From the IMG/VR virus record IMGVR_UViG_3300027788_000006, positions 1-64,000 of that record: a stretch of DNA of 64,000 nucleotides, one strand, 5' to 3'. Within the stretch, counting starts at the first letter, position 1; each line of letters opens with the position of its first letter. Below the pieces are notes generated by a model. The model was not told the origin of the DNA. It ran no database searches and saw nothing but the letters and a program-made list of their open reading frames with translations. Origin of the DNA: a virus. The position numbers and the translations under genes were made by a program. This document shows positions 1 through 64,000 of this stretch, piece after piece.

Positions 1-440
1 CTGATACCATACTTAATCAATCAGCTAATAGAATTCCTATGACACTACAGTTAATGGAAGATATTAAAAAGATGGTGGATTCTTATTCTTCCTCAGAAGA
101 AGATATAGAAATGGCAGGTAAGATAATACCAACTATTGATCCTACAGGAGAGCCTTATTTACTTTATAGTTTCTCTGATATGTTAGAGGGATGTTGTTAT
201 AAATACAATAGGAATAAAGATGTTATGTATTGGATGGAAAAGTATGACATTCACAGACTCTCTCGTTGTAATGCTGAAGAAGCTATTAGATATTTTGATG
301 AGAAAGAACAGTTAGATTCAAGATGCTTTAAATCTTTAGAAGTAAAATGTAGGGAACAAATACAAATTCACAATAGAGAATTGTATACGTTCAAAGTTCA
401 AGTTAAACCGGAGTACAGAAAGTACATGGAGGAACAATAA
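1..440 (+). CDS. Hypothetical phage protein, probably 5'-truncated
   Basis: ORF track starts at ATG 39, but frame 3 is open from position 3 (GAT ACC ATA CTT AAT...), so the true start may lie outside the window. No motif recognised. Confidence 0.6.
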   Translation, partial: DTILNQSANRIPMTLQLMEDIKKMVDSYSSSEEDIEMAGKIIPTIDPTGEPYLLYSFSDMLEGCCYKYNRNKDVMYWMEKYDIHRLSRCNAEEAIRYFDEKEQLDSRCFKSLEVKCREQIQIHNRELYTFKVQVKPEYRKYMEEQ

Positions 441-504
441 ACAGGAGTACATTCAGGATATACACCGAGGAGGGTGTTGTTACCCTGTTTAATTGTTATA
501 GGTT

Positions 505-537
505 GGGGGGAGGTCATGCTTCCCCCTTCCTTTTATT
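505..537 (+). terminator. Putative intrinsic terminator
   Basis: GGGGGAGG-tcatg-CTTCCCCC stem (one G-U pair) followed by ttccttttatt, in an intergenic region. Confidence 0.6.
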
Positions 538-557
538 AATAAATTTAAAATTAAAAT

Positions 558-1322
558 ATGAAAAACACAACAGTACTAATAGACGGAGATAGTTTAATCT
601 ATTTCGAAATGGGAAAGCCCACCCTAGAAGAAGCTATAACGGGAATAGATAACAGAATAAGAACTATATTAAATGCGTTCGAAACAACTAAATTTGCAGG
701 ATTTTTAACTCAAGGTAAATGTTTTAGATATGATAGAGCCTCAACTAAACCTTATAAAGGTAATAGAAAACATGGTGATAAACCTATTATATTTCCTGCT
801 ATAAAAGAATATTTGAGGCAACAATGGGGCTTTACACATCTCTCTCAGTTAGAAGCAGATGATTTGGTAGCTATATATAGAGAAGACTGTGTGGATGCTG
901 CGATAGCATCTCCAGATAAAGATGTTCTATATCAAGTACCAGGTAGACATTTTAACTATAGAACTTCTGAATTTATAGAGACTAGTGAAGAAGATGCAGA
1001 AAGATTTTTATGGAAACAAATGTTAATGGGAGATTCTACGGACGGTATAATTGGTATTCCTAAAATAGGTGAGAAAACTGCAGATAAATGGTTAAATCAG
1101 TTACAAGAAGATACAAGATATGGTAGTATGTCTGCTTTAGTTTTAAATAAATATATAGAAAAGTTTGGTAATCAAGAAGGAATTCATAAATTTGCTGAAA
1201 CATTTAAACTAGTCTATATATTAAAAACTAAAGACGAAGCTTACAAAGAAACATTACTTACATTACCAAACCTAATAACACATGAATTAGAAATTAAAAA
1301 CGAAGACGAATTATGGGGATAA
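558..1322 (+). CDS. 5'-3' exonuclease / flap endonuclease (T7 gp6 / PolI 5'-nuclease family)
   Basis: Motifs LIDGDS, YKGNR, EADD, SPDKD and helix-3-turn-helix GDSTDGIIGIPKIGEKTA. Confidence 0.92.
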   Translation: MKNTTVLIDGDSLIYFEMGKPTLEEAITGIDNRIRTILNAFETTKFAGFLTQGKCFRYDRASTKPYKGNRKHGDKPIIFPAIKEYLRQQWGFTHLSQLEADDLVAIYREDCVDAAIASPDKDVLYQVPGRHFNYRTSEFIETSEEDAERFLWKQMLMGDSTDGIIGIPKIGEKTADKWLNQLQEDTRYGSMSALVLNKYIEKFGNQEGIHKFAETFKLVYILKTKDEAYKETLLTLPNLITHELEIKNEDELWG

Positions 1323-2077
1323 GAGTAAAAGAATTAGTTTATGATATTATAGATGCTTTATCATTTAGAATATCAGGTGGGACTAAGTTATTAGAGGAGC
1401 ATAAAGCAGATAACAAAATAACAGCGTTAGAAGGAGAAGATGGTTTATATCTAAATACTGGGTTAACTATTAAAGTTCAAAAATTTAAGTATATAGTTAA
1501 TCATATAGAAGCTAAGACAAATAATAATGTTCTATCTTATATTTTATCTACTGATAAGAGAAATAAAGTAAGTTTATATATATTACCTATGCTAGGAGAA
1601 AAGAAGTCTATGTTCTTTTGGGATACCTTACTTATGAATGCTTTTATTGGGTATGACGAAGAAAGAGATGTAATATGTACTCTGTTTAGATTCTCAGGAG
1701 ATCCTTTATTCTTAAAGTTTGAGCAAGCGGTGCAGCAATTTTCTTATTATAAAGGTAAAGTTGATGTAGATTCTTACCATGTGATGTTTGTTTTTGATGT
1801 ACCACCTCAACATAAAAGAAGTTGGAATAAACTAAAGAAAGGACAATACTCAGAATTATCTATAAAATATAAAGAGAGAATTTTAAATTTCCATGGATTA
1901 ACTAGAAATAGTAGTGTAGGGCAAGTATTGTATAAATCTCCTAAGCGTAGGAAATTTCTAGAGAAATTGTTAAACTCTGCTATAGAAGAAGATTCAGAAT
2001 TGTTAACAGCTATAGACTTCGAAAAAGACATTTTTAAACCTAAAATATATGAATTTAATAAAAACCCATTAATATGA
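1313..2077 (+). CDS. Hypothetical phage protein
   Basis: 254-aa ORF overlapping both neighbours (coupled operon). No function recognised. Confidence 0.75.
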   Translation: MGIRVKELVYDIIDALSFRISGGTKLLEEHKADNKITALEGEDGLYLNTGLTIKVQKFKYIVNHIEAKTNNNVLSYILSTDKRNKVSLYILPMLGEKKSMFFWDTLLMNAFIGYDEERDVICTLFRFSGDPLFLKFEQAVQQFSYYKGKVDVDSYHVMFVFDVPPQHKRSWNKLKKGQYSELSIKYKERILNFHGLTRNSSVGQVLYKSPKRRKFLEKLLNSAIEEDSELLTAIDFEKDIFKPKIYEFNKNPLI

Positions 2078-2571
2078 CCAAGAAAAACGGCTGCGGATGT
2101 GGCTCAAAGAAGAATGTTCAGCCGATAGAAGACGCTGAGATAATTCATAATAAATATTATTATGAAAAAAATAGAAACAGCGATGCTAATCAGACAATAA
2201 GCACTACTATGCCAGGAAATCCCATTGTTAATCAAATAAATCCTAAAATGTTATTAAGTAAAGATGAATTAGCTAAGTATAAAGATAAAAAAGCAAAAAG
2301 TAACAGTGATGACTTTGGTCTTAGGCTTATAGATGTAACAAGAGGTATAACTGAGTTGTTGATGCTAAAAAACAAAGCATATGGTAATACAGCATTAAAC
2401 CCTACTAATATATTTAGTAAGTTAAATGCAACAGAAGCTATATGTGCTAGAATAGATGATAAATTATCTAGGATAGGTAACAAAGGCCTTTATGATGAAA
2501 CTGAAGACACAGTAGATGACTTAATAGGTTATTTACTACTACTTAAAATGGCAATGAAAGCTGAAAAATAA
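2074..2571 (+). CDS. DUF1599 / nucleotide-modification-associated domain 1 (all-alpha NTP-pyrophosphatase-like) protein
   Basis: C-terminal half has KNKAYGN...RIDDKLSRI...EDTVDDLIGYLLL; N-terminal GCGCG. Confidence 0.75.
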   Translation: MTKKNGCGCGSKKNVQPIEDAEIIHNKYYYEKNRNSDANQTISTTMPGNPIVNQINPKMLLSKDELAKYKDKKAKSNSDDFGLRLIDVTRGITELLMLKNKAYGNTALNPTNIFSKLNATEAICARIDDKLSRIGNKGLYDETEDTVDDLIGYLLLLKMAMKAEK

Positions 2572-2604
2572 AAATAAGGGGGTGTAAAAACCCCCTTTTT
2601 ATTT
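2570..2604. terminator. Bidirectional intrinsic terminator at the convergence of the replication and virion modules
   Basis: aaaaataa-GGGGGT-gtaaaa-ACCCCC-tttttattt: a GC stem with T-tracts on both strands, between convergent stop codons at 2571 and 2605. Confidence 0.88.
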
Positions 2605-3156
2605 CTATCGTATTCCAGCAGCAGTAAGCCTAGATAAGATACTATTTATAGAAGTATCTTGTGCTATCCTCTGTGTCCCGGCTCTAGTTATGTTCTGAGT
2701 ATTTGCATCAATTGCAGTTGCATTAGTAGTAATTGCACCTGTATTGGTAGTACCTCTACTTGCACTTGTAACTCGAGCTGTTTGACCTGGGCTTTTTTGT
2801 AAGTTAGTCTCTAAAGCGGATAAAGTATGCAAAACTTTGCCTAAATTTATAACTCTTCCATTATTTGGTAGTTGATATTTCATTATTAAAAAGCTAGTAT
2901 GATCTACTGTGTCTAGAATATAGTCTGAATTAATAAGAGAAAACATCTCATTGGTAATAGTGACTAAACCCTCTGCTGCATCTCCAATTACGGTTGGTGT
3001 AGTTGTTACATTTAATTTTGCTATTCTTTTACCTCCTGCTAAATATGCTAACTCAAACTGTCCTCTAGACGTGTTTTCTTTCATATATATTATACTACTG
3101 CTAGAAAGATGCATGGATCCTCCTGCTACTAAAGTTACTTCTATTTGTCTGTTCAT
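2605..3156 (-). CDS. Hypothetical virion protein with C-terminal coiled coil (head-fibre-like)
   Basis: Last gene of the virion operon. C-terminus INSILSRLTAAGIR, preceded by a heptad-like segment. Confidence 0.55.
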   Translation of the reverse strand: MNRQIEVTLVAGGSMHLSSSSIIYMKENTSRGQFELAYLAGGKRIAKLNVTTTPTVIGDAAEGLVTITNEMFSLINSDYILDTVDHTSFLIMKYQLPNNGRVINLGKVLHTLSALETNLQKSPGQTARVTSASRGTTNTGAITTNATAIDANTQNITRAGTQRIAQDTSINSILSRLTAAGIR

Positions 3157-3212
3157 GGTGTTGTTATTTTAAAATTAATTTTTGTTCCCCCTTTTTACTG
3201 TTCATTAGTTGT

Positions 3213-6200
3213 TTATTGCCTTGCGTATTTCATTTGAGGGTAAATTTCAACCGCTTTAGCCAACCCGTTTATACCTGGAGAAAATTTTACTAAATTGTAT
3301 CCTATAGGTGTTCTATCTTTTTTATTATTTTCTCCTAATAGAGTATCTCTTATTTCATCTAGGCTGTTCCCTAGTATACCTGTTAATTGTGCTCCTAATG
3401 AAAGAATAGGTAAACCAGATGCTCTTGGACCTGTCATCTCTGTAGGATCTAAAAATATTGCTGTCTCACGGTATATTCTTCCTAATACATTATGTATTTT
3501 TCTACCTGCCCAGGTTTGTCTAATATCTGTTTTATTATCCTCATCATAATCTCCTCCTGCTAAACTCATCATTAAAAACAATAGAGCCACAGCTCTTATT
3601 TCTGCAATCATAGCTCTCAGGTTTCCCTGTTTCATTTTCAAGAACTCTTGAAAACCTTCTTCTTTTTCAACGGCATTCTTATAGCTGAACTCTTCATTAC
3701 CAACGTTATCCAATAAAAATTTCTCAAAGGCATTTCTTGCTTTCTTCTCTTTTATAGCAGTACCAAAGAAACCTGGTTTAAATACTCCAAATGTAGAAAC
3801 ATCTAAACCTAACTTAACCATATCTGTACCTATTTCCATAAGATATTCATGAGCTCCCACTTCTACATCTAATAACTGACCCATATCATCAAATCCTGTT
3901 TCTGGCCCAAAGTTACCAAATAAACCTCTCCAAGTACCTTGGTCGAAAGTCTCCATAACATGATCATATCTCATTTTACCAAATCTTTCCATAGCAATAC
4001 CTGGTAACCATGATCTATAGTGCATAAAGAATCTATTAATAAGATGTTGTTTAGCTGTAGTCATATCTTCTGGTGCAGTAGTACCTTTAACTTTACTACT
4101 CATTCTATGTACTCTACCTCTGAAGGTATCAAAACTATCATTAGTTTCATTTGGAATAGTAACCTTATATTTATCTAGAGGAGATCCTTTTTTATACTTA
4201 GTATTTTCTATTATTTCCATAGAATCATATAAAGACACTGTACCTTCTGGAAGCTGATCTAATCTTTTTAACTGTCCATTTTCATCTACACCGTGATTTT
4301 TAGACATAGCCACAGCTAATGTAGCATCTAAAGTCTTATCTGCTTGGGCTAAAAATTCAAACCATCTATCTTGTGTTAAGTATTTAGATTTCCAATTAGA
4401 AGCTAGCTCATCACCTCTTCTTTTAGATTGATCTATAAGCATAACTTCAAAGTGTTCTAAGATAGCTCTTACTTTAGGATCTCTATTTATAAGAGCCATT
4501 TCAGCTTCTTTTAATTGCTGTCTGTTATAATGTATTCCTTTTGTAGCTTGAATATGTAGACCTACAAACCCTGCTCCTAAAGCTCCTAATGCAACTGGCA
4601 TTTTTAAACCTAATGCTGATATAGAAGAAAAAGTTTTACCAGCTAATGCAACTCTTATAGCGCTGACTCCTGATTCTGATACAGCATCTGATGTTTTTAA
4701 TGATTGTCCATATAAACTTTCATTTATCATGTCAGTAAATAAATCCGACGAATTCTTTTGATTGTTACCAAATAATTCTCTTACCTGGTCTACACCTTTT
4801 TGTATTGGGTTACCTCTAAGGTCTTCTTGAACTTCACCTACCATACCTTCTTTAAGTACTAACTCTAATAAAAGTAAATCATCTTTTACGCTATTTAAAT
4901 ATTCATACTCCATAGCGCTCTTACCTAATAAATATAATGATCTACCTAGCTCTTTAGATCGTAATGATCTATCAACTTCATTGTCACTATTAAGTAATTC
5001 TCTAGTATATAATCTAGGTATCTCTCTTATAAAATTACCTTCCATATCTACAGACCCTAGTGACATGTTACTTTGTCTAACATTAAACGAATCTAAAGCA
5101 GATTCTTTTATAGCTTGTAATTTATTATCAGATTCTAATATACTATCTATGACACTTTGTTGTACATTACCAATAAATGTAGGGCCTAACTTCATACCAA
5201 ACATCTTTTCAAAATCATTAACTTTTCTTATGTGAAAATCATAAAAGTTTTTTAAAGGCTCATTAGATTGTATTTCTCTATAAGCAGGAGTTAGATATTC
5301 AGAAGCTTGGGCTTCATTTAGTTTCGTAAAAAACTGACCTCCTTTACCTAACCAGGCAGAGTCATGAGTTAACACGTCGTATTCTTGTCTCCACTGTAAT
5401 TTTTTAGCATCTTTAGCTTCTTTAGATATTTTTAAAGAGTCTATAGCTTTAAAAGAGTTTTGTTCCCACACAGAATACTGTGAATTATAGTAATTCATAT
5501 CAGGTGTATAGAAAGTCTTCATCCATCCTATATTACCTGACTTTATAGCTTTATTTTTAAGATCATAAAGACTCTCTGAGTACTTAGCATGTAAATTATG
5601 TGTAACTGGATTTATAAGAAGATCAAAGACATTAACGTTATTATAGCCATTAGATTGCCCCCATTCCAATAAAGCCTCTTCATATTCATAAATTTCCTGA
5701 GCCAAGTCTTTTTCTTTTCGGATCATCACACCCTTCATCTTATGCATAGTCTTATAGATATACCTACTATAAGGAGACTTATGAGCTGAAGATGGTATCC
5801 AAGCTTCTAGAGTACCTCTTCTATTATATTTTATATTATTAATATCTTTTTCCCTAGCTTTTTTATCTACACGATTTATCATGTGGACTTTCATTTGTTC
5901 TATAGTAGTGTGAGTTTCAAATGATGCTTTAGCCATTTCATCTAATAAAGCTTTAGACTGCTTAGAATCTTTTTCTCTTAATTGATTTTTTATCTCAGGT
6001 AAAGAAGAGAATGCTGCAAAATGTTGTAGTTCTTCATATGCTTCTCTTAACTCCTCGTCAGTAAGATACTTAGGATTTAATATACTATCTCCGTTTTCAT
6101 CTAAGATAAATTCTTGCTCTACCCCTAACCCAGCATGTATACTATTTAATATTCTAAATGTCTCTACAATACCAGCGCTTACTTCTTGATCTATTTGTAG

Positions 6201-8138
6201 TCTCTTTATAATAAGTCTAGAGTCTGCCATTCTCTTTTCTAATAAGGCTTTGTCTGAGTATGCAGAGTGTTTAAATTTTCTAGCTAAAGTATTATACCTA
6301 CTCATCTCAGCTGTGATAAGTCTATTTATACTCTCATCATTTGTCATTTCGTTGGCAACAGGTATATGCTCTAAAAATCTATTGTTTGTATCTTCCCCGG
6401 TCCACATGTCTAAGTAAGTAATCTCATCTGTCATTAGATTATTCTCATCTCTCTTAAACATAATAGATATAGGGACTATTCTAGAGTGCCTTACTTTAGT
6501 GACTCCATATTTAGTAAGTAAAGCGTTCTTATACGCATTTAATTGATTATCATATCCTTCAAGAGAACTAGCATACATATCTCCAGTGATAGTTAATCCT
6601 TTTTTAGTAACTTCAGCGTTTGATCCTATTCTAGGGGATTTAAACTTCCAATCATATATTGAAGCAGAACCATCACTAAATATAACTAACACGTCTATTG
6701 TACCTCCTATATTATTTTTCTCATCAGATACAAACTGTTCTACTATAAGTTTAAACTTACCTGTAGTCTTTGTTTCTTTGTTTACAACCAGCTGTTGTGC
6801 TTTAGCCTCTTTAATTAAAAACTTAGCTCCTTTAACTAGAATATCAAATTGTGCTTTGGTAAAAGCAGGGCCTGATTGAGTCAGGATTTGATCATATGAT
6901 CTGTTAGTTTCCCCTGTAAACTTTTTAAGTAACTCTTCCATAACAAGATGACCTTTAGTACCAGTCCTCATACGAATCTCTTGCATGTCTTTTATTATCT
7001 TTACTTCTTTTTCTGTTCTATATTTATTACTAGAATTTTTCTTATACTTTAAAGATCCTTCATCACTACTTCTCTTCTTCAACATCTTATTTTCATATAC
7101 TGTTCCTTTACGGCCTACATAACGTTCAACAACTCCATTATCGGATAGTTTAGTAAAATACTTACGGAAATCTTTAATAGTTACATCTTCTATTTTGACT
7201 TCTTCTATTTCATAGAAAGATGCTTCTTCTGTAAGTTTATTTAAGATATTTTCCTGTCTAGTACCTTCATTATAAAATGTATTACTTTCTAATCCGACAG
7301 TTTTAGACATATTATTAAAATAAGAATCTAAATTTTTGTTTAATACTGAATGAGCAGTTTTAGTAAAAGGATCTCCATTAACTTTATTCATAATAGAACT
7401 TATATATTCCATTACTTTATTAAACCATCTTTTTAATCTCGATTTAACTTGTTTAGTCTCTTTGCCTCCCTCTCTTATTATCTCTTGGTGTATAAGTTTC
7501 CCCATTGCTTCCCGGGCAATCAAATCTTCATTACCCTCGTACAATGAAAAATGCACACTGTTAGGATTCATCAACTCTTTATATATCTCTGTATTTGGAA
7601 TAACTCTTCTCATGGAGTCATATAAAGGGTGTCCTTGAGATTTCAATACCTCTACTATAAAGTGAGATGCTTCTTCTGTTATAATAGATATATCTTGACC
7701 TTCTTTAGTAACCTCTATTAATCTATTGGCTATATCAGCAGCCGCTATTTGGTCAATTGGCTTACCGTTACTGTCAGTGACACTGTTTACCACATTTATA
7801 TCTAAGCCAAGTTTTTCAAACAGGTACTGTAACGAGTCTCCTACTTTAGACTTAAGCATATCCTCTTTAAGAGTCTGAGTCTCTGACTCTAATACTTGTG
7901 GGTTATTTTTAAAAGGAGCTATGATTCTCTGTACTATAGGAGAAATTAATCCTACAGAGTCTTCAGGTATATTATTAACTTCTAGATAATCTTCTACGGC
8001 TAAATAAGCAACAAGAGCTGCTTCCGGATCGTATCCTAAATCTGTTTGTATCTGTTTAAACAATTGAGACTCTGGCCCCTGTGATGTATAAACCGTTTCT
8101 ACTTGCCCTTGAGCATTTCTATCTATTCTACAAGCCAT
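3213..8138 (-). CDS. Giant virion cargo/ejection protein with degenerate zincin-like motif and PD-(D/E)XK nuclease domain
   Basis: 1641 aa, next to the RNAP. EEASH motif; GTKGH...E...GTIDVL...IYDWK...QLNAY nuclease motifs; hydrophobic segments in the C-terminal part. Confidence 0.75.
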   Translation of the reverse strand: MACRIDRNAQGQVETVYTSQGPESQLFKQIQTDLGYDPEAALVAYLAVEDYLEVNNIPEDSVGLISPIVQRIIAPFKNNPQVLESETQTLKEDMLKSKVGDSLQYLFEKLGLDINVVNSVTDSNGKPIDQIAAADIANRLIEVTKEGQDISIITEEASHFIVEVLKSQGHPLYDSMRRVIPNTEIYKELMNPNSVHFSLYEGNEDLIAREAMGKLIHQEIIREGGKETKQVKSRLKRWFNKVMEYISSIMNKVNGDPFTKTAHSVLNKNLDSYFNNMSKTVGLESNTFYNEGTRQENILNKLTEEASFYEIEEVKIEDVTIKDFRKYFTKLSDNGVVERYVGRKGTVYENKMLKKRSSDEGSLKYKKNSSNKYRTEKEVKIIKDMQEIRMRTGTKGHLVMEELLKKFTGETNRSYDQILTQSGPAFTKAQFDILVKGAKFLIKEAKAQQLVVNKETKTTGKFKLIVEQFVSDEKNNIGGTIDVLVIFSDGSASIYDWKFKSPRIGSNAEVTKKGLTITGDMYASSLEGYDNQLNAYKNALLTKYGVTKVRHSRIVPISIMFKRDENNLMTDEITYLDMWTGEDTNNRFLEHIPVANEMTNDESINRLITAEMSRYNTLARKFKHSAYSDKALLEKRMADSRLIIKRLQIDQEVSAGIVETFRILNSIHAGLGVEQEFILDENGDSILNPKYLTDEELREAYEELQHFAAFSSLPEIKNQLREKDSKQSKALLDEMAKASFETHTTIEQMKVHMINRVDKKAREKDINNIKYNRRGTLEAWIPSSAHKSPYSRYIYKTMHKMKGVMIRKEKDLAQEIYEYEEALLEWGQSNGYNNVNVFDLLINPVTHNLHAKYSESLYDLKNKAIKSGNIGWMKTFYTPDMNYYNSQYSVWEQNSFKAIDSLKISKEAKDAKKLQWRQEYDVLTHDSAWLGKGGQFFTKLNEAQASEYLTPAYREIQSNEPLKNFYDFHIRKVNDFEKMFGMKLGPTFIGNVQQSVIDSILESDNKLQAIKESALDSFNVRQSNMSLGSVDMEGNFIREIPRLYTRELLNSDNEVDRSLRSKELGRSLYLLGKSAMEYEYLNSVKDDLLLLELVLKEGMVGEVQEDLRGNPIQKGVDQVRELFGNNQKNSSDLFTDMINESLYGQSLKTSDAVSESGVSAIRVALAGKTFSSISALGLKMPVALGALGAGFVGLHIQATKGIHYNRQQLKEAEMALINRDPKVRAILEHFEVMLIDQSKRRGDELASNWKSKYLTQDRWFEFLAQADKTLDATLAVAMSKNHGVDENGQLKRLDQLPEGTVSLYDSMEIIENTKYKKGSPLDKYKVTIPNETNDSFDTFRGRVHRMSSKVKGTTAPEDMTTAKQHLINRFFMHYRSWLPGIAMERFGKMRYDHVMETFDQGTWRGLFGNFGPETGFDDMGQLLDVEVGAHEYLMEIGTDMVKLGLDVSTFGVFKPGFFGTAIKEKKARNAFEKFLLDNVGNEEFSYKNAVEKEEGFQEFLKMKQGNLRAMIAEIRAVALLFLMMSLAGGDYDEDNKTDIRQTWAGRKIHNVLGRIYRETAIFLDPTEMTGPRASGLPILSLGAQLTGILGNSLDEIRDTLLGENNKKDRTPIGYNLVKFSPGINGLAKAVEIYPQMKYARQ

Positions 8139-8141
8139 ATA

Positions 8142-11100
8142 TTAACACTCTTTATTAGTTTTATTGTATTTACTTTTAACTTTTTCGGATAGACTGCTTG
8201 TAGATCCTTCTTGTTCAGTTCCTTTAGCATCTTCATTAAGATCCATATTACTACGGCTTATGACTGTTATAGCAGCTACATCCATTGTGCTTCCTTTAAT
8301 AAACCCAGGATAGCTCTTAGCAAATCCGGACATGTCCTGGAATCCTAGACTATTTGCGAATGCAAATATAGGGTTTTTATTAGAAATATCTAAAGTATCT
8401 CTTAACCTTTTAGAATCCGTAGACGTACCCTCTAATTTCTTTCTGTTTATAGACCCTATCTCTAAGTTTACCACAGAACCATCTGGTAGCAAGTATTCTC
8501 CTGATATAGGTATAGTTTTTCCTTGTCTAGATAGTAAATGGTTAGTTTTCTCACCATTTAAAACTTTTTTAATATTCTCTAGTCCTAATGGTAACGTTTT
8601 TCTAACTCTCTTGATAGTATTAGAAGGTATAATATTACCTGAAGTCTCTAGAAATCTGTTTTTTACTCCTCTCTTTTCTTGACGTACTAAGTTATCCCCT
8701 TCAAGCCTAAACATATCATAATAATATGTTTTATCTTTTTTATTCTTAGTATGTACAAGAGTTATATATGGATTTTTTAACAAGGCCTCCACAATAAACT
8801 TATCAATTTGTGCTAAAGGTATAATATCTTTATTTAAATGTTTTATTAAAGATTGTTTAGTAGTATACCTCTGTGGAACAATTCTAGGATTATTGTATGA
8901 ATTAGATAAAAAAGAATTATAAGCCTTCTCCCAATAAGCCTGATTAAATCCATGTAAATTAACCTTAGTTACAAAATTAGTATAACGTGGAGAAGTTAAA
9001 GCCAATACATCTTCACTAGGTAATATACTACCAAATGCATAAGGAGAATAAGATAATCCTGATTGAGCTAAGCTAAATTTAAGTAAATCTTCAAATAATT
9101 TAGGGTTTTCTTCTTTAAGAGAATTCATTTCGTCTACTAAATCATTTAAATCTTCTACATCATACTTCTTACCAATAAGTCTTATAGAGTCTATATTAGA
9201 CTCATGACTAGTTTGAGAATATTCATCTAGTATAGGTAATAAATTATCTAAGGCTAAGTTATCTATTCCAACAGCTTCGTCCTTAAGTCTTCGAGGTAAA
9301 CTATTCTCACCTCTAAACATAGGTTCTATTTGTTCTGCTATATTTGTAAATCCTTCTCTTTCTTGTAATATAATATATGCAGATAAGAAATTATCAAATT
9401 GACTTAAGTAATATATAATATCGTCTTTAAATCTATCTGCAGTTATTAAATCTTTAGCAAGTTCAATATACTTTCTATGTATAATATCTGATGAATTTTT
9501 TAAATCTATACCAGATAATATAGTTTTAGAATTCATAAAAGTATCCTTTAAAGGCTGTAAAAAACTATCTTCAATTAATTTATCTGCATTAAGAAACATC
9601 GCTTTTTCGTCTACTTTTTCTTGTAAAGCTTTTAAGTAAATAACTTCGTTTCCATTTTGTAATTTAGTAGTATCATAAGAAGATACTTGTTGTAGATCTA
9701 ATAAGTCCAAACCATATTCTTTGTACCTAAGCATGTCAGTAAGCACTTGTACTTGAACAGACTTTTCATTCTCACTCATATCCTCAAACTTCTTCTCTAA
9801 CATTTCATTCAACCTAGCTTCATTAAACATTCTAGGATTATTAGGAAGCTGGCCGCCATATTTCGTTATTAAGGATTTTTTTATGTTAGAGTTGTATAAA
9901 AAGTCATTACTACTCATAGACTCTGCTTGACTTTCATTCCTAGATTTTACATAGTCATGTATAATAGGCTGAGACATAAAAGATAATACAGTTCTTAAAG
10001 GAACTCCTGATCTTAGTAGTACCATATGTATAGCTGCCATATCTTTACCGGCATTCACATACATTGCAAAAGGATTTTTCTCACCATCAACATATGCTGA
10101 TACATATTTTTGCATAGAAGCATTTATAAATCCTCCTTCTACATCTCTACTTCTAGATAAAGAAACACTAGAAGGATCTATACCTTCGAAATTAAATTCT
10201 ACTTCAGCTAGAGGGTTCCACATTAACCCTGCACGCTGTGCTTTAGCGGCGTGAGTTATCCCTGTAGCTACAATACCAGTACCTCCTAAAGTTTGATACA
10301 TATTGAATGTAGTATCTAGAATATTAGAGAATGAAGTTTCTTCTGATATACTTTTTTTAGTCTTATATCCAGGATTTTGTATTTCATGTATTTCTTCAGC
10401 TCTAGTTTCTAAGTCTAAAGCTCCAACAGGAGTCATTAACTGCGCAAAACTAGAAGGATGTTCTAATACATTTTTCATAAATGTAAGTAATTCATTCTGC
10501 AGAACTTGTCTTGGTTGTATAGCAGTCATATCTATACCTCCTTGCATAGGTGTACCTAACCCACTTAAATCATATTCTGCTAAATCTGCATCTAGCTCTT
10601 CTAATTCTTCTCTGTTTCTTAATTGTTCTAATCTAAAAGAAGCTACTGAAGGAGGCATAAACGTTGTTATTATAGAAGAGTATATATCTATATCTAATTC
10701 TCTCAATCGTTTTAAATCTTCTTTAGAAAGACTTCCATCAGGTCTAGGAGTAAATTCTTTTACTAAGTCAATAGTACCATCTTGAAATTCAGTGTTTGGT
10801 AAATATATAGTTAATTTATCAATATCAAAATCGGCCCCTGTCTTAGCAACCATTTCAGAAGGTACTATAATAGTGGAACCTGCGCTCTGAGGTAAGAATC
10901 CAACTACTTCTATAAAGTCTATTGAATTTAATCCCTCTGTAGGAATTCTAAATCCAATTAATTGTAAAGCTTCTTGAGATGCTTGTTTAACATCAAAGTC
11001 CTTACCTAAGTATTTTTTAAAGTAATGTGGTAAATATACCTGCATCGCTGTAGTCTTACCTGTAGTCTCATCTATATCATAGAACTTTAACTTTCTATCT

Positions 11101-14100
11101 AATTGTAAAGTAGAATTTTTTTGTTTTGTAGCTTTATTTGTTACTTGAAATCCTAAATTAGATTGGAGTACAGCTTGCTCTCCCGGCATTTTTCTTTTGA
11201 CTACTGTATTAGTAATCATAGCATTTAAAATAGTTTCTATTTTAACTTTTTCATATAATTGATTTATATGACTACTACCTGCAGAATCAAATAAAGTTAC
11301 TATAGCCGTCTTAGTATTTAAAGGCATATCTCTTTTCTCCATTTCTTCTAAGATAGTTTGCTTCATACTCTCTTTAGAATAGCTAGGATCTATAAGTTCA
11401 AATTGATTATTGCTATTTTTCTTAAATCCTAATTGCCTAGCCAACTTAGTCATATCTCTTTCTATCAGTGTAGATGTGAGATTGTGGTATCTAGTTATAG
11501 CTTGTTCCCACGATTCTTCTTTACTAAACTCAGAAGCTACGTACTCATCTGATATTGCTCCATTTTCAAATATATTAGTAGGTAACATAACACTACTTTG
11601 TGTACCTATAGAAACTGTCCCAGAACCTCTATTATCTTTAGGATCTTGTTGGATACCAAAGTATTTTAAATCATAAGTTTGCACAGAAGATTGGTTTTCC
11701 ATAGGACTATAATTACCATCTTCGTCTGTAAATTCGTCAAAGGTATTTTTATTATTCTTTTGGGCCCCTAATTTAGTGCTTGATGGGAATACAGTATAAT
11801 CTAAATCATTAGTATTCATATCTTCATATAATTCATCTAAGACATTAGTATTACTTTGCTCTTTGTCAGAAACTAACTTAGATAAATTAGGATGTATTGG
11901 GTATAATGCAAATTTATTAAACATTCTAATATCTATTCCTTTATGATCTATAGCCGCTAATACTTGAGGTTTTAAAGGAGACATCACTAGATCACTTAGA
12001 TCTAACTCTTGATCATTTATTATTTTTTGGTACGTTGCTTCTAATTCTTTACTCCAAGAGGATGTTAATACTCTAGTTTTTCTATAAAAATCTATATGGA
12101 TTAAACCTCCACCATCAAATACTTCCATGTTTTTATAGGTACCATCAATAATATCTAATAGATCAGGACGGCCTACCGTAATCAACTGTTGCTTATACTT
12201 TTCTATATATTGAGAATCCTCTGTAACTTCTTCTCTAGTTGCAAATCTAACAGTTCTTCTGTGCTCTCCTACTTGATTAGGGTAATACTTATCTAATAAG
12301 TTCATAGTAGCCTGAGAAGAATCCGGGTATTTCTTAGGAGAAACTAACCCTGATGTTCTTTTAAATAAATCAGAGTATAAAGCAGGATGTCCTAAAAACA
12401 ATTTAATTTGTTCTATAATTCCCTCTTCTCTTATAAACGTTACCTGCTCTGCCACGATGTTGACCATGTCAGATGGTATCATACCTTTTCCTAAAGCTGT
12501 TATTAGTAGCCCCATCTTTTGCTCACTAAATTTCTTACCCTGAGCCAGCTTTTTAAGTACATTAGGATCAAGTCCTATGTTCTGTACGAATGATCCTTTA
12601 TTTTTAACTAGATTGTACTTAAATAAAAGGTCTTGAGTCTCTTTTACAGTATTATTTAGATAATTTATAATAGCACCTGAAACTTCTGCAGAGTTTAAGT
12701 ATTTTCCTAGCTTTTCTTCACTAAGATTTTTACTGCTAATTAACTTAGAAGCTCCCGGGTTTAATCCTGCAAAGAAAGGATGAGCAAAATATTGTAATTT
12801 ATTTCCATTCTCTAAGCCTTTAATATCTTTAATATTTTTACTTTGTATAGTATGCGCAGTACGGATTTCTGACTCGAGGTACCCTAACATTTGCTCCTTC
12901 ATTCTAATTATACCTTTACTATAATCAGGAGTTCCTACTTTAATAGTTTTTTCTAATTTTTTATTACCAGTTCTTACGAAAGGTACAGCACCTTGCAATA
13001 TAGATCCTACATGTAATAACATTATATCAGCTTTACTAGATGATGATATTTCTTTACCTCTAGGTCTAGTTTCATTTTTTACTCCGTCTATAACTCCTAT
13101 TTCTATTTCATTACCTTCTTTAATTCTCTTAATATATTCAGAATTTAAAAAAGTAGGAGATGATACATTGCCTCCAAACGCAGATGTTAAGTCATTAACG
13201 TCTTCATTTAAATTATCTGCCAATACATTTATAAAACCTTTTAAGGTTATAGCATACTTCTTTCTCCCGGTTATACTGTTGAACTGTAAAGTGCCTGATA
13301 AAAGATCAGTATCTAACTGCACTTGTATAAGTTTGTTTACATTCTGAGATTCATCTCCTTTCATTAAATTAGACACACTTCTATCAGTTAGTATAGATTG
13401 GAATATCCAATTAATACTGTCTAGTAACTCATCATTTGAGTCAATTTCTCCTTGTGCTTTTACTCTGTCTGTAAACTTAATACCTAATAACTCTAGTATA
13501 TCCATTTTTTGAGAAATATCTAAATTAGATACTAGTAAAGTTCTTAAAGGAGTACCTTTAAAATTATAATCCAAGTTGACTACACTTTTACCTCCTTTAA
13601 TTTCTCCTACCTTTGGTATCCTTTGTATATTATACTTAAAATTTTCTCCCCATTTAAGTTTAACTAAATTTCTAGTTGATTCTGCATTTGAGTCAACCAT
13701 AGTTCTATTACCATCTGAAGTTACATTCATAAAAGAGTATGAATCTTTAGAGTTATCAAACGCAGTCATGAATGATGTATATAGATCAAATTGACTTTTA
13801 GTTAATGATGTTAAATCAGAAGGCTCTTCAACTTCTTCTAAATTTAATCTCTTTAATAAAACATGGTATGTAGCATTCTGAGATGCTAGGTCCCTAAGTA
13901 CTATTAGTTTACTATAATTATCAGGTGTATTAGATAAAGCGGAGTATAACACAGACATAGTTTTTCCAAAGTCTGCTAGTTTAGGCATACCTATTTTATT
14001 AACAATAGGATCACCGTTAATCTTATATTGAGGAAGTGTTTTTAATAAGAGTTTTAAATGTGGTTTTATTCTTGTTAAAGGGTTAATCTCATTCGAAGCT

Positions 14101-14960
14101 GTAATACCTAGTGTGTCTCTACTCACAGCTGTTTCTGTAGAGGCTTCATCTTGTTCTAACTCAGCTACATTCTCTAGATTTTGTTGTATATGTTCATTTT
14201 TTAAAGTTAAACCTAATCGTTCTAAAAATACAACATTACTACTAACCAATGACGGCCATAAAGACTCAAGAAATCCACCCTGATCTAACCACTCATCTAA
14301 ATTATCTAGTTCTTCTCCTATAACTTCTTTTGCAAATGAATCTTCAGATGCTTCGTACTCCTCTAATTTTGTATTGTATATTTCAATAAAATTATCTTCT
14401 ATAGCATTATACACGGACCCAGCAGAGCCAGGCATTCCATATGCTTGTGCTATTTTCTCATATAATCTTTGCGTATCCCCTTCATAATCCATTAACTCCG
14501 AAACCTCCATTCTAAATGAAGATCTATTGTTAAGATATTCTAAGTATTGAGCGTCGGTCTCCGCTTTAGTTCCTGGCAAATTTTTTATAAAAACATCTTT
14601 AGATTGAGTAGTTGTTAGAACATTCATTAAACTAGTTACCATCCCTTCATTTAAATATTTCTGAGTAGCTACTGACACACCTCTCTCAGATAAATATAAA
14701 TTAATATCTTTATGGGATTCTCCTATAAGCTCTATAAAGTCTTCATAAGCTTCTAATCCTCCTAGATTTTTAAAAGTCTCATCATATATATCTTCGTCGG
14801 ATTTTAACTTTTTTACATCGTTATAAGATATTTTACTTAGTTCAATTCTAAGTTTAGCCGGCGTAAAGTCTACTTTATATTTTTCTATAAAGCGATTTAA
14901 TTTTCCCTCTTCCTGCACCCATAAAGCGGAAGGTTTCATATTAGTAAGGTTACAGCCCAT
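8142..14960 (-). CDS. Single-chain virion-packaged DNA-dependent RNA polymerase (crAss-like, phi14:2 gp66 type)
   Basis: 2272 aa. GFRIPTEG...GADFDIDKL catalytic motif (DFDID at 10818-10832). Size and position match crAss-like virion RNAPs. Confidence 0.92.
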   Translation of the reverse strand: MGCNLTNMKPSALWVQEEGKLNRFIEKYKVDFTPAKLRIELSKISYNDVKKLKSDEDIYDETFKNLGGLEAYEDFIELIGESHKDINLYLSERGVSVATQKYLNEGMVTSLMNVLTTTQSKDVFIKNLPGTKAETDAQYLEYLNNRSSFRMEVSELMDYEGDTQRLYEKIAQAYGMPGSAGSVYNAIEDNFIEIYNTKLEEYEASEDSFAKEVIGEELDNLDEWLDQGGFLESLWPSLVSSNVVFLERLGLTLKNEHIQQNLENVAELEQDEASTETAVSRDTLGITASNEINPLTRIKPHLKLLLKTLPQYKINGDPIVNKIGMPKLADFGKTMSVLYSALSNTPDNYSKLIVLRDLASQNATYHVLLKRLNLEEVEEPSDLTSLTKSQFDLYTSFMTAFDNSKDSYSFMNVTSDGNRTMVDSNAESTRNLVKLKWGENFKYNIQRIPKVGEIKGGKSVVNLDYNFKGTPLRTLLVSNLDISQKMDILELLGIKFTDRVKAQGEIDSNDELLDSINWIFQSILTDRSVSNLMKGDESQNVNKLIQVQLDTDLLSGTLQFNSITGRKKYAITLKGFINVLADNLNEDVNDLTSAFGGNVSSPTFLNSEYIKRIKEGNEIEIGVIDGVKNETRPRGKEISSSSKADIMLLHVGSILQGAVPFVRTGNKKLEKTIKVGTPDYSKGIIRMKEQMLGYLESEIRTAHTIQSKNIKDIKGLENGNKLQYFAHPFFAGLNPGASKLISSKNLSEEKLGKYLNSAEVSGAIINYLNNTVKETQDLLFKYNLVKNKGSFVQNIGLDPNVLKKLAQGKKFSEQKMGLLITALGKGMIPSDMVNIVAEQVTFIREEGIIEQIKLFLGHPALYSDLFKRTSGLVSPKKYPDSSQATMNLLDKYYPNQVGEHRRTVRFATREEVTEDSQYIEKYKQQLITVGRPDLLDIIDGTYKNMEVFDGGGLIHIDFYRKTRVLTSSWSKELEATYQKIINDQELDLSDLVMSPLKPQVLAAIDHKGIDIRMFNKFALYPIHPNLSKLVSDKEQSNTNVLDELYEDMNTNDLDYTVFPSSTKLGAQKNNKNTFDEFTDEDGNYSPMENQSSVQTYDLKYFGIQQDPKDNRGSGTVSIGTQSSVMLPTNIFENGAISDEYVASEFSKEESWEQAITRYHNLTSTLIERDMTKLARQLGFKKNSNNQFELIDPSYSKESMKQTILEEMEKRDMPLNTKTAIVTLFDSAGSSHINQLYEKVKIETILNAMITNTVVKRKMPGEQAVLQSNLGFQVTNKATKQKNSTLQLDRKLKFYDIDETTGKTTAMQVYLPHYFKKYLGKDFDVKQASQEALQLIGFRIPTEGLNSIDFIEVVGFLPQSAGSTIIVPSEMVAKTGADFDIDKLTIYLPNTEFQDGTIDLVKEFTPRPDGSLSKEDLKRLRELDIDIYSSIITTFMPPSVASFRLEQLRNREELEELDADLAEYDLSGLGTPMQGGIDMTAIQPRQVLQNELLTFMKNVLEHPSSFAQLMTPVGALDLETRAEEIHEIQNPGYKTKKSISEETSFSNILDTTFNMYQTLGGTGIVATGITHAAKAQRAGLMWNPLAEVEFNFEGIDPSSVSLSRSRDVEGGFINASMQKYVSAYVDGEKNPFAMYVNAGKDMAAIHMVLLRSGVPLRTVLSFMSQPIIHDYVKSRNESQAESMSSNDFLYNSNIKKSLITKYGGQLPNNPRMFNEARLNEMLEKKFEDMSENEKSVQVQVLTDMLRYKEYGLDLLDLQQVSSYDTTKLQNGNEVIYLKALQEKVDEKAMFLNADKLIEDSFLQPLKDTFMNSKTILSGIDLKNSSDIIHRKYIELAKDLITADRFKDDIIYYLSQFDNFLSAYIILQEREGFTNIAEQIEPMFRGENSLPRRLKDEAVGIDNLALDNLLPILDEYSQTSHESNIDSIRLIGKKYDVEDLNDLVDEMNSLKEENPKLFEDLLKFSLAQSGLSYSPYAFGSILPSEDVLALTSPRYTNFVTKVNLHGFNQAYWEKAYNSFLSNSYNNPRIVPQRYTTKQSLIKHLNKDIIPLAQIDKFIVEALLKNPYITLVHTKNKKDKTYYYDMFRLEGDNLVRQEKRGVKNRFLETSGNIIPSNTIKRVRKTLPLGLENIKKVLNGEKTNHLLSRQGKTIPISGEYLLPDGSVVNLEIGSINRKKLEGTSTDSKRLRDTLDISNKNPIFAFANSLGFQDMSGFAKSYPGFIKGSTMDVAAITVISRSNMDLNEDAKGTEQEGSTSSLSEKVKSKYNKTNKEC

Positions 14961-14962
14961 AT

Positions 14963-15187
14963 TTATTTCTTTTTATTATTAGCAAATGATTGCGCACCAG
15001 ATATACCAAAACATCCTAGAACTACCCATGTAAATGAGTCATATATTGTTTCGTTAATTACTAAATCTTTTCCTACGTATCCAGTTATTAAATCTGTGCA
15101 TGCAAATATAACCATTATAGTGAATGCAATGAAGCCTACTATAGATTTTTCATTCCAATCGTTATTATCTTTAAATATATTCCACAT
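14963..15187 (-). CDS. Small two-transmembrane protein
   Basis: 74 aa, two hydrophobic helices, basic C-tail NNKKK; TAATG overlap with the upstream gene. Confidence 0.7.
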   Translation of the reverse strand: MWNIFKDNNDWNEKSIVGFIAFTIMVIFACTDLITGYVGKDLVINETIYDSFTWVVLGCFGISGAQSFANNKKK

Positions 15188-18100
15188 TAGCAGTCGTCTT
15201 TCTTACGTTTCTCACTCCTATGAGTGTTACCCCCTGTTCTTTTTGTTCTATGAGTGTATAATATACCATCATTATCTTTTATTAGTTTTACAGTTTTCTC
15301 TCCCTTCTTAGAGTTCGTGTCCTCAATAAGGTCCGCTAAATACTCCCCTCTATTCTCTGATGAGATATTAGCACCTGCAGGAGGTACCCCTGTTGGAGCT
15401 TGTTCACTTTTTGGCCCTTGGTTAACACTTGGCCCCTGTGGTTTAACAAATACTTTTAAATCCTTTGTAGGAGCCTCTTCTATAGCCTCTTTAGCAGAAC
15501 TAACTCCTATGTCATCTAATTGATCAACTGATTTATTTCTTTCTAGAGTTACAAATCCATTTAAAAATTGAGGTGCATCTAATTCATCAGAAGTTTCTAC
15601 TAAGTTTGTATATGCAGGTATTTGATCTAAAGGCCTATCAACAGTTGTATTACCATCGCCTAGTAAATAGTCTGTATAATTATCCCATTTAGTGGACTTA
15701 ACATCCATATCAGTACCTACTGTAAATTCAAAGAATGGTTCATAAGATGTGGTAGGGTATGTAGGAGCTTTTTCTAAAAATGCTTTTTTCTTACTCTTTG
15801 CAGTTTTCTTTCTCTTTTCATAAGATACTAGATTAGCATTATATTTTTTACCCACATCGCTCCTAGAAGTTAAATCTTTTTTTAGAGAAAAGTAATTTAC
15901 TTGGTGATGTAAGCCTTTTAAAAAATCTAAGAATTGTTTATTAACCTCAGTGTTAGATTCTGGAGTAAGTAATTGATGAAACTCTATTATAGATTCTCCA
16001 AAATATATTTTATTCCCTTGAACATTTAATTTCTTGTGTATAGGCGCATTTTCAAAAGAATGCTTACCCATATATATAGTATCTTTTAATGCGTGAAGTA
16101 TTTGTTTAGGATTACCTTCTTGTAGTATTTGAGACTCTTTGTATGACATCTCTTTATTTTTTACTTGAGCGTGTCTGACAGCCAAAAGCTTAAACATGTT
16201 TAATACATTCTCATATGCAGCTCCTGTTAATTTATTAACTCTTACAGGTACTAACTTACCTGCCTTATTAGTGTAAGGAAATCCTTTAGGTACTTTATAA
16301 TCTTTACCAAATACACTTACTTTACCATTTAATGAAACTCTAAGTCCTATATCTTTAACTTGATGTTTATTATCAACTATGGATCTACTAGCTCTAGCAG
16401 GTGGTCTCTTAATTTCAGGTCTAAATAATAATGTAAAGCTAGCCCCTTTTAATTTTATTAATTTAGGCTCAGTAAGTTGTAATATATCCTCTCTAAATTT
16501 AATATGATCTTTATGAATATCTTGAGCGTCTTGAGTAAGTTCCCCTGTTATACCTGTCTTACCATTCTTTAATAAAATTTCTTGATATGTATCTTCTTTT
16601 AAATCTAATTTACCATATCTATAAACTTCAACTTCTTTACCGTTGGCATCTTGTACTTTCTTAGTTAACTCTGACCCAGGAAGATCCGAGTATATAGGCT
16701 TACCACCTACTAATACTGGTTTACCTTTTACATCTGTTAAAATTAATTTAATTGTTTCCTTGTCCTCAGTTAAGATAGATCCTTGCATATCGGATGCATA
16801 CTTAAATGATTTACTGGAAAGATCATAAAATGTTATTTCAGATTGTAAGTTTTTAGGAATTATATTTTTATTCGCAACCATAAATCTATACTTCTTCATG
16901 TCATACTTAAAGTCAGAAGTTCCTTTAACTTCTGGGTATAGCTTTGGTAAGAATTTAAATAATCTCAATTGAGATTCTACATGTGCATACTTAATTGGAT
17001 CTACTTTCTGCTTTTTAACCAATAGCTCTTGCATCTCCTTATACTCTCTTAAAGCCTGGTCATGCGCGCCTGTAGTCTTCATCATCCTTAACACTGTTAT
17101 AGGAGATGAATTTAAATACATACCAGACTGCTCACCCTGCTTTGTCAGAGTGCCTAGATCAGTATGTGCTCCATGACTATCCGCAACTTCATCGTCTACA
17201 GTATCTTCTGAGAACGACGGATTACGTAATTCGTCCATCTTGTCTCTTAGATATGTGTAATGCCCTATTACCTCATTTTGTAAAGCTTGATAATCTATAA
17301 TAGTTTGAAATGTCTCTTGACCTGCCCTTAAAAGAGAAGATGACATTTGATTTAACTGATTAAGTATCTCAGCTTTTTCAATTTCTAATTCTTTGAATTG
17401 TTTTTTAGATGCTCTTACACCAGGTACACCTTTATTGTTTACGCCAAGAAGTCCTTTTTCTGTTATCGTATATAGATTAGCTAGTCCTGCAATATCTTTC
17501 TCTATAGCAGCTAATCTATCTACTAAGGCTTTAGCTCCGGTATCCACCGATGCTAATAATTCAATAGCTCTATCTTGAGTTGACAACAGAAGATCACCTA
17601 AAGTTTGACTTTTAGTCTGACTATTGTACTCTCTCCAACGGCTTCGTAATATAGAAGCACCTTTTGGATTATCGATTAGATCTTGATTAACCGGAAGATC
17701 TCTAAATTGCTGTAGACTATAGTCTGGTTTAGTAGTATGTAATAAATTCTTGAGGGTAGTATCTTCTATAGAGTCAAATATATTACTTAGTACAGTAGAT
17801 AGCTCTCCGCCCCATTGTCTTTTAAATATACTAGTCATTAAAGCCACAACCTCTTGTTCAGTCTTTGCATTTTCACTTTCCTCTCTTATTCCGTGAAGAA
17901 CTTTCATGTCGTCTTCAACTCTAGTGAGCCTGCTCTTATATTGCTCTAAATCTTGTTTTGCTTTAGATACCCTTTTTTCTAATTTAGATATAGTATTAGA
18001 ATGAGCAGTTTTAGCAAGTGCAATATCTTTAGCGCTGCTTACGTTAGCCTCTATGAATGCCTGTAAATCTGATACAGCTTTTTCTAATTCTTTTTGCATT

Positions 18101-21100
18101 ACATCCATACCTTCTTGTACAACTCCTAATCCTTCTGCTAATTCTTCAGCAGCATAGTCTAAAGAACTTTCAAGATATTCTGAAGTTAGATCATTACCTG
18201 TAATAGTTTTTATATGCCCGTGAGTAGCTTGCAACAACGTAGATAACTTTTCCTTCTGTAATCTAGGCCCAAACCCTAGAGCAGCTAATTCTTTTTCTAG
18301 AACATCTAATCTTGTTCTTGAAGACAAAGCTTCAGCTTTTAAATTTTGTTTTGTATAAGATGCTAATTCTTCCTTAAGTTGTTCTTGCCTTCTTAATAAA
18401 GTTAAAGCTTCTAGAGTTGGAACTGCTATTAATACCTCATCTTCTCCTGATTCTATAGGAGTGTCTTGTACTATAAATCTGTGAGTCTTAGTAACTCCAT
18501 CACTTTCAATATCAAATTCTACAACAGTTCCCTTATGTCTTCTGTATAACCTTTCTAAATCTTTATCATTAAGCTTAATATCACCCTGCTCTTTATTGAA
18601 GCTAAGAACTCTTTGTAACATCATTTCAGGTGGTGCTATAGCTTCTCCTCCTTCAAAGTTAAAAGGCTTTCTTAAAGTAGGATTCCAAACTAAATCCTCC
18701 TTAAGTTCTAATAATTCATTATACATACTTAGGGCCCTGTGTCTTCTAGCTCTAATCTTTCTAGCATCTTTTAACATTTGTATAACATCTTCACTATGCT
18801 GTGCATAAGACGAAGGGTTGCTAGAATTCCAGTTATCTATATAAGTTTGCTCCATTGCACTTAAGTCCGGGTCTAAAGCGTTGCTTATATTTTTAGATAA
18901 ATATGACATTCTATTTAGCACAGAATTTAATTCTGCGCCTAACTCTTCTGTACGTTTATCTTTTTCTTTAGGAGATAAAGATTCATCAGAGTGTACGTTA
19001 TCTATTCTAGCCTGTAAGTCTGCTTTCTTTTGAGCTAACACACTAAACAATTCTTCTAGATGGGTAGGATCTGTAAATTCTTTAATCCCTAATTTTCTTT
19101 TTACTTGCTGTCCTTCAGGAGAGTTCTCTTCTGCTTTCTTATATTTAGCAGGCAATCTTTGAGTTACTTTACTTTGTCTATCCTTAGATTCAGAAATCTC
19201 AGCCTGCCCTGCAAGTGCTTTATCTTCATACTCAGTATTTTCTATAGTAACCCCCGTTATAGCTTCTATAGTTTTTATTATATTATCTTCTCTAAAATCT
19301 GCATCTTCCGAAACAGCCATGGCGTGTACTATAGCATCCTTTTGGCTGCTACCATAATTAACAAAAGATTTATCTACCATCTTTCTAGTATTCTTGATAG
19401 TCTCAGTTCTCGCAACTAGTGCATCTGCTATTTCATTTCTCCTAGTTTCTAGCTCAGTGTCTGTAAGATCATTCTTATCGTTATATAAAAACGTACTTCT
19501 AAATTCTTCTTTAGACAGGCTTTTTATCATATCTATATTATCATATATCTCTTCCTCCATGCCGGCCTCTAATCGAGAAGATATATAATTGTATATAGCA
19601 TCTCCCTCTGCATTCTTAAACATAAAAGGACTATCTATAACATCTGCAAAATCTTTACTATCTTGTATAACTTTATCTCTTACAAGAGAATCAAAGTTAC
19701 GTTCAAAAGCTGCTAGAACAGTAGGATCTTTCTCTAATCTTTCTTTTAATCTAGTTATAGCTTTTTTATATTCTCTTCCCCGTTTTACTGAAGCCCAGGC
19801 ACCGTTCATCTGCCATTTCTTTTCATCTTTCCCTTCTGCAGTTTTCTTACCGGTTTTTCCTTTAGTAGGTATACCCAGAGCTCCTAGAATAAAACCTATC
19901 CCTATTTCTTTTTGTCCTTCTTTGGAGCCATATACATCTGCAAATCTATCATCAAAATTATCTATTAATTCTGCTAACATATTTACTGACTCTCCATCCT
20001 TCTTAGCTTGGTAGTAATTTAGACCAGCAGTTTGCCCAGACAAGTCTAATAGTTTCTGACCACCTTCTTCAACAAATCCTTCATACAAAGGAGTCTTAAG
20101 AACTCTAAATAAATTTCTTGCTACAACTTCTTTCTGTCCTATATTTTTAAATAACTCTCTGTAAGCTCTTCCTTTTTCCGTTAGATTACTTTTAATAGTA
20201 TTTTTCAATGAATTTCTACTACTATTAAATCCTTTACCAAATAATTTTGGAAACATCATATAGTTACTATATCCCACCAAAGCTACGTTACCTGCAAATA
20301 CAGCATTACCAGATTTAGTTGCTATATCCACCAATCCCGACATATCATTTTTACTAGGCTCTTGACCATTATGCTCTTCTTTGTATAGTTCTACTAAATT
20401 CTTAAGTGTAGCATCATAGTGATGCCTAGACTCAACTCCAGCTTCATACATAGCACCGGTACCTAACTGTCTTAAAGTAGTAAGTCCTCCTTGTAATCTG
20501 TGGGGATTTACTACTTTATCTTTAAATAATTGTTTACCTACTGTACTAGAAGTACCAGCCTTTGCATGTTTACTTGATTTAGTAAATAATTGTTTAGCTT
20601 TCATAGCTACCTGACCACGAGCCAATCCAGCACTTAAGTACTCAGACAGCACAGCACCTGTAACAAATGATAATCCATTAGCTACATCATTAGACCAGAA
20701 ATTTGGAGTACCCATAGATCTCCAAAAATTATATTCTTGCTCTTCTTTAGTATAGTAATGAGGAAGCTTATCGTCCATCCAATTGTTAATGCCATCGAGA
20801 CCTCTTTGAAAATCATTATCCCAGAAGTTCTTTGCTGCACTTTCCCCTGGAGTTGCTATTCCTGATAAGAAAGCGCCTCCCCCATAAACTAAACCTGCGG
20901 TAGAACCTATAACATTAGCTCCTACTTTAGTTACAAACTTAGGTAGTGCAAATTTCCACTTTTCTCCAGTGGTTTGACCATAAGCTCTTAAGTCCTCAGC
21001 ATCATCTGATATAAAAGAAAACGGTCTATCTATATAATCAGCATAATCATCATAAGAAACATCATTCAAATTCTTACCATAGATAGGACCACTAGAACTA

Positions 21101-21321
21101 GTTCTTATGCTATGTTCTAAATTACTTTCACCTTCCTCTGGAGTTGATATTTCACTTGCTGATTCAACACCTAACTGCTTTATATATTCCAATTCCTTAG
21201 CTGTAGTTTCAGCTTGTTTTGCCTGAGCTTGGTTATCTACTAATTGATTAGGATCTAAAATTGAATCATCCCCTGGCTGTAAAAGTCCTTGTGTATTTTC
21301 TACTCCTATGCTTTGAGACAT
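15187..21321 (-). CDS. Giant virion cargo/ejection protein
   Basis: 2044 aa with N-terminal Gly-rich hydrophobic segments and long coiled coils; lies upstream of the RNAP as in crAss-like cargo clusters. Confidence 0.75.
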   Translation of the reverse strand: MSQSIGVENTQGLLQPGDDSILDPNQLVDNQAQAKQAETTAKELEYIKQLGVESASEISTPEEGESNLEHSIRTSSSGPIYGKNLNDVSYDDYADYIDRPFSFISDDAEDLRAYGQTTGEKWKFALPKFVTKVGANVIGSTAGLVYGGGAFLSGIATPGESAAKNFWDNDFQRGLDGINNWMDDKLPHYYTKEEQEYNFWRSMGTPNFWSNDVANGLSFVTGAVLSEYLSAGLARGQVAMKAKQLFTKSSKHAKAGTSSTVGKQLFKDKVVNPHRLQGGLTTLRQLGTGAMYEAGVESRHHYDATLKNLVELYKEEHNGQEPSKNDMSGLVDIATKSGNAVFAGNVALVGYSNYMMFPKLFGKGFNSSRNSLKNTIKSNLTEKGRAYRELFKNIGQKEVVARNLFRVLKTPLYEGFVEEGGQKLLDLSGQTAGLNYYQAKKDGESVNMLAELIDNFDDRFADVYGSKEGQKEIGIGFILGALGIPTKGKTGKKTAEGKDEKKWQMNGAWASVKRGREYKKAITRLKERLEKDPTVLAAFERNFDSLVRDKVIQDSKDFADVIDSPFMFKNAEGDAIYNYISSRLEAGMEEEIYDNIDMIKSLSKEEFRSTFLYNDKNDLTDTELETRRNEIADALVARTETIKNTRKMVDKSFVNYGSSQKDAIVHAMAVSEDADFREDNIIKTIEAITGVTIENTEYEDKALAGQAEISESKDRQSKVTQRLPAKYKKAEENSPEGQQVKRKLGIKEFTDPTHLEELFSVLAQKKADLQARIDNVHSDESLSPKEKDKRTEELGAELNSVLNRMSYLSKNISNALDPDLSAMEQTYIDNWNSSNPSSYAQHSEDVIQMLKDARKIRARRHRALSMYNELLELKEDLVWNPTLRKPFNFEGGEAIAPPEMMLQRVLSFNKEQGDIKLNDKDLERLYRRHKGTVVEFDIESDGVTKTHRFIVQDTPIESGEDEVLIAVPTLEALTLLRRQEQLKEELASYTKQNLKAEALSSRTRLDVLEKELAALGFGPRLQKEKLSTLLQATHGHIKTITGNDLTSEYLESSLDYAAEELAEGLGVVQEGMDVMQKELEKAVSDLQAFIEANVSSAKDIALAKTAHSNTISKLEKRVSKAKQDLEQYKSRLTRVEDDMKVLHGIREESENAKTEQEVVALMTSIFKRQWGGELSTVLSNIFDSIEDTTLKNLLHTTKPDYSLQQFRDLPVNQDLIDNPKGASILRSRWREYNSQTKSQTLGDLLLSTQDRAIELLASVDTGAKALVDRLAAIEKDIAGLANLYTITEKGLLGVNNKGVPGVRASKKQFKELEIEKAEILNQLNQMSSSLLRAGQETFQTIIDYQALQNEVIGHYTYLRDKMDELRNPSFSEDTVDDEVADSHGAHTDLGTLTKQGEQSGMYLNSSPITVLRMMKTTGAHDQALREYKEMQELLVKKQKVDPIKYAHVESQLRLFKFLPKLYPEVKGTSDFKYDMKKYRFMVANKNIIPKNLQSEITFYDLSSKSFKYASDMQGSILTEDKETIKLILTDVKGKPVLVGGKPIYSDLPGSELTKKVQDANGKEVEVYRYGKLDLKEDTYQEILLKNGKTGITGELTQDAQDIHKDHIKFREDILQLTEPKLIKLKGASFTLLFRPEIKRPPARASRSIVDNKHQVKDIGLRVSLNGKVSVFGKDYKVPKGFPYTNKAGKLVPVRVNKLTGAAYENVLNMFKLLAVRHAQVKNKEMSYKESQILQEGNPKQILHALKDTIYMGKHSFENAPIHKKLNVQGNKIYFGESIIEFHQLLTPESNTEVNKQFLDFLKGLHHQVNYFSLKKDLTSRSDVGKKYNANLVSYEKRKKTAKSKKKAFLEKAPTYPTTSYEPFFEFTVGTDMDVKSTKWDNYTDYLLGDGNTTVDRPLDQIPAYTNLVETSDELDAPQFLNGFVTLERNKSVDQLDDIGVSSAKEAIEEAPTKDLKVFVKPQGPSVNQGPKSEQAPTGVPPAGANISSENRGEYLADLIEDTNSKKGEKTVKLIKDNDGILYTHRTKRTGGNTHRSEKRKKDDC

Positions 21322-30800: not shown

Positions 30801-33377
30801 TTCCGGCTCTGTTTGAGTCGAAGCTAAAACCTGCATAGCTTCAGAATCTCCACCTGCTTCTTTACACAGTCCTATAGCGGCATTCTTAGGGACCATTGGA
30901 ATTATAGCAGCCTGCCCTAATATAGTTCTATCCGAATGTTTTCTTTTAGCGTAGTAAATTCTAAACCCTTGTACTTTGTCTGCTATTGTATCTGGTATTT
31001 TAATATCTTTTAATGTAAATCCTAATCTACTAACTGTGTGTGAGATTTTAGCATCATTATAAACATCACCTGGAATATTTGCAGAATTAGCTGTAACATC
31101 TATTATAAAATAACCCAAACCACAACCTGAATCTACACATTTTGTTCCAGCATGATATACTCCTGGTCCGTATGTCCCATCTTTATAGCTCCTAACCGTT
31201 AACTGATCACCTGCTACTAGATTTGTTGTATAACCACTATTTGAATTATAATCAACTCTAACGTCCCAGTAATCATTGCCACAATCACCCCATCCCCCAA
31301 AAGTTGTTGTATCTCCTATGTGTCTAGTAGTAGCAGTTGCTGTAGTTTTCCAAACATGGGCCTTAGTTGTAGGATCATTAGACCCAGTCTTATGATAAGT
31401 GGTCTTATACTGAACAGTAACACTCATAGTTTGATCTGCTGTAAAAGTATTCGTTCCATTCCACAAAGCAGCCTCCATAGCAGGATCATTAGCCCCAGAA
31501 GGGTTATTAAATGTACACCTGAGTGCGGAGCCTACAGTAGGTGGGAGGTGAGTGGACTCGTGTTGGTAGTTATTCCTATTAAATCTAAGTTGTCCAGTCC
31601 AAGCTGTAATAGAAGTAAGACCTATACCTGCGCTTTTAGTAGTTAAACATCCGTGATCTTCCATGATACTTTTTCTACCATCATTCTCATTAGAAGGCAT
31701 ATGGTGATGCCTCACATTTTTTTGTTTTAAACTGCCTATTAGTCCAGTCTGATCCCAGATTTCAAAGTCAGATGTGTTCGGATAAAACTCTGTAGCATTT
31801 TGCCAATAATTCATCTTCATAGTACCAAGTCCAGCCCATGCTCCTCCAGTAAAACTATACTCAAAGAAATGAAAGTTTTTAGCATACCCTTCACTTAACT
31901 CTTTAAAATCAGATGCAGTACCAAACCCTGAAGGCTGTGCTAACTCTTTAAGGTTAATAGTAGTACCCCCTACATCAATAAGATCTCTTCCAGGTATATG
32001 ATAACCATATGACATACTACCATCATTCATAATAAAAGCAATATAAAAAGCATATACTTCACTACGCATGTACCCTTTATATTTATAAATATTAGGAACA
32101 TATCTGTAACTAGTTGTAGCATCTACAACTTGTTGTACATCTGCAAATTTATCTACCGGCTGTCCTTGAAACCCTGTAGTAAGATTATCTACTGTAGCAT
32201 AATAATCATCAAAATTCTCAATGTCATGCGCAACAGAGTTTAACTTAATATTATTAGCATATTTCTGATACCCAACATCTTTAGTACCAGTGGTATTACC
32301 TACATATAGTACTCCATCTAACTGTGAAATAGTCTTGGCAGTATCATACCCTACAGTATCTATAATAACTTTATCTAAATCTCCCGAAGCTGCTCCTTCT
32401 ACTCCGGAGTATACAACTTCTAAACCTGATTTAGATATGAACTCAATATCCTTAAGTTTAATAGCTTTTATCTCATCCCCCATCTTACGTATTACTGTAG
32501 GTCTTAGTCTCTCATAATCTGTATTTAAATTGGATAACTTCCATTTAATAGCTTTTGATGTTTGAGTACCATCTTTAGCCCCATCTTTTTTTGTTGTAGG
32601 TCTAGTATGATCATACTCTTCTACTATACTAACTGGATTAGAAACAGATAAATAATTTGTAGCTACTAAATCTGCATCTATATAAGCCACTGCTAAATAG
32701 TATACAGCAGTTCTTAACCCTCCTCCTTCTATAATAGATTTTTGATACCTACCTGAAAGAACATCATCCAGTTCTATTCTAGGTACCGGACCAGAATTAG
32801 GAAACAAATTTAAAAGATCTCCATGTCGTTTATGAGAAGTAGCTGGATTAATGTTATATAGTTTATTTCGAATAAATACATTAGGGACTTCCCTTATCTG
32901 TCTGTTTACATTAAAAGCTCTTGGGGGGTTTAAATCATCTGTCCAGTAAACTACTAAATCACCTTTAGAATCTACTTTAAACGTACCTTCTATTGGATGA
33001 CTAGTTCGAAAATTTAGTTTGTTATTGGTAGCAGTTGGCCAATATAAAAGCTCATACACACCTGTGGTTCCATCCCATATCGCTATATGGTCTATACCCG
33101 CACTAGTTTTAGTAGGATCAATTTCACACATAAATAAAACTACTTTATCGTCAGGAACTTCAACTGCACCTAGAACTTTATTATACTGTCCTGACGCTAC
33201 AGAAAAATATTTATCTATATGAGTCTGACCTTTAGCTATAGTTCCCCCTTCATTAGATAAGGACCCTTCTTTATCATTCATAAACATATCTAGCGCATGT
33301 CTCCACGAACCTTTCATCTGATCTATATGGCCAGAATCTTTGAATAGTCCTTTTAAAAATCTTTTTTCTTCTGCCAT
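27825..33377 (-). CDS. Tail stabilisation / muzzle protein (crAss-like; P22 gp10 equivalent)
   Basis: 1850 aa. N-terminal KGLFKD...SLSNEGG, YWTDDLNPPR, FRIYYAKR, FGGDTY, WTISY.P....WVS.HSY.P motifs; follows the tail tubular gene. Confidence 0.82.
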   Translation of the reverse strand: MAEEKRFLKGLFKDSGHIDQMKGSWRHALDMFMNDKEGSLSNEGGTIAKGQTHIDKYFSVASGQYNKVLGAVEVPDDKVVLFMCEIDPTKTSAGIDHIAIWDGTTGVYELLYWPTATNNKLNFRTSHPIEGTFKVDSKGDLVVYWTDDLNPPRAFNVNRQIREVPNVFIRNKLYNINPATSHKRHGDLLNLFPNSGPVPRIELDDVLSGRYQKSIIEGGGLRTAVYYLAVAYIDADLVATNYLSVSNPVSIVEEYDHTRPTTKKDGAKDGTQTSKAIKWKLSNLNTDYERLRPTVIRKMGDEIKAIKLKDIEFISKSGLEVVYSGVEGAASGDLDKVIIDTVGYDTAKTISQLDGVLYVGNTTGTKDVGYQKYANNIKLNSVAHDIENFDDYYATVDNLTTGFQGQPVDKFADVQQVVDATTSYRYVPNIYKYKGYMRSEVYAFYIAFIMNDGSMSYGYHIPGRDLIDVGGTTINLKELAQPSGFGTASDFKELSEGYAKNFHFFEYSFTGGAWAGLGTMKMNYWQNATEFYPNTSDFEIWDQTGLIGSLKQKNVRHHHMPSNENDGRKSIMEDHGCLTTKSAGIGLTSITAWTGQLRFNRNNYQHESTHLPPTVGSALRCTFNNPSGANDPAMEAALWNGTNTFTADQTMSVTVQYKTTYHKTGSNDPTTKAHVWKTTATATTRHIGDTTTFGGWGDCGNDYWDVRVDYNSNSGYTTNLVAGDQLTVRSYKDGTYGPGVYHAGTKCVDSGCGLGYFIIDVTANSANIPGDVYNDAKISHTVSRLGFTLKDIKIPDTIADKVQGFRIYYAKRKHSDRTILGQAAIIPMVPKNAAIGLCKEAGGDSEAMQVLASTQTEPESFYSVMPWAGSTWSFGEVYQQLKDNDGLLYTHTSTSNGVNHNYSMMAFSFHDFYLLRTKNSLAGATHISHQYQVKNLVWNGPSLDQDKRMNTKLVKDKNTNPEILMPREEWGWDAAKNCYAQKINSSIHIGMYYRTGYRAMTSGSSNATYRFPRLLGQKAKTYLKGDSIFNGKSLGFGGKLVNLFGESSIAFKLKDNHGIDPQGALNAAGYGNCLNTPMYTMGSFTPFCTAADASCGGYAPLTSCSGFPTTATAVNNWGVWGFNSSIAPPLLINASNNAGGGPVGTRSTYHIFNLEAFKTDVYKSIDSQELIWTGFEVLGDDLDNFIFTESTNQPLTNTHNGETADYRITTLQGSNWQNLPDIDTGIFGGDTYLCRYGVVTSLTQSDITSDSRPRKAIHYHIVESTDNINFRHIESDNSLYFPATPAKDLLRLAGQIDFTDQENIKYNKNYSEQNDIRVAFPLPLSETKQLDFPTRVHRSAKNDTSSLIDNYRVFLSNQFKDLPKNRGDLWKLASFNNLLYFHMEESLLKTQGKQTMEMKDGSEAYVGSGDIFKQEPSEIVLTDDGYGGCTSQWSVLTTRFGHFFVDVDSKKVFLMKDKLTELSDLGMKKWFRKNLHFQLEDYGWKSKDFDNPIDGFGLHSVWDPKHRRIILTKREYILTQSGQNLFANGLSNVVGADYITFNTTNKRFYYHDHQGGGMYLTTAIAWDNHNYFAVAGWTISYYPELNIWVSLHSYVPYIYFNTSTNFYSLTDQYPIVDGLLTAGSISALVGSELGNGTIWEHNSNRRGLIYQEDPASVSIHDTPLTSLEHFVADYKPFEIEYIHNELRNVTTLTSSIAYTLDVYNAAGIRVLEHGFTSYFLYNTLQISGLHTTPLEYLVNTRKIGNNWKINRFRDMAAIAIDTSAYYVSTNTNTIGTLNVGTITTSTTNPMFLYTGVIKYPNPVYIDLTKNWSTQKKFIDKWIGIRLIYDNVSNNLLNLYSTTVESRIMTR

Positions 33378-33378
33378 T

Positions 33379-34263
33379 TTAATATCTGCTTAAATTTTCT
33401 CTAGTGTTTAAATCTTCAAAAAATGAATCATGTCTGTTCATGTTAGGTATTAGTCTAACCCACTGATCCATGAAACTAGCCATCTTATCTATATCTGGAT
33501 AATTAGCTGCGTTCCTAGCTTGTGTGCAATAAAACTTCCACTGATCTTCTGCAAATTTATAATCTATACCATTCTTCTTTATATTAGGATTAAATAATAA
33601 AAGTTTTTTGTATATATACCAGAACATAGCTTCTTTAAAGCTGATCTCTGCTGGGACCATTGGGTAACAATCCGCATCAGTAGGAAATGCTGTATAACTT
33701 AAACATAGTTTTCCTGTTGGAAATGAGGTCTTAATAAAACCATTCTCTACTAAATAAGTATCTTTATATTTTGCTAACTCATTGACACATTCATCACAAT
33801 GCATACTAGCATGAAATGTACTTGCACTGTACTGTAAAGGCATCATGTGTACATCACTTTTAAAGTAAGAATTTTCCATTACTACTAACTGATTTGTTAG
33901 AAGCTGCAGTTCATGAGTTATCTGAGCATACTCTAACCCAGCTGCTTGAGCAGATGCTATCTGATCTTTTAATGCTGCTATACCAGCTATTATAGCATCA
34001 TATATATCTGAGTCTTTAGTAGCCATAGCAGTATTAACGGCCACTTGGTTTATATAATATAAATCATGAGGCAAATATACTTTATGATTAACTACATTAA
34101 GAACAGTTTGTTTATGTTCCAATTGAGTACTTGCACCTATGTGCTCTAAAGCTTCTCCTATCCACTCAATTGCATCATCAATCCAGTTATCGTCGTCTGG
34201 TTTAAGATCTCTAAATACTTTACGTATTATTTCTTTACTTGATATTGTATTATATATAGCCAT
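33379..34263 (-). CDS. Tail tubular / ring protein
   Basis: IEWIGEAL...LPHDL...LSY.AFP.D..CYPMVP pattern; canonical position between the IHF-like and muzzle genes. Confidence 0.75.
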   Translation of the reverse strand: MAIYNTISSKEIIRKVFRDLKPDDDNWIDDAIEWIGEALEHIGASTQLEHKQTVLNVVNHKVYLPHDLYYINQVAVNTAMATKDSDIYDAIIAGIAALKDQIASAQAAGLEYAQITHELQLLTNQLVVMENSYFKSDVHMMPLQYSASTFHASMHCDECVNELAKYKDTYLVENGFIKTSFPTGKLCLSYTAFPTDADCYPMVPAEISFKEAMFWYIYKKLLLFNPNIKKNGIDYKFAEDQWKFYCTQARNAANYPDIDKMASFMDQWVRLIPNMNRHDSFFEDLNTRENLSRY

Positions 34264-34736
34264 TATCTTTTCTTAAATTTTAAGTAAGCTAAATCATCTT
34301 CTTTTAAAAGTTTTATTAACTTATCTTTATTTCCTTTTATGCCTCTAGTAGCATCAAATCTATATACTGATTTATTCTTTACTTTACATTTACCTTTGTA
34401 CCAATAGAACTTACAATAAAAAGCATCTGTATGGTAAATATGCCACTTAGTTCCTTCTTCTGTTTTTGAATTATAAAGCTCTTTTCCTTCAGCTAATAAC
34501 TCGTCTTTATATTTATTACTCTCACCCCAATCAATTCTAGGAGAACGCGGATCTCTTTCTTTTCTTAAAATAGATAAAGAAGATAAATTTTGACCCATGT
34601 TAAACTCCTTCCCTTCAAGGATATAGTCCATAATCATCATATTGAATTCTGAACATATATCCCTGAATAGGAGTTTGTTTATTTCACCATGTTCTTCAAC
34701 ATAGCTTTTGTACACATCTCTAAGAGTATGAGACAT
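34263..34736 (-). CDS. IHF/HU-like protein (crAss-like conserved)
   Basis: ILEGKEFNM...L.I...IDWGES...YCKFYW.K...YRF pattern; position immediately upstream of the tail tube gene. Confidence 0.65.
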   Translation of the reverse strand: MSHTLRDVYKSYVEEHGEINKLLFRDICSEFNMMIMDYILEGKEFNMGQNLSSLSILRKERDPRSPRIDWGESNKYKDELLAEGKELYNSKTEEGTKWHIYHTDAFYCKFYWYKGKCKVKNKSVYRFDATRGIKGNKDKLIKLLKEDDLAYLKFKKR

Positions 34737-35755
34737 TAATATTTAGGACCTATTCCTGGATTATAATGTGCAGCATTTCCCTTCTTATTGCTTTTCTTCT
34801 TTTTCTTTGGAGTAGAAGCTTTAAGAGTACCTTTTTGTTTATCAGACTGTTCCTTAGTAGGAGCATTAGGACTCACTGGTATTACCTTCTTCTTCTTATT
34901 TATCTTATCTGCTGGATGTGGCGCGCCTCTTTGAATAGCATCTGGAACACCGTTGCCATCTTGATCATGTTTTGGATGTGGCCCCACATTCTTTTTCTTC
35001 TTATTAAGAATTTTTTCTAACTCACCCGGCTCCTTTTTAGTATTCTTCTTTGGAGTAGTCGTCTTCTTCGTAGTATTCTTAGCTTCGTCGTCTTTAGTCT
35101 TAGTATTATATTTCTTACCTTTATAAGTAAACACTTTCTTACCAGCTTTTCTATTTTCGTTAAAAGCTTGTCCAAAAGTTTGCTCTTTTTTAGTAGATTT
35201 TTTTACATCAGATTTTGTAACTGTTGATTTAGTTTCTGATTTTGCAGTATCACCTACAGCTTTATTAAGCTTTGAAACATTAGTTTTTACTTTTTCATTT
35301 CTATCAGACTTAGTTTTAGTTCTTTTAGCTACTCTGTCTGCTTTTTGCTTAGCTAGTAAAGTTTTCCTAGAGTCACGTCTTTCACCTCTTTCTTCCTTTC
35401 GGAATGCTCTTACTGTTTGACGTTTAGTTTTTCTATTCTCTCTTTTATCAGCTCTGCTCATAGAAACATCTTCACCAGCATCGTTTACTTTATCTTGACG
35501 TTTATTCTTCTCGCCTTTTTTATAAGCTTTTACTGCAGAATTAGTTTTCTTTCTATCAGCTCTTCTAGATTTTCTACCTTCTTTTCTTTCATCTCTAGCT
35601 TCTTTAGAGAAACGTCCGCCAAGTAGAAACTTATTTTCATCATCTGCCATATCATCAAGAGACGCAGTTGACGGAGGTAATAAAAAATCCTCCTCGAAAT
35701 TTGATAATCCTCTTGGATTATTAATTCCTCCATTTTGTTTTTTGTTTTTTTTCAT
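34736..35755 (-). CDS. Highly basic Lys/Arg-rich protein (putative DNA-binding internal virion protein)
   Basis: 339 aa with RK-rich repeats; FGQAF..NRK.GKKVFTYKGKKYNT module; DQDGNGVPD. Confidence 0.6.
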   Translation of the reverse strand: MKKNKKQNGGINNPRGLSNFEEDFLLPPSTASLDDMADDENKFLLGGRFSKEARDERKEGRKSRRADRKKTNSAVKAYKKGEKNKRQDKVNDAGEDVSMSRADKRENRKTKRQTVRAFRKEERGERRDSRKTLLAKQKADRVAKRTKTKSDRNEKVKTNVSKLNKAVGDTAKSETKSTVTKSDVKKSTKKEQTFGQAFNENRKAGKKVFTYKGKKYNTKTKDDEAKNTTKKTTTPKKNTKKEPGELEKILNKKKKNVGPHPKHDQDGNGVPDAIQRGAPHPADKINKKKKVIPVSPNAPTKEQSDKQKGTLKASTPKKKKKSNKKGNAAHYNPGIGPKY

Positions 35756-35776
35756 TATAATCTTAATTTAGTATAG

Positions 35777-36487
35777 TTAACCTTGTTGTTGTGGGGATCC
35801 ACTTCCCATTCCTGTTTCTGGATCTTGCATACGATCATTCACAGTATCGGATACTGTTCCTGATATAATCTTTAGTTCTCCACCAAGTATGCCCTGATTA
35901 ATTCTTTGTATCATATCCATAGGTATAGGAAAATCTGCTTTTGCATCACCTTCATAACAACCAGTACCAGCACAATCTCCAAACCTAGCTATGTCTCTAG
36001 GGTTTTCAAACACCCCTCTTATATTTACAGTCTCTAATCCTTGTGCATTATATATATATAAATGCTCATCAATCATAAAGGATTTAATATTATTTTTAGT
36101 ATACTTATCATACTGAAGCCACTTAACCATGTTAGAATTAACTAACGGAAATGTGTCTAATCCTGATACACTTCCTACATATGTAAGAGCTTCTGAGAAA
36201 TTAAACCTAACTGTTTTTGGTATAGGTAATACGGTTTTATATACTGGGCACTCTAACTCTATATTACAGCAGCGACTTCCATCTACTTTAGTTACTGCTA
36301 CGCACCCTAAATCTTGTTCTATATGTCTACTTGAAAATCCATTCTTTGCGTAATCTCGTCTAATAAACATTGCTCTGTAGTGCAATATATTAAACTTTAA
36401 TTGTTCTAATGATATGGACTCATCATGGTTGGATTTACCACCACGTACAAGGTTCAACAGGTTATATGCTATTTCGTTTAATGTCAT
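35777..36487 (-). CDS. Tail ring protein (crAss-like structural protein)
   Basis: MTLNEIAY...R...I...GVFENP...FPIP pattern; position in the tail cluster. Confidence 0.7.
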   Translation of the reverse strand: MTLNEIAYNLLNLVRGGKSNHDESISLEQLKFNILHYRAMFIRRDYAKNGFSSRHIEQDLGCVAVTKVDGSRCCNIELECPVYKTVLPIPKTVRFNFSEALTYVGSVSGLDTFPLVNSNMVKWLQYDKYTKNNIKSFMIDEHLYIYNAQGLETVNIRGVFENPRDIARFGDCAGTGCYEGDAKADFPIPMDMIQRINQGILGGELKIISGTVSDTVNDRMQDPETGMGSGSPQQQG

Positions 36488-37054
36488 TTAATATTTATAT
36501 AATGTTCTACTTAATCCTATGTTGTGTGTCTTGTCTATTAGTCCGTATCTATAGTAATAAGAGTTACCTTTTCTATTTGTCCAACCTACTATAGGTGAAA
36601 CATTGAACGTGTTACTACTTCCTCCTAACTCTCCTCCTGCCCAAAACCTTATATAAGGTCTTCTATCTATTAACTTTACAGTGTCTATAGTATGTATATA
36701 CTTAGGGAATTTAGCTGTATAATCAAATGTTTGTTCAACTAAAACTCCATCTACATAACTACTTATTACTCCTTTGATGAGTTCATCTTCCACTTCATTT
36801 TTAAATAACCCAAGAGTATCATTATCAATAAAAACAGTATCAATAGAAATATTGGTAGTGCTAAGATAAATAGTATCCAAAACATATATACTGTCAACAG
36901 TCCTAGTAAATACGGTATCAATACCTGTGCTGCTTTTAACGCTCGTCTCATTTTGTTTATCATTACACTCTTGTAAAAATATTATATAACAAATTAAAAC
37001 TATGATTGTCAATGTTTTAACTTGCAATTTCTTTAGTACATTTAATATAGCCAT
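36488..37054 (-). CDS. Putative spanin-like lysis protein
   Basis: N-terminal hydrophobic helix ending FLQEC (possible lipobox), DTV/DTI-rich linker, C-terminal amphipathic beta-strands; overlaps the endolysin gene. Confidence 0.5.
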   Translation of the reverse strand: MAILNVLKKLQVKTLTIIVLICYIIFLQECNDKQNETSVKSSTGIDTVFTRTVDSIYVLDTIYLSTTNISIDTVFIDNDTLGLFKNEVEDELIKGVISSYVDGVLVEQTFDYTAKFPKYIHTIDTVKLIDRRPYIRFWAGGELGGSSNTFNVSPIVGWTNRKGNSYYYRYGLIDKTHNIGLSRTLYKY

Positions 37055-37401
37055 GCTACACTTTGATCCTTGTCTTTATCTAAATCTACATGAATAAATG
37101 TTTTTCCTATTCCTATTCTTGTAAATCCTGCTGCTATAAAAGCTGCTATCATTATAAATCTTTCTCTAGACTTAGTGCAATGAACATCAGCTGCTAATCC
37201 ATACATATGTGAAGAAGTTGATACTCCCCCTACATTAGCATTATGTTCTATCGTTCTATAGCCACTATTAATTTTAAAAGGAATACCCGCTATATCTCTA
37301 GCCTCATCAAGGGCTATAAGAAATTCTTCAGACATAAATTTACCAGACTCTGGGGAGTCAGGACTATCAAATTCATCTAAGGTAAAGTATTCTAATTTCA
37401 T
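37042..37401 (-). CDS. Endolysin, peptidase M15 family (Zn D-Ala-D-Ala carboxypeptidase-like)
   Basis: INSGYR...HNANVGG..TSSHMYGLAADV...FIHVD motifs. Confidence 0.9.
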   Translation of the reverse strand: MKLEYFTLDEFDSPDSPESGKFMSEEFLIALDEARDIAGIPFKINSGYRTIEHNANVGGVSTSSHMYGLAADVHCTKSRERFIMIAAFIAAGFTRIGIGKTFIHVDLDKDKDQSVAWLY

Positions 37402-37405
37402 ATTA

Positions 37406-37603
37406 TTATCTTTTATTTTTTAACTTTATAAATTTATATACTGTAAAAGCTATTGCTAAACTGGTAGAAATAAATAAAAGAGCTTCATTGCATTGCCCTA
37501 AACTTAATCCTATCACACTGCCGTTGGCAATTAAAACTTCTGTTGTATCTTTCATATCACTATTCATTGTGTTTATTTTTAACTTCTTTTTATTAACTTT
37601 CAT
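37406..37603 (-). CDS. Putative holin
   Basis: 65 aa, hydrophobic helices, basic C-tail, directly upstream of the endolysin. Confidence 0.55.
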   Translation of the reverse strand: MKVNKKKLKINTMNSDMKDTTEVLIANGSVIGLSLGQCNEALLFISTSLAIAFTVYKFIKLKNKR

Positions 37604-38693
37604 TTGGTATTGTTGCAGCTGTAGGGCTTTCGTTAGCAGTTAACTGAAAACCCCCTACTAGAGTGGCATTATGAGTATTAGGTGTCACTTCTAAATCAGA
37701 CGCTCCATATACAGGGGGTGCGTATGTATTCTCTAAATCAGGATCTAGAACTTGATAACAAATATCTCTACAGCCCTCACAATTTACGAACAGTTCAGAA
37801 TCTGGTTCTATTATTATTACTGTACCATCAGGACCTCCTGCTGGATCAGTAATTGGATTTGGAGCTGGAACACTTGCTCTCCTACATTCATATGTATAAC
37901 CTGGAGTTCCATCTACCGCAGCAGTTATTGTTAATAAAGAAGAGCATGGTATCCAAAGTTTACAAGCTTCCGCAGCTTCTATAGGATAAATTCCTCCTAC
38001 TCCTGATATTGTAGGGTTTACAGAATAGTTAGATGTAGGTTGTAATGCATAGATATGTCGTACTTGATCTGAATTTAATCTGAAGTTCTTCCAAAGAGTT
38101 AAGTCAGCCATCCAACCATATAAGTCGAATGAAGTATCTGATAATAAAAATCCCCAAGTTAAATGAGAAGTTTCATTATTCATACCAGTATAAGAACCAC
38201 CACCAGAATCCTGTAGGATTTGTTTTACACCGTTTACATATATACTCATACCATTCTTTACATAAGAACCATCTGAATTGTCATCTGTTGAATCTCCATT
38301 ATAAGTAAGTACATAGTGTACCCATCGATTAGTATAAGTATGAGCACTAAGTGTGCTTACTCTTTTGTAATTACCATTAGTGTTAGTACATATATCAAAA
38401 TACATCTTACCACTAAGCATAAAAGCTCTATATTCATGAAAGCCCGACGCAGCACTCGCTTTACTTACAAACCCATAGTTCTGAGTTGATCCACTTGCTT
38501 TTACCCATCCAGCTATAGTAAAAGGTAGATCGAGGCCTGCACCAGCTCCTGTTGTCATTGAAAAATCATCCTCATCTCCACAATCTAAAAAATCATCAGA
38601 CCCATCTAATCTAATTGAAGCCTGAGTACGTGGTACGTAGTTACGATTCCAAGTTTGATTTTTAGTCATGTTTATAGAAGCTCCTATTTGCAT
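37593..38693 (-). CDS. LamG / concanavalin-A-like lectin-domain protein (putative fibre/receptor-binding)
   Basis: LDGSDDF...FTIAGWVK...WVHYVLTYNG...IYVNG...G.MADLTLW...L...V..IY. Confidence 0.8.
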   Translation of the reverse strand: MQIGASINMTKNQTWNRNYVPRTQASIRLDGSDDFLDCGDEDDFSMTTGAGAGLDLPFTIAGWVKASGSTQNYGFVSKASAASGFHEYRAFMLSGKMYFDICTNTNGNYKRVSTLSAHTYTNRWVHYVLTYNGDSTDDNSDGSYVKNGMSIYVNGVKQILQDSGGGSYTGMNNETSHLTWGFLLSDTSFDLYGWMADLTLWKNFRLNSDQVRHIYALQPTSNYSVNPTISGVGGIYPIEAAEACKLWIPCSSLLTITAAVDGTPGYTYECRRASVPAPNPITDPAGGPDGTVIIIEPDSELFVNCEGCRDICYQVLDPDLENTYAPPVYGASDLEVTPNTHNATLVGGFQLTANESPTAATIPNES

Positions 38694-39031
38694 TACGCTT
38701 GTACTGTTATAGTTACGTTAGGTTTTGCGTATGCAAGAATTACTCCTGATTGTAGTACTATACTTTCTATATTACTGTGTATAGTCATACCCGCTGGGAT
38801 AACCAAGGATCCTGTGATTGCTCTAAGAGCACCTGCAGAAGGATCTTTTTCCTTTATTCCTATAGAACAGTTAGTTGCATCTATTCTAGAGTCTTGTAAA
38901 GCCATCATACAGTAGAACGGACCTGTAAATAATTTATCCGCCTCGTCTATTAAAATTGTTTGTCCTGGATGAACTGTGTCATTAACTCCAGAACTTATAC
39001 TTCTTAGTAACACTTCATTATTTGTTGCCAT
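38693..39031 (-). CDS. Hypothetical virion protein
   Basis: 112 aa, beta-rich; TAATG coupling on both sides. Confidence 0.65.
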   Translation of the reverse strand: MATNNEVLLRSISSGVNDTVHPGQTILIDEADKLFTGPFYCMMALQDSRIDATNCSIGIKEKDPSAGALRAITGSLVIPAGMTIHSNIESIVLQSGVILAYAKPNVTITVQA

Positions 39032-39444
39032 TATTCTATTATTTTTTCTAAATTCATAATTTGCTGAGGAGTAATATCCTCTGGTAAAATATCTGCAGAT
39101 AAAGAGTAAAGTTCAACTTCTAAAACTTCTTTCATTTTAGCACTCATCAAATCTACTTGTTTCTTTCTTTCTGTTACTAATTCTGGATTCCCTTCTTCTA
39201 ATTTGTTTATTTGTTCTGCAGAATCTTCTTCATTCTTTTCAGCTATAGCTTGTACTTTACCAGCTAATTCCATAAACTCTTCTGAAGGTCTCCCTAATTT
39301 TTCTAAAGGATCTAAAGCTTCTTTTAGAATGTTTAAATTTTTACCTACAGGTAGACTAAAGTCTTTACCTGATAAATCTTTAACGGCGAATAGCCCATTA
39401 ATAAGATCTAGTAGTTCCCCATTTGTTGCCTTAATTTTTGTCAT
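39031..39444 (-). CDS. Hypothetical helical protein (possible fibre chaperone)
   Basis: 137 aa, acidic and helical, within the fibre cluster. Confidence 0.6.
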   Translation of the reverse strand: MTKIKATNGELLDLINGLFAVKDLSGKDFSLPVGKNLNILKEALDPLEKLGRPSEEFMELAGKVQAIAEKNEEDSAEQINKLEEGNPELVTERKKQVDLMSAKMKEVLEVELYSLSADILPEDITPQQIMNLEKIIE

Positions 39445-39460
39445 TTTCTATATATATTAG

Positions 39461-39760
39461 TTATTCTGTAAATACGTAACGATCACTTCCGTGGCCGCAA
39501 GCATCACAATGCTTGTTTGCAAAGTTAATAAAATTATCTATAAGATGAGACTTTTGACCACTTATATTTCCGTCACAGTCTGGAAGACAAGATAGTCCAT
39601 CTTTTGGAAGTAAATAACTTATAAATTTTAAAGTCCATAAATAGTCTGTAGAACAATTATCTAACGTACCAATTTTAATTTTCTGCAATACTTTATCTCC
39701 CTTCTCTGCGATACAGATAGTTAAGTTTTTTATTACGTTTGGGTGTACTTCGAATGACAT
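39461..39760 (-). CDS. Small Cys-rich structural protein (possible tail-hub component)
   Basis: 99 aa with CLPDC and CDAC; hub call by position only. Confidence 0.5.
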   Translation of the reverse strand: MSFEVHPNVIKNLTICIAEKGDKVLQKIKIGTLDNCSTDYLWTLKFISYLLPKDGLSCLPDCDGNISGQKSHLIDNFINFANKHCDACGHGSDRYVFTE

Positions 39761-39776
39761 ATTTTTTATTTTTAAG

Positions 39777-42700
39777 TTAAAGAGATTGAGGAGTTAGACA
39801 ACAAAATGGATCTGACAGACACGCTGCTTGTGATGTATTAGGTCCCTCAACTGCAACCTCTGAGCAGTTACAGCTACCTGTACAACAAGCGATTATATTA
39901 ATTGTATCAGAATTTTCACTAGGAGATCCAAGAGCTCCTGAAATAATATTTGCAGTAGACGGAGTATTTGAAACTGTACTACTTTCTATACTTACATTAT
40001 AACCAGTTGCTGGATGACATCCATCAGAATTTGCAGGTAATATAAGACTTCCTGTTGGAACTCCAGCTAAGATAGCAGCATCTATATAAGTTTTCCAAGT
40101 ATTAAAGAATTGTCCTGGCATTCCTACATGTGTAATACTAGTTATCTTCTTTTTAACAAAGCCATTTAAACAACATCCAGCAGGATAAGCCCCACAAGGT
40201 TGTGCAGATTGGTAGTAATAATCATTGAAATTTGCAGTGATACCGTGTATAAGTACTAAAGCAGTTAATGCCATATCCTGATTAGGGAATGTAGTCCAAG
40301 GATCTAACTCAGTTGAGTCATAAGTATTTGTAGACAATAGAATACCTTCAGATATAAGTAACGTTACTGCGGTTCCAGTACAACTGTTTGTAGACGTATT
40401 TGCTTGTGGGATACAATCCCAATACTCTGCATCACAATAAATACAAGAGCCATCATCGATAGTTGCTCCTGAACTATAATTTGAAGCTCCTGGATCAGTA
40501 CAACCTTCTATGGCATATAGACAACTTCCATCATCACATGTTGCGGCAATATTATAATTTGAAGCTAGTGGATCTATACAGCCGTATATACAATATATAC
40601 ATGACCCATCATCTAACACAGCTAGGGGATCATAATTTTGAGCAGTAACATCTGTACATCCACATAGAGGCATAGTTGTTATAATAATAGGAGACATAAC
40701 TACAGTTCCTGCAGTACCACAAGATGGAGTAGTTGTTTCCGTATATGTGAATCTCCATTGACTGTTAGTAGTAACTAACTGTGTATGAAGAAGTGTGTTA
40801 AAACCGTTAGAGGTACCTGTTATAGAAGCTACTATAGTAGTCCAAGTTGCTCCATTGTCTAAAGATTGCTCTAAATATCCAGTGATAGACTGTCCAGGAT
40901 TACATGTCATATTCCATACAATACTAGAAGGTACTCCACATAGACTAGAAACAACTGTTGTAGCAGTTACCGCGCAAGCACAGAACCCAGGAACTATACA
41001 TAAAGTAGGATCACTTATTACATATTGTGCTGGTATAAGTGTAGTATTAAATGCAGCAGGGTCATCACAAGCAGGAGTTTGTATATCAAAAGTGAATGTG
41101 TTATCACATACTTGAGCAACACTCCAAACTGGAAGAGAAATAGTACTTATAACTATAGAATAACTTCCATAAGAAAGACCTACAGCAGAAAAGATTACTC
41201 CCGGCGCAGAAGAAGACGGACCACTCATTACTATATTACCCGTTGAATCAAATATAGTTATATATAATACCGCAGGTAATTGTACGTTAGGATTTATTCC
41301 CATAGTTAAAATAGCTGATCCTGTAAATGATCCTGTTGGATCTTCTATAGTAGTAGCTAATGAAGCTTGGAACCAATTCGTGGCAGTGTTTACTGAAGCA
41401 GCATCTATAACAAAAGCTTGCCCTGTACCCGATAAAGCTGGTCCCATCGCTGTAGTAAACCCACTACAGTATAAACAACTACCATCATCATTATTAGCGG
41501 TAGGATCATAATTTAAAGCTGTGGCAGATGTACACCCATTTAGAGGTGTTATACATCCTGCAGGACATGTTGCTAAAGGATCAAAATTTGTTGATCCAGC
41601 TCCAGACGCTGCGGTACCAGTTTGAGTTAAACATGTTATAGCACCAGGGTTTGCTACAGAGTCAGTTTCCCATATAGTACCACAATCCATACATCCACTT
41701 ACGCACAAATCAACACAACAATCATTATCTAATAATGGGTCTAGAGGTCCTGTATTTCCTTGAGCCGGATCACTACTATTGCAATCACATGTAGCTAAAG
41801 AATTATATTGAACAAATGCAGGGTTAGTACATCCATAAACACAATAATTACAACTACCATCATCTACACTTGCATAAGTAACATAATTATTTGCAGCTGG
41901 ATCAGTACATCCTTCATATATACAGGAACCGTCATCTGACGTTGCAGTAGGATTAGGATTAATTGGTAATATCCCTGGGTATGTAACTGTAGTAAGTATT
42001 GTAGCATAATCGTTTGGAGATTGAGAATTTATACCATTATAAGGTTCTAGACCATCCCAATAGTTTTGTGTTAATGCTCCAGTATCCATACATCCTGTTA
42101 AAGTATATTGACAACATCCATCACTTATAGTTGCTAAAACTGGTAACGTAGCACAGTTCTCATTATAATTATCTGCTGACGGATCTGTACAACCAGGTAC
42201 TAATAGACAAGAAGTACAATCTAATTCAAGAGGTATAGTTGGAGAAGCATCTATTAACTCACTGGTAGCATTTCCTGCAGGTGCTACATTATAACCATTA
42301 AACTTAAAGCAATCTCCATTACTTAATTTTATTACTGTTGCTCCTATAATAGGACCCCAAGTTAAATTTGCAGCAGGATAACCAGGCATTTGTATGGCCC
42401 CACTCTGATTAGTTCCTACCCAAGTTATAGTATTTGCTGAAGTAACAGCTACTCCTACATCTACTATATTATATAAATCTGTGGTACCACATTTTTCCCA
42501 TTCCATATACAAAGGAGGAGCAGAAGCACAAAGCGTACAGTCTGCATATACATCTGCAGGTCCTACTAAAGTATGATTATTACCTAACTCATATTCTCCT
42601 AACATAGTAGTATAACCATGATGAGTTGCAGCATTATAAGGCGAGGGTCCCATATATTCAATACAGTATGATCCAACACCACTTGTATGTCTTATATTAA

Positions 42701-45700
42701 GGACATCTCCAATAACTATAGGAGCTCCATTTTGAGCTACTACGTAATTATAGAATATTCCATTATTTAAAGCAGTATTTGCTAACGGGTATACAGAAGT
42801 AGGATCTCCTATCATATTAACAATATCCTCTGCACAATCTGCCCACACTATAGCGGGAACCCAAGAAGAAGGGCACACACACATTTTCCATTCATGAAAA
42901 ACAGCTGAGCAATCTATACAATTAAAATAAAACGGTAGTAGTAAGAAATTAGCGGAAGAGTAATTTATAATAGTTCCAAGAGTATTAGTTACAGATATTC
43001 CTACATACTCATAACAATCATTAAGATATTGAATGGTATTACCTGGTGAAGGACTACCTACAGCTATATAATAATCATTACTCTCACTACCTGCTCCAGT
43101 AGCTCCCATTTCAACGAATGTATATTCTACTAAAGTGTTACAATCTCTCCATGTATGTATAGGGTTACCCGGAGTACAAGGTCCCGGACATACAGCACAT
43201 TGATCAACATTTGAATTAAGGTATCCACCTATCGTTGGATATGACATAATATTTCCTGCTGTTGGTATTGTTGTTGATGTAGTACAATCATATACTGCAC
43301 TAGCATCATAACCATTTACGTCTGGGTATAAACCTGGAGTTAGATCAGTACATCCAAGAGGCCCTGTAGGAGTATATGTATATTGTAGTTCAATTGTACA
43401 AGTAGAACCTGCATATGTTATAACTGCTTCTGCTTTATATATCTCTGAGCCTGGTGTAGTATGTAAATTAGCAAATGGTAATATTTCATTAATAGATGTG
43501 TTTGCGCTTACTACAGTTGCAGTAGTTAATAAAACCCAAGCAGTACCTGCAGTATCCCACATATACCAGTTGATAACATGACTTACTGTTATTGGACTAC
43601 AAGTTGCTGTAAACAATAAATCTGGGGTACAAGTATTAACTGTAGTAGACGAAGGATCTAAACCTATAGTATCTGGAGTACAACATGAAGATGATATACA
43701 AGTTCCGTCATCACAAATAGCTAAAGGATCATAATTTGTTGCTGTAGGGTCAGTACAACCACAAGGGTTAAAAGTTAAAGTATCTGTAGCGGATATTAAT
43801 TGACATGTTGCTCCTCCTACATAAGTTATATCAAACACTACTCTATAATCTCCAGTACCATATGTACCAAAAGTATTTGTAGTACAACTGTAATTATATG
43901 TATTTGATACTCCTGCTGTAGCATTTGCTGCGGCAGTAGTAGTCTCTGTAAGTACATCTGAAATTTGCCATGTTGTTCCATCCCAGAATTGTAAAGTAGA
44001 TACTATTGTTTCCGCATACTCGGATACTGCACAAGTTAATGTAGAAAGGTATTCTAAAGTACATCCTCCTGGATTATTATTAGCCGTAGCTGTAAATGTA
44101 GGAAGACTACAACAAGGATAAGTACATGACCCATCGTCACATGTTGCAGCTGCATTATAGTTAGTTGCATTTGCATCAGTACAACCACATATATAAGTTG
44201 GCGTCGTAATTACACTCGTTGTACAAGTATCAGTTGTTCCATTAGTAAACGTAACAGTTACCGTTGCATCATACGTGGTATTCATTGCATAGGCAACAAC
44301 AGGGGTTCCACATGCGTCAACACCATTTGATGTAGCTGCTAATGAAGTCATTGAGGAACTACCTGACGCCATTGTGGTATTTGTTGTAGCATCTTCAATA
44401 ACCCATGCCCAACTAGCTACAATGTTAGAACTGCTGTCTGAAGCTGTTAATACAAGATCGTCTATACATCCTGCAGACGTTATATTAAGTGCTAAAGCAC
44501 ATGTTATAGCACCTGAATAAATACACGTATCTGGGCACGTAGCTGTAGCATCATAATTAATGGCAGCAGCATCCATACATCCACATATTCGTCTAACATA
44601 TGTTACTGTATTTGATTGTATAGTTTCTGTATGACCATTTGCATATGTTATAACATATTGAATGGCATAATCTCCGTTAAGAGGGAAGAAGAATGTGCTA
44701 CAATCTTCTATAAAAGTTAATCCATATGTATCAGTACCAGTTGATGATAAAGGTAATGGTAAAGCAATTAAAGTAGCAGCTCCTGCAGGGTCTGATATTA
44801 TTTGGAAAGTAGCTGATGCTGTATCCGCTAAAGCAGATGCATTAGTATCAGATGTACTTAAAATAATTGTATTATTACAACCCGTTACTGTTTGACTTAT
44901 AAGAGCTGTAGTTACTGGGTATACACAGCAATCATTTGCAGACCCTGAATTACAAGTACATATATTTGTAACATCATAATTAAATGCGTAAGTACTATTG
45001 TCTGTACAACCTGTAACACAACAGGCAGTAATAGTTGATGTAGCTGTACCAGTACATCCAGAAGCATCTATAACTACACAATTATAATCTCCAGGAACTA
45101 GTCCAGTAAGATTTTGATTCGTAGTTTGTGCTCCAGGAACGACACCACCACTAGCAGCAGTCCAAGCATAAGTATATGGAGGGGTTCCAGGAGCTACAGT
45201 TTGAGTAATAGTTCCATTATCTATAGGTAAATTATTAGCACAAGTATTAGTTTGCCCTAGAGTTACACTAGTTGGAGGAGCTGGGAATGTTAGTGTATCT
45301 GTATACACACATCCAGTTATATTTTCTGTCCAAGTACATGTAACAGACCCTCCCCCTGTAGGTATTATTATACTTCCAAGATTAGATGAAACTGCCCCAT
45401 TTAAACTTCCTGTCCAAGCATAAACACCTAGACAACCTCCACAGTTTAATACTGTAGCAATTAATATAGTCCCTAAGCCACAAGCCGAAGCAACAGCTGC
45501 TACTGTCAGAGTTGCACTACAGAAATCGCAACAAATATCACATGTGGGAACTACTGTTAATCCTGTTGCACAATCCTCATTAAAGTTATCTGCTGTTGCG
45601 TCCATGCAACCACAAACCATATTAGCATTCAAAGGTACGGTCATAGGAGGACCATAAACAGTACCAGTAACTCCATTTGGAAGTGTGTAGTTAAGAGCAG

Positions 45701-48700
45701 ATGTATAAACTTGACCAGGTATAAGATTCCAAGCTGCATAATTAGTTATCGAATCATTAAATCCGCCACCACATGCTACAGCGAAATTAGTATTGTAAAC
45801 ATTGGGATTTGTTATACCAATACCAGTAGTGAAATTACCAGCTACAGGAGTACCTCCAGAGTCTATAAAATAAAAATCGTCCGGACCTACAGCATCTCCC
45901 CCACTTGTAAGTATATTCATGTCAACTAAACATGGGACATCAGTTGCTATAGTAGAAATTATTGTAGGAAGTATGTAAGGAGTACAGTCAATTATTATTC
46001 CTGTGTATGTTACAATACACCCAGTAGAATCTGTTATAACACATGTATAAGTACCTGTAACAGTTAAATTAGAAATATTTTGTGTAGTCGCCCCATTACT
46101 CCATAAAAAACTATAAGGAGCTGTTCCCATGGCTACTGTTAAAAGTATCTCACCGTCTTGCGCTATAGAAGTATCCAGACAAGTTATAACATCATTAACC
46201 GTTGTAAAACAATAATCACAACAATCATCACATGTAGGAACTACTGTATTTCCTAAACAATCTTCATTAGTATTAGAGGCTGTAACATCCATACATCCAT
46301 GAACATTATTATCTGCAATAGTAAATGGTACGGTGCAAACACCAGATAAACCATCACCATAAACCCCCACAGTATGAGCACCAACCTGCGTTAGGGTTGA
46401 GTAAGTATGAGGCCACGTTATTGGGGCACCCAATATATGCCCAAATTGTCCTCCAGTAGGAGCAGTAAGATAGAAAGTATAATTAGGGCCAGAAACAAAT
46501 CCTGGAGTTATAAGATCTACTGTAACTGATCCAACACCAGTACAATCTATATCAGTAGATACAACGTCTAGATACCAGCATGTTCCATCATCACAAGCAG
46601 CCATCGCATTATAATTACACGCTGTTGGATCAGTACAGCCTGATAGCTGAGGATCATTATATATAGTGAAACCCCGAGAAAAAGTACACCCATTACTCAT
46701 AACACAGATAGCGGTATAACCACCTGCAGCAAGATTAGTATCCGCTAAAAGAGTAGAACTATAACTATTAGGTCCTGTAACAACTGTTGATAGTATTGTT
46801 ATTGCTGGTATAGTAGTTCCCGGATATAGTTGGTATGATCCTCCTGTAGGAGGTGGTGAAGCTGGAGGACAGTACATTATATCTCCTGTAACAACATGAA
46901 CCAGAAGAGATACTATTTGAGGAGAATATACAGGTTGATAAACCCCTACTGTTTCTGTACATCCAAAAGAATCTGTAATATGACAAACGAATTGACATGT
47001 ACCATTATAATCAAATGGAGTATTTCCTACCCATTTATTTAAATCAGAGGAAGTAAAAGTAGCGTTTGTAGTTTGATATGGCCAAGGAATTGGTATACCA
47101 GGATTAGTCAAGTCTTCCCAAACAAAAGTAAATGGAGGAGTTCCTCCAGCAACAGTTACAGTAGCCCCCGATGAATTACATACTTCAGGTGTTAGTGTTG
47201 CATTCCATGTACAAGGATCTGGATAAGTACAAGTGTTCAGACTACAAGTACAAGTAGCACAGTAATTAGTTCCTAAAGGATCCGTACATCCACATTCAGG
47301 AAAGTCTATATATATACCATCACCTTCTGCAGTACAAATTAAACCATTTGAATCAGTTGTTACAATAACAACTCTATAAGTTCCATCTAAACCTCCATTT
47401 TGGAAATCATCTACAGGAGTAAGTGGAGTGTTACAAGCATATTGCCAATGTATATAACTATTAATACTAGGTGAGGCAACTACAACTGAATTTGTGGTTA
47501 CCCAAGCAGATCCATTCCAAAATTGTACATGATGTACTTGAGCTATTAATGTTACAGTTGGAGACCATCCACAAGATAAATATGATCCATAATAAACTAG
47601 ACAAGGGGTTATAAGCGAATTCGTAGTAAAATGTGCATCAGGGGTAGTACAACAGCTTGGCCCTGGAGGGTATAAACATGAACCATCATCAGTTGTACAA
47701 GTAGGACAATAGTTAGCCGGTTGCGCCCCAGGATAATTTGCTATACCTGTTATAACATCATAAGCTATTCCAGTTGTATTAGAGGCAGGATCAGTCCACC
47801 AAGTTTGACCTTGATTTACAAATGTACCATCATCTGTACATCCAGTATTACCATACACACAACAACAGTCACAAGTAGCTGCAGCATTATAATTAGTAGC
47901 TATAGGATCAGTACACCCACAATTTACAGGCGCATTATTTGTAGAACTTATAAGAGCAGGTGCTCCAGCGTTATGACCAAAAGGTCCCGTAGTAGTTACA
48001 GTAGTTGTATTAATATAATGGATCTGCATATATAATACAGGAGTAGTAGGTAAGAAGGGCGTTATAGCAGCTGTAAATCCTTGTCCAGCACAATCATCTG
48101 TTCCTAAATCCTGGACAAATGAATTTCCTAACTGTGCCTGGAAAATCGTCATTATTAATGTGTCTCCCCCTGGAGTATTATCCATATCCAACCATATCTC
48201 TACACGATCAACTTGAGCACATGGAATACCAGCCCCCCAATTTGCTACTAATGATACTTCACAAGTAGTATCTACAAATGTAAGAGTTGGATCTGGTTGG
48301 GTAACGTAAGTACAACTACCATCATCACAAGTAGCCAAAGCATCATAGTTACAAGCTAAAGGATCTATACACCCATTTACAAAACCATCAGAAACAATGG
48401 CAGGGATAGGGCTATTAACACAACTATTTACATCCGTAATTATTAATGAATATGTACCTGCTATAAGTCCTGTTAAATTTTGATTAGTGCTTTGTCCCGC
48501 TGGAACTACGCCTCCACTTGAAGCAGACCAAGAGAAAGTATAAGGAGCAACACCTCCCGCAGGAGTAGGAGTTATAGATCCATTGGCAACTAAACAGTCT
48601 GTATTATCAACAACCAACGTCGGGATCATAGTAACTATAGATGGCTCTGTTATAGTCCAACTTGTAGTTAATAAACAGTTATTATTATCGAGTATATCAA

Positions 48701-51689
48701 GGGTATATGTTCCTGGTGATAATCCAGTTATTCCTGTAGATGATGTAGAACCAGTACTCCATAAATATGAGTATGGTACACTACCTCCTGTAACAGAGTT
48801 TATTGTAATAATACCATTATTCTCTCCATTACATCTTACATCAGAAGCTGTTGCAGATAAAACAGTGCTACAATAATAACAACTTCCATCATCACACAAA
48901 GCACTTGCGTTATAGTTTACAGCTAAAGGGTCTGTACAACCATCAGGTAAGATACAAGAACCATCATCACAGTTAGCAGTAGCATCATAATTACATGCCA
49001 TAGGATCAGTACATCCATATATACCGTTGTCTAGTAAGATTTTGGTTTCTAAATACCCTACACATCCATTAGAATCTGTAGCTTGGCAGGTATAAGTACC
49101 TGGAACCAAACCAGATATCATATTAGTAGTAGCTCCAGTACTCCATAGCCAAGTATATATACCTGTTCCTCCACCCATAAGAGCTTGTATGCTACCATTA
49201 TTATAACATGTAACATGTGTAGCTTGTAAAAATGTAGAGATATTTGCTATCCCAGGAACTACTATAGCTAGGTATTCTTGACAGCCAGTGATTGTATCTG
49301 TTACTACAACCGAAGGAGTTGACGCAGGGAATCCAGTTGCTGCTGGAATAGTTTGTCCATTAGACCATAAATAAGTATAAGTACCACTACCTCCTGCTGC
49401 AGTTACGGTTGCTGTTCCATTAGAATCGCTATGGCATATAATAGCTGTGGATGTTGCAGTAAGAGTTAATATTGGGTATAGAGGTTGGTCAAAGCTTATT
49501 CCGAATTTATTTGCATAAAAACACCCATCTTCATCTATCATGTATATTGAATAACTACCCTGATCTGGAGGCAGTCCAGGAGTTCCTGTATAATTTACAG
49601 TAGTATTATCCTGTGTGGTAGGAGATGAACTATTTATTAAAGTTAGTTCTACAGCAGACATAGTCGTATTTGCAATATACGACGTATTTTCATCTATAAT
49701 AATCTGACCGTTTGTATCAGGAGTAAAAATTCCATATGCAACAGTATCATTATTAGTACTAGATGTATGTGTAACACCAGCATTTATTGTACTCGCAGAA
49801 TTAGGTACTATAAAAACTTGAATAGGACCAGTAGAATTAATAGCAGCTGATAGATCTATAATAAGCTCACCGTAAGTACAACTATGATCATTTACAATTG
49901 TTGTAACGGTGCTTTGGTTAGATATATGGAAATCACCACAGTCACAATCTAAACAGTTAACAGTTTGATCTGGGTATAGAACAGCTGACATAGAATTAGT
50001 TGGTCCTATCAAGTCCAGCGTCATTATTAATGATAAGGGAAAGGGAAGGCCTGGGGAAAAAGATACAGCAGTCCCATCACATTGCTCATCTGTATACTGC
50101 CAATAATTTATATTACTGGAATCGTTACAAACCTCTATAGGTCCTGGACACTGATGTATATGTTCAGAGTAATGATGAACATGAGTAAATGGTACATAAG
50201 CACCCTTATCTGCATGTATTCCACTCTGATTTTTTATAAGTCCATATACTGTATTAAAGTCCGATTGAGCACCTATAGCAGTAGATGCAGAATCAGCAGG
50301 AGCAGCGCCTACAAAAGTATTCTCATAAAAAATATTAAGACACTCATAATGTTGAGACCCAGTAGATCCAGGTATTTTTGATGGCAATGTAGATGGTATT
50401 CCAGCAGCTGTTTTCAATGCGTTTCTATCAGCATTCAGATAACTAATATCAGGCTTAGTAACAGCACGGCTAATAACTCCACTAATCGGACGTTGCTGAG
50501 AAGTAGGTTGTGTGTATATCCTCTCTATATTAGTATTTGCACTAGAAGCTCCAAGTGTATTATCTAACTCAATAATCATGATTGGCCAATTATCATCTAG
50601 AGTAGTAGGAGTGAAATCAGGAGTGAAATACTTAGCAGTACCACCTGAATTACCTACCGTTGATATATCGTGAGTAATAGTATGGTTCGAATAATTTGAA
50701 AATAAATGCATCTTAAGAGTTGCACCAGCAGGAAAATTACCATAGTTAGTATTGAGAAACATCTGTATCCGTTCGATTCCATCTCTACATAATCTCTGAA
50801 GGTAAGGAGCAAACTGACTGTTACCCAGTGGCATTCCAAATCTTTGCATAACTCCTGTTCTTTCACCAGGACCAGCATTTAACTCTAAATAGTCGGAACC
50901 GGATGGAAACAGTTGAGCAGAAGTAGGTAAGCCAGCAGATGATGCATTACTAGTATATTTAATCCAATTTGCATTTGCTATAGTTACATTTGGATGCGCT
51001 GTGTGTATATCTGCAAGTATATCATTTGGAGTTGCTCCAATAGCATTAGTAACATTTAGTACACTAGCTGCACCGGAAATAGAGCTCCAATCAGTTCCAT
51101 CAGTAATGTGTTTAGAATAATGAGATTTAGCAATGTGTACATGCTTACCTGTTATATTAGGATCAACTATATAACTTATAGTAGAGATAGGTCGTTCTCC
51201 TCCGTATGGGTCAGTACCAGCAGGAAAAGCATCACAGTCATTAGCCTTTACTATTGCCACAGTTCCAATATCTCCTGCATAAGAAGTTACGCTGTAGTAA
51301 GCTTCAGGTAGAACTACAGTAAAATCTTTTGAGGAACCATCAGACCATTCAACACGAACTAGTCTTACAGGATTGGAACCTGTTGACGTAGGTAAAAAAC
51401 TAGCAGAGTTACCTGTAACACCATATCTTAAAATGATACCTGGTGGATTGGATGGTTGACCAACTGAACCTGTAGACGCAATCACTGGCACTACAGAATC
51501 TCCTGTAATATCAGTGAAACTTGCTACAGTTAGATGTGTCTGACCACAGAAACTAGCACCACCTGCTAAATTACCATATACAACTGAGCTGCATATTATA
51601 GTTTGAAGTGAAGTAACTATTGTTGGTTGACAAAGTGTATCAGTAGGACCTCCACTGATAACAACATTTTTTAATTCTGCTACAGCCAT
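39777..51689 (-). CDS. Giant 3970-aa Cys/Thr-rich adhesin-like protein with GCTDP..NY..DDGSC repeats and SprB-like repeats
   Basis: Uninterrupted ORF; more than 20 GC(T/M)D..A.NY...A.CDDG(S/T)C repeats; about 7 GG..PY.Y.WS.G SprB-like modules; no signal peptide seen. Confidence 0.85.
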   Translation of the reverse strand: MAVAELKNVVISGGPTDTLCQPTIVTSLQTIICSSVVYGNLAGGASFCGQTHLTVASFTDITGDSVVPVIASTGSVGQPSNPPGIILRYGVTGNSASFLPTSTGSNPVRLVRVEWSDGSSKDFTVVLPEAYYSVTSYAGDIGTVAIVKANDCDAFPAGTDPYGGERPISTISYIVDPNITGKHVHIAKSHYSKHITDGTDWSSISGAASVLNVTNAIGATPNDILADIHTAHPNVTIANANWIKYTSNASSAGLPTSAQLFPSGSDYLELNAGPGERTGVMQRFGMPLGNSQFAPYLQRLCRDGIERIQMFLNTNYGNFPAGATLKMHLFSNYSNHTITHDISTVGNSGGTAKYFTPDFTPTTLDDNWPIMIIELDNTLGASSANTNIERIYTQPTSQQRPISGVISRAVTKPDISYLNADRNALKTAAGIPSTLPSKIPGSTGSQHYECLNIFYENTFVGAAPADSASTAIGAQSDFNTVYGLIKNQSGIHADKGAYVPFTHVHHYSEHIHQCPGPIEVCNDSSNINYWQYTDEQCDGTAVSFSPGLPFPLSLIMTLDLIGPTNSMSAVLYPDQTVNCLDCDCGDFHISNQSTVTTIVNDHSCTYGELIIDLSAAINSTGPIQVFIVPNSASTINAGVTHTSSTNNDTVAYGIFTPDTNGQIIIDENTSYIANTTMSAVELTLINSSSPTTQDNTTVNYTGTPGLPPDQGSYSIYMIDEDGCFYANKFGISFDQPLYPILTLTATSTAIICHSDSNGTATVTAAGGSGTYTYLWSNGQTIPAATGFPASTPSVVVTDTITGCQEYLAIVVPGIANISTFLQATHVTCYNNGSIQALMGGGTGIYTWLWSTGATTNMISGLVPGTYTCQATDSNGCVGYLETKILLDNGIYGCTDPMACNYDATANCDDGSCILPDGCTDPLAVNYNASALCDDGSCYYCSTVLSATASDVRCNGENNGIITINSVTGGSVPYSYLWSTGSTSSTGITGLSPGTYTLDILDNNNCLLTTSWTITEPSIVTMIPTLVVDNTDCLVANGSITPTPAGGVAPYTFSWSASSGGVVPAGQSTNQNLTGLIAGTYSLIITDVNSCVNSPIPAIVSDGFVNGCIDPLACNYDALATCDDGSCTYVTQPDPTLTFVDTTCEVSLVANWGAGIPCAQVDRVEIWLDMDNTPGGDTLIMTIFQAQLGNSFVQDLGTDDCAGQGFTAAITPFLPTTPVLYMQIHYINTTTVTTTGPFGHNAGAPALISSTNNAPVNCGCTDPIATNYNAAATCDCCCVYGNTGCTDDGTFVNQGQTWWTDPASNTTGIAYDVITGIANYPGAQPANYCPTCTTDDGSCLYPPGPSCCTTPDAHFTTNSLITPCLVYYGSYLSCGWSPTVTLIAQVHHVQFWNGSAWVTTNSVVVASPSINSYIHWQYACNTPLTPVDDFQNGGLDGTYRVVIVTTDSNGLICTAEGDGIYIDFPECGCTDPLGTNYCATCTCSLNTCTYPDPCTWNATLTPEVCNSSGATVTVAGGTPPFTFVWEDLTNPGIPIPWPYQTTNATFTSSDLNKWVGNTPFDYNGTCQFVCHITDSFGCTETVGVYQPVYSPQIVSLLVHVVTGDIMYCPPASPPPTGGSYQLYPGTTIPAITILSTVVTGPNSYSSTLLADTNLAAGGYTAICVMSNGCTFSRGFTIYNDPQLSGCTDPTACNYNAMAACDDGTCWYLDVVSTDIDCTGVGSVTVDLITPGFVSGPNYTFYLTAPTGGQFGHILGAPITWPHTYSTLTQVGAHTVGVYGDGLSGVCTVPFTIADNNVHGCMDVTASNTNEDCLGNTVVPTCDDCCDYCFTTVNDVITCLDTSIAQDGEILLTVAMGTAPYSFLWSNGATTQNISNLTVTGTYTCVITDSTGCIVTYTGIIIDCTPYILPTIISTIATDVPCLVDMNILTSGGDAVGPDDFYFIDSGGTPVAGNFTTGIGITNPNVYNTNFAVACGGGFNDSITNYAAWNLIPGQVYTSALNYTLPNGVTGTVYGPPMTVPLNANMVCGCMDATADNFNEDCATGLTVVPTCDICCDFCSATLTVAAVASACGLGTILIATVLNCGGCLGVYAWTGSLNGAVSSNLGSIIIPTGGGSVTCTWTENITGCVYTDTLTFPAPPTSVTLGQTNTCANNLPIDNGTITQTVAPGTPPYTYAWTAASGGVVPGAQTTNQNLTGLVPGDYNCVVIDASGCTGTATSTITACCVTGCTDNSTYAFNYDVTNICTCNSGSANDCCVYPVTTALISQTVTGCNNTIILSTSDTNASALADTASATFQIISDPAGAATLIALPLPLSSTGTDTYGLTFIEDCSTFFFPLNGDYAIQYVITYANGHTETIQSNTVTYVRRICGCMDAAAINYDATATCPDTCIYSGAITCALALNITSAGCIDDLVLTASDSSSNIVASWAWVIEDATTNTTMASGSSSMTSLAATSNGVDACGTPVVAYAMNTTYDATVTVTFTNGTTDTCTTSVITTPTYICGCTDANATNYNAAATCDDGSCTYPCCSLPTFTATANNNPGGCTLEYLSTLTCAVSEYAETIVSTLQFWDGTTWQISDVLTETTTAAANATAGVSNTYNYSCTTNTFGTYGTGDYRVVFDITYVGGATCQLISATDTLTFNPCGCTDPTATNYDPLAICDDGTCISSSCCTPDTIGLDPSSTTVNTCTPDLLFTATCSPITVSHVINWYMWDTAGTAWVLLTTATVVSANTSINEILPFANLHTTPGSEIYKAEAVITYAGSTCTIELQYTYTPTGPLGCTDLTPGLYPDVNGYDASAVYDCTTSTTIPTAGNIMSYPTIGGYLNSNVDQCAVCPGPCTPGNPIHTWRDCNTLVEYTFVEMGATGAGSESNDYYIAVGSPSPGNTIQYLNDCYEYVGISVTNTLGTIINYSSANFLLLPFYFNCIDCSAVFHEWKMCVCPSSWVPAIVWADCAEDIVNMIGDPTSVYPLANTALNNGIFYNYVVAQNGAPIVIGDVLNIRHTSGVGSYCIEYMGPSPYNAATHHGYTTMLGEYELGNNHTLVGPADVYADCTLCASAPPLYMEWEKCGTTDLYNIVDVGVAVTSANTITWVGTNQSGAIQMPGYPAANLTWGPIIGATVIKLSNGDCFKFNGYNVAPAGNATSELIDASPTIPLELDCTSCLLVPGCTDPSADNYNENCATLPVLATISDGCCQYTLTGCMDTGALTQNYWDGLEPYNGINSQSPNDYATILTTVTYPGILPINPNPTATSDDGSCIYEGCTDPAANNYVTYASVDDGSCNYCVYGCTNPAFVQYNSLATCDCNSSDPAQGNTGPLDPLLDNDCCVDLCVSGCMDCGTIWETDSVANPGAITCLTQTGTAASGAGSTNFDPLATCPAGCITPLNGCTSATALNYDPTANNDDGSCLYCSGFTTAMGPALSGTGQAFVIDAASVNTATNWFQASLATTIEDPTGSFTGSAILTMGINPNVQLPAVLYITIFDSTGNIVMSGPSSSAPGVIFSAVGLSYGSYSIVISTISLPVWSVAQVCDNTFTFDIQTPACDDPAAFNTTLIPAQYVISDPTLCIVPGFCACAVTATTVVSSLCGVPSSIVWNMTCNPGQSITGYLEQSLDNGATWTTIVASITGTSNGFNTLLHTQLVTTNSQWRFTYTETTTPSCGTAGTVVMSPIIITTMPLCGCTDVTAQNYDPLAVLDDGSCIYCIYGCIDPLASNYNIAATCDDGSCLYAIEGCTDPGASNYSSGATIDDGSCIYCDAEYWDCIPQANTSTNSCTGTAVTLLISEGILLSTNTYDSTELDPWTTFPNQDMALTALVLIHGITANFNDYYYQSAQPCGAYPAGCCLNGFVKKKITSITHVGMPGQFFNTWKTYIDAAILAGVPTGSLILPANSDGCHPATGYNVSIESSTVSNTPSTANIISGALGSPSENSDTINIIACCTGSCNCSEVAVEGPNTSQAACLSDPFCCLTPQSL

Positions 51690-51703
51690 ACGTTATATAT
51701 ATA

Positions 51704-52201
51704 TTAACAATTACACCCGCAAGACAGGTCACATATTTCTTTGGATTTTAAATACTTGTCATAAGCATTTTTTATATACCCGGTATTACCGAGTATATAG
51801 ACTTGTTCTGCTGAAGCTTTAGCAGAGCTAATCAATAAGTATATTTTTTGTGCTTTAGCAAGTGCTTTAGAACATCTAGGACATTCACACCCACAATTAA
51901 TTAATTCTTCTGTTAACTTAGCTAAACAACAATCAATATCACAGCTTGCTATAAACGCTGCTGAAGATACTGTTGCACCTCCTTGGGCATATTCAACTTG
52001 GTATACACCATTAGAGATTAAAGTTATATCATTAGTTAAGGTTTCACCGGGAACTGTATAAGTTATCGGATGAGTTATTACTACACTGGATGCATAATTT
52101 GTTATAGTTAAAGCTCCGGCAATACCTGCTCCCGAAGCATCTGTAGTATCTATAGAAACCATTAGACAATCAGGTCTAACGGATACAATCTTTAATGACA
52201 T
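51704..52201 (-). CDS. Cys-rich structural protein (possible tail-hub component)
   Basis: 165 aa; CDIDCC, CGCECPRC, C-terminal CDLSCGCNC; follows the auxiliary capsid-like gene. Confidence 0.55.
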   Translation of the reverse strand: MSLKIVSVRPDCLMVSIDTTDASGAGIAGALTITNYASSVVITHPITYTVPGETLTNDITLISNGVYQVEYAQGGATVSSAAFIASCDIDCCLAKLTEELINCGCECPRCSKALAKAQKIYLLISSAKASAEQVYILGNTGYIKNAYDKYLKSKEICDLSCGCNC

Positions 52202-52221
52202 GTAGTTAAATTTTAAAAGTT

Positions 52222-52260
52222 AAAAAAGATATATAGGGGGTATTTCACCCCCTATAATCT
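52222..52260 (-). terminator. Intrinsic terminator after the 284-aa capsid-accessory gene
   Basis: Minus strand AGATTATAGGGGGT-gaaat-ACCCCCTATATATCT then TTTTT. Confidence 0.8.
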
Positions 52261-52278
52261 TATAAAGTTGTTAGCCTA

Positions 52279-53133
52279 CTATATACCAGCTACAATTGCA
52301 TCTACTAAAGCAGCTGCAGGAGCAGTAGCAACAGCAGAATTTCTTACAGCTAATACTAAGACTCTTTCATTGTCCACACCATTAATTTGGTTGACAGTAG
52401 GATTCTTGTATGTAATTGTATTCAACTCGTAAGGGAATCCAGCAGAAGCATAAGTTACTGTACCATTTGGTAAGTAAGTAGCTCTATCGTAATCACCTAC
52501 ACCAGAACCTAAGAAGTTTTTCTCTTGTATTAACATTACCTCAACATCACCTACACCTACTGAACCAGCAGTTAAAGCTGGAACTGTACAAGTTGCAACT
52601 GAAGTACCTGGATCAAAAGCGATCTGAATATTAGTCATAACTGTATCAGTTGGCATTCCTGCAAAAGTAGTACCGGTAACTGTAAGTACACCCGCACCTG
52701 GAGCAGTTGCAGCAGAGATCCAAGATGGCATGTCAGCAGTAATTGCAGCAGCTAAATATACAGCGATAGCATTTGCAGCACCCCCAATAGTAGCCAAAGG
52801 AATTTCATATGTTTTTCTATTGAAAGGCTCCATTCCAGCAGAAGTATCAATAAGTTTGAAATACCCTACGTCTGGAGTTGTAGCGTCTTCTGTTAAAGTT
52901 ACATTTGCGATTTGTGCAGTTGAAACAGCACCTGTTGCAGTAGTAGTATTAATAATATCTTTTTGGTTTATCCATTGAGATTTTACATTACTACCAAATC
53001 TTAATACTCTAAATGTTTTTGCAGCTATTACAGCAGCAGCATTAACTAGTACAGTACCAGCTTGATCTTCAAATGTAATGGCACCAGCAGCACCTCCTAC
53101 AAAATCGTCTCCGAAAATTATTTGTTTAGTCAT
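52279..53133 (-). CDS. Putative auxiliary capsid (decoration) protein
   Basis: 284 aa, Ala/Thr/Gly-rich, position after the ring gene, followed by a strong terminator as expected for a high-copy protein. Confidence 0.55.
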   Translation of the reverse strand: MTKQIIFGDDFVGGAAGAITFEDQAGTVLVNAAAVIAAKTFRVLRFGSNVKSQWINQKDIINTTTATGAVSTAQIANVTLTEDATTPDVGYFKLIDTSAGMEPFNRKTYEIPLATIGGAANAIAVYLAAAITADMPSWISAATAPGAGVLTVTGTTFAGMPTDTVMTNIQIAFDPGTSVATCTVPALTAGSVGVGDVEVMLIQEKNFLGSGVGDYDRATYLPNGTVTYASAGFPYELNTITYKNPTVNQINGVDNERVLVLAVRNSAVATAPAAALVDAIVAGI

Positions 53134-53155
53134 TTTTTCTTTTTTTTAAATTTTA

Positions 53156-54361
53156 CTATTCGTTTTTATTTACCTCAATTTCATGAGTTTTATATCTAGA
53201 ATCTGCAATAGTTTCTAAGATACTACTCACGGCCATGTCCACAATCTCTCTGTGAGAGTGCTCGGGTAGTTCACAGCTTACTTGCAAAGATAATGAAATC
53301 TCTGCCGGTTTTCTTATATATGTTAATTTTACCTCTGGTATTATAAATATATCATTAGTGTAAAAGTCTAATCTGTTCTCACGTATGGTATATAAAGGTT
53401 GTTCCCATTTTGTTGTATTAAAAGGATCATCTAATAAAGAATATATATCATCTTGTTGAACAAACTTTGCTATGCTATATACCCGTTCAAACTCAGCAGC
53501 AGTTAATGGTGTATTTTCTAACAGTCGATGTTGGTGAAAATCTGGAACAGTAGTTAAAGGAGCTCGATATAACTCATTACCATTACCATCTATAGCAAGT
53601 ATATGCCATACAGTTCCTAAAAAAGGATCAGAGTTATTAGCAGGATACGTAGCCGTATGTATTCTAAGTAAAAATCCTCCTGGTCGTTTTGCAGACTGTA
53701 AATCTTGCCATTCACCCCACCAACTCCCAATTACTCCTGCTTCTATCTCTGCTTTAAAAGCAGCAACTCCAGCTTCAGTACCATCTAAAGGAGTAGTAGT
53801 TACTTGGTCCCATAAAGTATATTGAGGCGCTTGTAATATTGGGGGGTATGTACCACCAATTTGTTGATGACTTACATCCGCTACCATATACAATCCATGT
53901 ACAGAATCAATTAATGTTGATCCTATTAAATCATCCATAGGAAGTTCAAAATATTTAAAATTAGCAAAGCTATTAATAAAAGATAGACTAGCTAATAATT
54001 CAGCCTCTGTAAGTGGTATACAGGTTTTCTTTCTCTGTAGATGAGCTCTAGTATTAACTAAATACATATAATCATCTGGGAGCACTGCACTGTCCGACCA
54101 AGTAGTACTATTTACAACTCCTTTATAATTAGTTGCAAGAGATGCTTCTTTAATAAGAGTTCTAATATCGTCAATACGCTTTTGACCTTGTTCAAAACCT
54201 TTCTGATATTTATTACCTCTACCATATTTAGTATTGATAAATTTATATTGTGCTTGATTTAATTCTAGATCAAGTTCTTGGGGTAATAGCATATCAGCTT
54301 GGAATGAATTGATCTTATCCACCCCTTGCTGAATTGCTAAATGCATTTCTCCTACATTCAT
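53156..54361 (-). CDS. Tail ring / head-tail connector protein (crAss gene 74-like)
   Basis: EMH...DK..S...ELD..LN.AQ...GFEQ.QKRIDD; C-terminal Y.RKP..I...CELPEH.HREIVD.AV. Confidence 0.78.
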   Translation of the reverse strand: MNVGEMHLAIQQGVDKINSFQADMLLPQELDLELNQAQYKFINTKYGRGNKYQKGFEQGQKRIDDIRTLIKEASLATNYKGVVNSTTWSDSAVLPDDYMYLVNTRAHLQRKKTCIPLTEAELLASLSFINSFANFKYFELPMDDLIGSTLIDSVHGLYMVADVSHQQIGGTYPPILQAPQYTLWDQVTTTPLDGTEAGVAAFKAEIEAGVIGSWWGEWQDLQSAKRPGGFLLRIHTATYPANNSDPFLGTVWHILAIDGNGNELYRAPLTTVPDFHQHRLLENTPLTAAEFERVYSIAKFVQQDDIYSLLDDPFNTTKWEQPLYTIRENRLDFYTNDIFIIPEVKLTYIRKPAEISLSLQVSCELPEHSHREIVDMAVSSILETIADSRYKTHEIEVNKNE

Positions 54362-54362
54362 A

Positions 54363-55175
54363 TTATAGTGCTAGTTCTTTTAGTTTAGCTCTCATTATAG
54401 TTAATTGTCCAGAATTCTTTTTATTTTTCATAAAAATTATTGAATCTTCTAGAGTTTCTCCAATCACTTCATCAATAAAGATAACTTGATTACCAATTCT
54501 TCTTAGTACTCCAGATGATACCATAGTTTCAATCTCTGCTATCGTTTCTAAGTTCTTATCTGTAGCTACTCTTAAGAATTTCTTAGGGTTTGCGTTCTTA
54601 ACCCCATATAGATTATTCTCTATTTGATCCCTAGTTAATACATCAGGATTACCATCAGATAAGATTCTTAAAACTCTCTTCATAGCAGTTTCATCAGCAG
54701 ATAATTTTATAAATTCTCTATCCGCATCTTTTAATACTTGTATTTCATTATTCCTTTTAGAGTCTTCTCTAGAAAGATCCTGAATATAAAATCTTTTATT
54801 TGTTGTAACTTCCATTTCCTCTTTAGTTAAGGATACATGAGGGTGTCTTAATGCAAATCTATACTTAATAAAATCTATAGCATTGAGAGGATTTCCGTTT
54901 GTATCCGTACCAATTTCTAATTCAACTCCTGTAAATCCTACAGGAATGGATAATTCAGTCCAAAATTTCTTAGTGTGCTTAGGCCACTCTACGTGATCTG
55001 GAGCTACATCTAAAATTCCATTTAAATACTTTGCTTCATCTTCAGGGTCAAATGCTTTTAACGGTTGGCGGTTTACAAAAACACTACTGACTTTCATAAT
55101 TGATTCAGCTTTTACCTCTTGAGGTAAATGATTGTTTAGTTCCTTTCTTCGAAGGAATACTTTTTTACTTTTCAT
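54363..55175 (-). CDS. Conserved crAss-like protein downstream of the MCP (gene 75-like)
   Basis: FW....I...G.EL...NP....D..KY.F...HP.V...NPKKF...FLKN-like pattern and synteny. Confidence 0.68.
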   Translation of the reverse strand: MKSKKVFLRRKELNNHLPQEVKAESIMKVSSVFVNRQPLKAFDPEDEAKYLNGILDVAPDHVEWPKHTKKFWTELSIPVGFTGVELEIGTDTNGNPLNAIDFIKYRFALRHPHVSLTKEEMEVTTNKRFYIQDLSREDSKRNNEIQVLKDADREFIKLSADETAMKRVLRILSDGNPDVLTRDQIENNLYGVKNANPKKFLRVATDKNLETIAEIETMVSSGVLRRIGNQVIFIDEVIGETLEDSIIFMKNKKNSGQLTIMRAKLKELAL

Positions 55176-55241
55176 AATAATAGTTCTTTTAAAGTTTAAA
55201 TTAATCGGATGTAAAGAATAACTCTCCTATAACTATTAACT

Positions 55242-55270
55242 AAAACTATGGGGGATTGCTCCCCCACAGC
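55242..55270 (-). terminator. Intrinsic terminator after the major capsid gene
   Basis: Minus strand GCTGTGGGGG-agcaat-CCCCCATAGT then TTT; G-U pairs fit the minus-strand orientation. Confidence 0.8.
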
Positions 55271-55310
55271 CCTAATTAAAAACCAATATATATAGACGCA
55301 CGTTTGTGCC

Positions 55311-56738
55311 TTACGCTACACATTGAATATCTAGTGAAGTATCGAAACGTCTCAATACAATACCAGCAGTTTTCAACATGTGTACAGAAGCACCATCCAC
55401 GTCAGAAGCTCTAGAAGTTCCAGCATCAAATCCTCTAGGCACTACTGATCCTGCAACAGCCCATCTCATCATCTCACGACCTTTCTTAGAGATCATTTGA
55501 AGATTATTTTGGCCATCATAGTTAGATTGATCAACGAATACCATTCTGTAAGACTCTAAAGAGTATCCAGTAACTGGGTGTTTCGCTCGTGCTTGTGCAA
55601 CAGGTCCATGATCAAATAATGGTAATTTAACTACATTTACTGTATGACCATCTACATGCTCATAAGAAGTAAAGTAACCACTCATACCTAGTGATCTCCC
55701 GGATCCTGTGATGAATCTATTTTCACCTCCGATTTTCCAGCTATTGCTAGTATTTCCGAAGTGACCTTTTAGAGCTTCATCAAACTCTCTTGCACCACCT
55801 GTACCAGTGTACAGTGTTACTTGTTTTGCAGCTGCATCAGTCATTCCATAGAATAAGTCTCCAATAATATTTTTGATCTTAGTCTCTGTTAAAGTAGAAT
55901 AAGTATCCTTATTGATAATTTGTTCTAAAAGACCAGGACCAACAACAACAGGTTGATTGTTCTCGTCTTTCATGAAAGTTTGTCCAGCAGCATCGTAAGT
56001 TTTTTGACCATACCAGTAGTACATTTCACATTCTTCTTTGAAGTTTAACATGTGAGTATACTCTTCATAGTCCATCCATAACTTAGTTTGTTTACCTCCT
56101 TTAGTTGGTAAAGTAAACTCAGCTACAAAATCTTTAGCATTACCAGACATATGGTAAGACTTTCTTACAGTACCAATTTTGTTACGTACCTTTCCTGGAG
56201 TTTCCCAGTTAGAAGCATTTCCTCTTGAGAAATCAACTCCTACAGGTGCATACATTTGAGCCCATAAAGACCCAATAGATCCCCCAACTGTAATACCAAC
56301 CCCAGCAGGATCGATTAATTGACAAGTGTAAACCCAGTTGTTTCCAGACTGACTTGGCTCTTGCATGATTCTAGCTTGGTCTCCTACACTATTTACTAGT
56401 ACGTAAGGAAATACAAACCATTTATCAGGGAATGTTAATACAAAAGTTGCTCCAGCAGCACCCATGGTACCAGCAGTTGCAACCGAAATAGGTCGTGTCT
56501 TAAGCGTGTGAGTCTTTACTCTGTATTCATACTCTAATCTATCGATTGACTTAACATTACCAACTCCTTCTGTTAAGAAAGATAGTGGAAAACGTTTATC
56601 ATCTTTACCTGCTAGATGAGTAATGATAGGAGAAAGCTCAGTTGGCTTAGACATTAAAGCGTTAGACAGACTGTTCATGTCTGTCATTTGTGCATCATTG
56701 TAGTAATTTTTCTGCACAGTAATGTTTGTTCCGTTCAT
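55311..56738 (-). CDS. Major capsid protein (crAss-like, HK97 fold)
   Basis: 475 aa; VRKSYHMSGN, LWMDYEE, GPGLLEQI, LYTGTGGAREFDEA, PLFDHG...HP.TG...ESY motifs; synteny. Confidence 0.9.
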   Translation of the reverse strand: MNGTNITVQKNYYNDAQMTDMNSLSNALMSKPTELSPIITHLAGKDDKRFPLSFLTEGVGNVKSIDRLEYEYRVKTHTLKTRPISVATAGTMGAAGATFVLTFPDKWFVFPYVLVNSVGDQARIMQEPSQSGNNWVYTCQLIDPAGVGITVGGSIGSLWAQMYAPVGVDFSRGNASNWETPGKVRNKIGTVRKSYHMSGNAKDFVAEFTLPTKGGKQTKLWMDYEEYTHMLNFKEECEMYYWYGQKTYDAAGQTFMKDENNQPVVVGPGLLEQIINKDTYSTLTETKIKNIIGDLFYGMTDAAAKQVTLYTGTGGAREFDEALKGHFGNTSNSWKIGGENRFITGSGRSLGMSGYFTSYEHVDGHTVNVVKLPLFDHGPVAQARAKHPVTGYSLESYRMVFVDQSNYDGQNNLQMISKKGREMMRWAVAGSVVPRGFDAGTSRASDVDGASVHMLKTAGIVLRRFDTSLDIQCVA

Positions 56739-56805
56739 TTTTTATTATTTTAAATTTAGTTATATTACAAAAAGCTCGTTATCTGCGAGCGAGTTGTCGA
56801 ATTAA

Positions 56806-57957
56806 TTAAATGGAAAGATCTAGATCATCAAAATTAACGTTCTTAACATTACGTCTTTTTCTTTTATTAGATTTTAAATCCTCCTCATTGTTTGAAAGTT
56901 TATCCCTTAAAGATTGAGCGCTTCGAGTTTTAGCTCGTTTCCCTACAATCTCATCCAGATTAAACCCTTTGTACATAAGATAATCTACAGCCAATTTAAC
57001 TTCTACTTCTGCTTCTAAATGATCTATGTCCCTTTGGGTTTTACCCCCCTTATCTACAGGTTGAGAAATATAGTTATAGAAACCCCTTTTCTCTCTCTCT
57101 GTAATTTTTATACCTGCAAATTCTCTTGAGTCTTTAATTGTATCTGCAATCTCAGACCAGAATTCTGTGTTATGTTGTTCTTGTTCTGCCAGCTCTTGTT
57201 TTTGTTTCTGTTGAATCTGTGTTCTATGTTCATTTTGGTATTTAGCCATAGCATCTTTAGCTTGACCTGCTTTACCATAAAGTTTCCCACTGTCCTCATA
57301 ATCTTCTAAAAGCTCATTTATAAAATCTTGATCATGACCTTTCATATGTAAATAATTACCCAAAACATTTCTTTGAGTATTAGTATCTCCTTCTTTTATC
57401 TCTAATAACTCATAATCTCCTTCTGCATGATTAGCCTCTAAGAATGTATTAGACTTACCTCCATTCATAACATACTCTAGATGCTCTTTAACTACAGGAT
57501 ACGCTTCTAATAAATTATCAATTCGTTCGTCAGCTAATTTAGAAGCTACCTCTTGTGTCATTTTTGTTAGACCTTCTGCAGTATCTTCAAACTCATTAGA
57601 AGGATCATACCCAAGATTTGAAAGAACTTCATTTACAACTGAAGGGTCGTATACTTCTTCATCATCATCTTCATCCTCTTCGTCATCATCTTCATACTCT
57701 TCATCATCTTCATCATCGTCATCGTCCTCTTCATCTTCATCATACTCTTCTTCATCGTCATCATAATCTTCATCATAATCTTCATCTGGTTCTAAGTCTA
57801 CTTCTAGTTCATCATTTATACTATCATCATCTTCTACTTCATCCTCTATAGGATCTGCTATAGCTAAATCCTCCATTCCTTCTGAGGGGGCTACATCCTG
57901 CAGAACGTCATCAAACGAGATGTCGTCAAGCTGGATTTTGTTATTTGGTTCACTCAT
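56806..57957 (-). CDS. Acidic scaffold-like protein upstream of the MCP
   Basis: 383 aa with a long Asp/Glu tract followed by a helical region; canonical position. Confidence 0.7.
   Translation of the reverse strand: MSEPNNKIQLDDISFDDVLQDVAPSEGMEDLAIADPIEDEVEDDDSINDELEVDLEPDEDYDEDYDDDEEEYDEDEEDDDDDEDDEEYEDDDEEDEDDDEEVYDPSVVNEVLSNLGYDPSNEFEDTAEGLTKMTQEVASKLADERIDNLLEAYPVVKEHLEYVMNGGKSNTFLEANHAEGDYELLEIKEGDTNTQRNVLGNYLHMKGHDQDFINELLEDYEDSGKLYGKAGQAKDAMAKYQNEHRTQIQQKQKQELAEQEQHNTEFWSEIADTIKDSREFAGIKITEREKRGFYNYISQPVDKGGKTQRDIDHLEAEVEVKLAVDYLMYKGFNLDEIVGKRAKTRSAQSLRDKLSNNEEDLKSNKRKRRNVKNVNFDDLDLSI
57652..57850 (-). repeat. Low-complexity GAT/GAA(G) tract encoding poly-Asp/Glu
   Basis: DEDYDEDYDDDEEEYDEDEEDDDDDEDDEEYEDDDEEDEDDDEE. 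Confidence 0.85.
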
Positions 57958-57986
57958 CTTATATATATATTTATTGGTTTAGGTTA

Positions 57987-57994
57987 CAAAAATA
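57987..57994 (-). promoter_or_regulatory. Bacteroidota-type -7 promoter box (TAnnTTTG) upstream of the scaffold/MCP genes
   Basis: Minus strand TATTTTTG followed by TAA, 30 nt upstream of ATG 57957. Confidence 0.5.
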
Positions 57995-58003
57995 CAAATT
58001 ATA

Positions 58004-60232
58004 TTAGTATTTTTTATACTTCTTAGTTTTTTTACTAGATGCTTTATTATATAGCATTTGTGATTTATTAAACCCACCATGTTTCATTTTTAGTGGTATA
58101 TTATCTTTTAATCCCTTTTTATATTGCTCTTCAAAATCACCCTTCCCTTGTAAAACTCTCTCTACATAGCCTCTACTTTCCTCATTAAAATGAGATAACC
58201 AATTTAAATCATCAGAATATATATCTACTCCTGCTTTCTTTAATTCAGTTAATTTATTAAATGTATTTTTAGGCCCCCAATTATAAGCTATTAAAGCCTT
58301 TGCTCTCTTAACTGTCTCAGATCCATTAACCCACTCTCTATCTATTAAATTATTCATGTAATTAATCTGAATTTTCTCAGCTATATCATAAGTTTTAAGA
58401 TCTTTCATAGTAGTACTTTTAGGAACCCATCCTTTCATTTTAGCATAATCTAAAGTATCAGGCATTATTTGTGCAACACCTGTAGCCCCTTTAGGACTAA
58501 CAGCATCGTGTTTAAAACTAGATTCTTGGAAACGTTGTCTTCTTAATAATTCCTCGTAAGACATTTGTTCCTTTTGTTTAGGAACTTCATAATTTTTATA
58601 TCCACCTTTTTGATAAGAAGAATTAAATCCACCTGTTTTCTTTTTTTTATAAAGTCTAGTTTTTTTATTTCCTTTTTGAGTTTCTGAAGTACCACGTGAG
58701 AGGTGTTCTCCATATTGTTCTAAGTACTCTTCTTGACTACCTTCAAATATTCTTCTTCCAGCTTGATCCTTTAACCTAACTAACGCTAAACCGTCATCTC
58801 CTTTTGGATATGTATGTGTTCCTTGTCCAACTCTTTCAAGTGTAAAATGCTTTCCCTTCCCTAGTTTTAGGGGAATTGCTTTCATAAGTTTCTCTTCCTC
58901 CTTTCTTGGTATAGATTGTGTTGATATAGGTTTAATTTTTAAAAGTTTTTGTTTTTTCGCCCACCAAGTTCCATCTCCTCTAAAAATACTTCCTGGTGCC
59001 TCTGCTCTTGGATCCTTACCAGATACTTTTATATGTGTCTTTTCTATCTCTGTGTTATCGAACATTGGTTTCTTCTTCTTCTTCTTTTTTCTAATTTTAC
59101 CTTCAAACCACTCTTCACCTGGCTTTACATCTTCAATAGTTGATGGTACAGCTACCTGTAATGTAGGGTCTGTGTCGTATATCCTAAAGTTAGATGACGA
59201 TCCTCTGCTAGCATTCTTATAAATATAATAGGTGTAATCACCATGCGTATCATCAGAACCTCTTTTACTAGACACAAGTGTCATTCCTCTATCTAGAGCA
59301 CTTTTCTCTTTAGTCTCTGTTGTATCTCCATTGGACCCAGAAGTTTCTTGAAATCCTCCTGTTTGTCTTATAGGAAGACCAAAACCTAAAGTAGCTTCTA
59401 TTCCAGTATTCTTGTTATAACCTACTTTACCAGATAATTTTCCTAGATGACCATATACACCAGCGGTAGTTCCAGTTCCATTCACTAAATCTTGCTTACC
59501 ATAAATTCCTGCCCCATACTTCCAAGGGTCTCTCCAGTTATAACTATTACCTCCCAGTTCTCCTTCTACTCCTACAGATCCTGTAGCATCAAATGTCTTA
59601 TTGAACATCATACTTTGTTCATCTCCTTTAAATCTAGTACCTGCACTTAATCCGGCATGACCAGTCATAGGAGAATATGGAAAATGTGAACTATATCCTA
59701 GTCCACCCTTAACAGATCCAGATAAATTAGTTTTACTCATACTACCAATAGTCATACCTGCAGATCCATAAAGATTACTAGCTGAGTCTCTATTACCACA
59801 TGCAGTTTTAACTGATCCACCATTCCACTCTGCATTAGAACACATACTTATTTCAAACGGACTAGAATTGTCTATATACTCTCCTCCCTTTTTATAAGTA
59901 CCATCTGTACCCAGAGAGGTAGCTCCCCTAGAGGTTCCTGACGCTTGTCCAAATCCTATCTCCATAGAAGAAGCAGAATTCACTAGATGGGGTTTTTTTG
60001 AGCCTGTTGAGGGATGAGGTACTTTAGGCCCCGCAGGCGCCGATCCTCCAGTAGAGGCTACTTCTGGTTGTTGTGTAGGTTGTTCTTTAGCAGGCTGAGA
60101 CTCTTCTTGTATAGCGGCTTCTTCAGCCATTAACTCTTCAGCTTCGTGTATAGCTTCAAATGCAGGTTTATCTACAGATCCATTTAAGGACCCTTTAATT
60201 ATATCTAATTTTTCTTTTGATGATAAAGGCAT
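58004..60232 (-). CDS. Modular virion protein with C-terminal lytic transglycosylase (SLT) domain
   Basis: QESSF...AVSPKGATGVAQIMPDT...ALIAYNWGP...EESRGYV; central Gly-rich beta-strand module; five xxxGG motifs. Confidence 0.8.
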   Translation of the reverse strand: MPLSSKEKLDIIKGSLNGSVDKPAFEAIHEAEELMAEEAAIQEESQPAKEQPTQQPEVASTGGSAPAGPKVPHPSTGSKKPHLVNSASSMEIGFGQASGTSRGATSLGTDGTYKKGGEYIDNSSPFEISMCSNAEWNGGSVKTACGNRDSASNLYGSAGMTIGSMSKTNLSGSVKGGLGYSSHFPYSPMTGHAGLSAGTRFKGDEQSMMFNKTFDATGSVGVEGELGGNSYNWRDPWKYGAGIYGKQDLVNGTGTTAGVYGHLGKLSGKVGYNKNTGIEATLGFGLPIRQTGGFQETSGSNGDTTETKEKSALDRGMTLVSSKRGSDDTHGDYTYYIYKNASRGSSSNFRIYDTDPTLQVAVPSTIEDVKPGEEWFEGKIRKKKKKKKPMFDNTEIEKTHIKVSGKDPRAEAPGSIFRGDGTWWAKKQKLLKIKPISTQSIPRKEEEKLMKAIPLKLGKGKHFTLERVGQGTHTYPKGDDGLALVRLKDQAGRRIFEGSQEEYLEQYGEHLSRGTSETQKGNKKTRLYKKKKTGGFNSSYQKGGYKNYEVPKQKEQMSYEELLRRQRFQESSFKHDAVSPKGATGVAQIMPDTLDYAKMKGWVPKSTTMKDLKTYDIAEKIQINYMNNLIDREWVNGSETVKRAKALIAYNWGPKNTFNKLTELKKAGVDIYSDDLNWLSHFNEESRGYVERVLQGKGDFEEQYKKGLKDNIPLKMKHGGFNKSQMLYNKASSKKTKKYKKY

Positions 60233-62520
60233 TAATCTTTCTTCTTATTAGACTCCGCTTTACTTATCCTAGTAGTTTTTATAGTAGCTTTTATTTTCTC
60301 TCTATCAATAGCTTCATCAGCTTTATTAGATCTTATCTCTTCGTTTGCTAATTTTTCTTTTATATCTATTTCCTCTTCTTTAAGTTCAAGCTCTTGCATG
60401 CCATGTTGTAAATTCAATTGTGCTCCTTCTTTCTGACCACTTACATGAATTTCTGCAATTTGAATTTTAGTTTGACGCTCTTTTTCATTATCTTCTTTCA
60501 ACTGCTCCATCTGAGCTTGTTGTTGTTCTAACTGAGCTTGTTGTTGAGCTTGCTCTGCTTCTTGCTGCGCTTGTTCTAATTCTCTTGTTTTTTTCTCAGC
60601 TTCTTTTATTTTAGCTTTAATTTGAGGGAAACTATCTGCATCCATCATTTCTGCTATAGCTGAAACTGGTACTCCATTTTGAACCATAGATTGAGACAAT
60701 TGTCTTATACCATCTATCTTATCTTTTTCTTTACCTGCATCAGTCATAAAGATACCATAATTAGACTCCATGTGCTCCATAGAATCTATATCTAAAAATT
60801 CTGTTACACCATCAGGCATCATAAATGCAGTCTTCTTACCTGTATGCCATGCTTGCTTAGAATAATCTAACAACGCTTGCATATCTCTTTGTTCCATTCC
60901 TCCAAATTTCTTAAATAAATCTTCAGTTATATGGGATGATTGTACAATAGCTTGTTGAGATGCAGCTTTACCTTCATAACTTCCTATTTGACCTTGTCTT
61001 TGTCTAGTAACTCCAGATAGTTTTTCCCATTCTTCTACTATAGAATTCAATAACATTATGTATTGTTCAATAGTTTTAATAGACATATCTAATACAGACT
61101 GATGTTGAGGTGATAGTTGAGTACCTTCTTTATTATAATCTACCCAAGCAATACCTGTACCTTCTACAAAATACATAAACTTATCCATATCCCATTTCTT
61201 AGGTATCATGTTAATATCAAACTGAGCTACAATATCTTTAGATCTAGCTATAGCCAGTTCTAATCGATACTTATAAATATTATAATTTATTTGGAATGGT
61301 ATACCTAAAGATACTAATGAAATATTTTCACTATTTATATCTGAGTATCTTCTACCATTAATTGGTAATTTACATATCGATGGATTATCTAAAGAATTTC
61401 TTTGGTTAATTATAGGTTGTATATTTACATATACTTTATTATCTATCCTAGTTCCTTCCCAAACTTGATTAACCCATAACCATTCTATAACACCTCCAGC
61501 TTCTTTCATCTCTTGAGGCATTCTAAAGCCATCTTCCACTTCTTCTTCTATAGGCTCTCCTGTATTAGGATCTGTAAAAGCTAAGAACCCTATTCTTTTT
61601 CTAGACTTCCAATATACTGTTACTACTTCTATTAATCTTGAATCTTGAGCATTTCGACCTCCTGCTGATGTCATTGAAGCTAAGAATCCAATATCACTAC
61701 CGCTATGGGTAGGTGACTCTAACTCTAGCATTTCTGAATCAGTTAGAACATCAAAGTAATGATCTATTAATGTACTTGCATGTACATACTTAGTAATAGA
61801 AGCCCAGTCTCCATCTTCTACATAATCTAAATCTGGATCTAAATCATAGTTTACATTAAGAGGATTAAGAACCTCATAAAACGGTTCATTATGTCTAACT
61901 CCTCTTTGAGTATAACATTCTCCAGAAACTAAATAATGAAACCAAGCTTTATCTAATTTTTGCTTTATTTCTTGCTGACTAGTTATATAAGTCATAGCAT
62001 GTTGCCCCATAACAGCTCTGTTATCTACATAAGTAGATTCAAATAAGTTTGCTACATGCTCCGGCATATCTACTTCTTCCGTCGATACTCCTGTATCAAT
62101 TCCTGCTTTGTTAGCAGCATTTACAAATTGTTGTTGTAGATTTCTATAAATGGTTTCTGTCTTAGCCATTTCTTTTCTACTTACAGTATCAGCATTTTGA
62201 ACTGCTACAGTATAGTTAAAAGGCCTCTTAGTTTTTTCTCCCATTAATAAATCTATAATAGGTTTAATAATTGGGTAATTTCTAAGCTCTGAAGGAAAGT
62301 TTTTACGACTCTTACCGTAAGGTTTTAATACTAAGTTATAATCACTAGTATCTACAACTCCGTTGTACATATCATATAACCTTTGAAGGTCATCTTTTCT
62401 AGAAGATAATGTATAACCATTTCCTGATAGATTAATATAAGCCTCAACACAAGCTTCTCGCCATTCTTTATTTTTTTTGTTTATAGACAGTTTCTGTCTT
62501 GGTATTCCCTCGTATCCCAT
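60232..62520 (-). CDS. Portal protein
   Basis: 762 aa following TerL; P.QKL...K...W, NYPII.P.I..L.GE..KR, YWKS.K.IG, G..RQRQG motifs; C-terminal Gln-rich coiled coil. Confidence 0.9.
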   Translation of the reverse strand: MGYEGIPRQKLSINKKNKEWREACVEAYINLSGNGYTLSSRKDDLQRLYDMYNGVVDTSDYNLVLKPYGKSRKNFPSELRNYPIIKPIIDLLMGEKTKRPFNYTVAVQNADTVSRKEMAKTETIYRNLQQQFVNAANKAGIDTGVSTEEVDMPEHVANLFESTYVDNRAVMGQHAMTYITSQQEIKQKLDKAWFHYLVSGECYTQRGVRHNEPFYEVLNPLNVNYDLDPDLDYVEDGDWASITKYVHASTLIDHYFDVLTDSEMLELESPTHSGSDIGFLASMTSAGGRNAQDSRLIEVVTVYWKSRKRIGFLAFTDPNTGEPIEEEVEDGFRMPQEMKEAGGVIEWLWVNQVWEGTRIDNKVYVNIQPIINQRNSLDNPSICKLPINGRRYSDINSENISLVSLGIPFQINYNIYKYRLELAIARSKDIVAQFDINMIPKKWDMDKFMYFVEGTGIAWVDYNKEGTQLSPQHQSVLDMSIKTIEQYIMLLNSIVEEWEKLSGVTRQRQGQIGSYEGKAASQQAIVQSSHITEDLFKKFGGMEQRDMQALLDYSKQAWHTGKKTAFMMPDGVTEFLDIDSMEHMESNYGIFMTDAGKEKDKIDGIRQLSQSMVQNGVPVSAIAEMMDADSFPQIKAKIKEAEKKTRELEQAQQEAEQAQQQAQLEQQQAQMEQLKEDNEKERQTKIQIAEIHVSGQKEGAQLNLQHGMQELELKEEEIDIKEKLANEEIRSNKADEAIDREKIKATIKTTRISKAESNKKKD

Positions 62521-62526
62521 AGCTTA

Positions 62527-62534
62527 CAAAATTA
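62527..62534 (-). promoter_or_regulatory. Bacteroidota-type -7 promoter box (TAnnTTTG) just upstream of the portal ATG
   Basis: Minus strand TAATTTTG-TAAGCT-ATG. Confidence 0.45.
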
Positions 62535-62596
62535 ACATTATTTATTTAATATTTTACCATCATGACACATTATACTTATTAGTTTATAATATATCA

Positions 62597-64000
62597 TTAA
62601 TTATACATCCTACTAAACCATTCATTCGATGATCCGTCTTCTAGTATATCTTTAATTTCAGCATTATACAACTCTTTCGTATGGAACATTCCAATCATTA
62701 ACGACATAACCCTGTCAAAGTTACCTTTATGATTAAATTTTATTAGTTCAGTTAATAGAGCTGGATCATATATCTTATGTAAATTTAAGGATGTAAATCC
62801 ATCTTCATCTTTTCCTCTAGGTGCTACAAGCCAATCCCTAATATATAATTCCCCTTGTCTTTTTCTAGCCTCCGTCATATGCATTCCATACTGACGTTTT
62901 ACAGTTTTAGATCTTAATTCTCTCTTATCCAACATCTCGAACTCTTCTTGAAGTTTATGTAGTTTTCTATGACGCTTAGCATAAGCAATAACCTCTCCCC
63001 TGTCATTCTCAAATCCTATTTTACACCCATAATAATCTGCTAACATAAATAGATTTCGATTATACTCATCAGTAGTCTTAGGTCTACCTACATAACTAGC
63101 TACTATAATATCATCAGGTTTAGATAAATTGTTTGTCATCTTAAGTACATACGCACTACCTAATGAAGTACTATCTGCAGATTGATTTTGTCCATAAGGA
63201 TCATGACACAATACATATAAATTTAGTGGTACTTGCCCAGCTTGATTTCTATAAGGAGCTTCGTATATCATAATTGTACCAGCTAAAGCATCATCTTTTC
63301 TATGAGGATATTTTAAGATAGGTCTATTATCTCCGTTAAGTCTAAATTTAACTTGTCCTTTAGAATCATATAATAGATCTCCTGCTGTACCAACACTATG
63401 CAAATTATTAGCTTTTATTTTATTATATTGTTCTTGTAAAGATCCTATGTCAAATAAATTAGCTGTTACTTGTAGAGTAGCCTCTTGAGGAGAGTAAGGA
63501 TGCTCAGCTACATATTGATCTAATGATTTATGATCTGCCGCTCCTTTCTTCTTTTCTCTAGCCCCTTCTTCATACTCTCTTGCTTCTACCATTAAAGAGT
63601 TTCCTTGTTCATCTATAAACCCGTCTAAGTTTCTCTGTATAGGAATAAAATACCCACACTTAGTTCCCATCGCTCCTTCATCCCATTCATTTTCATATTC
63701 CATACAATCATATGCTGCTGGATTATAAAATATCTCTTCCATAGCTTCAAAATCTGACCCTTCAGTACCACCTGTACCAAAAGCTACCATCATACCTAAA
63801 GTCTTAGATCCTTGACGCATTGTAGGCATAGTTACCTCCCAAGCTTTAAGGAGTCCAGGGAATGAACCAGCTTCTTCAAAGAATACTAACTCACCCGCCT
63901 TTCCCCTCACTTTATCTGGATTATCTTTTAACGATACTCCTATTATCTGGGACTTCATACCCATTTCTATATCTACACCATTTACTTTTTTCTTATACCC
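62597..64000 (-). CDS. terL: Terminase large subunit (5'-truncated by the window end)
   Basis: Walker B VFFEEAG, motif III FGTGG, nuclease HDPY...SLGS and GNFDRV; frame open to position 64000. Confidence 0.93.
   Translation of the reverse strand, partial: GYKKKVNGVDIEMGMKSQIIGVSLKDNPDKVRGKAGELVFFEEAGSFPGLLKAWEVTMPTMRQGSKTLGMMVAFGTGGTEGSDFEAMEEIFYNPAAYDCMEYENEWDEGAMGTKCGYFIPIQRNLDGFIDEQGNSLMVEAREYEEGAREKKKGAADHKSLDQYVAEHPYSPQEATLQVTANLFDIGSLQEQYNKIKANNLHSVGTAGDLLYDSKGQVKFRLNGDNRPILKYPHRKDDALAGTIMIYEAPYRNQAGQVPLNLYVLCHDPYGQNQSADSTSLGSAYVLKMTNNLSKPDDIIVASYVGRPKTTDEYNRNLFMLADYYGCKIGFENDRGEVIAYAKRHRKLHKLQEEFEMLDKRELRSKTVKRQYGMHMTEARKRQGELYIRDWLVAPRGKDEDGFTSLNLHKIYDPALLTELIKFNHKGNFDRVMSLMIGMFHTKELYNAEIKDILEDGSSNEWFSRMYN

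What the first reader, a model, noticed from the sequence alone, without database searches (positions are those of the whole stretch)
3213..21321. Terminal-only cysteines suggest a head-to-tail disulfide-linked chain of the three giant ejection proteins, including the virion RNAP
Seen: by manual scan the 2044-aa protein has one Cys, its last residue (KKDDC, codon 15190-15192). The 2272-aa RNAP has two, residue 3 (MGC, 14952-14954) and the last residue (NKEC, 8145-8147). The 1641-aa protein has one, residue 3 (MAC, 8130-8132). That is 4 Cys in 5957 aa, each at an end facing the next protein in gene order, while the two outer ends have none. Established: crAss-like virion RNAPs are packaged in the head and delivered into the host. 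Inference: C-terminal Cys to MxC disulfides join A-RNAP-C into a chain of about 6000 aa that threads through the tail in fixed order and stoichiometry, survives the oxidising periplasm, and is released by reduction in the cytoplasm. This would act as a reversible polyprotein. I am not aware of a description of this mechanism, but I cannot search the literature here.
Basis: partly seen in the sequence, partly recalled or inferred. Interest (0 to 1): 0.93.

Follow-up and report, generated by a model that had tools for sequence, protein, structure and literature searches.

The report
Terminal cysteines chain crAss cargo proteins
Three giant proteins that this crAss-like phage packs into its particle, with its RNA polymerase in the middle, have no cysteine except one at each end that faces the next protein. 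Relatives across the phage order keep this rule and drop the pair where the genes are fused, which suggests, but does not prove, that disulfide bonds tie the three end to end into one thread of about 6,000 residues for injection.

Summary
A (2044 aa) has one Cys, its last residue. The RNAP (2272 aa) has Cys3 and Cys2272. C (1641 aa) has only Cys3.

The rule holds across the family:
- In cluster representatives and annotated phages, 147 of 150 free RNAP C-ends and 17 of 18 free RNAP N-ends carry a terminal Cys.
- 30 of 31 C homologues and 25 of 27 A homologues do too.
- Internal Cys is about 0.02%.
- Cultured phi14:2, crAss001, p-crAssphage, crAss002 and Fpv1 all fit.
- A-RNAP fusions keep only the C-terminal Cys, RNAP-C fusions only the N-terminal one, and a full A-RNAP-C fusion (5862 aa) has none.

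On a tree these architecture changes are few. Independent contrasts are 4 concordant and 0 discordant, which is not significant.

A published precedent carries the same signature. In cyanopodophage A4, cryo-EM shows a disulfide between gp27 Cys1715 and gp26 Cys5 (PMC12002296).

The most likely reading (about 0.6) is that end-to-end disulfides lock the docked termini. Threading as a chain and release by reduction are inferred only.

I found no description of this for Crassvirales. This scan has already reported the same pattern on at least eight other genomes.

The parts
15187..21321 (-). Protein A, 2044 aa, the giant cargo protein upstream of the RNAP. Its single Cys is the last residue (codon 15190-15192).
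   Evidence: PHROG 32390 matches at E 6.7e-47. An HMM of this family hits crAss001 Gp47 at E 3.9e-31. The N-terminal parts of long RNAP forms are homologous to A.
14963..15187 (-). Small 74-aa ORF with two hydrophobic segments and 2 Cys, lying between A and the RNAP. Its ATG overlaps A's stop codon (TAATG). It is probably not part of the chain.
   Evidence: Sequence read. Only a weak TrbC/VirB2 hit, E 0.036. Relatives L001 and L002 have no such ORF, with 16-19 nt between A and the RNAP.
8142..14960 (-). Virion RNA polymerase, 2272 aa, with the catalytic DFDID motif at residues 1377-1381. Cys3 (codon 14952-14954) and Cys2272 (codon 8145-8147) are its only Cys.
   Evidence: Matches PDB 6VR4 (phi14:2 gp66) at E 7.4e-18. 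Motif found. M1 and C2272 are invariant in the 17-sequence alignment A1.
3213..8138 (-). Protein C, 1641 aa, the giant cargo protein downstream of the RNAP. Its single Cys is residue 3 (codon 8130-8132). It has a PD-(D/E)XK nuclease-like region at 372-548. Its ATG lies 3 nt after the RNAP stop, in the same frame.
   Evidence: Pfam PF12705 scores 21.9 bits against a cut-off of 22. M1 and C3 are invariant in the 22-sequence alignment A2. The family HMM hits crAss001 Gp49 at E 2.2e-32.
21321..27825 (-). Three Cys-free upstream proteins (780, 852 and 459 aa). The 852- and 780-aa ones sit where crAss001 has cargo proteins gp45 and gp46. They belong to the Cys-depleted block but have no Cys to join a chain.
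   Evidence: for Cys counts. The positional analogy to crAss001 Gp45/Gp46 comes and PMC10172136. It is an inference and homology was not tested.
2605..3156 (-). Cys-free 183-aa ORF downstream of C, conserved in relative L001 (MNRQIE...).

Best explanation
A, the virion RNA polymerase and C are the three giant RNAP-associated cargo proteins of a crAss-like phage. They behave as a split version of a polyprotein that other members of the family encode as one chain.

Proposed mechanism:
1. During assembly the flexible C-terminal tail of each protein docks on the conserved N-terminal segment of the next.
2. Once the particle meets oxidising conditions, the facing cysteines form disulfides: A Cys2044 with RNAP Cys3, and RNAP Cys2272 with C Cys3.
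3. The result is a covalent, unbranched thread of about 5,957 residues.

Because the links sit within a few residues of the ends, and no internal Cys can form loops, the thread stays linear. It can therefore be extruded through the tail like a single unfolded polypeptide. This would fix 1:1:1 stoichiometry and the order of exit.

Shown here: the Cys pattern, its conservation, and its dependence on gene architecture. Shown elsewhere: the same signature is a real disulfide in phage A4. Inferred: the bond in this family, the chain-wise ejection, and any later reduction in the cytoplasm.
For: (1) The pattern in the window is exact.

(2) It is conserved in homologues:
- Of the 45 RNAP homologues down to 22% identity, all 28 two-Cys proteins but P0031 have one Cys at each end, or both at the C-end (P0024).
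- 30 of 31 C homologues have Cys at position 3-4 and none has a C-terminal Cys.
- 25 of 27 A homologues have a single Cys in the last 0-5 residues.

(3) In 150 representatives clustered at 50% identity plus the earlier hits:
- A free RNAP C-end carries a Cys within 12 residues in 147 of 150 cases.
- A free RNAP N-end carries one in 17 of 18.
- Internal Cys is 129 in 614,374 residues, or 0.021%.

(4) Architecture dependence:
- A-RNAP fusions lack the N-terminal and junction Cys but keep the C-terminal one. Examples are Fpv1 gp33 (4401 aa, 1 Cys at 4400), P0024, P0029, P0030, cr60_1 and cr7_1.
- The RNAP-C fusion p-crAssphage gp44 keeps Cys3 and has no C-terminal Cys. Its partner gp45 ends ...FSCM.
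- The full A+RNAP+C fusion P0134 (5862 aa, all three HMMs) has zero Cys.

(5) Where an extra split lies upstream, as in L017, the upstream 2036-aa protein ends in Cys and the RNAP protein starts MISC.

(6) The pattern does not depend on gene adjacency. crAss001 Gp47 and IAS gp058 are encoded on the opposite strand and still end in Cys.

(7) Cultured phi14:2 fits, and all three of its proteins were found in virions by MS/MS. gp078 has its only Cys as the last residue, gp077 has Cys3 and Cys2179 of 2180, and gp076 has Cys3.

(8) Precedent: A4 gp27 (1717 aa, sole Cys at 1715) and gp26 (1114 aa, sole Cys at 5) form a disulfide seen by cryo-EM (PMC12002296).

(9) Disulfides do occur in crAss001 virions, between tail hub and ring proteins (PMC10172136).
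Against: - No direct evidence exists for the bond in any crAss-like phage.
- Phylogenetically independent support is thin. There are only 3 (N junction) and 6 (C junction) architecture changes on the RNAP-core tree. Independent pairs are about 2+2 concordant, 3 unchanged and 0 discordant, and the sign test is not significant. The Fisher p-values are therefore inflated by relatedness.
- Virions assemble in a reducing cytoplasm, and gut crassviruses live without oxygen. A disulfide could form only late, and cannot by itself explain co-packaging.
- Some terminal Cys have no evident partner: p-crAssphage gp47 (Cys856 of 857) and crAss002 gp30 (Cys550 of 557).
- Gut lineages carry several internal Cys: p-crAssphage gp44 has 8, and IAS gp056 has 10.
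- Fused forms work without any redox step, so release by reduction is not required by the data.
Confidence: 0.6

Rival explanations
1. The same termini do contact each other, but through a shared metal site or another non-disulfide bond rather than a disulfide. The Cys would act as ligands together with nearby His, Asp or Glu residues.
For: The pairing logic from fusions shows who partners with whom, not the chemistry. Virions assemble in a reducing cytoplasm, where metal sites form readily.
Against: One Cys per terminus gives only two thiolate ligands per junction. No conserved His or Cys stands next to them: the tails are variable and polar (KKDDC, NKEC, ESQNC). The one experimentally resolved case with this signature, A4, is a disulfide.
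Confidence: 0.12
2. Each terminal Cys binds something other than the neighbouring giant protein. This could be a homodimer (A-A, C-C), a portal, capsid or small cargo protein, or an intramolecular N-to-C closure of the RNAP with A linked to C.
For: Unpaired terminal Cys exist in smaller cargo proteins of p-crAssphage and crAss002. Sequence alone cannot assign partners.
Against: The numbers of C-terminal and N-terminal Cys stay matched in every architecture: 2:2, 1:1, 1:1 and 0:0. In A-RNAP fusions the only Cys left are the RNAP C-end and the C N-end. In RNAP-C fusions the only terminal Cys left are the A C-end and the RNAP N-end. This is what neighbour pairing predicts, and homodimer or ring models do not. 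The other cargo proteins in this window have no Cys at all.
Confidence: 0.12
3. The terminal Cys have no linking role. Cys is purged from ejected proteins, as in N4-like phages, and is merely tolerated at disordered ends or favoured by start or stop codon context.
For: Cys depletion of ejected vRNAPs and ejection proteins is established for N4 and DEV (PMC11445570). The tree shows few independent architecture changes.
Against: Mere tolerance would not hold exactly one Cys at each split-facing end in hundreds of clusters at 50% identity, while the neighbouring tail residues vary freely. It would not leave the outer ends of A and C Cys-free either. Schitoviridae homologues lack Cys at the termini too. 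The pattern also persists when the genes are not adjacent.
Confidence: 0.06

Closest known systems
Cyanopodophage A4 (Anabaena phage A-4L) pre-ejectosome proteins gp27 and gp26 (PNAS 2025, PMC12002296)
   Same: Two consecutive giant ejection proteins, each with a single Cys: gp27 at 1715 of 1717 and gp26 at 5 of 1114. They are encoded by adjacent genes in that order. Cryo-EM shows the gp27 C-terminal helix docked in gp26 and locked by a Cys1715-Cys5 disulfide. The sequence signature is identical to the one here.
   Different: No sequence homology: the A, RNAP and C HMMs give no hit. A4 has two proteins, not three, and no RNA polymerase. It is a T7-like podophage with an ordered pentameric core. 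The authors describe one stabilising bond, not a family-wide rule or a link to gene fusion and splitting.
RNAP cargo block of Crassvirales: phi14:2 gp65-gp66-gp67 (gp66 = PDB 6VR4; GenBank gp076-078) and crAss001 gp47/gp49/gp50
   Same: These are the same three proteins. The RNAP matches 6VR4 at E 7e-18. crAss001 Gp47 and Gp49 hit the A and C HMMs at about 1e-31. All are virion-packaged. They share the terminal-Cys pattern.
   Different: The papers held in the library do not mention these cysteines, or any disulfide between cargo proteins. They note only that the three are fused into a polyprotein in some phages that is 'likely cleaved'.
N4-like (Schitoviridae) virion RNAP and ejection operon (N4 gp50-52, DEV gp71-73)
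   Same: A giant ejected RNAP with near-total Cys suppression, explained by passage through the periplasm. N4 gp50 is one polypeptide with NTD, core and CTD arranged as beads on a string, like the fused A-RNAP-C forms.
   Different: The polymerase is unrelated (T7-like, not two-barrel). Cys is absent at the ends too, so no disulfide chain is possible.

Membership tests
crAss-like two-barrel virion RNA polymerase (phi14:2 gp66 family) | Sequence homology to the solved gp66 | tested here: met
   6VR4_A at E 7.4e-18 over residues 848-1823. tblastn hits 132 crAss-like phage records.
crAss-like two-barrel virion RNA polymerase (phi14:2 gp66 family) | Catalytic DFDxD motif | tested here: met
   DFDID at 1377-1381. 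D1377, D1379, I1380 and D1381 are invariant in A1.
crAss-like two-barrel virion RNA polymerase (phi14:2 gp66 family) | Packaged in the virion and ejected | not testable with these tools
   Shown for phi14:2 and crAss001 by MS. Inferred here by orthology.
A4-type disulfide-linked consecutive ejection proteins | The upstream protein has its only Cys within a few residues of its C-terminus, and the next protein has its only Cys within the first 5 residues | tested here: met
   A Cys2044/2044 with RNAP Cys3, and RNAP Cys2272/2272 with C Cys3. For comparison, A-4L has 1715/1717 and 5/1114.
A4-type disulfide-linked consecutive ejection proteins | A disulfide is observed between the two termini in the virion | not testable with these tools
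   Needs non-reducing gels, MS or cryo-EM.
A4-type disulfide-linked consecutive ejection proteins | Sequence homology to A4 gp27 or gp26 | tested here: not met
   No hit of the A, RNAP or C family HMMs in A-4L ORF25-29, even at E 10. This is an analogy, not family membership.
Cys-free ejected proteins (N4/DEV type) | Near-absence of internal Cys | tested here: met
   0 internal Cys in 5957 aa here, and 0.021% across the family.
Cys-free ejected proteins (N4/DEV type) | Absence of Cys throughout, ends included | tested here: not met
   Four conserved terminal Cys.

The most novel reading that the evidence does not exclude
Across Crassvirales and allied Bacteroidota phages, the RNAP cargo is a 'split polyprotein' whose pieces are rejoined after translation by terminal disulfides into one linear thread of about 6,000 residues (about 670 kDa). 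The thread leaves the capsid as a single string, which fixes order and stoichiometry. It is then separated, or simply refolds, in the reducing cytoplasm. On this reading every evolutionary gene split is compensated by a new Cys pair. Disulfide chaining of ejection proteins would be a general and convergent device, since A4 has it too.
Probability: 0.35. Interest if true: 0.85.

Novelty: new variant of a known kind. Interest (0 to 1): 0.7.

Why it matters
How phages push megadalton protein cargo, including a 250-kDa RNA polymerase, through a narrow tail in the right order is an open question. The 2026 N4 paper and the 2023 crAss001 atlas both say that the crassvirus cargo remains unresolved.

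A conserved covalent tether would explain several things at once:
- co-packaging and ordered exit of the cargo;
- why the three genes can be fused or split freely during evolution;
- why internal cysteines are purged while terminal ones are kept.

It can be tested directly in cultured phi14:2 and crAss001 with a non-reducing gel and disulfide-mapping MS.

It also has a practical use. The M-x-C start and the C-terminal Cys are good markers for correct gene boundaries. At least two public annotations miss them.

Tried and rejected
I could not read the genomic neighbours of most metagenomic proteins.
- **P0192** is an RNAP fused to the first ~330 residues of C that still ends in Cys, a possible shifted split site. 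Searches for its locus in viral and metagenome contigs found nothing.
- **Residue-level alignment** of the fusion junctions of P0134, P0164 and P0208 to the window's termini failed. The tails are too diverged.
- **Tree-based independent contrasts** were concordant but too few for significance. The Fisher tests should therefore not be read as probabilities.
- **The IAS virus 'extra split'** (gp055/gp056) is rejected as an artefact, because the junction lies in a run of N.
- **Readthrough of the in-frame RNAP stop into C** was considered and set aside. The frame relation is not kept in phi14:2 (2-nt gap) or L002 (53-nt gap).
- **A start-codon artefact** is rejected.
- **Lipidation or intein-like chemistry** was considered and set aside. 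There is no signal peptide or lipobox, and the Cys is not residue 1.
- The final Nature version of the phi14:2 paper is not held. Only the preprint was checked for 'cysteine' and 'disulfide'.
Full report
**What is there**

On the minus strand the window carries, in transcription order:
- Cys-free ORFs of 459, 852 and 780 aa;
- protein A (15187..21321, 2044 aa);
- a 74-aa ORF with two hydrophobic segments (14963..15187);
- the RNA polymerase (8142..14960, 2272 aa);
- protein C (3213..8138, 1641 aa);
- a Cys-free 183-aa ORF.

The middle protein is a crAss-like virion RNAP. It matches the solved phi14:2 gp66 (PDB 6VR4) at E 7.4e-18 and carries DFDID at 1377-1381. Protein C has a borderline PD-(D/E)XK nuclease match. 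Protein A matches PHROG 32390.

- A has one Cys, its last residue.
- The RNAP has Cys3 and Cys2272, its last residue.
- C has Cys3 only.
- The outer ends have none, and all codon coordinates agree.

Base composition predicts 21-29 Cys codons per gene. The seven-gene block has 0.05% Cys, against 0.87% in the other virion genes.

The starts are real. Relatives at 53-73% identity begin MGC and have no Met at position 8, so the public call that starts this RNAP at Met8 (P0001) is an error. In alignments, M1 and C2272 of the RNAP and M1 and C3 of C are invariant.

Two relatives lack it.

**The rule is family-wide**

Two IMG/VR relatives keep it. In the homologue searches:
- Among the 45 RNAP homologues down to 22% identity, all 28 two-Cys proteins but P0031 have one Cys at each end, or both at the C-end (P0024).
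- 30 of 31 C homologues have Cys at 3-4 and none at the C-end.
- 25 of 27 A homologues have a single Cys in the last six residues.

A profile-free HMMER scan of 1.84 billion cluster representatives gave 2,990 relatives. Among the best 150 plus the earlier hits:
- 147 of 150 free RNAP C-ends have a Cys within 12 residues.
- 17 of 18 free RNAP N-ends have one.
- Internal Cys is 0.021%.

Annotated and cultured phages agree:

| Phage | Upstream protein (A, or A-RNAP fusion) | RNAP | Downstream protein (C) |
|---|---|---|---|
| phi14:2 | gp078, Cys as last residue | gp077, Cys3 and Cys2179 of 2180 | gp076, Cys3 |
| crAss001 | Gp47, Cys2339 of 2341 | Gp50, Cys5 and Cys2404 of 2412, plus one internal | Gp49, Cys5 |
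| IAS virus | gp058, Cys2110 as last residue, plus one internal | gp055/gp056, Cys5 and Cys2157 of 2159, plus internal Cys | gp057, Cys5, plus 6 internal |
| cr60_1 | gp27 (A-RNAP fusion), Cys4491 of 4494, plus 6 internal | fused into gp27 | gp26, Cys3, plus 4 internal |
| cr7_1 | gp32 (A-RNAP fusion), Cys5443 as last residue, plus 12 internal | fused into gp32 | gp33, Cys3, plus 12 internal |
| cr108_1 | 22606+22607 (A-RNAP fusion, interrupted), Cys797 of 798 in 22607, plus 3 internal | fused | 22608, Cys5, plus 4 internal |

All three phi14:2 proteins were found in virions by MS. In crAss001 and IAS virus, gene A is on the opposite strand. The pattern is therefore not a by-product of junction nucleotide signals.

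**Dependence on architecture**

BLAST and family HMMs show that the long RNAP forms are A-RNAP fusions.

- A-RNAP fusions have no N-terminal or junction Cys and keep one C-terminal Cys. An example is Fpv1 gp33 (4401 aa, sole Cys at 4400), whose partner gp34 starts MAC.
- RNAP-C fusions are the mirror image. p-crAssphage gp44 (4070 aa) starts MSC and has no C-terminal Cys, and its partner gp45 ends ...FSCM. crAss002 gp33 has the conserved MSC 32 codons inside its annotated start.
- The full A+RNAP+C fusion P0134 (5862 aa) has no Cys at all. P0173 and P0194 also have none.
- Where an additional split lies upstream, as in L017, the upstream 2036-aa protein ends in Cys and the RNAP protein starts MISC.

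Terminal Cys numbers are thus always matched (2:2, 1:1, 1:1, 0:0). The fusions identify the partners as A C-end with RNAP N-end, and RNAP C-end with C N-end.

**Caveat on independence**

On a tree of the RNAP core (160 rows) the N junction changes state only 3 times and the C junction 6 times. Independent pairs are concordant or unchanged and never discordant, but they are too few for significance. The Fisher values (3e-14 and 9e-9) are inflated by shared ancestry. The stronger argument is the retention of single terminal Cys over very deep divergence, while the adjacent tail residues vary.

**Mechanism**

Earlier notes of this scan pointed to a paper, which I checked. In cyanopodophage A4, cryo-EM shows the C-terminal helix of gp27 docked into gp26 and locked by a Cys1715-Cys5 disulfide (PMC12002296). 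I confirmed on the A-4L genome that ORF27 (1717 aa) has its only Cys at 1715 and ORF26 (1114 aa) its only Cys at 5. Neither is homologous to A, the RNAP or C.

So the same signature is a real disulfide in an unrelated phage. crAss001 virions also contain disulfides, in the tail.

I therefore favour terminal docking locked by disulfides, at about 0.6. This gives an unbranched thread equivalent to the fused polyprotein, and to the single 'beads-on-a-string' N4 vRNAP.

The following remain inference:
- extrusion as one string;
- survival in the periplasm;
- reductive release. Fused forms show that release is not obligatory.

Points against are set out in the Against line: reducing assembly conditions, anaerobic gut habitats, unpaired terminal Cys in p-crAssphage gp47 and crAss002 gp30, and more internal Cys in gut lineages.

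**Novelty**

Cys depletion of ejected vRNAPs is known (PMC11445570). A two-protein terminal disulfide is known in A4. The phi14:2 preprint and the crAss001 atlas do not mention cargo cysteines, and full-text searches found no description for Crassvirales.

The three-protein chain that includes the RNAP, its spread across the order, and its link to gene fusion and splitting are a new variant of a known kind. This scan has already reported the same pattern on at least eight other genomes. The present window is one more clean instance.

**Limits**

- Two locus searches for a possible shifted split, P0192, found nothing.

Noticed in passing
window 14963-15187 (-): A 74-aa ORF with two hydrophobic segments and 2 Cys sits between A and the RNAP. 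Its ATG overlaps A's stop (TAATG). Relatives L001 and L002 lack it. The only family hit is a weak TrbC/VirB2 pilin match (E 0.036). crAss001 also has a small gene (Gp48, 63 aa) at the end of its RNAP block.
   Followed up: partly
window 8136-8147 (-): The RNAP stop and the C start are in the same frame, one codon apart (TGT TAA TAT ATG GCT TGT). In L001 the ATG follows the stop directly. The frame relation is not kept in phi14:2 or L002.
   Followed up: partly
P0001 (the window's RNAP as called in public data); L006 15954-16052 (crAss002 gp33): Public gene calls hide the motif. The window's RNAP is on record from Met8, which drops MGC. crAss002 gp33 is annotated 32 codons upstream of the conserved MSC start.
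   Followed up: yes
L005 5180-7753 (p-crAssphage gp47); L006 5259-6932 (crAss002 gp30): Smaller upstream cargo proteins of gut crassviruses have a single Cys near the C-terminus (856 of 857, and 550 of 557) with no obvious N-terminal partner. The chain may be longer in these phages, or these proteins may form homodimers.
   Followed up: no
L009 14794-15085 (cr108_1): The A-RNAP gene is interrupted by about 290 nt exactly inside the catalytic motif (...AKAGSD | LYDIDK...). This looks like an intron-type insertion rather than a true split. No Cys pair is present at this break.
   Followed up: no
L008 11860-11900 (IAS virus gp055/gp056): The apparent split of the IAS RNAP lies in a run of ambiguous bases (N). 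It is probably one ORF, starting MSLYC and ending ...NLCXK.
   Followed up: yes
P0074 residue 595; P0192 C-terminus: P0074 is a 2872-aa homologue of C whose single Cys is internal, at 595 (...NELIC|TLKS...). P0192 is an RNAP fused to the first ~330 residues of C that still ends in Cys. They may represent a fusion that kept one junction Cys and a shifted split site. Their genomic context could not be retrieved.
   Followed up: partly
window 6500-7025 (-), residues 372-548 of C: A PD-(D/E)XK nuclease-like region inside the ejected protein C. Pfam PF12705 scores 21.9 bits, just under the cut-off of 22.
   Followed up: partly
window 39777-51689 (-): A 3970-aa virion-block protein has 210 Cys (5.3%), the opposite extreme to the Cys-free cargo block. 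A 165-aa ORF with 12 Cys, ending CGCNC, lies just upstream at 51704-52201.
   Followed up: no
L005 30570-31837 (p-crAssphage gp39, gp37); L009 26037-26306 (cr108_1): Phage-encoded thioredoxin genes lie a few kb from the RNAP cargo block, on the opposite strand. They may be unrelated, since thioredoxins often accompany nucleotide metabolism genes, but they are worth noting for a redox-dependent cargo.
   Followed up: no
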